The notes: a model not told the origin generated them from the letters alone. Counted from the first letter of the stretch, positions 1-64,000 are shown. The stretch is DNA of 64,000 nt from Macrostomum lignano (GCA_002269645.1 NIVC01000045.1:186001-250000), one strand, 5' to 3'. Translations and numbers: made by a program.

Positions 1-312
1 AAGCTTCCGCCCCTTTCCATAAAGCTTCATCCCCCTTGCTATGAAGCTTCATCCCCTCATAAAGCTTCCGCCCCCTCTCATGAAGCTTCCGCTTCATCCC
101 CATTAAACTTTCCGCTTCCTTCCTCTAAAGCTTCATCCCCTCATGAAGCTTCCGCCCTCTCCTTATGAATCTTCCGCCCCCTCATGAAGCTTCCGCTGTC
201 TTCCTCATGAAGCTTCCGCCCCCTCCTCATGAAGCTTCCGCCCCCTCCTCATGAAGCTTCCGCCCCCTCCTCATGAAGCTTCCACCCTCTTCCTTATAAA
301 GCTTCCACCCCT
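1..312. repeat. ~22-bp minisatellite (tgaagcttccgccccctcctca)
   Basis: Direct reading; in a ULK4 intron. Confidence 0.9.
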
Positions 313-434
313 TTAAAAAACGCCTGTCATAAATAGTAACAATGTCACTTATAAAGTAGAATTTGTACTTTCATATTTTATAATTGCCAGATTTCTGTGT
401 CACATCCACACACCCTGCTGTTCCACTTCCCCAG

Positions 435-2848
435 GTGGTCGCCATGAAAATATTCGCCGAAATGTGCTGCCACCTGCTCGCCCAAGATATCGAATCGGAA
501 TCGGTCGCAGCTGCGATAGACGACTTGATCATTCCTCAGTCCGAGTCCCTTCTGCTCGAGGCCGAGCCGGCTCCCTGCTTTCTATTAAAGCTACTCGGCA
601 GCTATTGCGAGGCAAAACCGTCAGCGGCCGGCATTGTTCAGCTTGCAGGTCTGCCCCAGTTGCTGTTGCAGCTGCTGGCTGATAGACAGTTTGGCTTCAC
701 GTCTCAAACCGCTTTGAATTCGTTTCGACTTATCACGGTTGGTTTATTGATTGATTATCAGGTTGCTATGGTGTAGCTAACTGGTTGCTATGGTGTAGCT
801 AACTGGTTGCTATGGTGTAGCTAACTGGTTGCTATGGTGTAGCTAACTGGTTGCTATGGTGTAGCTAACTGGTTGCTATGGTGTAGCTAACTGGTTGCTA
901 TGGTGTAGCTAACTGGTTGCTATGGTGTAGCTAACTGGTTGCTATGGTGTAGCTAACTGGTTGCTATGGTGTAGCTAACTGGTTGCTATGGTGTAGCTAA
1001 CTGGTTGCTATGGTGTAGCTAACTGGCTGCTATGGTGTAGCTAACTGGTTTCTTTGGTGTAGCTAACTGTTTTCTATGGTGTAGCTAACTGGTTGCTGTG
1101 GTGTAGCTAACTGGTTGCTATGGTGTAGCTAACTGGTTGCTATGGTGTAGCTAACTGGTTGCTATGGTGTAGCTAACTGGTTGCTATGGCGTAGCTAACT
1201 GGCTGCTATGCTGTTGCTGGACTGCTCTTATATTTCAGCTTTGAACTTGATAAAAAATGCTAAAATTCTACTGAAAGTAGCTTCAAATGTACATTGTTTG
1301 CGCATAAACATCCAACCAGATTCTACTCAGCCAACGCGACTCCAAAGCTGCCAGCGCTCTGCTGCCAGACAGTGTGCCAGCTCTGGGTACCTGCTTCACC
1401 GAGCTGGCATCAGCCGCCACAGCCCCGGCCATGGACCCCGCAGCCGCGCTAGAATCGGCCACTCACCTACAAGCGGTCCTTGACCCGTCAACGCCTGTCT
1501 CAGAGTCGTGTCCGACGTTGCTCGCCGAGCATTGCAACTTCGTCGAACAATGAACAATAACACTGCTGGTAACCAAGGCAACACTGCTAACAATGCTACG
1601 GTGAATTCGACTCTGTCATCGGAGTCTTGCGCCGCTGAGGCTGAACGGCTGTTGGTGACAGTCCGACCTCTGGCTGACCTGACCGGGCCTCTAGTCCGGC
1701 TTCTCTGTCACGAGGACCCGAAGTGGACGAGCAGTCCTTGAAAGCTCTGTCGCATCTGGCTTCCCTGTTTGGTGGCGAGCACTGCGACTGGCTGGGGCCT
1801 GAGTGTCTGGATGGTTTCTCAAGGTTTGCTTTTCCCAAATCAGTGGTCTCAGAATCCCAAATCGATGGTCTCTCAGAATCCCAAATTGATAGGAAGTATC
1901 AGAATCCCAAATCTATGAGGTATCAGAATCCCAAATCTATGAGGTATCAGAATCCCAAATCGATGGGGTATCAGATTCTCAAATCTATGAGCTATCAGAA
2001 TCCCAAATCAATGGGTATCAGATTATCAGAATCCCAAATAAATGGGGTATCAGAATCCCAAATCGATGGGGTATCAGATTATCAGAATCCCAAATAAATG
2101 GGGTATCAGAATCCCAAATCGATGGGGTATCAGAATCCCAAATCTATGAGGTATCAGAATCCCAAATCGATGGGGTATCAGATTCTCAAATCTATGAGCT
2201 ATCAGAATCCCAAATCAATGGGGTATCAGATTATCAGAATCCCAAATAAATGGGGTATCAGAATCCCAAATCGATGGTCTCTCAGAATCCCAAATTGATG
2301 GGAAGTATCAGAATCCCAAATCTATGAGGTATCAGAATCCCAAATCGATGGGGTATCAGAATCTCAAATCTATGAGGTATCAGAATCCCAAATCGATAGT
2401 CTCAGAATCCCAAATCGATAGTCCCAAAATCCCAAATCGATAGTCTCAGAGTCAGAATCCCAAATCGATGATGTCTCAGAATCCCAAATCGATGATGTCT
2501 CAGAATCCCAAATCGATGATGTCTCAGAATCCCAAATCGATTATGTCTCAGAATCCCAAATCAATGGTGTCTCAGAATCCCAAATCAAAAACAAAACGAT
2601 TTTACAGAGCCCTGCAGAGCGGTGTGCAGAAGCGAGTCAGGATTGTGCTGCGCATTTTAAAACGATTCGCTGCCACATCGGCCGCGGCTAACCAGCTGGC
2701 TCCGGGACTGCTCAGCGCTGAGTCAGCCTCAGGTTTGGAGCTGCTCAGATCGGCGCTGATGGACACGTCTAGCCGGGCTGACAATGCAGCCGATGCTGGG
2801 GTGAGAAATCTGGTGCAGGAGATTCTCGCTGCGCTGGCTGAGTGCTGA
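435..2848 (+). CDS. ULK4: ULK4 pseudokinase, last three exons (HEAT/ARM C-terminus); 5' part outside window
   Basis: Exons 435-737, 1320-1823, 2608-2848 with GT-AG ends. Translation ...SDVARRALQ...RPLADLTGPLVRLLCHEDPEVDEQSLKALSHLASLFGGE...VRIVLRILKRF...VRNLVQEILAAL* matches the remembered human ULK4 end (SGIVRLALQ...RPLTDLISLLIPLLPNEDPEIFDVSSKCLSILVQLYGGE...LLLRILRRM...LALEILQAV). Two single-base deletions (~1485, ~1718) must be assumed to keep frame. Confidence 0.8.
761..1213. repeat. 22-bp minisatellite (ggttgctatggtgtagctaact)
   Basis: About 20 near-perfect units; ULK4 intron. Confidence 0.95.
1846..2587. repeat. ~24-bp minisatellite (tcagaatcccaaatcgatggggta)
   Basis: Fills the last ULK4 intron. 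Confidence 0.95.
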
Positions 2849-3033
2849 CTGATTAGTTGAACTACTGATAGTAGTGTGCCCCAATCAGTTGATAATTCAT
2901 TTGTTTATTATGCAATACCTGCTGCTGGTCGGAATATTCTATTTGTGTGCTTGTTCTACTTAACTGCTGATTTTGAAGTTCGGTTTTTCAGATCTGTTTC
3001 TGTTATTTGTACAGATTTTTCTTATTTATGGTG

Positions 3034-3039
3034 TCTGAT

Positions 3040-3087
<48 letters not shown>

Positions 3088-3103
3088 GGCCTGCCTGTCT
3101 GAT

Positions 3104-3147
<44 letters not shown>

Positions 3148-3181
3148 GGCCTGTCTGTCTGATTGTCTGTCTGTCTGTCTT

Positions 3182-3215
<34 letters not shown>
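3034..3215. repeat. (TGTC)n microsatellite
   Basis: Direct reading. Confidence 0.95.
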
Positions 3216-3223
<8 letters not shown>

Positions 3224-3793
3224 CCCCTCTCTCCCTAGCCTAGCCTAAGCAGTACACTCTTAACCAAGCGGTCACACACTCCTATTAATTGTTAGCAGCT
3301 GTGCTAAATTTTCCCAATACATGTGGTAGTACATGCGCATATGCTAGCTGCATTATTTTAGTTTCCGTCCAAATTCTTTGGCATTAAAAGTGCTTTTCTC
3401 TTAATTTTATGTAGCTTGACAGACGGATTTACACCGAAACTGTAGCATTCCTATAATTAGGCGTCAGTTTGAAATTTACTCAATTTACTGAGATTTTTTG
3501 TAATTTTTTGTAATTGTCGATCACATCTTAAATATGAAATTTTCTCCTTTTTAAATTATTAATTTGCCTTTGTATTTATTATTTGTTGAAATTTAATCAC
3601 ATTCCCTCTGCGAAATCAATGTAATGAATTGCTTGATTTATGAATATAATTTTCAAATCAGTGCAGTGCTGTTGTCTGTCAGTTTAATGTTCGTGTCTTG
3701 CCAGCTTTATCTTTTAAAGCTATTGGATTTAGTAACTTCATAGCAGCTTAAGCAGCTTATGGAATTTTTTTCGTAGCATGTTTTCATTGAGCC

Positions 3794-4365
3794 CTCAGAG
3801 CCACCTGAGGAATTCCCCTTGAGATCTCAGAGCCACCTGAGGAATTCCCCTTGAGATTTCAGAGGCACCTGAGGAATTCCCCTTGAGATCTCAGAGCCAC
3901 CTGAGGAATTCCCCTTGAGATTTCAGAGGCACCTGAGGAATTCCCCTTGAGATCTCAGAGCCACCTGAGGAATTTCCCTTGAGATTTCAGAGCTACCTGA
4001 GGAATTCCCCTTAAGATTTCAGAGCTACCTGAGGAATTCGCCTTGAGCTTTCATAACCACTTGAGGAATTCCCCTTGAGATCTCAGAGCCACCTGAGGAA
4101 TTTCCCTTGAGATTTCAGAGCTACCTGAGGAATTCCCCTTAAGATTTCAGAGCTACCTGAGGAATTCGCCTTGAGCTTTCATAACCACTTGAGGAATTCC
4201 CCTTGAGATCTCAGAGCCACCTGAGGAATTTCCCTTGAGATTTCAGAGCTACCTGAGGAATTCCCCTTGAGATCTCAGAGCCACCTGAGGAATTCCCCTT
4301 GAGCTTTCAAAGCCACCTGAGGAATTCCCCTTGAGCTTTCAAAGCTACCTGAGGAATTCCGCTTA
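3794..4365. repeat. 32-bp minisatellite (gagccacctgaggaattccccttgagatctca)
   Basis: Between ULK4 and FAM91A1; contains an internal 4-unit block duplication. Confidence 0.95.
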
Positions 4366-4523
4366 AAAACTTGAACCTAAAAATATTCATCTAATGAATT
4401 ATATAGGAAACGAACTCACAAAAAACGTTATCTGAACATTCTAATTCTTATTTCAGTTAAGAACAATTGGTGAATAATCGCACAATATTAAAAAATCAAT
4501 TAATAATATTCAACAGCACAGCA

Positions 4524-7500
4524 ATGCGCCCAGGTGAAGAGCTGGAGAACTATCTTCGCCAGGGCTACACCTGGAACCGGTTGCCTTCCTCAGCTAAGCA
4601 ACAACTCGGTGGAGAACGCGAATTCGCCAATGCAATTTATCAGTTCGGTTTGCGCAACCAGTTAAAATTTGAAGATCACCAGATAGGAGCTTACAGTAAG
4701 CGCCTGTTGAAGCGGTCGGAACGACAGTATTACGAAGATTTGGTGGCTTACAGCCGTGAACACCTGTTGCTCTATCCTTATCATCTGCAAGCTAAGATAG
4801 CCAGAGGCCTTGGCGTTACGCCATATCATTATTACACAGACATGGTTGAGTCTATCATGAATCTGGAGCGCAGTTACGATTGCTTGCCAAATTTCACAGC
4901 GGCTGATTGTGTCAGAATCCTTGGCATTGGTCGCAATCAGTACATCGAGGTGATGAATCAGACTCGATCGAGTAGAAGAATTCTGGGATTAGAGATTCGT
5001 AAGAGGCGTGTGAGGGATTTCCTACCGCATCAGCCTATTGAGGATGTGGTCATACAGCCTTGGTGGCTGGTGCATGTGGGATACGTGCCTAATGATGCTA
5101 TTCAGGTGAGCGTTCTGAGTTTTTTGTTCATGTCAAACAATCAGCACTGAATAATAGGATTAGTAAGCGCTTAAATAGAATCGCCCCTGAACTACGACAA
5201 CCATTTAAGAATCTCCCTTGAACTATAACTATCATCTAAGAATCCCCCCTAAACTATAACTACCATCTAAGAATCGCCCCTAAACTATAACAATCATCTA
5301 AGAATCGCCCCTGAACTTTGAAAACCATGTAAGAATCGCCCCTAAATTACAATCATCTGACAATCGCCTTTGAACTATAATAATCCTGAAAGAATCACCA
5401 CTGGACTATAATAGTTTATGAATTCTCAGATAGCCCCTAAACAAGTCAATTTTAAACCATCCATTACTACCTGAGAAGCTTTAACTACCCCCACTAATAC
5501 AAAGATCATCCCCAATCAAAACATCCAGGTGTGCACTCCCATCGAGCGGCGCCTGATTGACAGCCTGATCGATCGAAACGGCGGCCCAATCGTTGCTGGA
5601 ACAGTTGATTATCACCTGCTTAAGTCGCTCTACCTGAAAGGTTTCGTCTATTTAGACATACCAATTGCCGATGAAGATTGCATTGTTGTGCCCACACTAG
5701 AAGGCTTCGTGATGAATCGAGTAATTGGTGACTCGTTTGAAAATCTGCTCTATAAGATTTTCATATCAATTGACGAGCATACCACTATTAAGGAGCTGGC
5801 TAGTGTGCTTCAGGCTGATCTCAGCATGGTTAGATGCTTGATTATTATTTTATTATTTACTTGTAAAATAACCGCCACGGTGCCAACCACCCCACTACCC
5901 CATTCTCCGCCAGCCAAGCACCCACCACCCCATTCACCGCCAGCCAAGCACCCACCACCCCATTCACCGCCAGCCAAGCACCCACCACCCCATTCTCCGC
6001 CAGCCAAGCACCCACCACCCCATTCACCGCCAGCCAAGCACCCACCAACCCATTCTCCGCCAGGCAAGCACCCACCACCCCATTCACCGCCAGCCAAGCA
6101 CCCACCACCCCATTCACCGCCAGCCAAGCACCTACCACCCCATTCTCCGCCAGCCAACACCCACCACCTCATTCTCCACTAGCCAACACCCACCACCTCA
6201 TTCTCCACTAGCCAACACCCACCACCTCATTCTCCGCCAGCCAACACCCACCACCTCATTCTCCGCCAGCCAACACCCACCACCTCATTCTCCGCCAGCC
6301 AACACCCACCACCTCATTCTCCGCCAGCCAACACCCACCACCTCATTCTCCGCCAGCCAACACCCACCAGCTCATTCTCCACTAGCCAACACCCACCACC
6401 TCATTCTCCACTAGCCAACACCCACCACCTCATTCTCCACCAGCCAACACCCACACCGCCAGACAAGCGCCCCATTCTCTGCCGAACCAAGCACCCGCTT
6501 TTTTGGCCAAGTACGCTCGCAAGCATCCACCAACTCATTTTCACCCCACTCTCTAACAACCTCAGGTAAAGACGGCCATCTCGCTATTCTGTCGCCTTGG
6601 CTTCGCATTCAAAAAGACTTCGCCCAATTCAGAGCTGCCATCCCCGGTAGGCTCCGCCACCTCTGTTGGTCAGTCATCACTTGGAGCCGAGTCTCAAGCA
6701 TCGGTGAACATTGAGCAAGCGTCAGCTTCGACAGGCAGTGGTGACTCAATTCTCACCAATGGCGGTCGTCACCCCAGCTGGATCGGGGTGCCAACAATGG
6801 CCCGGCCGCATCACGCCAATGGGCCTTCGTTGTTGAATCCTACAGGAGCTTCTCTGCCGCCGCCGTTGACAAATGCAGCAACTGCGAATGCGAATGCTTC
6901 GGGCTCTGCCGGGCAGCATCCGCGTCTGGGTTCCACCGGCAGTGCGGACTTGACTGCCCTAGATCCAGCATCAGCCGTCAGCAACAGCGACGCAACATCA
7001 AATAGTGGATCATCGAATCGATTAAAAATTGCTTTCCTATTCGATTCAACTCTCACAGCCTACTTGATGATGGGCAATTTATCGCCAGGCTTAAAGAATC
7101 ACGCTGTCACAATGTTTGAAGTTGGCAAACTAAGCGAGGAGAGCATGGACAGCTTCCTAGCTGAGTTAGACAAAGTTGAAGATATTGGCGAAGGCGAAGT
7201 GGCCAGGTATTTTTGGCATGCGGTTAATCTGAGAGACACGGTAGCCAGGCTGAGGCATAATCCGAAGATTAACGGCGGATTAGGCTTAGATCTGTTGCGC
7301 ACTGAGTCTCTGTTGAGTCTGGAACCAGCTAGTCGGAGTCGGATTCTAGCCAAGAACTATGCCTTCCTGTTGTCCATGGCGCCCATCAGCCAGGAGGATC
7401 GAACTGTGATGATGTGCAATCCGCTGCATCTGGGACCGCCCATTCCCGAGGTGAATTCCATCTGGTTTAAACTGTTTCTGTATTGTCTGACCGGCTGCGG

Positions 7501-8442
7501 ACCGCCTTCGCTACTGCTGGCTAAGGGTACTCGGTTGAGTAAGCTGCCGAAACAGTTAAGACGGTTTCACACTTTCCTAGTGACCGCCTGGGGTCACGAT
7601 CCCAGCGAGACTCCGGCTAGTAACCTTTTGGCTACAGTGAACGATGCTTTGACTATTTCTGCCGTGCTTGTGCAAGGTGAATTGTTAGGGGATGATTTAG
7701 AGTCTGATTCAGGTGGGGTGGGTGTCGCTAATTAGGGTCTGACTCAGGTGGGGTGGGTGTCGCTAATTAGGGTCTGGTTCAGATGGGGTGGGTGTCGCTA
7801 GTTAGGTTCTCGTTCAGGTGGGGTGAGTGTCGCTAATTAGGGCCTGGCTTAGGTGAAATGGATGCGCTCGTTAGGGTTTGACGCAGGTGCGGTGGGTTCG
7901 CTAATTAACGTCTTCCGTAGGTGGGTTGGGTGACGCTTAAGTAGTTCTCGCAGATGCCACAATTGCAACTAAACACCAAATCCCCAGGCTACGCAAGCGA
8001 CTGCAAGCAGACCAATGTCCCATTTCCAACTCCGATTGTTGAACTCCCCGGCGATCAAGGCGCCCTGGTGTCTCGCTTATTCTCTGAGCTAGATCTCCAG
8101 TGCCAATGCGGCTACATCACGTTGCTATGTGAATCTGCGCCCAGCAACGGTTGCACCCTGCTTGATTTGCACTTTGGCGTGCCGCTATTCGACAGTGGCG
8201 TCACCGCAGCGGTCTGTCAGGGCCTGATCGAACGAGAACTTCTGTCAGAGCGAAATAAGGCCCCGCTGTTGCGAGCGAATCGAGCCCTGACGCTGTCTCT
8301 GTTGGACTTCATCGCCGAGTGGACAGGTTCAGCGCAACCGGTGGTTGCCTCCGGTTCAAGAATGGCCACCCCGCTTCCCAGTAGGAGTTTGCAGTTCTTC
8401 GATTCTAAACTGTCCTACGCTGTTGATTGTTGTTGCAATTAA
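4524..8442 (+). CDS. FAM91A1: FAM91A1 (WDR11-complex subunit), 4 exons, 815 aa
   Basis: Exons 4524-5105, 5529-5828, 6566-7676, 7988-8442; 2448 nt, all junctions GT-AG and in frame. Family motifs [87 protein letters not shown]. Confidence 0.95.
5178..5430. repeat. ~31-bp degenerate minisatellite (aactataactatcatctaagaatcgcccct)
   Basis: FAM91A1 intron 1. Confidence 0.85.
5886..6450. repeat. 30/29-bp C-rich minisatellite (two subtypes)
   Basis: FAM91A1 intron 2. Confidence 0.95.
7700..7935. repeat. ~35-bp degenerate minisatellite (tcaggtggggtgggtgtcgctaattaggg...)
   Basis: FAM91A1 intron 3. Confidence 0.8.
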
Positions 8443-8954
8443 AATTTGATTTATTTTTCTCAATCTGCTAATAACACATTAATTGCACAATGACAAAACC
8501 GATGTTCGCGCCTGTTACTTGCGGGGGCATTTTAAATCGAACGGTTTTGTGTTCTGTTTTCACGCTGCGTTTACTCTTATATGTGTATTGTTATTGATGT
8601 TGCTTACTAAGTAGATTTTAATTTGCATCGGTCAGCGAACGACACATTGACACAAATTCCTAATCTTTATCTGATATATGGATTGTTTTTTAGTATTAAT
8701 ATCAACAATTTTGTGTACTTATTTGATCTATACATTGCATATACTTTAACATATACTTTAGCATATACTTTAAGGTAATACTAGTGGTACAATACTACAT
8801 GCACTTATTCTCAGATTTATGGCCAATAATTCAATAACATATATACATGTATACATGTACAAACGAATAAACCATTTATCTTTCTTTCATATGCGACAAA
8901 CTACCCCATTTTTCTCCTTAAATTTACCAGGCTTCCCTAGCAAGGAAGCTCCCG

Positions 8955-9425
8955 CCACTCAATTCCGTGCACACCCACCTCACTCCGCCAGGCTGCCTTA
9001 ACGAACAAGCCCCCCCACCACCTCATTTCTCTCAATTCCGTGCGCACCCACCCCACTCCGCCAGGCTGCCTTATCAAACAAGCCCCCACCACCTCATTTC
9101 TCTCAATTCCATGTGCACCCACCCCACTCCGCCATACTGCCTTAACGAACAAGCCCCCCCCACCACCTCATTTCTCTCAATTCCGTGCGCACCCACCCCA
9201 CTCTGCCATACTGCCTTAACGAACAAGCCCCCCCACCACCTCATTTCTCTCAATTCCGTGCGCACCCACCCCACTCCGCCAGGCTGCCTTATCAAACAAG
9301 CCCCCACCACCTCATTTCTCTCAATTCCATGTGCACCCACCCCACTCCGCCATACTGCCTTAGCGAACAAGCCCCCCACCACCTCATTTCTCTATCCATG
9401 CCGTGCGCACCCACCTCACTCCGCC
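8955..9425. repeat. ~71-bp tandem repeat
   Basis: ctcaattcc recurs at 9031, 9102 and onward. Confidence 0.9.
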
Positions 9426-10256
9426 AGCTAGCATATGTACCTCATTTTCTTTATTTTTAAGCATCAGGCCTCCACCCTGATCTTATTGATCGTATGTTAC
9501 TACAAGTCAGCTTCGTCTACAACAACCAATCTCTAATTTATAACATTCATTCAGGCTGCACGCAGATTATCAACCTGTCACTCAGTCCCCCGCTAACTCC
9601 ATGAGACGCCGCCTACTCCGTCCCAAACCAGCGCCCATGTCACTTGATTCGCTTCCCATGTAATGTAATGTGATTTTCTCTATTGATTATTGATGAAAAT
9701 GGCAGTTTTTTTTCTGCCTAAGGTCCTGCTTGTGCTCGCTTTTGTCTTTTTTTCGCTTTTTCGTTTTTTTTCTTTGTGTGTTTTGTAATGACATGTCGAT
9801 ATTGGAGACAGGTGTTATGCTAGTGGGGCTTACGCGTTTTATATTATGATCTGCATTCCGGACTTATTAAACAGAATGATAAACCACTGTTTTTATTAAT
9901 CAAGTTTCTGATTCTTCATAACTAGTGTTATTTTCCCAGATTGAATCAACTGTTGAATAGTAGGATTCTAAGAATCAGTTGCACTTTTTATTGATAAAGA
10001 ACAAACAAATCAACATGTTCAGTGTTTTTCTATCAATTTAAAAGTAAAACTACGCGTTCAGTTTAAAAATTTCTGTTTATTGATTTCTTTTGATTAAATG
10101 TTTTTGCTACAAAATTCAAATCTAAAATATTGATTTTTGCAACGCATAAAGTTATGAAGTTGCTTAAGGTTATTATTATGAAGAACAAACTGCACTTACA
10201 ATATGCGTCTTTATTATTTTGTTTAGTACTTTTATCGCCTCTGAATTGCCGTAGTT

Positions 10257-11065
10257 ATCGCCCCCAAAGTACCCTAGGAATCGCCCCCAAGTCACCATAG
10301 GAATCGCCCCAAGTCACCATAGGAATCGCCCCCAAGTCACCATAGGAATCGCCCTCAAATCACCATAGGAATCGCCCCCAAATCACCATAGGAATCGCCC
10401 CCAAATCACCATAGGAATCGCCCTCAAATCACCATAGGAATCGCCCCCAAATCACCATAGGAATCGCCCCAAGTCACCATAGGAATCGCCCCCAAGTCAC
10501 CATAGGAATCGCCCCCAAGTCACCATAGGAATCGCCCCCAAGTCACCATAGGAATCGCCCTCAAATCACCATAGGAATCGCCCCCAAATCACCATAGGAA
10601 TCGCCCCAAGTCACCATAGGAATCGCCCCCAAGTCACCATAGGAATCGCCCTCAAATCACCATAGGAATCGCCCCCAAATCACCATAGGAATCGCCCCCA
10701 AGTCATCATAGGAATCGCCCTCAAATCACCATAGGAATCGCCCCCAAATCACCATAGGAATCGCCCCAAGTCACCATAGGAATCGCCCCCAAGTCACCAT
10801 AGGAATCGCCCCCAAATCACCATAGAAATCGCCCCCAAATCACCATAGGAATCGCCCCCAAGTCACCATAGGAATCGCCCCCAAATCACCATAGGAATCG
10901 CCCCCAAATCACCATAGGAATCACCCCCAAGTCACCATAGGAATCGCCCCCAAATCACCATAGGAATCGCCCCCAAGTCACCATAGGAATCGCCCCCAAG
11001 TCACCATAGGAATCGCCCCCAAATCACCATAGGAATCGCCCCTAAGTCACCATAGGAATCGCCTC
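10257..11065. repeat. 23-bp minisatellite (caccataggaatcgcccccaagt)
   Basis: About 35 units ending ~145 bp before the TRIM ATG. Confidence 0.95.
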
Positions 11066-11209
11066 AAATCGCTTATGTAAAGAATGGCTACTAATGGATT
11101 AATTTTGCTTCGATATTTTATGACTGTCAAATTAACCGGCTTCTACTATAAGTAGTTTAATAGTACCATCTTAGATTGAGCAGTAGTTAATTATAATAGG
11201 CTCATCACA

Positions 11210-14200
11210 ATGGCAGACGAAGAGGATCTAAGCTGCATAATCTGCAGCAACGTGTACACCGATCCCCGAGTTCTGCCATGCGGTCACTCTTTCTGCTCGG
11301 CTTGCATCGCTCAGTGGCGTCAAAATCAGCCCGTATGCCCCAACTGCCGCGGTCCAATCGGCCCCGTCAATCCGCCTAGAAACACTATTCTCGCTAATAT
11401 TGTTGAACGATTCTTGCAACAGCAGCAACATGCTGCCAGCTTGTTGAACGCTTGTGACAAGTGCGGACGATCAGGACCTGCCGTGCAAGTCTGTCGGCAT
11501 TGCCGCCATCCGCTGTGCGGCCCGTGCACTGTTAAGCATGTCCAGAAGCTTAAAGTGCGAACCAACGATGCTATTAATAGGTACAGACTCTCTATCTATC
11601 CCTCTTGGCCAGCCATCCCTCCCTCACCCCAATGTACACTCTCTCTATATCCCTCTTGGCCAGCCTTCCCTCCCTCACCCCAATGTACACACTCTCTCTA
11701 TCCCTCTTGGTCAGCCTTCCCTCCCTCACCCCAATGTACACACACTCTTTATCCCTCTTGGCCAGCCTTCCCTCCCTCACCCCAATGTACACTCTCTATC
11801 TTTATATCCCCCTTGGCCAGCCTTCCCTCTCTCACCCCAATGTACACACTCTCTATCCCTCTTTGCCAGCCTTCCCTCCCTCACCCCAATGTACACACAC
11901 TATCCCTCTTGGCCAGCTTTCCCTCCCTCACCCCAATGTACACTCTATCTTTATATCCCTCTTGGTCAGCCTTCCCTCTCTCACCCCAAATGTACACTCT
12001 CTATTAAATAATTCATCCCTAACTTACGCCAATCTTCTCAGACTGGAACCGTTGCTCAAAAAGCAAGAAGACAGAATGGATCAGCTGCTGAATGCGCAGG
12101 CTGAATGGACTCATGCTCAGGTAAGATATGAGTTTTTATTATCACTTATACGTGTTTTCGTATATTTATGCGCATCTGGTATGTTTCTTTGTCTCCCTGG
12201 GGTAAGTCTAGGGCAAATCTTGTGACTTTTAACGACTCAAACGACTGTGATGCGACGAAGCGGTGCGACATCTCGTCGTTTTAGAGTTGTCTCGAGTTAG
12301 TTTACCCGACTCTTGGGCGATGCAAGTGAATCTAGGACGCTTCTTGGGTCTGTGTTGTCTGATCTGTCTTGTCGTGTCTGTCAGAGTAAGATACTTGTCA
12401 CCCCCCTGTCCAATCCACAGGCGTCTCTAGCCGCAGTCCTTGCTAAGGTGAACAACCGCTTGGACTTAATCAACTCCGAGGTAGCCAATCGCACCGATCT
12501 GATTCACTCGTCTCGCGAACAGTTCGCAGCAATGAAGTCGGCCCTAACCGTCTCAGCCGCCAGCGCTACAGACGCGGCTCTGCTTGGTCGCACAATAAAG
12601 AATGTCAACTGCTTGGCACTGAAATTCAGCACTGACGATGACCAGCAGAGCTCGTCAGCTGCTGCGAGTAACAGCAGTTTTAGTAATCGGCCAGAATTGG
12701 AAGGCACCTCGGCCGAAGTTGATGAGCTGATAACTAGATTGTCAGTCTGTGTTGATGTTAATAATGTTTCTGATACCATGGTGGTTTCCATGGCAACGCC
12801 GGAGAAACCGAAGCAGCAGCCGCAGCAACAGCCGCAGCCGCAACAGCAGCAGATCCCATCTACGCCTAGCATTCTAGGGCCGGGCCCGCCAACTAAAGCA
12901 ATTTTATCTAAATATTATTCAAGTTTTCCGCAGCAATTTACCTACTATTTCACTGTAGTTGGGTCTATTGTTAGCTTGACCGTGTGCTCCAACACGGAGG
13001 GTTACCTGTACGGTAGAGGCATGGTCCTCTCGGCTCGTACTGTGGCGGCTGCTGGCGAACAGGCATCCTTCAAGGCACTACCGGATGAGGTTATTCTAAT
13101 CTTGGAGGGAGTGTCGCCGCATACTAAGGTTGGTTGCTAAGCTCTTGTTTATTTGGGCTTGCGATAAGGGAAAAGGGCACTGGGATAAGGGAGGGTGACA
13201 CTGGGATAAAGGAGAGTGGCACTGGGATAAGGGAGGGTGACACTGGGATAGGGAAGAGTGACACTGGGATAAAGGAGAGTGGCACTGGGATAAGGGAGAG
13301 TGACACTGGGATAGGGAAGAGTGACACTGGGATAAAGTAGAGTGACTGGGTTAGGGAAGAGTGACACTGGGATAGGGGAGAGTGGCACTTGGATAGGCGA
13401 GAGTGGCACTGGGATAGGGGAGAGTGGCACTGGGATAGGGGAGAGTGACACTGGGATAAAGGAAAGTGGCACTGGGATAGGGGAGAGTGACACTGGGATA
13501 AAGGAAAGTGGGACTGGGATAAGGGAGAGCGGCACTGGGATAGGGGAGAGTGGCACTGGGATAAGGGAGAGCGGCACTGGGATAGGGGAGAGTGGCACTG
13601 GTATAGGAGGGAGAGTGACACTGGGATAGGAGGGAGAGTGACACTGGGATAGGAGGGAGAGTGACACTGGGATAGGAGGAAGAGTGACACTGGGATAGGA
13701 GGGAGAGTGACACTGGGATAGGAGGGAGAGTGACACTGGGATAGGAGGGAGAGTGACACTGGGATAGGAGGGAGAGTGACACTGGGATAAAGGAGAGTGG
13801 CATTGGGATAGGTGAGAGTGGCACTGGGATAGGGAAGAGTGACACTGTGATAAAGGAGAGTGGCATTGGGATAGGTGAGAGTGGCACTGGGATAGGGAAG
13901 AGTGACACTGTGATAAAGGAGAGTGGCACTGGGATAGGGGAGAGCGGAACTGGGATAGGGGAGAGTGACACTGGGATAGGGGAGAGTGACACTGGGATAA
14001 GGGAGAGTGACACTGGGATAAAGGAAAGTGGCACTGGGATAGGGGAGTGACACTGGGATAAAGGAAAGTGGGACTGGGATAAGGGAGAGCGGCACTGGGA
14101 TAAGGGAGAGTGGCACTGGTATAGGAGGGAGAGTGACACTGGGATAGGAGGGAGAGTGACACTGGGATAGGAGGGAGAGTGACACTGGGATAGGAGGGAG

Positions 14201-16033
14201 AGTGACACTGGGATAGGAGGGAGAGTGACACTGGGATAGGAGGGAGAGTGACACTGGGATAGGAGGGAGAGTGACACTGGGATAAAGGAGAGTGGCATTG
14301 GGATAGGTGAGAGTGGCACTGGGATAGGGAAGAGTGACACTGTGATAAAGGAGAGTGGCATTGGGATAGGTGAGAGTGGCACTGGGATAGGGAAGAGTGA
14401 CACTGTGATAAAGGAGAGTGGCACTGGGATAGGGGAGAGCGGAACTGGGATAGGGGAGAGTGACACTGGGATAGGGGAGAGTGACACTGGGATAAGGGAG
14501 AGTGACACTGGGATAAAGGAAAGTGACACTGGGATAAAGGAAAGTGGCACTGGGATAGGGGAGAGCGGAACTGGGATAGGGGAGAGTGACACTGGGATAG
14601 GGGAGAGTGACACTGGGATAAGGGAGAGTGACACTGGGATAAAGGAAAGTGGCACTGGGATAGGGGAGAGCGGCACTGGGATAGGGGAGAGTGACACTGG
14701 GATAAAGGAAAGTGGCACTGGGATAAAGGATAGTGGCACTGGGATAAAGGATAGTGGCACTGGGATAAAGGATAGTGGCACTGGGATAAAGGATAGTGGC
14801 ACTGGGATAAAGGATAGTGGCACTGGGATAAAGGATAGTGGCACTGGGATAAAGGATAGTGGCACTGGGATAGAGGAGATTGGCACTGGGATAAAGGATA
14901 GTGGCACTGGGATAGAGGAGATTGGCACTGGGATAAAGGATAGTGGCACTGGGATAGGGGAGAGTGACACTGGGATAAAGGATAGTGGCACTGGGATAAA
15001 GGATAGTGGCACTGGGATAAGGGAAAGTGGCACTGGGATAAAGGATAGTGGCACTGGGATAAGGGAAAGTGGCACTGGGATAAAGGATAGTGGCACTGGG
15101 ATAGAGGAGATTGGCACTGGGATAAAGGATAGTGGCACTGGGATAGGGGAGAGTGACACTGGGATAAAGGATAGTGGCACTGGGATAAAGGATAGTGGCA
15201 CTGGGATAAAGGATAGTGGCACTGGGATAGGGGAGAGTGACACTGGGATAAAGGATAGTGGCACTGGGATAAGGGAAAGTGGCACTGACACTGTGAACGA
15301 CAACCCACTCCCCCAGCTGAAGGCATACGGTGTAGACGGCAGTTACAAAGGCAACATCGACATGAAGATGCCAGACGGCTCCGGCCCCAGCGTGTCCCCC
15401 AACTACAACATAGCAGCCAACGATGTCACCCAACTGCTTGCCATCAGCCTGTCAAAAATCAATCAGGTACTCGTGACAACACTTGACGGCAGTCATAAAC
15501 TTCTGGTGACAAACTGCTGCGGCTTAGACTTGGATAATCCTCTGGGCACCTTCCTCACCGACAATAACCGGGTGTACATTGCCGATTTTCGCAACCGGCG
15601 AGTGTGCAGCGTGTGCTGCGACACCGGCCAAGTTGTCCGGGTGTTCAAGCACAACTCGCTGGCTAGAGTTGATCGAATTGCAGTCGCTAGAGATGGCACA
15701 GTCTTGGCCAGAGTTGAGCCATGTCACCTGGTGATTTTGAAAGAGCAGCCCGAGCAGTTGCCAGCCAGGCTGCCTGAGATCAAGCGGAAGTTTTTTCATT
15801 TCCAATTGGACCCGTTCGGCGATCTGGTGTTTACTAGCGGCGGCGGGTTGCAGACTGGTCAGCTGTATGTGCTCCGACAGCCGTGTGTTGTGCCGGATTC
15901 TGGTGGTTCTAGCAATCCGCCTGAGTTCAAGCTGATTCAATGGTCCGATGTCAAATACAGCTGCGTGCTCAGGCTGAAGAATGGTCAGATACTGGCCTCC
16001 GCTGCCAATAAGAAGGAGATTCATTTCTTTTGA
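11210..16033 (+). CDS. TRIM-type E3 ligase: RING + B-box-like + coiled coil + NHL-like beta-propeller, 624 aa
   Basis: Exons 11210-11580, 12042-12120, 12421-13128, 15317-16033; 1875 nt in frame. C3HC4 RING CIICSNVYTDPRVLPCGHSFCSACI...CPNCR; CDKC...CRHCRHPLCGPCTVKH; NHL-like GTFLTDNNRVYIADFRNRRV and RIAVARDGTVL. Confidence 0.85.
11588..12001. repeat. ~46-bp minisatellite
   Basis: TRIM intron 1. Confidence 0.9.
12225..12312. mobile_element. Second copy of the GACTC-rich dispersed element
   Basis: Shares ttttaacgactcaaa and gacatctcgtcgttttagagt with 17185-17620. Confidence 0.4.
13177..15290. repeat. 21-bp minisatellite (agtggcactgggataaaggat and variants) with higher-order blocks
   Basis: TRIM intron 3; a ~495-bp block repeats at 13786 and 14281. 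Confidence 0.95.
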
Positions 16034-16127
16034 ACTTACCGGCTTTTTGTTGTTTTTTTACCAACTTTTATCGTAGCTTTATTTACTGCGTGTCATGTTT
16101 CTCTGGATACTCGAGACTGATGGCAGA

Positions 16128-16548
16128 GTAGCCTCCCAGATCCCTGGTGGTTAGTAGGCACCCTCCCAGATCCTCAGTTTTCGGCAAGCAGCCTCCCAGA
16201 TCCTGGGTTGCTGGGCCAGCCTCCCAGATCCTCAGTTGCTGGGCCAGCCTCCCAGATCCTCAGTTGCTGGGCCAGCCTCCCAGATCCCCAGCTGTTGAGC
16301 CAGCCTCCCAGATCCCCAGCTGTTGAGCCAGCCTCCCAGATCCCCAGCTGTTGAGCCAGCCTCCCTGATCCTCAGTTGCTGGGCCAGCCTCCCAGATCCC
16401 CAGCTGTTGAGCCAGCCTCCCAGATCCCCAGCTGTTGAGCCAGCCTCCCAGATCCCCAGCTGTTGAGCCAGCCTCCCTGATCCTCAGTTGCTGGGCCAGC
16501 CTCCCAGATCCCCAGCTGTTGAGTCAGCCTCCCAGATCCTCAGTTGCT
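16128..16548. repeat. 28-bp minisatellite (ccagcctcccagatccccagctgttgag)
   Basis: Just 3' of the TRIM stop. Confidence 0.95.
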
Positions 16549-17184
16549 TAATCACTGCCATCATCAGAACAGATTTTTACCTATCGCATATGACTTTTTA
16601 ACGTTGTATTATTACGATCAATTATCATCGGGTAATTCTGCCACTTGATTCTGCTATTTTTTACATTATTCCCGTGCGATCCATTGTTTGAATCGCATAT
16701 GTTTTTTTTTCAAAGATAGTTTTTGTTTATATATACTATTATTTTCGATTTTCTAACTGCTTATTCAGACAAATGTAACCAGGTGATGCTCCGTGCGAAT
16801 TAGAGTTAACATAATAATCTGTCATGATGATTGCCTCGCGTCTGTCAGGCATTGTCTCACTAAATGAATTTTCTATATATTTTTGTTAGAATTTTACTAA
16901 CTTGCCAATTTCTCTGTTTTGTAGATTTTTTCAAACCTGTCAGGCCAGCCTTAATAATAACCCAAAAAGTGAAAAAAGTCGAAAAATCACCCAAAAAGTT
17001 CTCTTGTTCCAGACTGTTCTGCTGAAATAAAAGCTTGCAAAAGTTTCTATAAAAACAACAATAAACCAAAAAAATTATGTTTTAATCAATTTGTTTTGAC
17101 TTGGTTTCTTTTCTAGGACATTAGCAACTTGTTCAGAACGTTAGTATTGCAAAAAAATGTTAGATTCATTGAAAACAACTCATT

Positions 17185-17620
17185 CGGTGACTCTTGAGAC
17201 GTTTTAACGACTCAAAGGACTTTTGAGTCAGGAGCGCATCACGTGAGTTGCAGATTCGTAAATGAGTCGCAAAAAAGTCGTCTAAGAGTCGTCTTGTTAG
17301 CGCTTAACTTTCTGCTCACTCAAGTAGACTAAATAGAGTTGTTATAAATTTGAAATGCAGTTTTAATTCATAAAAGTTTCAATTCATAAATTGACGCAGA
17401 TGCGCTTAAGACGTAACTCAGTGATTCTACAGTGACTCTGGCACGCCTCAGATCTGACTCTACGGCCCTAGAGTCGCAGGCAATGAAACGCCTCAAATTG
17501 ACTCTTAGATGACTCTTTCGACGTCTTTTTGGCGACTTGTTCCGTGACGTGACATCTCGTCGTTTTAGAGTCGTGTGGAGTCACTCTTTTTCTATTTTAC
17601 ATGTTACCTGCAAGTGACTC
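17185..17620. mobile_element. GACTC-rich fold-back element (MITE-like), dispersed family
   Basis: Inverted arms tctaagagtc (17281) / gactcttaga (17500). Motifs ttttaacgactcaaa and gacatctcgtcgttttagagt recur in TRIM intron 2. Confidence 0.4.
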
Positions 17621-17689
17621 AGGGATATTTTAAACGGGCAAGTTATTAAACAGCGAAGCAATATTATCAACACTGATTTCCATTTTCAG

Positions 17690-22669
<4,980 letters not shown>

Positions 22670-22861
22670 ACTTGAATTGCCTTGAAGTTTGATGAATACG
22701 AACTAATAGTGCATTTTCGGTAATCAGTTATTAATATTGTGCATTTTATTCACGGCTAAATACATGCTCATATGCCTTATATAATTACTTCGAATAATTT
22801 CTTTGAATTTCTTGTTTTGTTTTTTTTACGAATTCGTTATCTATCAGATAGGAGAGGCGGT

Positions 22862-24334
22862 ATGGGGAGAGAGAGGGATAGTGTGAGGAGAGGGGGAGGC
22901 GGTGTGAGGAGAGGGGGAGGCGGTGTGAGGAGAGGGGGAGGCGGTGTGAGGAGAGGGGGAGGCGGTGTGAGGAGAGGGGAGGCGGTGTGAGGAGAGGGGG
23001 AGGCGGTGTGAGGGGAGGGAGAGCCGGTGTGAGAGGAGGGAGAGCCGGTGTGAGAGGAGGGAGAGCCGGTGTGAGGGGAGGGAGAGCCGGTGTGAGGGGA
23101 GGGAGAGGCGGTGTGAGGGGAGGGAGAGGCGGTGTGAGGAGAGGGAGAGGCGGTGTGAGGGGAGGGAGAGGCGGTGTGAGGAGAGGGAGAGGCGGTGTGA
23201 GGAGAGGGGGAGGCGGTGTGAGGAGAGGGGGAGGCGGTGTGAGGGGAGGGAGAGCCGGTGTGAGAGGAGGGAGAGCCGGTGTGAGAGGAGGGAGAGCCGG
23301 TGTGAGGGGAGGGAGAGCCGGTGTGAGGGGAGGGAGAGCCGGTGTGAGGGGAGGGAGAGGCGGTGTGAGGGGAGGGAGAGGCGGTGTGAGAGGAGGGAGA
23401 GGCGGTGTGAGGAGAGGGAGAGGCGGTGTGAGGGGAGGGAGAGGCGGTGTGAGGGGAGGGAGAGGCGGTGTGAGAGGAGGGAGAGGCGGTGTGAGGGGAG
23501 GGAGAGCCGGTGTGAGGGGAGGGAGAGGCGGTGTGAGGGGAGGGAGAGCCGGTGTGAGGGGAGGGAGAGGCGGTGTGAGGAGAGGGGGAGGCGGTGTGAG
23601 GAGAGGGGGAGGCGGTGTGAGGGGAGGGAGAGCCGGTGTGAGAGGAGGGAGAGCCGGTGTGAGAGGAGGGAGAGCCGGTGTGAGAGGAGGGAGAGGCGGT
23701 GTGAGGAGAGGGAGAGGCTGTGCGAGAGGAGGGAGAGGCGGTGTGAGAGGAGGGAGAGGCGGTGTGAGGAGAGGGAGAGGCGGTGTGATGAGAGGGAGAG
23801 GCGGTGTGAGGGGAGGGAGAGGCGGTGTGAGGGGAGGAAGAGGCGGTGTGATGAGAGGGAGAGGCGGTGTGAGGAGAGGGAGAGGCGGTGTGAGAGGAGG
23901 GAGAGGCGGTGTGATGAGAGGGAGAGGCGGTGTGAGGGGAGGGAGAGGCGGTGTGAGGCGAGGAAGAGGCGGTGTGATGAGAGGGAGAGGCGGTGTGAGA
24001 GGAGGGAGAGGCGGTGTGAGGGGAGGGAGAGGCGGTGTGAGGAGAGGAAGAGGCGGTGTGAGGGGAGGAAGAGGCGGTGTGAGGGGAGGAAGAGGCGGTG
24101 TGAGGGGAGGAAGAGGCGGTGTGAGGAGAGGGAGAGGCGGTGTGAGGGGAGGGAGAGGCGGTGTGAGGAGAGGAAGAGGCGGTGTGAGGGGAGGAAGAGG
24201 CGGTGTGAGGAGAGGAAGAGGCGGTGTGAGGGGAGGAAGAGGCGGTGTGAGGGGAGGAAGAGGCGGTGTGAGGGGAGGAAGAGGCGGTGTGAGGAGAGGG
24301 AGAGGCGGTGTGAGGAGAGGGAGAGGCGGTGTGC
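22862..24334. repeat. 21-bp G-rich minisatellite (ggcggtgtgaggggagggaga)
   Basis: About 70 units between NRDE2 and RBM34. Confidence 0.95.
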
Positions 24335-24420
24335 AGTGAGATGAGAGACAAGATGCACCCCAAAATCCAGACTCAGGTCCCCAACCTGACTCAATCAACT
24401 TCATTGATTTTCCAGTCCAG

Positions 24421-26263
24421 ATGTCATCAGCCGAGGTCCCCCAGCCCTCCGAGGACTCCTACGCAGCTGGCCAGCTGAGCAAGCTGCTGCAGTTTGGCTC
24501 CTCCGACCAAACCGACTCCACTCTGGTCAGCCTCTTCCAGCCTGCTCCGCCCCCGAGTGCCAGCAAGAAACCTACCGAATCCTTGAAGCAGAAATCCGTC
24601 TCCAAGCAGAAGCAGAAGCCATCAGCATCTTCGTCAGCAGCAGATGCGGAGTCGGCGGCAGCCAGTAGCGACCGAGCGGCAGCCAAGGCGCGCTCCAAGC
24701 TGGCCAAGCAGCGCGAGAAGGCGCGCCAAGAAGATCCCAGAAACGAGCGCACCGTGTTCGTTGGCAACGTGGCCTCGGCGGCGAAGAAGCGCGACCTGCT
24801 GCTGCTGTTCCGGGCTCACGGGCCCATCGAGTCCGTCCGGTTCCGCTCGGCTGCTCCAGCGGATGCCAACGTGGTGAAACGACTGGCCGTCATTCACAAG
24901 AAGCTGTCCAGACCTTCACTCAATGCCTACGTTGTGTTCAAGGAGCCGCAGGCTGCTGTGAGCGCCGCGTCAGCTTTGAATGGCCACTGCTTGGCGGGAC
25001 TCCATCTGAGAGTGGACCTGCTGGATGGACAGGCTGAGCGGGATGACAAGAAATGCGTCTTCTTGGGTGAGGTGGCGTTGACCTCTAGACACATTCATTT
25101 GGAGCTTGTAGCCCCAATGGACGCTCTAAGGCAGGGGTCGGCAAACTCCGGCCCTTGAAGCCTCTCAATCGGGCCCTCGGGTCCTTTGTGAGACTTTACA
25201 ATAGCAATCCGGCTTGCTCAAGTTTGGTGTCTCTTCTCATCTCTCTCCTCTCTTCTTCTTCTTTCTTTTCTCTCCTTTACTCTCCCCTCTTATCTCTAAT
25301 CTCATCTCTTTCCTCTCATCTCCTCACCTTTCTTCTTTCTTCTCATCTCTCTCCTCTCTTCTTCTTCATTCTTTTCTCTCCTCTACTCTCCCCTCTCATC
25401 TCTAATCTCATCTCTTTCCTCTCATCTCCTCACCTTTCTTCTTTCTTCTCATCTCTCTCCTCTCTTCTTCTTCATTCTTTTCTCTCCTCTACTCTCCCCT
25501 CTCATCTCTAATCTCATCTCTCTCCTCTCATCTCCTCACCTTTCTTCTCTAATCTCATCTCTAATCTCATTTCCTCACCTTTCTTCTCTCTTCTCATATC
25601 TCTCCTTTCTTCTCGCCTCTCATACGAGTATCTCATCTCCTTTTTCTTCTTCCTCCCCCATTCCATCTCCTTTCCACTCTCATCTGGCCCTTGAAATCAA
25701 AAGTTTGCCGACCCCTGCGCCAAGGCATCAATCTGTACTTTAACAACCACTTAAAATTTAATAAAGCACTTTAAAAACTCAAATCTCTCCCCCGTTACCA
25801 AGGCAACCTGCACTTTAAATGCGACGAAGAGGCCGTCCGATTGGCCTTCGCCCAGTGCGGTCACGTGACCAACGTGCGTCTCGTCCGCGACTCCCGCACG
25901 GGCATCGGTCGCGGCTTCGGCTTTGTGCAGTTCGCCGACGCCTCTTCGGTTGAGCTGGCGCTGAAACTCGACGGCGCTGAGGTGGCCGGTCGTCAAGTTC
26001 GAGTCAGCCGCTGCTCTTCGGAGTCGGCGCAGAAGCAGCGCACGGCGGCGTCAAGCAAACAGCGGAAGCAGCAGCAGCCAGAGAAGCAGCGGAAGCAGCC
26101 AGCCGGAAGCAACAACGCCAGCAAGAAGCCGCCAAATGTCCAGCGTGCCCGGCCAACCAACAGGACTTTTGCCGACGCCTTTCAGCGCATGCTGGACAAG
26201 CGGAGATCGAAGCAAGCTGGCAAGAAGCCTGCGACGGCTGCTGGGAAAATGAAGAAGAAGTGA
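24421..26263 (+). CDS. RBM34: RBM34/Nop12-like nucleolar two-RRM protein, 368 aa
   Basis: Exons 24421-25066 and 25803-26263 (phase 1). RRM1 ERTVFVGNV...GPIESVRFRS...NAYVVFK; RRM2 CVFLGNLHF...VRLVRDSRTGIGRGFGFVQF; basic C-terminus; AATAAA at ~26335. Confidence 0.88.
25228..25660. repeat. CT-rich low-complexity tract with block duplication
   Basis: RBM34 intron. Confidence 0.85.
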
Positions 26264-27874
26264 CCGTCTGGATGGTACCGCAGTGAGATCTGAGCCTACC
26301 AATCTAGTGCCATTTAACCTAGCTGCATTTGGTAAATAAAAACAAGTTTCAAGTTAATGTTGCTGAGAAAACACATACTGTCTTTACTATCTTTCCAAGT
26401 CTTACTTTCCTCTGTTCAGAAATGCTAAATGAAACTTGGGACGCGAAAAGGCATCCACCTCTTAAGTATTCAAGCCTGTATCCAAGGGTCTCAGACTGCA
26501 TCATCAGGCTCAGCGACATAAGCAGAATAGCAGCAGTTGGCAGAAGAGCATCGTCGGAGTACCCGACAGCTGGTGATGAAGACAGTAAAAAGTCTGCTGA
26601 AACCTGTTGTCAAGTACAAATGGTGTCGTTAAATCCAATATTCAAACTTTGGAAACAACACGTGTAGGAGACTGGATGATACTTGAAGCATAAAACTAGC
26701 AGGTTGTTCGTGGTAAAGAAAATCAGTGACCCATATTAGTGACTTTGACCTATGACGTAATGACTATGATAATTCCATATGGTTGGGTCTCTTGAATATA
26801 TGTGCATGAATTAACTGTTTCATTGCAAGTTATCTAGAAAAATCTTGCACTTTCATCGGAATTATTGCATATATTTGCTGAGAATAAGAAATATGCGTGC
26901 GATATTTATTTAACAAAACAGTCAACCCCCAACGAGTTACAAGCCGCTCCAAGGCGGATCCACAAAAATAGTCATCATTAGAAAACTTTCAACTCATATT
27001 TATGGTTAGGGAAAAAAGAATACGCTCGTAATCGCAAAATGAAATTTCTGGGCTGTGTAGACTCGATGAACCCCTCCCGAAATGATTTAAATTTTTGAGC
27101 AACTCGACAAAATATCAGGTGACACAATGATGCGAGTAAACTGATAAAAATACCTGTGTGCTAGCGCTACAGGCAGAATTACATGTAAATCAAAATGAGA
27201 TCGTTTTGTAGTAAAGTGTCAAAATACTTGCTTCGATTAGGTTAAGACTTATCTGGAAAAGTTCAACCGAACGCATTCAAGAACTCAAGGAGGACGTCAG
27301 TTCTTAACTCAAGTTCGTATGAGCTTAACGACAACGGAATTTACAACAGCTTTATAGAACGGTCCCTGTCTATGCATGAGTCACTTCAGCTCTCGCGACT
27401 GTGTGGTTTACCATATTTACCGCAGCCCGGGACATTATACCCGAGAATCCGCAGGTACAAATAAGAATTATTAACCATGCAGTAAAAAAAATATAAACAA
27501 TTAAAGCTGACAGCCAGGTTGATTTGTGACTTACTTGTAGGAAGCCAACTAAAAAGAATAACAAAAAGAAAAGCAAAAAGCCAAACAAAACCCAGTTGCC
27601 ATACAGAATGTCTTGAGCAGACGAGTAGCGGCCCAGGACGCTTCCTCTGGCGCGGCGAGCGCGATGCTTGCGAACGGCTGCCACCAGGCACTCCTTGCCA
27701 ATTGCAAATCCGTAGCGCCGGGACTTCTGCGCTAAGAAGACCAGGGGCGAAAGGCCGCAAATGCAGATGAACAGCGCAACGAGGCTGAACCTTACGGGTC
27801 GGGCTCTTTCCAGCTGGTCCTCATCAGTGCTTTCTGGACCAGGAAGCGCTTGCGCTGTCCTTCGGAAGCTCCTT

Positions 27875-30800
27875 TCAGCCAGTGACTGCTGCAAGATAAT
27901 CGGCAATCACTTAATGCAATGATCGCTGCGATCTCGATCACCTTTTTTTATTAGAGGCAGGGGGGTTGTGTGCACCCTGGCGTACTTTAAGCGACATGGG
28001 CACACAACCGGCGAGAGGCATTACTGCCCATTCCGCCGACTCCCCTGAGCAGGCACACAAGCGCGCGGATACGTACGCAGGCACACACTCACACAGGAGT
28101 GTACAGCGGCCCTAACTTTATTTTATCGTTAGGCAAGTGCACTTTACTGCGCCTTGGGGGGTTGGCTCTCAAGGCGTTAATTGCACGAGCAGAGCCAAGC
28201 CGAGATTCCAATTCAGCCCCAAATTAATGTGACTGCACTTGGAATCGAGCCTGGGTCGCTGGCACACCAGAGCAGCTGCGCTACCGCTGGGCTACGGCCC
28301 CCCGGTCTCTCACCTTGGTCTTTTATATGCGTTGTTGCAAAGCTATTGCAATGACCAGTCTGACTCACCGACCCCTGCATCAGCTGCTCGACCTTCTCTC
28401 TCGTGCCCTGGTGATCGCAAATGGCTCGCCTGTGTCTCTGAACCAGTAGGACAAGCAGGTCGCAGTCCTCGCAAAGCTCAAGAGTTACAAGCAGCTCCTG
28501 AACGTCTGGACTCGCACAGCGGAGAGTTTCTTCAAACCACAGCTCAAGATCCACATCTTGATCTAGGTAGAGTCTGAGAGCTTTCAGCAGCGCATCAAAG
28601 TTCACGTAGTACCAGTCGAACTGGCCACAGCTCAGTGAAAAATGCTGCCTGAATTTGGCTGGCAGAAATGACAGAACGGGCGGCTTGTCGGCTTGAATCA
28701 GGAGCTTCCAAACCGAACTGGATCTTTCCAGGTGCTGCCACACTGCCAACTCAGACTCTGCGTCAGTGGCGCGCACCTTCCAGCGTGACAGTCCTCGGCT
28801 GACCTGATGATAGCGGAACGAGCGCAAGACCCTTCGCGCTGCGTAGCGCATTTCGAATTTCAAGTAGATCAGCGCGAAGAGGCAGTACTTCGGACATGCA
28901 GCGTAGTTAGGAACTCTGCGAGCCAGCTTCATCATGACCTTTTTGTCTTCTTCGCGGCACTCTTCATGAGCCAACTTCAGCAGAATGGACCGGATCGCGT
29001 CATACACATCGTGGAACTGCAGGTTTGATGCCATCGGAACTGGCCTCGGGATCAAAACTGGCAGCACCAGGAACGGATGAAAGCTGAAGTTTTTCGCATC
29101 CTCCAGTGGTCGCAGCGTTTTGTAAAAACACGACACAACTTCGGACAGCTTTTCGATGATGTCAATCACAACATCTGAAATGAGCTTCTTTCCACTGTGG
29201 CGCCTCTTTAAGTACACCCAGGCATCTCTCATGAAGAAGTGCTTCATGCACTTGTCCGCATCTGAAATACCCTTGTCCAGCAGACACCGCAACAGAATCG
29301 AAAGTGCTCGTTTCGCCAGACTGATTAGGTTTTCGGACTGCCAGTAGCCAGCAGGCGTCTCATCCAGCAGGTAAAACATCAGACTCTTGGCTATGTAGGT
29401 CATGAGTCCATTGGCTCGAGCTGAAATCACTTTCTTAATGATGAACTTGATAAGCACGAACACGTGTCCCTGCTCAGTTGTGAGGCTTCTGAGCAGCCTT
29501 CGCTCCAGGAAGGTGGTGCTGATCCTCAGCTGCTGTCCGTCCTTGCCGGGGGGGAGCCGCTGCCACCAGGTGACAGGGAGACTCCAGCATCTCCTGCCTC
29601 AGGCTCCGCAGCACTGATGGCGCAATGTGAGTACTGTATCCTGGCTGCAGCACTTCCAGTTTTGGATAGCAACAGCAGCGGAACGCCCACACAAGATCGA
29701 CTGCCGGTCTGACCTCCGACCCGGCCCAGGTCTGCGACGGATTCGACGCTGTTTGGGGCGAAATTGTCAGTGGGTGAGCTTTTAGGAAAATGATCTTTTT
29801 AGCAAAATGCTGCGTTTGGTAAAATGATACAAAGGAGGGTGCACAAGTGAAAATGAAAATCACAGATTCCAGCCAATATCCTCTTACGCGATCCAGGCCA
29901 CTTAATGTGCCCGTCCTCATATTCAACTACCCTATGTCGTTCTTCATCGAAGCTGCAGTTGATGCAGCTGCAGCTGCCTTTGAGATGAAAGAGCATCCCT
30001 TTCGCAACGAAGCAGACGTCGATGTCGGAGTCTGCGTCCGTTTGGCCATCCAACCGAACCAGACTGTTGGACCAGCCTTCACTGTAGCTCCCGACGATGT
30101 ACACTTCGTAGTCATTGTACTCCTGAGCGTCGAGGCGGTTTCTAGTGATGCGCTGCAGGACATCAGAACATGCGGATTGCAGTTTCACACGATTCAGCTC
30201 AAATCCGGACTCCTTCAGGGCTCTGTGCAGCTGAGCACTTTTGTGGTTCTCTGTCAAACTTTCTGGTTCATCTTCCACAGCCTCCATATCGATGAGGACC
30301 TCGCGCAGGCTGTTTGAGTCGGGCTGCTCACTGTACGTTTTGGTGAGTTACAGTGGCTCATTTAGTCGTACCATTTTAGCAATTAATTATTACTAATAGA
30401 AGCAACACAATTTTTAGACTATATGATTAATCGACCCAGAGACTAACAATAGTATTTGCAGTGATATCAATGGTTGACAGGGTGCACTCGTATTGCTAGT
30501 GCGCTGTTACACGAGGGGATTTACGCAAAACGACTGACGTGGGAGAATACTGGAAACCTGCCAGCTGAGAGGACTTGAATTGAATGAATGCGAGGGCAAT
30601 CCAATCTTTGCAACAATGCATGCATGATTTAACCACATTTCAAATTTCACATTTCAAACATAACATTTTTGCATTTTACATTCGCATACATTACATTGAA
30701 TACTGTTTATCTCGGAAGTATTATTAAGGTTAGGACTAAGCGTACTATGATGATTTAACCATTTGGCATTCAGAATGCAAGCCTCATGGATCATTTTTCA

Positions 30801-32859
30801 CAGTACGAGCTGGCTCAGCCAGAATAAAATCAAAATGTATCAGAGTTACGCCCCGTCTATGTGAGTTTTTCTGTTGCACATTTTAAAACTACGCGTATAT
30901 ATTTTGCATGAAACAGAACCCACTGCTTTCTATAACAAAAGCTGTTGATCAGAGAACGTTAATTGAATTTGTATAACAATTTGGTTCCTTGTTAGCGTCT
31001 AATAGGGTATCTATGAGGATTGATCGTCGAAATATTGGACTGAGATTCAACTGTAAATAACTGTTTTAGAAGAAGCAATTCATACACTAATAGAGCGGCA
31101 TATGAGCTCATAATCGGCAGCTAACCATGCATTACCTTTCATATCCTTGGGACTGGAAATACTGGTGAAACTGATAGAAGCTGTTGTTGTCTTCTTTAAG
31201 GCAGAAAAAGCTACATTGCAGGTCATCTACCAAGATAGACTTTGTAACCTAAGTCTGCCACGTCTTAGACCGTCTGTGCTGATTGAGGAGGACGGACGTC
31301 TCATGATGAAAGAGAGAGAATGCTTGCAGAAAACTTGTGAATGAATATTCCAGACCGCCATTGAGGATATCCTAGTTCATGATCTGCAACGAGTAATAAG
31401 CTTGTCTGCTCGGTGGGTCCCAACACCAGGGCAGAGCACGACCGCATGTGCCGGTGAGGAACAAAAAGCATCTGGTCAGGACCGAGTGGTAATCCAGCCT
31501 TATTTGACACCGATTGCAGGCTTGTGAAGACTGTTTAATGCTTGCAAGAGGTCTAATGAGAGAGCTGGAGACGGTTTTGAAAAGTATCTGCGGTTTTCTA
31601 AACTTTCGTTGCTCTGTTGTAAGAAATAGCATCAACCATGCGTTTTACCGGACAACTCTTGTGTTATCAATGTATAGTATAGTTTAAAGGGTAACGTCAA
31701 TTTTCTTTTATGCTGCTGTTAGTAGTTTAGGTTTCGGAAATATCAGAAGATGGATTAGTTAAGGCTTTGCAGGATTTCCTATAACCACAAGTAAAGAGCA
31801 GTTGGGCTCCCAGGGTTACATCTCGAAGACCTCTGCCAGTCTTATTACCAGCAAGGGCATATTTCGAATATTCGAGATTTAAATCGGCTACAGAGTATCT
31901 TTATTGTGCGTAAAGAGAAACGAGTGCACTCTTCTGTATAGACCGACTCATCACTGACATCACGCAAACGCTTACCGCTCTTCGGGCAAAGACGTGCTGC
32001 GAGACTGAGCTGCAGGAACAAGCGAATTCTTGAATCGCTGCAGCCTCTCGTTGGTCTTCTCGTGCCGGATTCCGAGCTCCCTGGCGTGAGTCGCATGCTT
32101 GAGAAGCAGCTGCAAGACCTCACAATGCCCAAAGTGGCAGGCGATGGCAGCGGGGCTGAGCCTGTCCTTGTTGAGGTCGCCGAGCCCGCAGCCGAGCTGC
32201 AGCAGAGTCTGGGCAGCGGCCTCGTGCCCCATCGCTGCCGCAGCGTGCAGCGGAGTCGACCCGTCGCTGGCCAGCGAGTCGGCGGCGACTCCCGCCCGGA
32301 CGAGCAGCTCAATGGCGACCCGCTGGCCGTGGAGAGCCGCGGAGTGCAGCGGGGTCTGGCCGCGCGCATTCCTGGCGCTCGGATCCGCGGCTGCCAGCAG
32401 CAGAGCAGCGAGCACGAGCTGCTGCCTGAGCTGAGCAGCCAGGTGCACCGGCGAGTCTCCGTCTGCAAGCTGCTGGTCGCAGTCGGCTTGCCGGCTCAGC
32501 AGCTGCACGACTTCGAGGTGGCCGTTCCGCGAGGCGAGGTGCAGCGCCGAGGAGCTGGACTTCGTCACCAGGCTGGTGTCGGCCTAGGACTCGAGCAGCA
32601 GCCGGACCGCATCCCGGTGACCATGCATCGAGGCCAGGTGCAGAGCGGTCGCCCCGCTGCTGTCCTGAGCGTCCAGCTGAGCTCCGGCCTCGATGAGAAG
32701 CCTCGCCACCCTGGACTGGCCTCGCTCGGCTGCCCAGTGCAGCGCCGTCCGCTGCCGGTCGTCAGCGACGTCCGGACTGACGCTGCTCCGTAGAAACTGC
32801 CGCACCTTGCCGACTCTGCCGTCCATGGCGGCGCTCTTCAGCTCCGGGAGCAGGTTCAT
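27875..32859 (-). pseudogene. Ankyrin repeat-cGAS/Mab-21-like nucleotidyltransferase fusion gene (paralog M), disrupted in this sequence
   Basis: Exons 32859-31976 (canonical ANK repeats), 30330-29888 (GSYSEG...DSDID), 29748-28314 (VDLV, TYIAKSL, CMKHFF), probable last exon 27888-27875. Phases 2/1/1 agree. In-frame TAG at 32586-32584 and one extra base in the G7 run at 29548-29554. Confidence 0.75.
27943..28303 (-). mobile_element. tRNA-derived SINE (family 2)
   Basis: Head GGGGGCCGTAGCCCAGCGGTAGCGC...GGCTCGATTCC, ends AATAAAAAAA; unrelated to family 1; in the last intron of paralog M. Confidence 0.65.
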
Positions 32860-33707
32860 TTCGCTGGCAATGCCGAGCCTTACCGACCTTGGGCTGAGAG
32901 TTATTCGTCTTTCGGTTTAAGAAAGCTATATAGATAGAAAGTTCACCAGATCAAAAATTTGATTTTAAACTTTTGAATATAAACGGATTTGAGGTGGCAC
33001 AAGTGGCTGGCCTGATTAAAAATTGATAAGAAGATTGCGGCGCAAGGTGCCAGCTAGCACCTCGTGAGTTACAAGATTCTTGTGGAAACAACATTTACCG
33101 ATGAATCTTGTAGATGTTTTAAACAATGCAAGTTAGCGAAGCAGATGAAATTCAGCGCTTGTCATTTCCGGTGTCATTTCAGTATGCAGCATGTAGTGCC
33201 TGTGCATGTATACAACGGCCCTCAATTATCTCATCATCGAAATTAGTGATGTAAACACCGTGTGCGATGGGCCTCTTGGATGAAATATGATTGTAGGAAA
33301 AATTATCGCTACAAAGCATAGTGTACATAGCAAATTTTACATAGCTAAGAGTACATAGCAGATTGTACATGACAGATCGTGTTCTTCATTGCCTTCGCTT
33401 GTCCATTTTAACCTTCGTCCGTCCCTCAACCCATGTTTGCTCGAGTGTACAGTATCTAATTGAACCGTTATGAAGTTTTTAATAAAGTTGCTTTCTTCTG
33501 AAATACTCAAACAATCAAAAGTATTCTTGTTATAAAACCGCTCTAATCTCACAATTTAAAAAAATACTTGGTTGCAAACTCTGTGTTTCAACAGGAGCAA
33601 CCCTTTCTTTTCCTAACACATGCATATCCTTGATGTACTACTCAGAAAAAAGCTACGAACTAAGTAGTATGCCGTGTATGTAGTGAAGAGTTCGCTTTAG
33701 CACACTA

Positions 33708-33741
33708 GAGAGAGGGAGTGAAAGGAGAGAGAGAAAGAGGA

Positions 33742-33792
<51 letters not shown>

Positions 33793-33815
33793 GAGAGAGA
33801 GAGAGAGAGAGAGAG
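33708..33815. repeat. (GA)n microsatellite
   Basis: Direct reading. Confidence 0.9.
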
Positions 33816-35784
33816 TTTGTTCTAGTGTCTAAACGCTCGAACTCCCACTTCCAGACCCTAAGCCTGGGAACAAAAATGTAGTGCACTTACTGTTGCGGCT
33901 CCTCTTCTTCGTCGGGCAGGTTCTCCGAGCTCGTTCCTTGTTTCTTCTTCTTTGTTGCGCGCGTGTCTAAAACTTGCTTCTTCCAATCTTCTTCTCCGGA
34001 GGAATCTTCTTGAAGTCTAGAATCGGCCGAAAGTGAGAGCGTAACAATAAAATCGACGTCGCAGTATTTCCTCGAGTGCGGAAATCAATATCAACGATGC
34101 GCCCTAATAACAAAATCAACTTCTATAATAACGCGAGGTCCTCCAAAAGGGCGTCTTCTTTTAAAACTAACGGAATCGGAGTAGTGTACTCCTATCGGTT
34201 AATCTAGGATAACCAAAATCAATCAATCGATAATCCTCTAAGGGTTTCGGAATCAGTCCGCAGATCCTATCCAATCCCTTAGGAAAATGGGAGGCCTCAA
34301 ACTCAATAGACTCAATAAAATCAACTGAACAGTAACGGCCGGCAATAAAATCGCTCTCAATAATCAAAAATAACGAAGTCTCAAACAAAGCTTACCAATT
34401 GGTGTTTATATCTTCCTCAGAGATATAGCCTCGTTTGGCTGCTCTTGCAAAGCCCAAGATCATTGGAGGCTGCTCCGAGTCTGAGATTTCAGCTCGGATT
34501 TTGCGTTTGTATTTATACACAATTTTTCGGCCTTGAGTCGACCTTGAGCTCAAAACCGGTTTTTTGATGAGTTCACGAAAGGAATTTTATTATTTGACAG
34601 TTGGGGTTTTTTAATAGAAAGGGGTGAGACTTGGGTCACATTCAGGTTAACATTTACCATATTTGGAAGTTCTAAAAATAGATGTGGAGAACCTTTTTTT
34701 CGAACAATAGCACAGCCACTCGCTGTTTGCGTGATATGACTGGTATTACTAAAAATAGAGTATGACACATAGCTATTTTTTAATTTGTATTCATAACTTT
34801 ATGAAGTAGGCTACTTTAGTAGGCTACTGTGTTTGGAGATCTCTGCAGTAGTAGTCACAGCTCTAATAAAGTCTGGTCCAAATGGCTTTCTTTACCCCTG
34901 CTTATATATTTATAACCCACGTCACTTTTAAGATCTGTTTAAAGCATTATATATTATTGATTATTTATGCGAATGAAACTATACTGTAAAACTGCAATGG
35001 TTGTAAGCTACTGTAGAACTGTAGGAGAGCTGTCATCATATAATTATATGAAGACTATAAAATATACAAATCTATAATAACTATATTGTAACAGCTAAAA
35101 CCCTAGAGCTACTCCAGCAGAAAGAAGATATTTGAGGTTGAGGTTGCCCGACCTGCTGTCGACACTCCAGCTCCCTACTATCTCTCTGTTCCTTGACTGA
35201 GCCAAAGAAGCCAGCTCTGTCAGTACCAGTGAGGCTTGCTTGGAGAGCTAGCTATGAGCTACATGTAGAAGCGCAGTGCTCATGCACAGTTGAAGTTTGG
35301 TTCCTAATTGTGGCTGTCAACTCTAAAAATAACCATAAGCCATTTTTACTGGACAACTGTTTTTGCTACTGCGTCGGAACGGAGCAATGCACGCACACGA
35401 AACTCCAGGACTCAAGCTACCCTTTTGTTGCGCACCTTCTTAAACAATCAAGTCGATAGCCTTCTGGACCATCGAGGGATTTGAAGATTCTTCAGATTTT
35501 CTTCGGAGGTCGGATTTTTCCCATAAGCGCCAGTGTATTGAATACACCCCTGTGCGGCAATCAGCACTGAGCCTCAGTGCAGCCTTTCCAAGCCTTCAAA
35601 TTTCATCAGGACATCGACCAAAATTAAATATGTCTGCATCAGCTCTGACTTCTTTGGTCAATAGAATTGATTTCAGGTGTCACACAAATCGATGAAAAGA
35701 GTCTAAAAAAACCAGGCTAGCGGAAAGAGGCTGGGCGTCGAGTGAGGGCTGCCAGTGCGAGGATGATTCACTAAAAGGCCCCAA

Positions 35785-36050
35785 TTGAGCCAGATGTGCA
35801 ACCGACAGCTCAGCCGCAGCTATTGTGTGGCGCATCTGAAGGCTGCGTACGGCTGTTCAGTCCAAGGACTGGGGGTCGCCACACAGCCTCAATTATCCCA
35901 GTTAATGCTGGCTCCCATTTTACAGCTGGGTGAACTGAAGCAATGCAGAGTTAAGTGTCTTGCTCTCAAGGACACAAGTGTTTGAGTTGACCGAGAAACG
36001 AACCCCCGACCTTCAAGTCGTGATTCCGACGCTCTGACCACTATAGGCTA
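35785..36050 (-). mobile_element. CORE-type SINE (family 1)
   Basis: Plus strand cccattttacagctgggtgaactgaagcaatgcagagttaagtgtcttgctctcaaggacacaa resembles the reverse MIR core; A/B-box head at ~35995-36050. Confidence 0.8.
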
Positions 36051-36105
36051 CAACCTACAACCCCAATATTTACCAAGAACAGAAAAAGCACAGACTTGCT
36101 TCATT

Positions 36106-36246
36106 TGCCTCTGACAGCGCCGCCTGCTGTCACAGAGATCAGGGAAGGAAGTGATCACAATCAAGAGATTTACTGCAAGTTCGCAGACGTGTACAGTGTG
36201 GTTCTCCAGTGTGTGAGCGAGCTGCAGTCGGAATCGAGCGACAGAG
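36106..36246 (+). pseudogene. 141-bp relic of another cGLR copy
   Basis: LPLTAPPAVTEIREGS...FADVYSVVLQCVSELQSESSDR aligns at DNA level with 43700-43838 and ~58686-58808; flanked by a SINE and a 44-bp array. Confidence 0.85.
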
Positions 36247-36259
36247 TCTTCACGCACCG

Positions 36260-36702
36260 AGTCTTCACCATCACTGACAGCCTCAGCACCGAGTCTTCAC
36301 CATCACTGACAGCCTCAGCACCGAGTCTTCACCATCACTGACGCCCTGACTGGCAGCCTCAGCACCGTGTCTTCACCATCACTGACGCCCTGACTGGCAG
36401 CCTCAGCACCGTGTCTTCACCATCACTGACGCCCTGACTAGCAGCCTCAGCACCGTGTCTTCACCATCACTGACGCCCTGAGTGGCAGCCTCAGCACCGT
36501 GTCTTCACCATCACTGACGCCCTGACTGGCAGCCTCAGCACCGTGTCTTCACCATCACTGACGCCCTGACTGGCAGCCTCAGCACCGTGTCTTCACCATC
36601 ACTGACGCCCTGACTGGCAGCCTCAGCACCGTGTCTTCACCATCACTGACGCCCTGACTGGCAGCCTCAGCACCGTGTCTTCACCATCACTGACGCCCTG
36701 AC
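36260..36702. repeat. 44-bp minisatellite (cagcctcagcaccgtgtcttcaccatcactgacgccctgactgg)
   Basis: About 10 units. Confidence 0.95.
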
Positions 36703-38037
36703 TTGGCAATCGTCAGCCAGTCAGAAGGTATTTAAACAACATGAGCCAGGCTGCAGTGAAGGGGCAGCAGGAAAAGGGCTCCATGGCTGCAGAGGCTGCT
36801 TGGCTGCTGAGGCCGGAGTTCTGAGAGCTGAGCTCAGTGCTGCATTTGAGCGCCGGTCCTCAGCGGCTGTCCTGGCAGGGTCGCCAGAAGGGCAGGTCAA
36901 AATTTCAGTGGGGCCGCAGCAGCCCCTCAGCTCAGCCCACTGGGTTCGCCCCTGCTGCAAAATGGCCGAGTGCCGCACTGCTCAAACTCAAACTGCAGCA
37001 GGAGCGGAAAATGGTGAAACAAGCAGAGAGCGAATTCTCGGAGTGCGGCAGATGGGCGAGCGGTCAGCCCTGGCTACACGGGAGGCTTGGAAGCGGCCAG
37101 AACAAAAAATGTTCTCCATCACAAATTTTCAAGGTCGAGTTGTAAATAAACATAAAAAATATTTTCTTTAAAATTTCCCGTACCATAAACGCTGAACTCC
37201 AATGAAACTCGTGTCAGTTTTGTAGAATTCAGTCAGCTTTAAGGCGAGACCAAGATTGCTAAAGTTGGCTTTACTGTTCGGAATTTATCGAGAATTTCGA
37301 GTAGACAGTCACGTGCCTCTGCCAATCTTGACAAGCTGGTCTTTGGAAACACACTGACTAGCTGGCTGGGCCTCCTGAACCCACGTCTCCTGTGCCAAGG
37401 ATTTCTCTATACCTAGAACTGGATGAGAAACCTCTTTGTGGCGGCGTACCAACTTAGGCCCACCAACGAGCGTTATTCTAGCCCAGTATTCCCACAAAAC
37501 TTAGTTTTACACTAATTTTAAATCTGACTATTTCTGACTATACATTAAATTTTTTTTTCAATGCATACGTTTTTTATCTTGAATAATAAGTTTAGAAAGT
37601 GAAGTTAATAACAGTTAATTTGGAATAAAGTTGAAATGAAAAATAATAAGTTCAAAACAACAAAGCCCTATGATTTCTGTTATTGCTGTTGTTAAAAATA
37701 CAACGGCAAACAGAAAACGAACAACGCGACGGGTGAAGAAATAACGAGAAAAGTGTCGATTAAGGTGAATGAATGGTTATATTTCCCATTTATATACCTG
37801 TGCTAAGGCAATAAATGCTTGAGTGACAAGTTTATTGACCGAGGCGGGAAAGGAAGCTCAAGCAAGGCAGCTGAGCCTTCTGTGTTTTTTTAGCATCAGA
37901 GATTCAGAAACAACAAGCATGCTGATGTAGTCTTTCAAATGTTACCGACAACAGCAGCAACAGATTCACTTTCGTCACAGTACGTCCAAAATCGTCAATC
38001 TACTGATCGTGAATGTGCTATGGGGGGGGGGCTCGGC

Positions 38038-38448
38038 AGTGAGCTGTGAAGGTTAGGGAGAGAGCTGTGCGGGATGGGGAGTGAGCTGTGGGGGTTAGGG
38101 AGAGAACTGTGCGGGATGGGGAGTGAGCTGTGGGGGTTAGGGAGAGAACTGTGCGGGATGGGGAGTGAGCTGTGGAGGTTAGGGAGAGAACTGTGCGGGA
38201 TGGGGAGTGAGCTGTGGGGGTTAGGGAGAGAACTGTGCGGGATGGGGAGTGAGCTGTGGGGGTTAGGGAGAGAACAGTGCGGGATGGGGAGTGAGCTGTG
38301 GGGGTTAGGGAGAGAACAGTGCGGGATGGGGAGTGAGCTGTGGGGGTTAGGGAGAGAACTGTGCGGGATGGGGAGTGAGCTGTGGGGGTTAGGGAGAGAA
38401 CTGTGTGGGATGGGGAGTGAGCTGTGGGGGTTAGGGAGAGAACTGTGG
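38038..38448. repeat. 42-bp minisatellite, ~10 units (unit A)
   Basis: The paralogous array at 50768-50884 has ~3 units. Confidence 0.95.
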
Positions 38449-38873
38449 TGCGTTCCCCAGCCCTTTTTTGTTGTGTGTTTTGTCCTGAAAATTTCCTGAC
38501 AAAAGCCTTAAAGGTCAATGCGATTTTAATCAAAAGAAGATGAATTCCGATCTCCCTCTCTTTTGGTTGAAAAACTCAAATCCATGGCTATAGTTTTTTT
38601 AATGAAAACGAATTAAAATACGGCTATTTCATTTTTCTTTTCTACTGAATATCAGACGCTATTTTCATCGGCTATATTTTGTTTTGCAATCAATGGTACT
38701 CATAAATAACTAAATACTTTTTAAATTATAGTACCTGCAGTCATGACTGACGCCCTCTGAAACACCTGTACACATGAAAGAAGCGATGTGCATGCAACTT
38801 CCGTGTCCAAATCGCATGTGACTCATGATTGGTTAGCGATATCTCAGAGCGATGCTTTCCTGCCTTGCCTTAA

Positions 38874-39092
38874 TTGGGCCAGATGAGCAACCGACAGCTC
38901 AGCCGCAGCTCTTCTTGCGCAGCGCATCTGAAGGCTGCGTACGGCTGTTCAATCCAAGGACTGGGGGGTCGCCACACACCCTCAAATATCCCAGTTAATG
39001 CTGGTATCTATTTTACAGTGGGTGAACTGGAGCAATGGAGAGATAACTGTCTAATTGATCAGGGAGACACATTTTGTTTCAGTGGGATCATG
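38874..39092 (-). mobile_element. CORE-type SINE (family 1), head lost
   Basis: Same body as 51310-51596, truncated where units A and B diverge. Confidence 0.75.
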
Positions 39093-39945
39093 CGGAAATG
39101 CACTAGAAGGAGTGGCGGGTCGGCAGTGAGGGTGAGACAGAGAGAGAGGGGCAGAGAGCCGAGCTGCTTGCCAACCAACTGGCTGAAGCTGCGGCAGTTG
39201 AGATGCCGTGCAGCGGCAGAGTGGGAGAGAAAAACTCACCAAGGCTGGTTAACTCCCCTCTTTCTCCCCTTACCCCTTTCTCATCCCCCGTTTCTCCCTC
39301 TCTTCCTTCTCGCTCACACAAACGCGTCGTACATTTAACGCCTACTGAAACCGATGCACTAAGGCACTGAGCAGCGTTGCAAACCTCTCAGAAGGCCAGT
39401 AAATGATCTCAGACTGCACTGAGGCACAATGGGTCAGCTCTGCCTCATCAAGTACAGCTTGGGGTGGCCGCTGCAGCCACAGCTTCTCCGTGGCCATCCT
39501 GGGAGCTGAAGTGCTTGGAGGAGGGGCGGGCTCAGCGCTCATCCTCGGGAGAGAAGTTTCGGTTGCTACGGTGAAAGGGGGTTGTCGGCCTCACCAGAGA
39601 CTCAAAAGGTGGGCAGCTGAGAGATGAGGTTGTAAAATCTTTCTGGCAGCCAGCTGCAAAAACCTTTGAAACACCTGCCACTCTGAAAGCAGCCGTGACT
39701 GACATCTGCCACTCTGACAGCAGCCGTGACTGACATCTGCCACTCTGACAGCAGCCATGGAGCACAAGTGAGATTAATCAAATTTCATGATCTGAAATTC
39801 ATTGCAAACATTAAAGTTGCGAAGCCACCCTCCACTCTTTCAGCCTCCCCTTTCTCCAAATTAATTTAATTCAAAACTCAACTCACCCATCAACAGGAAA
39901 AAATTTACCTTCTAGTGGAAATCACTCACCAGCGCGCTAAGCAGA

Positions 39946-42900
39946 ATGAGCCAACAAATCACTGCTGAGGAGGCTGCCAAAACAGGAAATATCGAGGCAC
40001 TCAGAGGTTATCTGACTTTTCAACAAACAGAAAATGATATATATAACTTCTGCAAAAGCTACTCAGTATTTGCTGCAAGCGAGGGTCAGGTAGAAGCCCT
40101 CGAGTTTCTTGCGCTGAGAGTCGTTGATAAACAAAAACGAGATGACTGCTGCATAGAGGCTGCAAGATTTGCTACAGTTAAAGGTCAGTGGGAAGCCTTC
40201 GAGTTTCTGGTGCACACAGTCGCTGACCAGACAAACAGAGATCAGTGTTGCGTCGATGCTGCCGAATCTGCTGCAAGCAATGGTCATTTAGAAGTCGTCA
40301 AGCTTCTCGACCAGACAATCACTGACCAAACAAAAAGGGATCAGTGCTGCATCGAGGCTGCCAAACACGCTGCGAGACATCGTTACTGGGAAGTCTTCAA
40401 GTTTCTCGTCAAGAAAATCTCTGACCAAACAAAAAGAGATCAGTGCTGCATCGAGGCTGTAGAATCTGCTGCAAGCAATGGTCAGTTAGAAGTCGTCAAG
40501 ATTCTCGACCAGACAATCACTGACCAAACAAAAAGGGATCAGTGCTGCATCGAGGCTGCCAAATCTGCTGCAAGCAATGGTCAGTTAGAAGTCGTCAAGC
40601 TTCTCGACCAGACAATCACTGACCAAACAAAAAGGGATCAGTGCTTCATCGAGGCTGCCAAACACGCTGCGAGACATCGTTACTGGGAAGTCTTCAAGTT
40701 TCTCGTCCAGACGATCTCTGACCAAACAAAAAGAGGTCAGTGCTGCATCGAGGCTGCCAAATCTGCTGCAAGGAGAGGTCAAAGAGAAGTAGTCAGGTTT
40801 CTCGTCGACAAAGTCGCTGACCAAGCAAAAAGAGATCAGTGCTGCATCGAGGCTGCTGAATCCGCTGCAAGAAATGGTCATTTAGAAGTCTTCAAATTCC
40901 TCATCTCGTTTCTCTCATGTCCGGATCAGATAGCGAATCTCCGTTTCCTATACGCAGTCTCGGCTTGCTCTCGTCTTCACAAATATGTCGTTGCCTCCCT
41001 CGGCCTCGAGCCCGACTGGCTCTTCCAATCCAGCACCATCCTCAGCTTCACTGCAGCAATGGCCATCGAAGGCAGGAACTCTGTTCTCACCGACACCCTC
41101 TCTCGAATGCAGCCAGCTCCCATCACACAGCTGCTCCGTCTCTCCATCTCTCAAAGACACGTCGCTCTTGCTGTCACACTGATCAATGATGAGCGAGTCA
41201 GCACACAGCATGTCGATCTGCCAGACAGCACTGGAGCCACTGCTCTCATGCTGGCAGCTGATGCAGGTCATCACGAGCTCATTGAGAAACTCATCGATCT
41301 CGGTGCGTCAGTGCGTGCTGAAGACAGTCAGGTTCGGACTGCTCTGTCACGAGCGTGCGAAGCCGGTCACGTGCGAGCAGCCAAGGCTCTGATGGACAGA
41401 GGAGCAAATGCAAGTCATCGAGACGGTCGGGGTCTGACGTGTGCGCAGGTGGCACAACGATTTGAGCAGTGGCAGGTGCTGAGGCTATTGGTTCCTAGTG
41501 GAGCGGGGTGAGTGACGAAACAGAAGAAACAAAAATTAATACTGTTACAAGCGTAAATAAAAAATCCATCATGCATTGCAGAAGCTCAAAGGCCCGAAAG
41601 ACAGCCGCTCGAAAGTGAGTCTGAGGGTTGAGATCGGATTGGACTGAGTGCTGCAGCAGCTGCACTCTCAGCTCTCCTGCTTGTTCTGTCCATCCAACTC
41701 TGAGCAAATCGCCCACATGCATCTCGGATCATTCCAGGCTCCCAGACGACTCTCAGCAAGACAGGCGCCTGAGCGAGGAGCTGCATCGACTGCTCAGCGA
41801 TGCGGGATTCACCGAGCAGAGAGCAAAGTGTCAGCAGAGACTGGCTGACTGGCTGGAAGGAGTCGCTAGAGACCTCACACAGGATGGCAGGTGGATGACG
41901 GGCAGCTACGCAGAGGGCTGGGCCAACAGTCTGGTGCAAGTGAACGGCAGGACAGCTGCAGACTCGGACATTGACTGGACTGTGCTGGCTGCTGGGCAAG
42001 AGTTCCATCTTGAAGGTGGCTGCTATGGATTGTTTCTTACCTGCAGAGACGCCACTCGGCTGCAGGTCACGGAGGGCCACGCACAGGTGGCAGTGGGAGC
42101 AGGTGAGTGAGGCTGGGTTCATCATCAGAATGCTGAGATCCGCATGCAACTGGAAGCCCATTAACTTTGCTCAATTTCTAAATTCGCAACCGTGTGGCGC
42201 CCAGCCTCCAGCAGCTTCTGTGACTGCGAATGTCCGCTTGGGTGCTGAAACAAGCGGCAGGCGAAATTGAAAAGAAAACTCAGATGCCAACCGGCTGAGC
42301 CGGGCCATTGGGTTTTGAATTCACAGGCTCCGATTGCAGCAGAGTGGGTGCAGCGGTGCTTGGGTGACCCACGGTAGGCGGCATGGCTCTGCTGAGGTGC
42401 AGCCGCTCTCACTTGGAAAATTTCAAACAAAATAAACAGAAGCCGCCCTGACTGCCTGATTGGTGCCTTGCTAGGGGCACTGAGTCCTGATGATGCTAGA
42501 GCATTTGGAAAGAGCTAATTTAAAAAAATATGGGCACTGAGTCCTGATGATGCTTGAGCATTTGGAAAGAGCTAATTGAAAAAAATATGGGCACTGAGTC
42601 CTGATGATGCTAGAGCATTTGGAAAGAGCTAATTGAAAAAAATATGTTCGGCCTCTTCTGGCTGCAAATTTCATTGAAGCTTCAAAAGCAGTCGAGAAAA
42701 AATATTTTAGTTTTAAGTGATATTGGAATTCAAACTGAAATTTAAATTGGAAAGAAAACTTTGATGCCAACTGGAATCATTGGGCCGGGCCATTGGGTTT
42801 TGAATCTTGAGGATGCTTGAGCAGATGTGCTGAGCTGCTACCTGATGAAGCCAGAACAGCTGAAGCTGAAGCTAGACGAACGCAGTGGGTGCAGAGGCTC

Positions 42901-44634
42901 ATGCCTCACAGGTGCATATATTTAACTATTAAATCTGTGCGTATTTCGCATTAGCGCATGGGTATATTTCCAGTTTTCAGAAAACCCATCTTCTTCATTT
43001 GTCATAAAGCGACTCTCCGCTCACTGCGCTCTGCAGGCAGCCAACCTGCAGTGACAGCCACGGCGTGCGGTGTGCGGCCTGCACAGGACACGTGCCATGC
43101 GATCCAGTGCTGCAGCAGTTTCTGTGAGGACAGAATTGAAAAACTGACTCATAAAGGGCAGTATGTTCACCTCGTTCGGGCGACCAGACCGAGCTCGACC
43201 AACGAGCTCAGAGTGAGCTTCAGCTTCCAAGAGAAAGACATCATGAGAGACCTGAGCACAGTCCAGGGCCAGCTGTTCACACTCATCAAGTTCATCTTCA
43301 AAAGACGCTTGCCGCTCACTCTGGACACACCTGGACTCAAGACCTACCATGCAAAGACTCTGCTCTTCACGATGCTGGAGAAGCATGGTACCGATCCCGA
43401 AACTGAGGCTTGGCAGCCCCACAATCTGATCGCCTTGCTCAAGGAGTCTCTCGACATGATGCTGAGATTTATGAGGTCAAGGAGGTCGCCCGACGAGTGC
43501 ATGCCGCACTTCTTCATGCCCGACGCTCCGCTCTACTTCAAGAACGCTGGAATCGGCGGTGACTTCGACAACACGAAGGCGAGGATTCGAGACCGACTTT
43601 GTGAGCTGAGACGCGACATTGGCGGAGTGGTCGAGCAGCTGAGGAGACTCGTGAGACCTCTGCAGTCAGAGAAGTTCTACTTTCACCCGTTCACTCTGCT
43701 GCCTCTGACAGCGCCGCCTGCTGTCACGGAGATCAGAGAAGGCAGTGAAGAACTAGAAATGTACTACAAGTTCACAGACGTGTACAGTGTGGTGCACCAG
43801 TGTGTGAGCGAGCTGCACTCGGAATCGAGCGACAGAGACACCCTGATGAGGCAGCTTGACCTCCTGCATGAGCTGCAGTGGTGCAAGTGCGCCGATCTGT
43901 GCATGACCGCCATGGCGCATTTGAAGTTCGAAGAATCTGAGGAGGCTGAGAGACTCGCGATGGAGCTGCAAAGACATCAGGTTAAATCAGGGTTGAAGCC
44001 ACGGGATATTCTAAATAAGGATAGATACCAGATTTGTAAGATAAAACTGCCAGAAGACTCAGATTGGGCGTGGAGGTTCTGCCTCCCCTGCGACTCTCCG
44101 CCTCGCTTCCCATTCCTTCCCGAGTTCACGCAGACTCTGTTCACAGCCAGACTGTCACAGCCTCTCTCCTCCCACCTGTACGTGAACTTCCGCTGCCTGA
44201 GCTGGAGTCTCCAAGCTGAGCTGCTCCGCAATCACGCACCTGCAAATAAATTGGAGGATTGGAAACGAGAGCTGGAAGAAGACCCGGACTTGGAGGAGCT
44301 GCTCACTCTGGCTCACTACAGCGACTGCCGCGAGCACGTGAAGCTCAGCCTGCAGCAGATGAAGATGATCGAGAAAGAGAGACGCGTCGCCATGGAGACG
44401 CAGGACGAGGAGAAGATCGGCTGGGTCAGGCAGAAGCGGTGGCGAGTTTCGAACCGCAGCGGCAGCGACAGCGGCGCTCACCGCAGCAGGGAAGATGAGG
44501 AGCGGAGGCTGTGGGCGAGGGCGAGGCTGCGGCGAGACGGGGCCGACTTGGGGCGCCTGGTTGCCATGGAAACTGCAGCGGAGCAGAGAGACAGCTGGAC
44601 TCACGCCAAGCTCAGTCGGATGAGACTGCAGTGA
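39946..44634 (+). CDS. Ankyrin repeat-cGAS/Mab-21-like (cGLR) fusion protein, copy A, intact, 1185 aa
   Basis: Exons 39946-41507, 41582-41614, 41738-42102, 43037-44634; 3558 nt, open. About 10 atypical 33-aa ANK repeats, then canonical ANK repeats, then TGSYAEG...DSDID, QDTCH, HLVRA...LRVSFSFQEK, TYHAKTLLF, CMPHFFMP (Mab-21/cGAS fold motifs). Confidence 0.85.
42476..42645. repeat. ~57-bp repeat x3 in the last intron of copy A
   Basis: Single related seed at ~57570 in copy B. Confidence 0.85.
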
Positions 44635-46256
44635 CCTGAGGACTTCGTTGCTCAGATTTTCAAATTTTACTGAACTGGAATTTCAGCCTCATTTTTTTCT
44701 TTTACCTTTGGGTTTCCTTTTTTAGTTACGTTACATTCAGTTGAGTCAGTAAGTTTTTTAATTTTCATTTCAATCAGTTTTAATGCCAAAATATTCCTTT
44801 AAAATGAAAAAAATCCTAGATTTTTGTTGCTGACTTTGTTGCTTTAATAGGAAATGAGCACATGGAGAGCCATCGAGTGCGAGCAGCCCTCCTGCTGTGA
44901 ACTGCAGTTTTGCACATTTGTGCTGCAATTCAATTCACACTGCATGCTGAATTGCTTTTTCCATTCAAACTGCGTGTCTGCTTTGATGCGGGCTTTTCTC
45001 TGCGATTTTGTTCTGCAGACTTCAATACCCAGTGGTCAATGCTTTAAATGAAATATTCAAGCCGAATGCACAGGTAGCAGTTATCTGCATGAACATGGAA
45101 AATTCAAAGGTCGGCTGGGTCAGGAGAAGCTGGAGAGACTTGATGCAGCAGCTTGAGTTGAACTTGTAATTTTGTAAGCTTCGTGAGCTCTTCGACAAAT
45201 TTTTCTACACATATTTCTGAGAAATATTTTAAATGTACTTCTATGGCTCAAATTAGTACCAGTATGTGTACATGCTCTTGGGTTATTTAAGCACCTGCTC
45301 TCAGAATCAGTTCAGTAAGTCTGCAATTAAATTGATTTTATCATGTACTCAAGAAAATTCAGCTACAATTCCGTTGTTTATCCATTGCTGTCCTAGTGCT
45401 CATATTGGTAAAAACAATACATGTAGAAAAAGATAAATTGCATCGATTTGTACTGTAAGTAGTTGAAGCTGTCTTGCTAAAATATTTTGCACGTTTGCTT
45501 GCTTGTGGCAATTTTCAAATAAATTTGAAAATAATCGGAGAATTCTTGCAGTCCTACAAGGTTTTAAACCCGCTATTAACTTTTTGCTCTGAATGCAACT
45601 TGACATTCCGCCAGAGACAAAAAAATTGAGAAAATAATCATACTTTCTCGGTTTTCAGGAACTTACTGAATATGAAATGGGATTCTCGAAGTCATTCATC
45701 TGCAGATCCATTAATACAGTATAAGGATTCAATTTTATATGCATGTAGGCCTTAGGGACTATTTAGGAACTATTTTAGGAAGTAGTATTAGGGATCTGCA
45801 ATGTTATCAGAGCGTGGTGGAGTGTTGTAGATGCGGACTGCTACACTCTGACAAAAAGCCGGGATATATATATAACTTACGCCTATCTACTTGGTCTGAG
45901 ACCGATACGCTACTATTCATAAATCTGAATATAAATATAATAGATTAATAGGAGTATTTGAGTAGCTTAGTTATACCGTAGTGTCTCAGACTTATTCTCC
46001 CTGCTTGTAGCTCGCTCATTTGCTTATTTACTTATTTATACAAACATTGAAAATGCAGTACTAAATATAACTATACGGTTGATCGGTAAATAACATCCAA
46101 GCATATTCTACCTCGTTTGAGTTACTATTAATCATATGTAAGGTTCTAGTTAGCGGCCAGCTAGAGTCTTATATACAGAAATACAAGGAGGAACCGCTGC
46201 ATGGTCACAAAAAGGTCCTCTAATGGTCAGGCAGGGCCTCGGACAGCAGGAACGCC

Positions 46257-46503
46257 CTCACACAGCCAAAAGCAGCCCTTACACAGCTAAAGGCAGCCCT
46301 CACACAGCCAAAGGCAGCCCTTACACAGCCAAAGGCAGCCCTCACACAGCCAAAGGCAGCCCTCACACAGCTAAAGGCAGCCCTCACACAGCCAAAGGCA
46401 GCCCTCTCACAGCCAAAGGCAGCCCTCACACAGCCAAAGGCAGCCCTCACACAGCCAAAGGCAGCCCTCACACAGCCAAAGGCAGTCCTCACACAGCCAA
46501 AGG
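46257..46503. repeat. 21-bp minisatellite (cacacagccaaaggcagccct)
   Basis: Direct reading. Confidence 0.95.
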
Positions 46504-46871
46504 TAGCGAGAAGCCACTGGAGGCCCTGAGACACCTGTCAGAAGCCCGCAGTCCGTCAGTCTGCCTGGAGTCGGTCAAGCTCTGCTCATCCGAAGCTCTG
46601 CAGACTGCAAGGAGCTCAAAGCTGGATTTCTCAGTGCATTTGGGGAAGCCTTTTTTTCCAGAATTCTATGAAATCTCCCTGACAGAAGCAGAGCAGTTGA
46701 ATCCTCTGCATCTCTCGGGGGTTCTCTGTTCTCTGGCAAATCAAACAAAGAAATCTAGCAGCTCAAAATATTTTAGCTGTACAGCTTTCTAGGAAATTAA
46801 AACCACAGAAATATGAAATCCTTGTTGAGATACTTGGGCACTTGACCTTAAAAAGTTATTGCTATTGAGGT

Positions 46872-47122
46872 ACTGACTCATCTGTATTGGCGCCACTGAC
46901 TCATCTGTACTGGCGCCACTGACTCATGTGTATTGGCGCCACTGACTCATGTGTATTGGCGCCACTGACTCATGTGTATTGGCGCCACTGACTCATCTGT
47001 ATTGGCGCCACTGACTCATCTGTATTGACGCCACTGACTCATCTGTATTGGTGCCACTGACTCATCTGTATTGGCGCCAATGACTCATCTGTACTGGTGC
47101 CACTGACTCATCTGTATTTGCG
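46872..47122. repeat. 23-bp minisatellite (ctgactcatctgtattggcgcca)
   Basis: About 11 units. Confidence 0.95.
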
Positions 47123-47749
47123 CCTTATATTGAGGCAATAAAATATGCAAATATCCCCATAATCCACGGCTCGCATGCGCATAACTTGTGAAATACTTGC
47201 GTTCTGCCGCCTGCCTGCAGCTGCTCAGACTTTCACCAACCGGCATCCGCTGAGTGCTCGACTCATTTAGAATTCTGATTTCTCCCCACTTTGACGGATT
47301 CGAGACTCCACTTGAACTGCTGTGGAAAAGTGCATTCTCTGAAAATATTTGATCCCATTTTTACTGACAGTCTTGTAAACCTCAGCTTCATTTGAGAACG
47401 CACAGATTCGGCCGTCAATTTAAGAAGTCGGAGGCCATGCATGAGAACGACCCATCGATTGGAATTGTTTTAAAAGCAACCAGAACTGCACGACTGACTT
47501 CACTTCGGGAACTTTTCGCTTTTCATTTATCTCTATATCTACAGTTGCATTTGTAATTGTAACTTTCCTAATTGTTAATGCAACGTAGTGAAGTCCAGCT
47601 ACATGTACTTCATACGATTCACACGCATGTACATGAAGGCAACTACTTAAATTCATGTTATGACTCTGCAATTCTAATTTTTCTACTTGGGTCGGTAAAT
47701 ATGAAAGTAAGTATATATATGAATACATGATGTCACGTATTTCTACCAC

Positions 47750-48192
47750 ATCTCAGCTGCACCTTTATCTACTTCTCAGCCTCTCCCGCATCTCAGCTGC
47801 ACCTTTATCTACTTCTAAGCCTCTCCTGAATCTCAACTGCATCTCTATCTACTTCTAAGCCTCTCCTGAATCTCAACTGTATCTCTATCTACTTCTAAGC
47901 CTCTCCTGAATCTCAACTGTATCTCTATCTACTTCTAAGCCTCTCCTGAATCTCAACTGCATCTCTATCTACTTCTCAGCCTCTCCCGCATCTCAGCTGC
48001 ATCTCTATCTACTTTTCAGCCTCTCAGGCATCTCAGCTGCATCTCTATCTACTTCTAAGCCTCGCCCGAATCTCAACTGCATCTCTATCTACTTCTCAGC
48101 CTCTCCCGCATCTCAACTGCATCTCTATCTACTTCTCAGCCTCTCCCGCATCTCAACTGCATCTCTATCTACTTCTCAGCCTCTCCTGCATC
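47750..48192. repeat. 40-bp minisatellite (atctcaactgcatctctatctacttctcagcctctcccgc)
   Basis: About 11 units. Confidence 0.95.
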
Positions 48193-48719
48193 TCGACTTG
48201 AATATTTGTCTTCTTTTCCATAGACAAAAATGTCCGTGAATTTCACTTCTATCTTTTCTGCTATCTGTCTTTTTTATTTCTTGCATTTCCTAATTATACG
48301 CTTATAGTTCTTCCGTTTCTCCTGTTGGTTCCAATTTTTTAAAGCAAAGAATTTTGAATTTCTAATTGCTGTCAGACTCTGGAGCTGCCGACCTGCGCTC
48401 AGCCATCTATCCAGCTCCAGCTGGGGCTGGCGCTGCAGCTGCAGCGGTCCAAGAACAACCAGTTCCTGGTGCCCTGTCAGTGCTGTGTTGCGCCACCTGC
48501 GCCAGATTCACATCGGAGCCACCGCCCCGTTCTTCTCCTACCTGGTGGGCTCGCGGAGGCAGCGTTTGAAGCCTCGTCTGCTGATCTCGCTTCGGTGCGA
48601 TGCTGCGAGGAAATCAAAGAAAGTTGAATGCAAAATAAAAACCCGGCAAATTTTTGACATCAAAACTTAACATGCATTCGCGACGCAATGGCTGAGACCT
48701 TTTGGGGAAAGGGCACCAA

Positions 48720-49020
48720 CTATCAGGGCGCCAACTGAGGGCGCCAACTATCAGGGCGCCAACTGAGGGCGGCAACTGAGGGCGCCAACTGATGGCGCCA
48801 ACTGAGGGCGGCAACTGAGGGCGGCAACTGAGGGCGCCAACTATCAGGGCGCCAACTATCAGGGCGCCAACTGAGGGCGGCAACTGAGGGCGCCAACTGA
48901 GGGCGCCAACTTTCAGGGCGCCAACTGAGGGCGCCAACTGATGGCGCCAACTGAGGGCGCCAACTGAGGGCGCCAACTGAGGGCGCCAACTGAGGGCGCC
49001 AACTATCAGGGCGCCAACTG
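48720..49020. repeat. 13/15-bp minisatellite (gggcgccaactga / gggcgccaactatca)
   Basis: Direct reading. Confidence 0.95.
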
Positions 49021-49589
49021 TAAAGACCCTCTTTGATCTCCAGCCTTTACAAGTTTCCCCCTTTGCGTCATCCAGCGGTTTTGACGCTGCATGTCCAATG
49101 TTCCAGCCGTATTTCAGATTTCTTGCAATAATCGCAAGTAGAATGCTTCGGTGCTTTGAGCACAAATGACTAAACAAAAATTGAATATTTGAAAGACTAC
49201 TCAGCAGAGCTCAGGGGCAGAGGCTGTACCTATTTTATTTATAGATGCTTGATCCTCTCGTCCCCTGCTGCTGGAGGGGGAGGCTTACCTGGATAACAAC
49301 GGCAGAGTTCAGAAAACAAACACGCAAAGGTTTCACAATGAATTATCAGGTTGCTATGGGACGAGATGGATTATTCACTATCAGGTTTTTCGGCTAGGTT
49401 GAGTGGTCTGACACCCTGCTAAACTTCTAACCGATCACTTCCCTTAGCGTTATTTTGATTTGGCTTCTTTTTATATGGCCTGTACTTGAGGACTTCCAAA
49501 ACCAAAACCAACTAACGGCGCCAACTAACTGCGCCAGTTGAGAGCGCTATTTGAGAGCGCCAAATATGGGCGCCGCACTGATAGCGCGC

Positions 49590-50078
49590 CAATGCCAGGC
49601 GCAGTGCAGGGGCAGCAGGAAAAGGGCGCCAATGCCAGGCGCAGTGAAGGGGCAGCAGGAAAAGGGCGCCAATGCCAGGCGCAGTGCAGGGGCAGCAGGA
49701 AAAGGGCGCCAATGACAGGCCGCAGTGAAGGGGCAGCAGGAAAAGGGCGCCAATGCCAGGCCGCAGTGCAGGGGCAGCAGGAAAAGGGCGCCAATGCCAG
49801 GCCGCAGTGATGGGGCAGCAGGAAAAGGGCGCCAATGACAGGCCGCAGTGAAGGGGCAGCAGGAAAAGGGCGCCAATGCCAGGCCGCAGTGCAGGGGCAG
49901 CAGGAAAAGGGCGCCAATGCCAGGCCGCAGTGAAGGGGCAGCAGGAAAAGGGCGCCAATGCCAGGCCGCAGTGATGGGGCAGCAGGAAAAGGGCCCCAAT
50001 GCCAGCCGCAGTGAAGGAGTAGCAGGAAAAGGGCGCCAATGCCAGGCCGCAATGCAGGGGCAGCAGGAAAAGGGCGCC
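49590..50078. repeat. ~41-bp minisatellite (gcagtgaaggggcagcaggaaaagggcgccaatgccaggcc)
   Basis: About 12 units; single-copy homolog at ~36750-36780. Confidence 0.95.
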
Positions 50079-50767
50079 TCAAACTGACTAGCTGGCTGGG
50101 CCTCCTGAACCCACGTCTCCTGTGCCAAGGATTTCTCTATACCTAGAACTGGATGAGAAACCTCTTTGTGGCGGCGTACCAACTTAGGCCCACCAACGAG
50201 CGTTATTCTAGCCCAGTATTCCCACAAAACTTAGTTTTACACTAATTTTACATCTGACTATTTCTGACTAAACATTAAATTTTATTTTTTCAATGCATAC
50301 GTTTTTTATCTTGAATAATAAGTTAAAAAAGTGAAGTAATAACAGTTAATTTGGAATAAAGTTGAAATGAAAAATAATAAGTTCAAAACAACAAAGCCCT
50401 ATGATTTCTGTTATTGCTGTTGTTAAAAATGCAACGGCAAACAGAAAACGAACAACGCGACGGGTGAAGAAAGAACGAGAAAACTGTCGATTAAGGTGAA
50501 TAAATGGTTATATTTCCCATTTATATACCTGTGCTAAGGCAATAAATGCTTGAGTGACAAGTTTATTGACCGAGGCGGGAAAGGAAGCTCAAGCAAGGCA
50601 GCTGAGCCTTCTGTGTTTTTTTAGCATCAGAGATTCAGAAACAACAAGCATGCTGATGTAGTCTTTCAAATGTTACCGACAACAGCAGCAACAGATTCAC
50701 TTTCGTCACAGTACGTCCAAAATCGTCAATCTACTGATCGTGAATGTGCTATGGGGGGGGGCTCGGC

Positions 50768-50884
50768 AGTGAGCTGTGAAGGTTAGGGAGAGAGCTGTGT
50801 GGGATGGGGAGTGAGCTGTGGGGGTTAGGGAGAGAGCTGTGTGGGATGGGGAGTGAGCTGTGGGGGTTAGGGAGAGAACTGTGG
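50768..50884. repeat. 42-bp minisatellite, ~3 units (unit B)
   Basis: Paralog of 38038-38448. Confidence 0.9.
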
Positions 50885-51309
50885 TGCGTTCCCCAGCCCT
50901 TTTTTGTTGTGTGTTTTGTCCTGAAAATTTCCTGACAAAAACTTTAAAGGTCAATGCGATTTTAATCAAAAGAAGATGAATTCCGATCTCCCTCTCTTTT
51001 GGTTGAAAAACTCAAATCCATGGCTATAGTTTTTTTAATGAAAACGAATTAAAATACGGCTATTTCATTTTTCTTTTCTACTGAATATCAGACGCTATTT
51101 TCATCGGCTATATTTTGTTTTGCAATCAATGGTACTCATAAATAACTAAATACTTTTTAAATTATAGTACCTGCAGTCATGACTGACGCCCTCTGAAACA
51201 CCTGTACACATGAAATAAGCGATGTGCATGCAACTTCCGTGTCCAAATCGCATGTGACTCATGATTGGTTAGCGATATCTCAGAGCGATGCTTTCCTGCC
51301 TTGCCTTAA

Positions 51310-51596
51310 TTGGGCCAGATGAGCAACCGACAGCTCAGCCGCAGCTTTTCTTGCGCAGCGCATCTGAAGGCTGCGTACGGCTGTTCAATCCAAGGACTGG
51401 GGGGTCGCCACACACCCTCAAATATCCCAGCTAATGCTGGTATCTATTTTACAGTGGGTGAACTGGAGCAATGGAGAGATAACTGTCTAATTGATCAAGG
51501 AGACACATTGTGTTTCAGTGGGATCATGCAGGAATCGAACCCTCAACCTTCAAAACAAGAGTAACCAGTAGAATAACCGCTCTAACCACTAGGTTA
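51310..51596 (-). mobile_element. CORE-type SINE (family 1)
   Basis: Body shared with the other three copies; head TAACCTAGTGGTTAGAGCG...GGTTCGATTCC. Confidence 0.8.
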
Positions 51597-53579
51597 AAAC
51601 CCCTAATTTATGACTGTTCAAGATAAGTGCTCAGATTCCAATGGAACTCGTGCTCACTTGTGAATAAGTTTTTCAGCTTTGAAGCGAGATTAATATAGCA
51701 AAATCCAGTTTTTTTTCTATTTGTAAATAATCGAGAATGTTGAGTAGACAGCCAAGTGCCTCCGCTTATCTTCACAAGCTGTTCTTTGGAAACGAACTGG
51801 CCTGGGCCGCCTGGGCCTCCACGCCTCCTGTGCGCCCTGGCCAGCCTATCGATTGCTCTGGGGTGGGACAGAGGTGCCGTTGCTCAGTGTGCGTTTTGAA
51901 CACGCTTCTCCTGCGAAAGTCGAGTTTTACGAGTACTCACTGGTCTGCGGGTAGGGATGCCTGAGCTTGCGCTATCAGCCCGCCCGATGTGCGGGAATGA
52001 CTTTCTGTGACGGCTTCGTACGTTCATGTCGACAAGTAGTCACTGCTGTGCATTTTTGTACTTTTCCTGGGAGCTTCAGAGACGGGCACAGCGCTCATGC
52101 TCGCGAGAGAAGTTTCTGTTGATAAAGTCAGCGGTTGTCGCCGCTCACCAAAGGCGACAAAAGGTGAACTGCTGGGACATGAAGCGGTAAATTTTTTTGG
52201 CAACGGGCTGCAAAAACCGCTAGAACTGACACCTGCACTCTGACAGCAGCCGTGACTGACATCTGCCACTCTGACAGCAGCCGTGTCTGACATTTGCCAT
52301 TCTGTCCCTTCTTTCATCCCCAACTTTCTCTTTTTTCCGTCTCATTTGCACTCACTCACCCTTACCCTCTCAATTTCGACTAAAACTATCCACAGCCGCT
52401 CGATGGGTCAATACCTCAGCTGCCATTGCACCGTCATCACGGCAGTGCGCACTCACCGGCTGCCTCGACCAGGACAGACACAGAAGACCCACTTTTGCAT
52501 AGAAGATGCTGAACTGGCTGCACGGCATGGTCAGTGGGAAGTCGTCAAGTTTCTCGTGCTAAAACTTGCTGACCAAACAAAAAGAGATCAGTGCTGCATA
52601 TACACTGCAAAATATGCTGCAACCAATGGTCATTTAGAAGTCGTCAAGTTTCTTTTGGACACAGTCACTGACCAAATAAGTAGAGATCAGTTCTGCATCG
52701 AGGCTGCAAAATCTGCTGCAAAATATGGTCAATTAGAAGTGATGAATTTCCTACTCTCGCGTCCCTCAAGTCCGGATCAGAGAGCGAAGCTACATTTCCA
52801 ATTTGCAGTCGCGGCTTGCTGTCGTCTTCGCGAAGACGTTGTTGCATCCCTCGGCCTCGAGCCCGACTGGCTCTTCCAATCCAGCTCCATCCTCAGCTTC
52901 ACTGCAGCAATGGCCATCGAAGGCAGGAACTCTGTTCTCAACGACACCCTCTCTCGAATGCAGCCAGCTCCCATCACACAGCTGCTCCGTCTCTCCATCT
53001 CTCAAAGACACGTCGCTCTTGCTGTCACACTGATCAATGGTGAGCGAGTCAGCACACAGCGTGTCGATCTGCCAGACAGCACTGGAGCCACTGCTCTCAT
53101 GCTGGCAGCTGATGCAGGTCATCACGAGCTCATTGAGAAACTCATCGATCTCGGTGCGTCAGTGCGTGCTGAAGACAGTCAGGGTCGGACTGCTCTGTCA
53201 CGAGCGTGCGAAGCCGGTCACGTGCGAGCAGCCAAGTCTCTGATGGTCAGAGGAGCGGATGCGAGTCATCGAGACGGTCAGGGTCTGACGTGTGCGCAGG
53301 TGGCACAGCGGTTTGAGCAGCGGCAGGTGCTGAGGCTATTGGATCCCAGTGGAGCGGGGTGAGTGAAGCGAGAATTTAATGAATATTTTCAGTATCGTAT
53401 CGTATATTAGTGAAGCATTATTGTAATTTTATTAAGAAGAGCTAAGCAAAAAACTTTATACAATCGAAAACATTTAAAGTATATTTGTGGTTAGGCAAAG
53501 GGAAAGAAAAGGAAAGTCATTAAAGACACAAAATGAAAAAATGGATTTTGCATTAATGAATGATACAAAAAATCATTTT

Positions 53580-53908
53580 TGTGCCCGACTTTCGGGGGTA
53601 GAAACGAGAGGGGCCAGCCAAACCCTGGGGCTCAGGCGGCTTATCAGCCAGCCAGCCAATGCGAGCAGCCCAGGGTGGGGCGGGGCAAGGAGGGAGGGGT
53701 AGGGCAAGCACCCAGATTGGACAGGAATGGGACAAGGGACTTGGAGCGAAAAGGCTAGGCCAGGGTTGAGGCTTACGCCTCTCACAAGCCCTGGCACGGG
53801 CGCGAGACGGGGGACGAGGCGGGGCGGCATGAAAAACAAAAACAAGAACAACGAAAAACAAGGGCAACAGAAGAGCAGGGTACTGGAAAGACGCTGTGCG
53901 GCCCAACA
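53580..53908. mobile_element. Possible solo LTR
   Basis: GC-rich island bounded by TGT...ACA inside an AT-rich intron, absent from copy A; no clean target-site duplication seen. Confidence 0.3.
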
Positions 53909-54479
53909 CTTTCAAGGGTTTTCGATGATGCAGATTTTAAATTTAAGCTTCATGTTTTGGTAGCTTCAACCCAACTATAAACTCGTATGCAGCTTAAAGA
54001 CAACCAATGGGGCATGAGGAATGGGGGTTTAGATTCGAAAGTTTCTAAATTGGGATCGAGTTTATTCATATATATGCCTTATCTCTAGATGAGGCTGTGA
54101 TTTATAGAAGCTTGGGTCGAAGTTTTCATGAGTATAAATTGTCTTAGATTGATGTCTAATAACTAACCATAATAGTCAACACAGCAGTAGTTATAAGCCA
54201 CGCTATATAAGCAGCATAAGAACCCACCATTTTAAGCTGCTATTCTTCATTTCATTGGCTGGCGTATTTTTCGTCTGTCTCTTGTTTGGGCCAGTCCTAT
54301 CATGTCTCTCGCCAGGGGGGCACCTGATTGGCTAGCCTTCCTCCTTCTGTCTCTTTCTTGCTCTTCAATTTTGCGAGTTTTGCAAGCCACCCCAACCCAG
54401 TCATGCGTGGCTTAGCCCCACTCAGCCCCCTGCTCACCCAGTATTTATGTGCACCCTCGCCTGGCTCTTGCCCTCCCCT

Positions 54480-55770
54480 GACTTACTTGACTTGACTTAG
54501 CTGCAGGGCTAAGCGGGAAGGCGCCAACGCCCATTTCGCTAATCCCTGAACGGCCGACGCGTCGCAATGGACGAAGGGTTGGCGCCGTCAAGTGAAGTCC
54601 CCCCCCCCAGTGTCGCCAGCAGCTATGGTGCTCTCTGGAAAGGACAGTTCAACCGCCCTGCGGGTGGCCCGGAGGCAGCGCATGAGCTGATTAAAGTTTT
54701 CGGGTCCTCAGTAATAGATGTGCGTGGCCGGAGGTAAGTGAGTCTGGCTCGCATGAAGGCGGGACAGATGCTGATGAAATGCTCAGCGGTTTTGTCACCT
54801 GAGTTACAAAAACTGCAGATCGCGTTGTTGGTGTTGTCCTGCAGGTACTGGTGCCTGGAGAAGCAGCCGTAACCTGAGAGGGGCATAGTGGCAGCCCGGA
54901 TGTCTCTACGCGAGAGGCGCAAGAAGAGCTTCCGGAGCTGATGAGAGGGCTGAGGGACAGCGTCTCTAGGTTGCCTGCCGGTAGTGTAGTTCGCCCAAGC
55001 TGAGCGTTGCTGAGTCCTGATCCACGCTTTGATGCGCGAGGCGAGGACACAGCCGGGAATCGGGACAATGGGTTTGATAGCGTTGTCTCAGGTTGAGCGT
55101 TGAAGCAATGCCATCGGTGAAGACGCGATTTGCCTGGCACTCATTGAGAACGTTAAGGCACAGGTCGCTATGCAGAACAAGGTTCCGCTTAGCAGGTACT
55201 CTAATGTAGAGGAATTTGACGGCGGCATCTAGTAGACGCCGCGTCGTTCTAGCCGCCTCACCCCTGACGAAGAGGTCGAAAGGCGGTAGATCAAGGAAGG
55301 CCCCCATGCCAGAAAAGGGCTTGGACCTGGTGGCGTTGCAGATAAGCCTACGCGCTCTACTCTGGATCGTGTTGAGCGAATCTGCATGGCTTTTAACCTG
55401 GGTGGCGCTGACCCAGACGACAGAGGCGTACGTAATGACGGATCTAATTTCTGAAGTGTAGATCTACCAAAGTCACTTTTGGTAGAAGTGCCAAGTTCTC
55501 GGTCGGAGCTGGGCCAGGATGGCTGAGGCACACTTGGCTTTTGCTTTCACGTGGGAGGACCATTTGAGCCGGTAGCCTCATAGGCTGACCCCGAGACATC
55601 TGGTCAGATGCGCGAAGGCAATATTTCTGCCGTAAAGCTGCTGAGGTCTTATGTTCCAGCGTATTCTACTGGTGAACATATTGGCAACAGTTTTGGGCTC
55701 AGAGAGTACCAAACCATTGTCATTGGCCCAGGATTCTGCTTTGCTCATCTTCGAGGGAAGCCATGAATCA
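54480..55770 (-). mobile_element. 5'-truncated non-LTR retrotransposon (LINE), degenerate
   Basis: Minus strand gives WANDNGLVLSEPKTVANMF...TRCLGV (end of RT), ITYASVVW...IQSRARRLICNA...LDLPPFDL, a CCHC knuckle CSFCNSGDKTAEHFISIC, and an (AAGTC)n-like tail at ~54480-54500. It lies in intron 1 of copy B. Confidence 0.8.
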
Positions 55771-56373
55771 TGCCTGTATGAGTTCTAGCATAATTTAGCA
55801 GAACTGGCCGAAGAGAAAAAGCTCACAGTCTCCTAACGGGCGGTGCGATAATAATTATTTAGAATATTTGATTCTTCCCGATATTGCGCATTGATATTTA
55901 GATACTGTGCAGTGTACAAATGCGACTAGGAAATGCACACTGAGCCATGCGCGGGCCTGAAGAACGAGGGCAGACGCCAACAAGTTAAATACATGTAAAG
56001 TAGATCACATGTGCTGATGCACTTCTGCTTCTGCCTTCTGCCTTCCTCCGCTTTACCTGAAAAAGCATTGGGTGTTGATAAAGCTGCACTGACTGGTTGC
56101 TTGGCCAGGAAATACAATGAAAGTTTCCGACACAATTAAGTGATTTGTGCAGCAAAAGAATCCCATACTCAACTGCTGTGAGAACCCTGGCTTTATTTAC
56201 CGAATTGCAGAAGCCCAGAGGCCCGACAGGCAGCCGCTCACCACTCGGCTTCAGGCTCTCATCGGTGAGTCTGACCGGTTCGGCTTTCACTGCCGCATTG
56301 CGCCTTCCAACACAGGCTGGCAGCTTGGGGCAGAAATTGCAGTAAAACAGCAGGGTTGAGATTGGGTTGGACT

Positions 56374-56560
56374 GAGTGCTGCAGCAGCTGCACTCTCAGC
56401 TCTCCTGCTTGAGATGCCAGTCTGAGTGCTGCAGCAGCTGCACTCTCAGCTCTCCTGCTTGAGATGCCAGTCTGAGTGCTGCAGCAGCTGCACTCTCAGC
56501 TCTCCTGCTTGAGATGCCAGTCTGAGTGCTGCAGCAGCTGCACTCTCAGCTCTCCTGCTT
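56374..56560. repeat. 50-bp repeat x~3.7 in intron 2 of copy B
   Basis: Units start at 56374, 56424, 56474, 56524; single copy at ~41646 in copy A. Confidence 0.9.
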
Positions 56561-59500
56561 GTTCTGTCCATCCAACTCTGAGCAAATCACCCACATGCAT
56601 CTCGGATCATTCCAGGCTCCCAGACGACTCTCAGCAAGACAGGCGCCTAAGCGAGGAGCTGCATCGACTGCTCAGCGATGCGGGATTCACCGAGCAGAGA
56701 GCAAAGTGTCAGCAGAGACTGGCTGACCGGCTGGAAGGAGTCGCTCGAGTCCTCACACAGGAAGACAGGCGGATGACGGGCAGCTACGCAGAGGGCTGGG
56801 ACAACAGTCTGGTGCAAGTGAACGGCAGGACAGCTGCAGACTCGGACATTGACTGGACTGTGCTGGTTGCTGGGCAGCATTTCCATCTGGAAGGTGGCTG
56901 CGACAGAGAGGGATATGGTTCCTGCCGAGACGCCACTCCGCTGCAGGTCACGGAGGGCCACGCACAGGTGGCAGTGGGAGCAGGTAAGTGAGGCTGGGTT
57001 GATCATCAGAATGCTGAGATCAGCATACAACTGGAAGCCCATTAACTTTGCTCAATTTTAAATTCGCAACCGAGTGGCGCCAAGCCTCCAGCAGCTTCTG
57101 AGACTGCAAATGTCGTCTTGGGTGCTGAAACAAGCGGAGGGCGAAATTGAAAAGAAAACTCTGATGCCGACTGGCTGAGCTGGGCCATTGGGTTTTGAAT
57201 TCACAGGCTCCGATTGCAGCAGTGTGTTTTGTTTGAATAACGCCAAGTCAATGAATTATGGTAGTTTGAAATTAAGCTATATTTTAGCGGCAACGGTCCT
57301 AGGGTCTTGTGTTCATAAATGAAAATATTCGAAGCTTAGCAAACAAAGGAGAGTACCGTATCGCGTCGCATAAACCATAGACTATTTCCGAAGTATTATA
57401 AAAGTCTATGCTTTGCAGTACTCATAGCAATACGCAACAGGTGCAGCGGTGCTTGGGTGACCCACGGTAGGCGGCATGGCTCTGCTGAGGTGCTGCTGCT
57501 TTCACTTGGAAAATTTTAATCAAAACAAACCGAAACCGCCCTGACTGCCTGATTGGTGCCTTGCTGCGCGGCACTGAGTCCTACTGATGCTTGGGCACTG
57601 TGCTGAGCTGCAACCTGATGAAGCCAGAGCAGCTGAAGCTGAAGCTGGGCGAACTCAGTGGGTGCAGAGGCTCATGCCTCACAGGTGCATATGTTTGGCT
57701 CTTCAGAGAGCACCAAAATTCTGTGGCGTCTCTGATGAGCTGAATAAACGTGCATGACCTGACTTCAGCCAAGTCAATTGTGCACTTGCACTTATCAAAT
57801 ATATATTTAAACAACAAAGTGAAAAACACAGATGGTAGCTGAGTGAATGTCTAAGCTAAGTTTTAGTTAAAAATTAGGCGAAAAATTTACCTTTTTGCTT
57901 GAAAGGATATTTAATTGGATAGAGAAACACTAGAAAAGCAAAGAAAAAATCAGCAGTTTGAAACCAACCCATCTTTTTTACTCGCCACAAAGCGACTCTC
58001 CGCTCACTGCGCTCTGCAGGCAGCCAACCTGCAGTGACAGCCACGGCGTGCGGTGTGCGGCCTGCACAGGACACGTGCCATGCGATCGAGTGCTGCAGTG
58101 GTTTCTGTAATGACAGAGTTAAAAAACTGATTGATGACAGTTATACTGCAGTCCACCTCGTTCGGGCGACCAGACCGAGTGAGACCAACGAGCTCAGAGT
58201 GAGCTTCAGCTTCCAGGAGAAAGACATCATGAAACGACTGGGCACAGTCCAGGGCCAGCTGTTCACACTCATCAAGTTCATCTTCAAGAGACACTTGCCG
58301 CTCACTCTGGACACACCTGGACTCAAGACCTACCATGCAAAGACTCTGCTCTTCACAATGCTGGAGAAGCATGGCACAGATCCTGAAACTGACGCTTGGC
58401 AGCCCCACAATCTGATCGCTCTGCTTAAGGAGTCTCTCGACATGATGCTGAGCTTCATCGACTCGAGCAGCTCGCCCGATGAGTGCATGCCGCACTTCTT
58501 CATGCCCGACGCTCCGCTCTACTTCAAGAACGCTGGAATCGGCGGCGACTTCGACAACACGAAGGCGAGGGTTCGAGACCGACTTTGTGAGCTGAGAAGC
58601 GACATCGGCGGAGTAGTCGAGCAGCTGAGGAGACTCGTGAGACCTCTGCAGTCAGAGAAGCTATACTTTCACCCGTTCACTCTGCTGCCTCTGACAGCGC
58701 CGCCTGTTGTCACGAAGATCAGTGAATGTTTTGACGAAAAATTAGCAGACGTGTACAGTGTGGTGCACCAGTGTGTGAGCGAGCTGCAGTGGGAATCGAG
58801 CGACAGAGACACTCTGATGAGGCAGCTCAGTCTCCTGCATGAGCTGAAGTGGTGCAAGTGCGCCGATCTGTGCATGACCGCCATGGCGCATTTGAAGTTC
58901 GGAGAATCTGAGGAAGCTGAGAGACTCGCAATGGAGCTGCAGAGACATCAAGTTGAGTCGGGGTACTAGCCACAGGATATTCAAGAACGCAAATATCTAT
59001 CGTATATAATGAAACTAGTGAAATTATCTGATTCAACTGAATTTGACTTGGCGTGGAGGTTCTGCTTCCCATGCGACTCTCTGCCTCGCTTCCCATTCCT
59101 TCCCGAGTTCACGCAGAATCTGTTCACAGCCAGACTGTCACAGCCTCTCTTCTTCCATCTGTACGTAAACTTCCGCTGCCTGAGCTGGAGTCTCCAAGCT
59201 GAGCTGCTCCGCAATCACGCACCTGCAAATAAATTGGAGGATTGGAAACGAGAGCTGGAAGAAGACCCGGACTTGGAGGAGCTGCTCACTCTGGCTCACT
59301 ACAGCGACTGCCGCGAGCACGTGGAGTTTAGTCTGCAACAGATGGAGATGATCGAGAAAGAGAGACGCGTCGTCATGGAGACGCAGGACGAGGAGAAGAT
59401 CGGCTGGGTCAGGCAGAAGCTGGAGAGACTTGATGCAGCAGCCGGAGTCCTCAAAGTCGAGTCGCAAAGTCGAGGTCGGAAAAGAAAGGCCGAGTCAGAC

Positions 59501-59881
59501 TGACTGCCTGGTGCGGTGTTCGATACTGACACATTTTTCATGAACTTTGGGTTTGTTCAATCAAACTGTTTATTTTTCTGCATGCCCACTTGATGAGGGA
59601 CCTCCGTGTTATGTCAATTTCTGCCTAATTGAGCAACTGAAATGGTGCTTTGGTTTGTCTAGCTTTCAGGAAATGAGCACATCGAGCGTCATCGAATTCG
59701 AGTAGCCCTCCTGCTCTGAACTGGAGTTTTGCACAATTGTGCTGCAATTCAATTCACACTGCATGCTGAATTGCTTCTTCTGTTCGAACTGCGTGTCTGC
59801 TTTGATGCGGGCTTTTCTCTGCGATTTTTATGCGGAGTTCAATCTCCAATTGCCAATGCTTTCCAATGCAAATATTCAAGT

Positions 59882-60470
59882 CAAGTGGCCAGGTTGCACA
59901 TTTGAGAGCTCCTGATTGGCTGGCCTCCCTTCTTTCTCTCTTGCCCTTCAACTCTGTGAGCTTTGCGGGTCCCCAGCGCCCTGCTCACCCGGTTTTTAGG
60001 TGCGAGGGTGGCCCTCACCTCCCTGCTCTTTACCAGTTTCGCCCTGAGCGTGAAAATTCAACTGAAGTTGCAATATATAGAAACAAAAACAGTCTTTCAT
60101 GAGTCCTTCCAGTAAGACAGCATTTGCTTTTCATTAATTTGTCCTATCTTCATAATTCTCTTCTTTTGTCGAAGTCTTCATTCGGGTCTGCGAAGTGTCT
60201 GTACGCCTCCAGACCCGTGCTCACCTCTGCGCTGCTCAGTGGCCACCTGCTCACGGCCTCCTCATCCGCACCTCCCTCTTGCTGTACGGCTGCTGGACGA
60301 ATGTCTGTAGGCTCCCCGCACCTCCACTTGCTGTCTGGACAAAGTGTCTGTACGCCTCTGGGTTCGCCACTCTCGATCGCCTGTCACATCCGACAAGCCC
60401 TGGGCAGTCCCGCACCCGAACCCCCGATCACCCGTCTGCGGTCGGCACGGACAGAAGCAGAAAATCCAAC
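59882..60470. mobile_element. ~590-bp insertion specific to unit B, LTR-like; related to 54310-54480
   Basis: Interrupts sequence that is contiguous in unit A (45060-45090). Shares cctgattggctRgcct and ccctgctcaccc with 54310-54480. Confidence 0.4.
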
Positions 60471-61204
60471 ACCTGCATGAACCTGGAAAATTGAAAGCTC
60501 GGCTGGTTCAGGGAGAAGCTGGAGAGACTTGATGCAGCAGCATGAGTTGAACTCAAAATTTTGTTAGCTTCTCTGGTTTTTGCGCGAGCTGTTTGAGAAA
60601 TTTTACTTCACCCATTTCTGAGAAATATTTTAAATGTACTTTTATGGCTTAAAATAGTGCGTACATGCTCCTCGACTATTTAAGCACCTGTTCTCAGAAT
60701 CAGCTCAGTACGTCTGCAAATGATTATATCATGTACTCACGAACATTCAGCTACAATTCCGTTTTTTATTTATTGCTGTCTCAGTGATCATATTGGTAAA
60801 ATAAATAGAAAAAGATAAAATGCATCAATCTGTACTGTACTGTTGAATTTGTTTTTTTTAATACTTTGCAGGTTTGCTTGCTTGTGACTAGTTGCAGATA
60901 AATTTGAAAATAGTGATAGAATTCTTGCAATCATTTTTGAACTCGCCATTTACTTTTGCTCTCGATGCTTTCTTTTACATGCCGCAAGTAACAGAAATTT
61001 TACAAAAAGTGTTGTACTTCTGGCTTTAAGCCTTCAATGCATCCATGCCTCATTGATGCCGAGCTCAGCTCTCAATCCATTTATCATTTATCTTCCTTCT
61101 TAGTTTTGGTCTGTTCGATCTTTTCATATTAACATAGTTGCGCGATGCGCAGTCACAAAAGTAAATGTCTATGGGGAACTTTTGTTTCACCCGCAACACC
61201 CTCC

Positions 61205-61778
61205 CTCATTAACATTCAGTGACTGACAGCCTGACAGCTCCCTAATGAACAGTCAGTGACTGACAGCCTGACAGCTCCCTCATAAACATTCAGTGACTGA
61301 CAGCCTGACAGCTCCCTCATCAACATTCAGTGACTGACAGCCTGACAGCTCCCTCATGAACATTCAGTGACTGACAGCCTGACAGCTCCCTCATGAACAT
61401 TCAGTGACTGACAGCCTGACAGCTCCCTCATCAACATTCAGTGACTGACAGCCTGACAGCTCCCTCATCAACATCCAGTGACTGACAGCCTGACAGCTCC
61501 CTAATGAACAGTCAGTGACTGACAGCCTGACAGCTCCCTCATGAACATTCAGTGACTGCCAGCCTGACAGCTCCCTCATCAACATTCAGTGACTGACAGC
61601 CTGACAGCTCCCTAATGAACAGTCAGTGACTGACAGCCTGACAGCTCCCTCATGAACATTCAGTGACTGACAGCCTGACAGCTCCCTCATGAACATTCAG
61701 TGACTGACAGCCTGACAGCTCCCTCATAAACATTCAGTGACTGCCAGCCTGACAGCTCCCTCATGAACATTCACTGAC
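61205..61778. repeat. 37-bp minisatellite (aacattcagtgactgacagcctgacagctccctcatg)
   Basis: About 15 units. Confidence 0.95.
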
Positions 61779-62602
61779 CGGACAGGCAGGTCGCGGCCCC
61801 AGTCGCCATTCATTTTTCTGTCCGATCCAAGAGCTCCGCACGCTGCTGATGAACTCAAAACTGCGGCCATTTCAATATTGCCGTCCATATTTGATGCCTG
61901 CTCTGTGCCATAAACCAAATGCACTGCTTCGGTTTCTAAATATAGAATGATGCGACCTGCCACTCGCTCTCAGTGCCAGCTCTGGTGCTGTGCAAGGGTG
62001 GCTTGAATGTCCTTCAAAATGGTGGTCCTTTTTGCTTTGCTTGAGTTCGGGACCGAGCAGTGTGGATGCGTTGAGTTTCTGAGGTGGGTTCTGCAAGTCC
62101 CTGGCTGATTAGCATCTCAGTGAATCCCGATGATATTAACATATGCAAGACAGGGGGACAAAGAAAGACGGACAGCCGGGCCGGCGCGGTGAGCGCAGAT
62201 GAGCAGCGGAAGTCGGAGCCGCTCTCCCAGCCTGCTGACTGCTGAGCCGAGGCCACCACTGAAGGCTGCTGCTGCGCGGCCTGCGCATGCTGCTGGCGTC
62301 ATTGGGGGGGGGCTCTCCCATATATTTTCCTGCGAATACGACATCTCATGGGTAGACTAAACGTGTAGTGTAAAAATACATAATTGTCAGGGACGTTGAT
62401 AACACTAATGATGGACAGTGGAGATAATTAAGCGACCAGAATTGACTGCTATGTCGAAATGGCCAGTGATGACGAATTCGAAGGGACCTACGAAGCCTTT
62501 CTAGCTTTAAATATTATTATGTACTTCTATTACAATCCCATGCACAAAATTTAGTTTAATTTAGCGAAGTGGTGTTATGTATACACGTACTTGTTGTTTT
62601 GT

Positions 62603-63247
62603 TGTTAAACGGGGGTAGGAGCTTATGCTACCCGCGGATCAGCCCTGTGAGAGGCTCTGCCGCTGAGGGGCACTTCTAGAGATACCCACTGGTAATTAGA
62701 CCCTGACGTCGTAGGCCAGGGCTGGGTGTGAACTGCCAACCTAATCCAAACATATGGTACAAGACACCGCCAACCCAACAATGGAATCAGGGACGGTGCT
62801 AAAACCGAGTCCACCCAGACCGCCCCGGCCCCAGCTGACAAGTCTTCGGGTGTGCGCGCGAAAAAAAGAGTTAGAAATGCTTAGTTCACTACTTAGAGTG
62901 GTCCGAGAGCGGGGAAACCCCGAAGTCTACGGAAAAGGCTATAGTTAGAAATTTGGCTGGAAGGCTTGTTTCCGAGGGCGAGCAAGCTATGAGCACCAAG
63001 GGTATCACCTATCCAGCTTTAGCTTGGAGGCCAGGCCAAGGTCGGGAAGGGGCACAAGGCGCAAGAGGACCCGGACTCAGTCGGTATCCCCGATTCGGGA
63101 CGAACTCGTTCCCCAGGACGCCAATCCACTGTCAGGATGAGAGAGCCAGAGACACAGCAGAGGCGGGGAGACAACCAGAGGAGCCAGCAGCAGATGGAAC
63201 CGAGGATAAAGCAAGGTGGACCGGGCAGGGAGGGTACTTACTGTACA
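62603..63247. mobile_element. Possible solo LTR or TE fragment
   Basis: GC-rich 645-bp island bounded by TGT...ACA in AT-rich flanks; no recognisable protein; TSD not confirmed. Confidence 0.25.
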
Positions 63248-64000
63248 ATGTGCATGTTGTTGTGTAGCCGAGTCTTGAGGTTTTCCAGTTGAGTTGAAAT
63301 GTAAAGTGCTAGTAGGTAGGTGCGGACATGTACAGTAGTTGCTTTATTTCTATTTTTGTTATTTAAGAAAAACTACATGATCGATATTTTAACTACACAA
63401 GAAAAACTGCACGATCGATAAATTCGATAAGCTCGATAAAAGAGCTAGAGATATCACGTGATTAACAATACATTATACAGATAATTTATCAACGACTCTA
63501 CTTACAGTGGCAGTATAAGTAACAGACAATAATGATATAATAATAGTTAGCATTTACGTTATAGTAGAAATATTAGCGTAACAGTTATCATAAGTTGGTT
63601 TGTCAAGTTACACGTACAACACATGTGGCGTACATGTGCATGTAGTATTATATGATCGACCCGCAAGCATGGTATAGCTACTATGGGCCTTTTTCATATT
63701 GCTTGTTCTGGTTCCAGAACCAGAACCAATTTGTGAAGTATAACTTTTTGTCTCCTTAACTGAGGGAGATACGTGCTATAAAGTTTTTATTATTGAATGA
63801 CAATCGCCAAGAAGAAAGTGAAAAATTGTGCTGAGGTTGTTAAGGCAGTCAAACATTCAACATAATAGTTATAATACTTTTTTTCTTGGAAGATCCGAAC
63901 CGATTCTGATTCTGGAATTGGTAACATGAAAAGCCTCTATGTCTACTTATACTTATATTTGTACCTTTAAAAGTGCAAATGAAGTGCATACAAAATGCAC

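Follow-up and report, generated by a model that had tools for sequence, protein, structure and literature searches.

Ankyrin-repeat (ANK) exons lie beside cGAS-like (cGLR) NTase exons at several points of a 64-kb window of the Macrostomum lignano genome, which raises the question of whether the two belong to single fusion genes and, if so, whether such genes constitute a tandem cluster of variable sensors coupled to second-messenger synthesis, as was originally predicted from the DNA. Three ANK–cGLR paralogs, here designated A, B and M, and a 141-bp relic were found in the window (positions are counted from its first nucleotide), and the three are almost certainly members of one ANK–cGLR family. 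The region is a tandem cluster within a large, lineage-specific ANK–cGLR family of M. lignano: nearly all of the 43 close homologues come from this species, and the top homologue, PAA68676.1 (BOX15_Mlig016402g1; P0001), displays 88% identity to copy A across the NTase and C-terminal part, with an identical ANK–cGLR order. A family profile searched against 1.84 billion proteins returned 1363 matches, and at E<=1e-30 it recovered approximately 90 M. lignano ANK–cGLR clusters (clustering at 50% identity). Eight of nine sampled distant matches (approximately 1e-15 to 1e-17) carried Pfam Mab-21 and Mab-21_C, and aligned from about profile position 110 on, third-Asp strand included; the remaining one carried Ank only.

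The original prediction left it to others to establish whether this architecture was new for the lineage, and it is not: Li et al. (2023, PMC9980059) already assigned ankyrin-fused proteins of M. lignano to the cGLRs, giving Ank_2 domains for them in Table S2, and rows 89-93 of Table S3 comprise expressed NTase cores from such proteins, e.g., PAA68676.1, PAA93208.1 and PAA86972.1, the last being similar to copy M. Copies A, B and M are new paralogs in this published family, distinct from the proteins of that study, and apart from the copy M twin described below no annotated protein matches any of them exactly; moreover, the tandem layout, pseudogenes, mini-exon and C-terminal domain receive no discussion in that study (PMC9980059).

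Table 1. Features of the ANK–cGLR cluster, in order of position within the window.
Feature	Position	Strand	Remarks
Possible extra 3' exon of copy M	27604..27888	-	Present in UniProt model A0A1I8H6S2
Copy M last exon	28213..29748	-	VDL third Asp, Mab-21_C, C-terminal domain
Copy M NTase exon	29888..30330	-	IVGS, DIDV; in frame from ANK donor; phase-1 donor c/gtaaga
Copy M ANK exon	31976..32859	-	In-frame TAG; phase-2 donor cg/gtaagc
Relic, last-exon fragment (141 bp)	36106..36246	+	89% identical to A 43700-43837
Block upstream of copy A	37350..39099	+	98% identical to B upstream block 50080-51535
Copy A exon 1	39946..41507	+	ORF; Pfam Ank_2 6e-36; tandem repeat; donor site
Copy A mini-exon, 33 nt (SSKARKTAAR)	41582..41614	+	Assigned by homology
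Copy A NTase exon	41738..42102	+	Spine helices, MTGS, DIDW; phase-1 donor
Copy A last exon	43037..44634	+	Pfam Mab-21_C 27.8 bits; AF2 model and Foldseek
Copy B exon 1	52403..53358	+	MGQYLS start; shorter ANK array; donor as in A
Insertion in copy B intron 1	53553..55531	-	Apparent non-LTR retrotransposon 3' fragment
Copy B mini-exon, 54 nt (SPEARQAAAHHSASGSHR)	56211..56264	+	Assigned by homology
Copy B NTase exon	56616..56983	+	MTGS, DIDW both present
Copy B last exon	58020..59503	+	Premature TAG; elsewhere open up to 59503

Regarding the first part of the question, the ANK and NTase exons very probably share one transcript, at splice junctions predicted from the DNA. As anticipated, each ANK exon ends at a phase-2 GT donor that overlaps the stop of its ORF (cg/gtaagc after 31976 in M; gg/gtgagt after 41507 in A and after 53358 in B), and a phase-1 intron separates the two NTase exons in every copy (29888/29748 in M, 42102/43037 in A, 56983/58020 in B). 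The predicted in-frame joining of the ANK exon to the NTase exons is direct in M, whereas in A and B it most likely proceeds through an additional mini-exon, giving the putative order ANK exon, mini-exon, NTase exon. The mini-exon of copy A, with phase 2 at both ends and borders ttgcag/ and /gtgagt, is homologous to its counterpart in B and to the 54-nt mini-exon of the annotated model P0002 (L002 23309-23363); that of B resembles the SPEARQ... linker of the annotated P0002 and P0009. In-frame acceptors for the copy A NTase exon, which likewise keep the frame, are also present at 41657, 41660 and 41672. Furthermore, the BOX15 paralog proteins, which are ORFs from genome-guided transcript assemblies (PMC5730564), align in order along the copy A exons, breaking at 41507/8, 42102/4 and 43030-37, and exon order and intron phases in the distant paralog M are the same as in A and B.

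Were the ANK and NTase exons separate neighbouring genes, these in-frame junctions would be coincidental, and indeed a single one has a 1-in-3 chance of arising so, several candidate acceptors being present; an internal ATG (IDMEAV...) also lies within the copy M NTase exon. In addition, at least one annotated fusion model, P0002, spans two tandem copies, its ANK exon coming from one and its NTase exons from the next, so that the transcript-assembly support may be partly chimeric. Yet the NTase exons of A and B have no usable start codon upstream of the GS motif: the sole in-frame ATG upstream of it in copy A stands 2 residues ahead of the motif, and the ATG that forms the 3' end of the M. lignano spliced leader (PMC8629364) is out of frame at all internal acceptors. 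Moreover, the only stop codon of the ANK ORFs is the one overlapping the donor, ANK and NTase exons have been duplicated together in two lineages (copy M and A/B) that are 34% identical, and both domains occur in dozens of transcript-derived paralogs. On balance, two separate genes are a very remote explanation, and a single fusion transcript is taken as the probable arrangement.

The cGAS/Mab-21 fold of the encoded proteins was supported by concordant results from the HMM and structure-prediction checks that had been proposed for it, namely Pfam Mab-21_C, profile matches in the PDB, and AlphaFold2 with Foldseek. Pfam Mab-21_C in the last exons scored 27.8 bits in A and 27.1 in B, above the 24.1-bit cutoff, and 21.0 in M, below it. 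The Pfam NTase-core model PF03281 gave no match on the A, B and M proteins, and the N-terminal NTase lobe was recognised from motifs and structural alignment only. Against PDB sequences the family profile retrieved cGLR1 (8gjy, 4e-5), cGAS and MAB21L1, and nothing else. For the AlphaFold2 model (pLDDT 80.7, pTM 0.85), all of the top 50 Foldseek matches were cGAS or MAB21L1 (probability 1.0, E 2e-5, approximately 390 columns, targets of approximately 350 residues), at a moderate similarity (target-normalised TM 0.5-0.56; rmsd 7-9 Å).

The catalytic motifs reported at the outset, GSY[AS]EG...DSDID and a third Asp (QDTC or VDLV), were present in all three copies, as MTGSYAEG, DSDIDW and PAQDTC in A and B, and as IVGSYSEG, DSDIDV and PAVDLV in M. 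According to Li et al. (2023), cGLRs are recognised by sequence homology over the NTase core as well as the C-terminal helix bundle, by predicted structural homology and by the motif h[QT]GS X8-20 [DE]h[DE]h X50-90 h[DE]h. The window copies display sequence homology, clearest in the helix bundle, predicted structural homology and this active-site motif, which reads M-T-G-S, X20, D-I-D-W, X57, Q-D-T in A and B, and I-V-G-S, X20, D-I-D-V and later V-D-L in M, with the departures that M has V at the [QT] position and that the third Asp of A and B is flanked by polar residues. ANK repeats were detected in every copy (Pfam Ank_2 6e-36 in A, 1e-23 in B, 5e-25 in M), the array having a period of 99 bp, i.e., 33 aa, at the DNA level. 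A C-terminal domain of approximately 235 aa is conserved across the family, and no structural relative of it was found in the PDB. At 7.7, the pI of the cGLR part is neither clearly basic nor clearly acidic; nucleic-acid sensors are typically strongly basic.

Vertebrate cGAS and Drosophila cGLR1 (PDB 4k9b, 8gjy, others) have in common with the window family the bilobed NTase fold, the GS loop, the DhD and D triad and the Mab-21_C bundle, and are its top structural and profile matches, yet at approximately 13% sequence identity. A cGAS-type zinc thumb was not identified in the family, which instead has an invariant His/Cys set (H83, C88, C139, C140), and adds the N-terminal ANK array and the C-terminal extension of approximately 235 aa, together with the near-neutral pI. 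MAB21L1 (PDB 5eog/5eom), also among the top structural matches, shares the fold. As a conserved developmental gene it occurs in single copy, lacks an ANK fusion and has a proposed scaffold or adaptor role; the window family, by contrast, is multi-copy, fast in turnover and lineage-specific.

All three genes of the original prediction were found, but only copy A is intact, with an uninterrupted reading frame of 1185 aa. Its first exon supplies the start codon, a degenerate ANK-like array with 33-aa units (7.8 units of 99 bp, 40129-40902) and canonical ANK repeats; in its last exon lie the third catalytic Asp (QDT), the helix bundle of Mab-21_C, the C-terminal domain, a tail and the stop. Copy A would accordingly read as an intact four-exon gene, in which an N-terminal ANK array, a mini-exon linker, an NTase bearing the catalytic residues and the C-terminal domain would follow one another. 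Copy B, with 2.2 units of 99 bp in its ANK array, is interrupted by an in-frame TAG at 58967-58969 (codon 776/953). The insertion in its first intron, where an ORF (54623-54922) ends in a C-x2-C...H-x4-C knuckle, appears on this motif alone to be a non-LTR retrotransposon 3' fragment; two ORFs from it had no Pfam match.

Copy M has two lesions: one ANK repeat is broken by an in-frame TAG (32586-32584), and the frame shifts by +1 within a run of seven C (C7, 29554-29548). A twin of approximately 98% identity, with some segments 100% identical to the window, is found in another assembly inside the 3379-aa chimeric UniProt model A0A1I8H6S2; since this twin has GAG at the TAG site and the C run in frame, the copy M lesions are either copy-specific or assembly errors. 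A consensus donor after 28369 indicates that the last exon of copy M may join another exon, and the putative one at 27604..27888 would encode a hydrophobic stretch resembling a transmembrane segment.

Birth-and-death turnover, which had been proposed by analogy with NLR clusters, is supported by one intact copy, two damaged ones, the relic, also confirmed at 36106-36246, and the change in repeat number (7.8 units in A versus 2.2 in B). The A/B identity in the last exon is patchy, from 52 to 100% per 60 bp, and the blocks upstream of A and B (98% identity) are more alike than the A/B exons (approximately 89%). On this reading, B and M would be duplicates that acquired their damage recently, and the relic the trace of an older loss; the cluster would turn over through unequal crossing-over, gene conversion and pseudogenisation. 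Plant and animal NLR clusters and bivalve cGLR radiations likewise include tandem paralogs, pseudogenes and variable repeats, as well as patchy identity hinting at gene conversion; unlike NLRs, the window genes have no NB-ARC/NACHT module, and their immune role is putative.

The damage to B and M, like the relic, would also be expected if the whole cluster were decaying and copy A itself were unexpressed or mis-spliced, with a frame left over from recent duplication. Consistent with this, the copy A mini-exon is 21 nt below the length of its homologues, a 123-nt intron must be spliced out behind it if in-frame stops are to be avoided, AATAAA/ATTAAA is absent within 600 bp of the A and B stops, and the A/B dN/dS (0.70 in ANK; 0.48-0.49 in the NTase exons) is relaxed. 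That ratio nevertheless stays below 1, copy A retains its 1185 open codons, splice sites that fit the consensus and every conserved motif, and at least some of the lesions are recent, allelic or assembly errors, because the M copy of the other assembly is free of those in M. We consider decay of the entire cluster improbable, and as a whole, the data are best explained, with reasonable though not high confidence, by copy A being an intact ANK–cGLR sensor gene in a cluster that is turning over, its mechanism being conjectural.

Under that explanation the protein would be a cytosolic sensor whose ANK array, variable in repeat number, would bind a ligand or a partner protein, or restrain the enzyme; engagement would allow the NTase core to build a nucleotide second messenger from NTPs, and the output would pass via some receptor or the conserved C-terminal domain. 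Judging from the residues retained, a catalytically active second-messenger synthase may be encoded, a possibility that we hold tentatively and at slightly less than even strength. Of the 140 enzymes in the screen of Li et al. (2023), 15 were characterised as active (PMC9980059); five M. lignano cores were included, none of them flagged among the 15. One of these five, expressed and likewise without an active flag, is from PAA68676.1, the closest paralog (Table S3, row 93). The screen used isolated cores and nucleic-acid ligands only (PMC9980059), and absence from the 15-enzyme list does not prove inactivity.

The screen outcome would also fit a protein that keeps the cGLR fold without any nucleotide signal, acting as a scaffold or adaptor that gathers partners via the ANK array and the C-terminal domain, which lacks a known fold. 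Catalytic residues have been lost from the kinase fusion P0009 (DIGW/QST) and the caspase fusions P0029 (DMNW/ES) and P0068 (DINW/QT), so the fold can persist without catalysis. To our knowledge, STING has not been described in flatworms, nor a receptor for such a messenger in M. lignano; the lack of a known STING would suit a scaffold as well. The 64-kb window encodes no STING, kinase or caspase, in agreement with the initial remark that no STING-like effector was visible there. Loss of cGAS and STING in flatworms was reported from Schistosoma (Wu et al., 2014, PMC4117786), and PMC12928593 provides a precedent for a scaffold role, proposed for shrimp Mab21 proteins that activate IKK-epsilon. 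Conversely, 104 of 120 family domains, A, B and M among them, retain the complete G-S / DhD / D set, a pattern difficult to account for without selection for catalysis, and the limits of the screen apply here too. A purely scaffolding role is thus unlikely, although far from negligible, and the sensor reading of copy A is retained. The coral Stylophora pistillata, likened here by description, also combines a cGLR core with ankyrin repeats (PMC9980059, Fig. 4C) and has expanded cGLRs; it possesses seven STING receptors and characterised active cGLRs, features that M. lignano is not known to share.

Because the family was already published, the value of these results lies in better annotation and in leads rather than in discovery. 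They provide a base-pair view of how the family evolves, through tandem duplication, repeat-number change, gene conversion and decay, and copy A offers one clean full-length gene model usable for experiments. As M. lignano is amenable to transgenics and RNAi, it is a practical organism for studying what an ANK-fused cGLR detects and by what route it signals when no STING is known. cGAS–STING immunity is commonly said to be missing from flatworms; the free-living, basal M. lignano still has a very large ANK–cGLR family. As a speculative and rather improbable extension, M. lignano may have its own STING-independent sensor repertoire of ANK–cGLRs, with output via the domain of approximately 235 aa or, in some paralogs that have dropped catalysis, via the fused caspase or kinase; if true, this would represent a new cGLR wiring, whose logic would resemble that of NLR- or apoptosome-type receptors more than that of cGAS–STING.

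The three paralogous genes of the window (copies A, B and M) carry ankyrin (ANK) repeats in the upstream exon and Mab-21_C in each last exon according to Pfam, with Mab-21_C scores of 27.8, 27.1 and 21.0 bits, respectively, at a cutoff of 24.1 bits, in agreement with the combination of ANK and cGAS-like receptor (cGLR, Mab-21) domains put forward in the original prediction. The motifs named there, i.e., GS, DSDID and a third Asp in QDTC or VDLV, are present in all copies: A and B display MTGSYAEG, DSDIDW and PAQDTC, and M displays IVGSYSEG, DSDIDV and PAVDLV. Each ANK exon closes with a phase-2 GT donor overlapping the stop of its ORF, precisely at the position given in the prediction, and A, B and M do share the phase-1 intron that separates their two NTase exons.

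These ANK and NTase exons probably constitute one gene, with predicted junctions. This reading draws on the lack of a start codon in the NTase exon of A and B, where the only in-frame ATG before the GS motif sits 2 residues upstream of the motif, and where the ATG in which the M. lignano spliced leader ends (PMC8629364) would fall out of frame whichever internal acceptor were used; on the ANK ORFs, whose sole stop codon is the one formed by the donor site; on several BOX15 proteins, i.e., ORFs from genome-guided transcript assemblies (PMC5730564), which align in order along the copy A exons with breaks at 41507/8, 42102/4 and 43030-37; and on copy M, in which exon order and phases are the same at only 34% identity to A. 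At a second M. lignano locus, L002 (NIVC01001853.1 10001-26085), two ANK-cGLR copies also lie in tandem, and the model of the homologous protein P0002 takes its ANK exon from the first and its NTase exons from the second, so that chimeras can occur among the short-read transcript models of this family.

In P0002, the ANK and NTase exons are separated by a 54-nt mini-exon (L002 23309-23363) encoding SPEARQGAVHRLDSGLHR, with an intact homologue in copy B and a shortened one in copy A, both bounded by ttgcag/ at the 5' edge and /gtgagt at the 3' edge, with phase 2 in and out. The NTase-exon acceptor homologous to that of P0002 (cattccag/G) was found in both copies, and with the mini-exon junctions copy A forms an uninterrupted frame of 1185 codons. 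In an earlier copy A model (1201 aa), the ANK exon was spliced straight to an acceptor at 41657; this gave way to the mini-exon model once the mini-exon and the homologous acceptor were found. Both models stay in frame, the mini-exon model being the likelier. In the intron 3' of the copy B mini-exon, a ~50-bp unit (gagtgctgcagcagctgcactctcagctctcctgcttgagatgccagtct) bearing AG acceptor-like sites is repeated ~4 times in tandem; copy A has one such unit and L002 several. As for the termini, the starts of copy B (MGQYLS) and of the homologous proteins P0001 and P0004 (MGQNQS) match the N-myristoylation consensus MGxxxS, and that of copy A (MSQQ) does not; a possible 3' exon of copy M would encode a 20-residue hydrophobic stretch (FSLVALFICICGLSPLVFLA) resembling a transmembrane segment, and its junction is used by the UniProt model A0A1I8H6S2.

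Coordinates of the features within the window
Feature	Position	Strand	Remarks
Long minisatellite arrays	13124-15433, 22785-24404, 38018-38533, 46220-46792, 48614-50227		
NRDE-2 domain ORF	17924-18949		Pfam 1e-28
A0A1I8H6S2 model	62262 down to 19473	-	3379 aa
Possible 3' exon, M	27604-27888	-	donor tcg/gtgagt after 28369, acceptor cttgcag/ before 27888
C-terminal domain, M	28213-~28950	-	
Frameshift, M	29554-29548	-	+1, in C7 run
Phase-1 intron, M	29888/29748	-	
ANK-exon donor, M	31976	-	
TAG, M	32586-32584	-	within ANK repeat
Relic	36106-36246		141 bp, 89% identical to A 43700-43837
Upstream block, A	37350-39099		
ANK exon, A	39946-41507	+	donor 41507
Mini-exon, A	41582-41614	+	33 nt
NTase exon, A	41738-42102	+	acceptor 41738
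Phase-1 intron, A	42102/43037	+	
Last exon, A	43037-44634	+	43037-44440 compared with B
Exons with H83, C88, C139, C140, A	41738-42102 and 43037-	+	
C-terminal domain, A	~43930-44634	+	residues ~950-1185
Upstream block, B	50080-51535		
Start, B	52403	+	
ANK-exon donor, B	53358	+	
Intron-1 insertion, B	53553-55531	-	
Mini-exon, B	56211-56264	+	
Tandem ~50-bp units, B	56350-56560		
NTase-exon acceptor, B	56616	+	
Phase-1 intron, B	56983/58020	+	
Last exon, B	58020-59423	+	part compared with A
TAG, B	58967-58969	+	codon 776 of 953; AAG in A

The cGAS-like assignment was further supported by profile searches and by structure prediction. Of the 43 close homologues of the copy A NTase part, nearly all are M. 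lignano proteins, the best being P0001 (PAA68676.1, BOX15_Mlig016402g1) with 88% identity. Against PDB sequences, a profile of family members matched only cGLR1 (8gjy, 3.9e-5), cGAS and MAB21L1, and an exhaustive profile search of 1.84 billion representatives returned 1363 matches, 90 of them at E<=1e-30; all 8 checked among these 90 were from M. lignano, and among 9 sampled distant matches (~1e-15 to 1e-17) 8 carried Pfam Mab-21 and Mab-21_C and 1 carried Ank only. The NTase and C-terminal part of copy A (581 residues) was modelled with AlphaFold2 (pLDDT 80.7, pTM 0.85) and compared with the PDB using Foldseek, and the best 50 matches were all cGAS or MAB21L1 (probability 1.0, ~390 aligned columns, target-normalised TM 0.5-0.56). 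Thus, from their motifs, profile and Pfam homology and predicted structure matches, these proteins agree with the three bioinformatic cGLR criteria of Li et al. 2023 (PMC9980059), with minor deviations in motif-flanking residues. Residues H83, C88, C139 and C140 of the copy A core, which flank the strand of the third catalytic Asp, vary little or not at all within the family and are candidates for a structural metal site, which would differ in location from the cGAS zinc thumb.

Whether this architecture was already catalogued for the lineage had been left as a query, and the answer is yes. Table S2 of Li et al. 2023 (PMC9980059) lists Ank_2 domains on M. lignano PAA68676.1, PAA86972.1, PAA45980.1 and others, and rows 89-93 of their Table S3 correspond to five M. 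lignano NTase cores expressed for a screen of 140 enzymes, row 93 being PAA68676.1, the closest paralog of copy A, and row 89 an M-like protein. In the literature that we searched, no paper was devoted to this family in Macrostomum. The ANK-cGLR architecture is therefore known from M. lignano, and the window copies are poorly annotated new members.

All subfamilies share a conserved ~235-aa domain (DWAWRFC...FLPEF...YVNF...) after the cGLR core, for which AlphaFold2 gave a confident model (pLDDT 81) of helices and a small sheet; neither the profile search against PDB sequences nor Foldseek against the PDB gave a significant match. Some models match the profile in this domain alone; they are annotated as kinase (P0048) or Ig-like (P0049) and may be annotation chimeras.

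Between copies A and B, identity is ~89% in the exons and 98% in a 1.7-kb upstream block. Identity between their last exons is patchy (52-100% per 60 bp), which suggests gene conversion or mosaic exchange among family members. Their dN/dS values, 0.70 for the ANK part and 0.48-0.49 for the NTase exons, indicate that constraint is relaxed rather than absent, and part of this signal may reflect decay of B, which has a single in-frame TAG. The number of 33-aa ANK units also differs, with 7.8 in A vs 2.2 in B. Relative to A, intron 1 of B has a ~2.8-kb insertion. Among the ORFs in this insertion, one terminates in a C-x2-C...H-x4-C knuckle, as is typical for the ORF2 C-termini of non-LTR retrotransposons; two ORFs tested had no Pfam match. 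The relic noted in the original prediction was recovered as a short fragment.

Copy M has two lesions, an in-frame TAG and a frameshift, both absent from a ~98% identical version contained in A0A1I8H6S2, which has GAG at the TAG site, is in frame at the C-run site and has in GLKTY the Lys of the family consensus instead of the Met of the window copy. The lesions are consequently haplotype- or homeologue-specific, or assembly errors, and we suspect the latter for the homopolymer (C7) indel. A0A1I8H6S2 itself, many segments of which are 100% identical to the window and so identify it as M. lignano DNA, is evidently a chimeric model running antisense through copies A and B, a LINE-like fragment and neighbouring genes, with the copy M version as a real and intact component; the locus is not reliably annotated in public databases. 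Minisatellites are numerous in the window, which is eukaryotic DNA, and their long arrays give rise to spurious ORFs, the longest of 769 aa, in several frames of either strand; these are not genes. FAM91, a RING-finger gene, NRDE-2 and an RRM protein lie upstream of the cluster; the NRDE-2 ORF had no homologue at E<=1e-5 in a word-index protein search, so that either the gene is absent from annotated sets or the index missed its homologue.

Regarding function, the data show the fold, the catalytic residues, turnover of the tandem cluster and, in paralogs, the fusion architecture, and the mechanism is an inference: the ANK array, with its variable unit count, would serve as the variable module for recognition or regulation, a nucleotide signal would come from the NTase core, and the output would pass via a receptor encoded outside the window. 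This account of a sensor coupled to a second messenger, as originally predicted, is plausible. Its main rival, a non-enzymatic scaffold role, seems less likely to us. Against it, G-S, D-h-D and the third Asp are all kept in 104 of 120 family domains (87%); in its favour, at least one NTase catalytic residue is lost in the paralogs P0009, with a C-terminal protein kinase, and P0029 and P0068, with a caspase (DIGW/QST, DMNW/ES and DINW/QT, respectively). These effector-fused proteins lie outside the window, within which a search for kinase or caspase domains found only ANK similarity. A scaffold role would also fit the reported loss of STING in flatworms, based on Schistosoma (PMC4117786), and the Note column of Table S3 of Li et al. 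2023 (PMC9980059), which marks 15 characterised active enzymes and is empty for rows 89-93, leaving the M. lignano cores not flagged as active; this is no proof of inactivity, since the cores were screened in isolation and with no ligands other than nucleic acids. Beyond the published family, there are three leads: the downstream receptor, which is missing; those effector-fused paralogs that are catalytically dead; and the conserved C-terminal domain without a structural relative.
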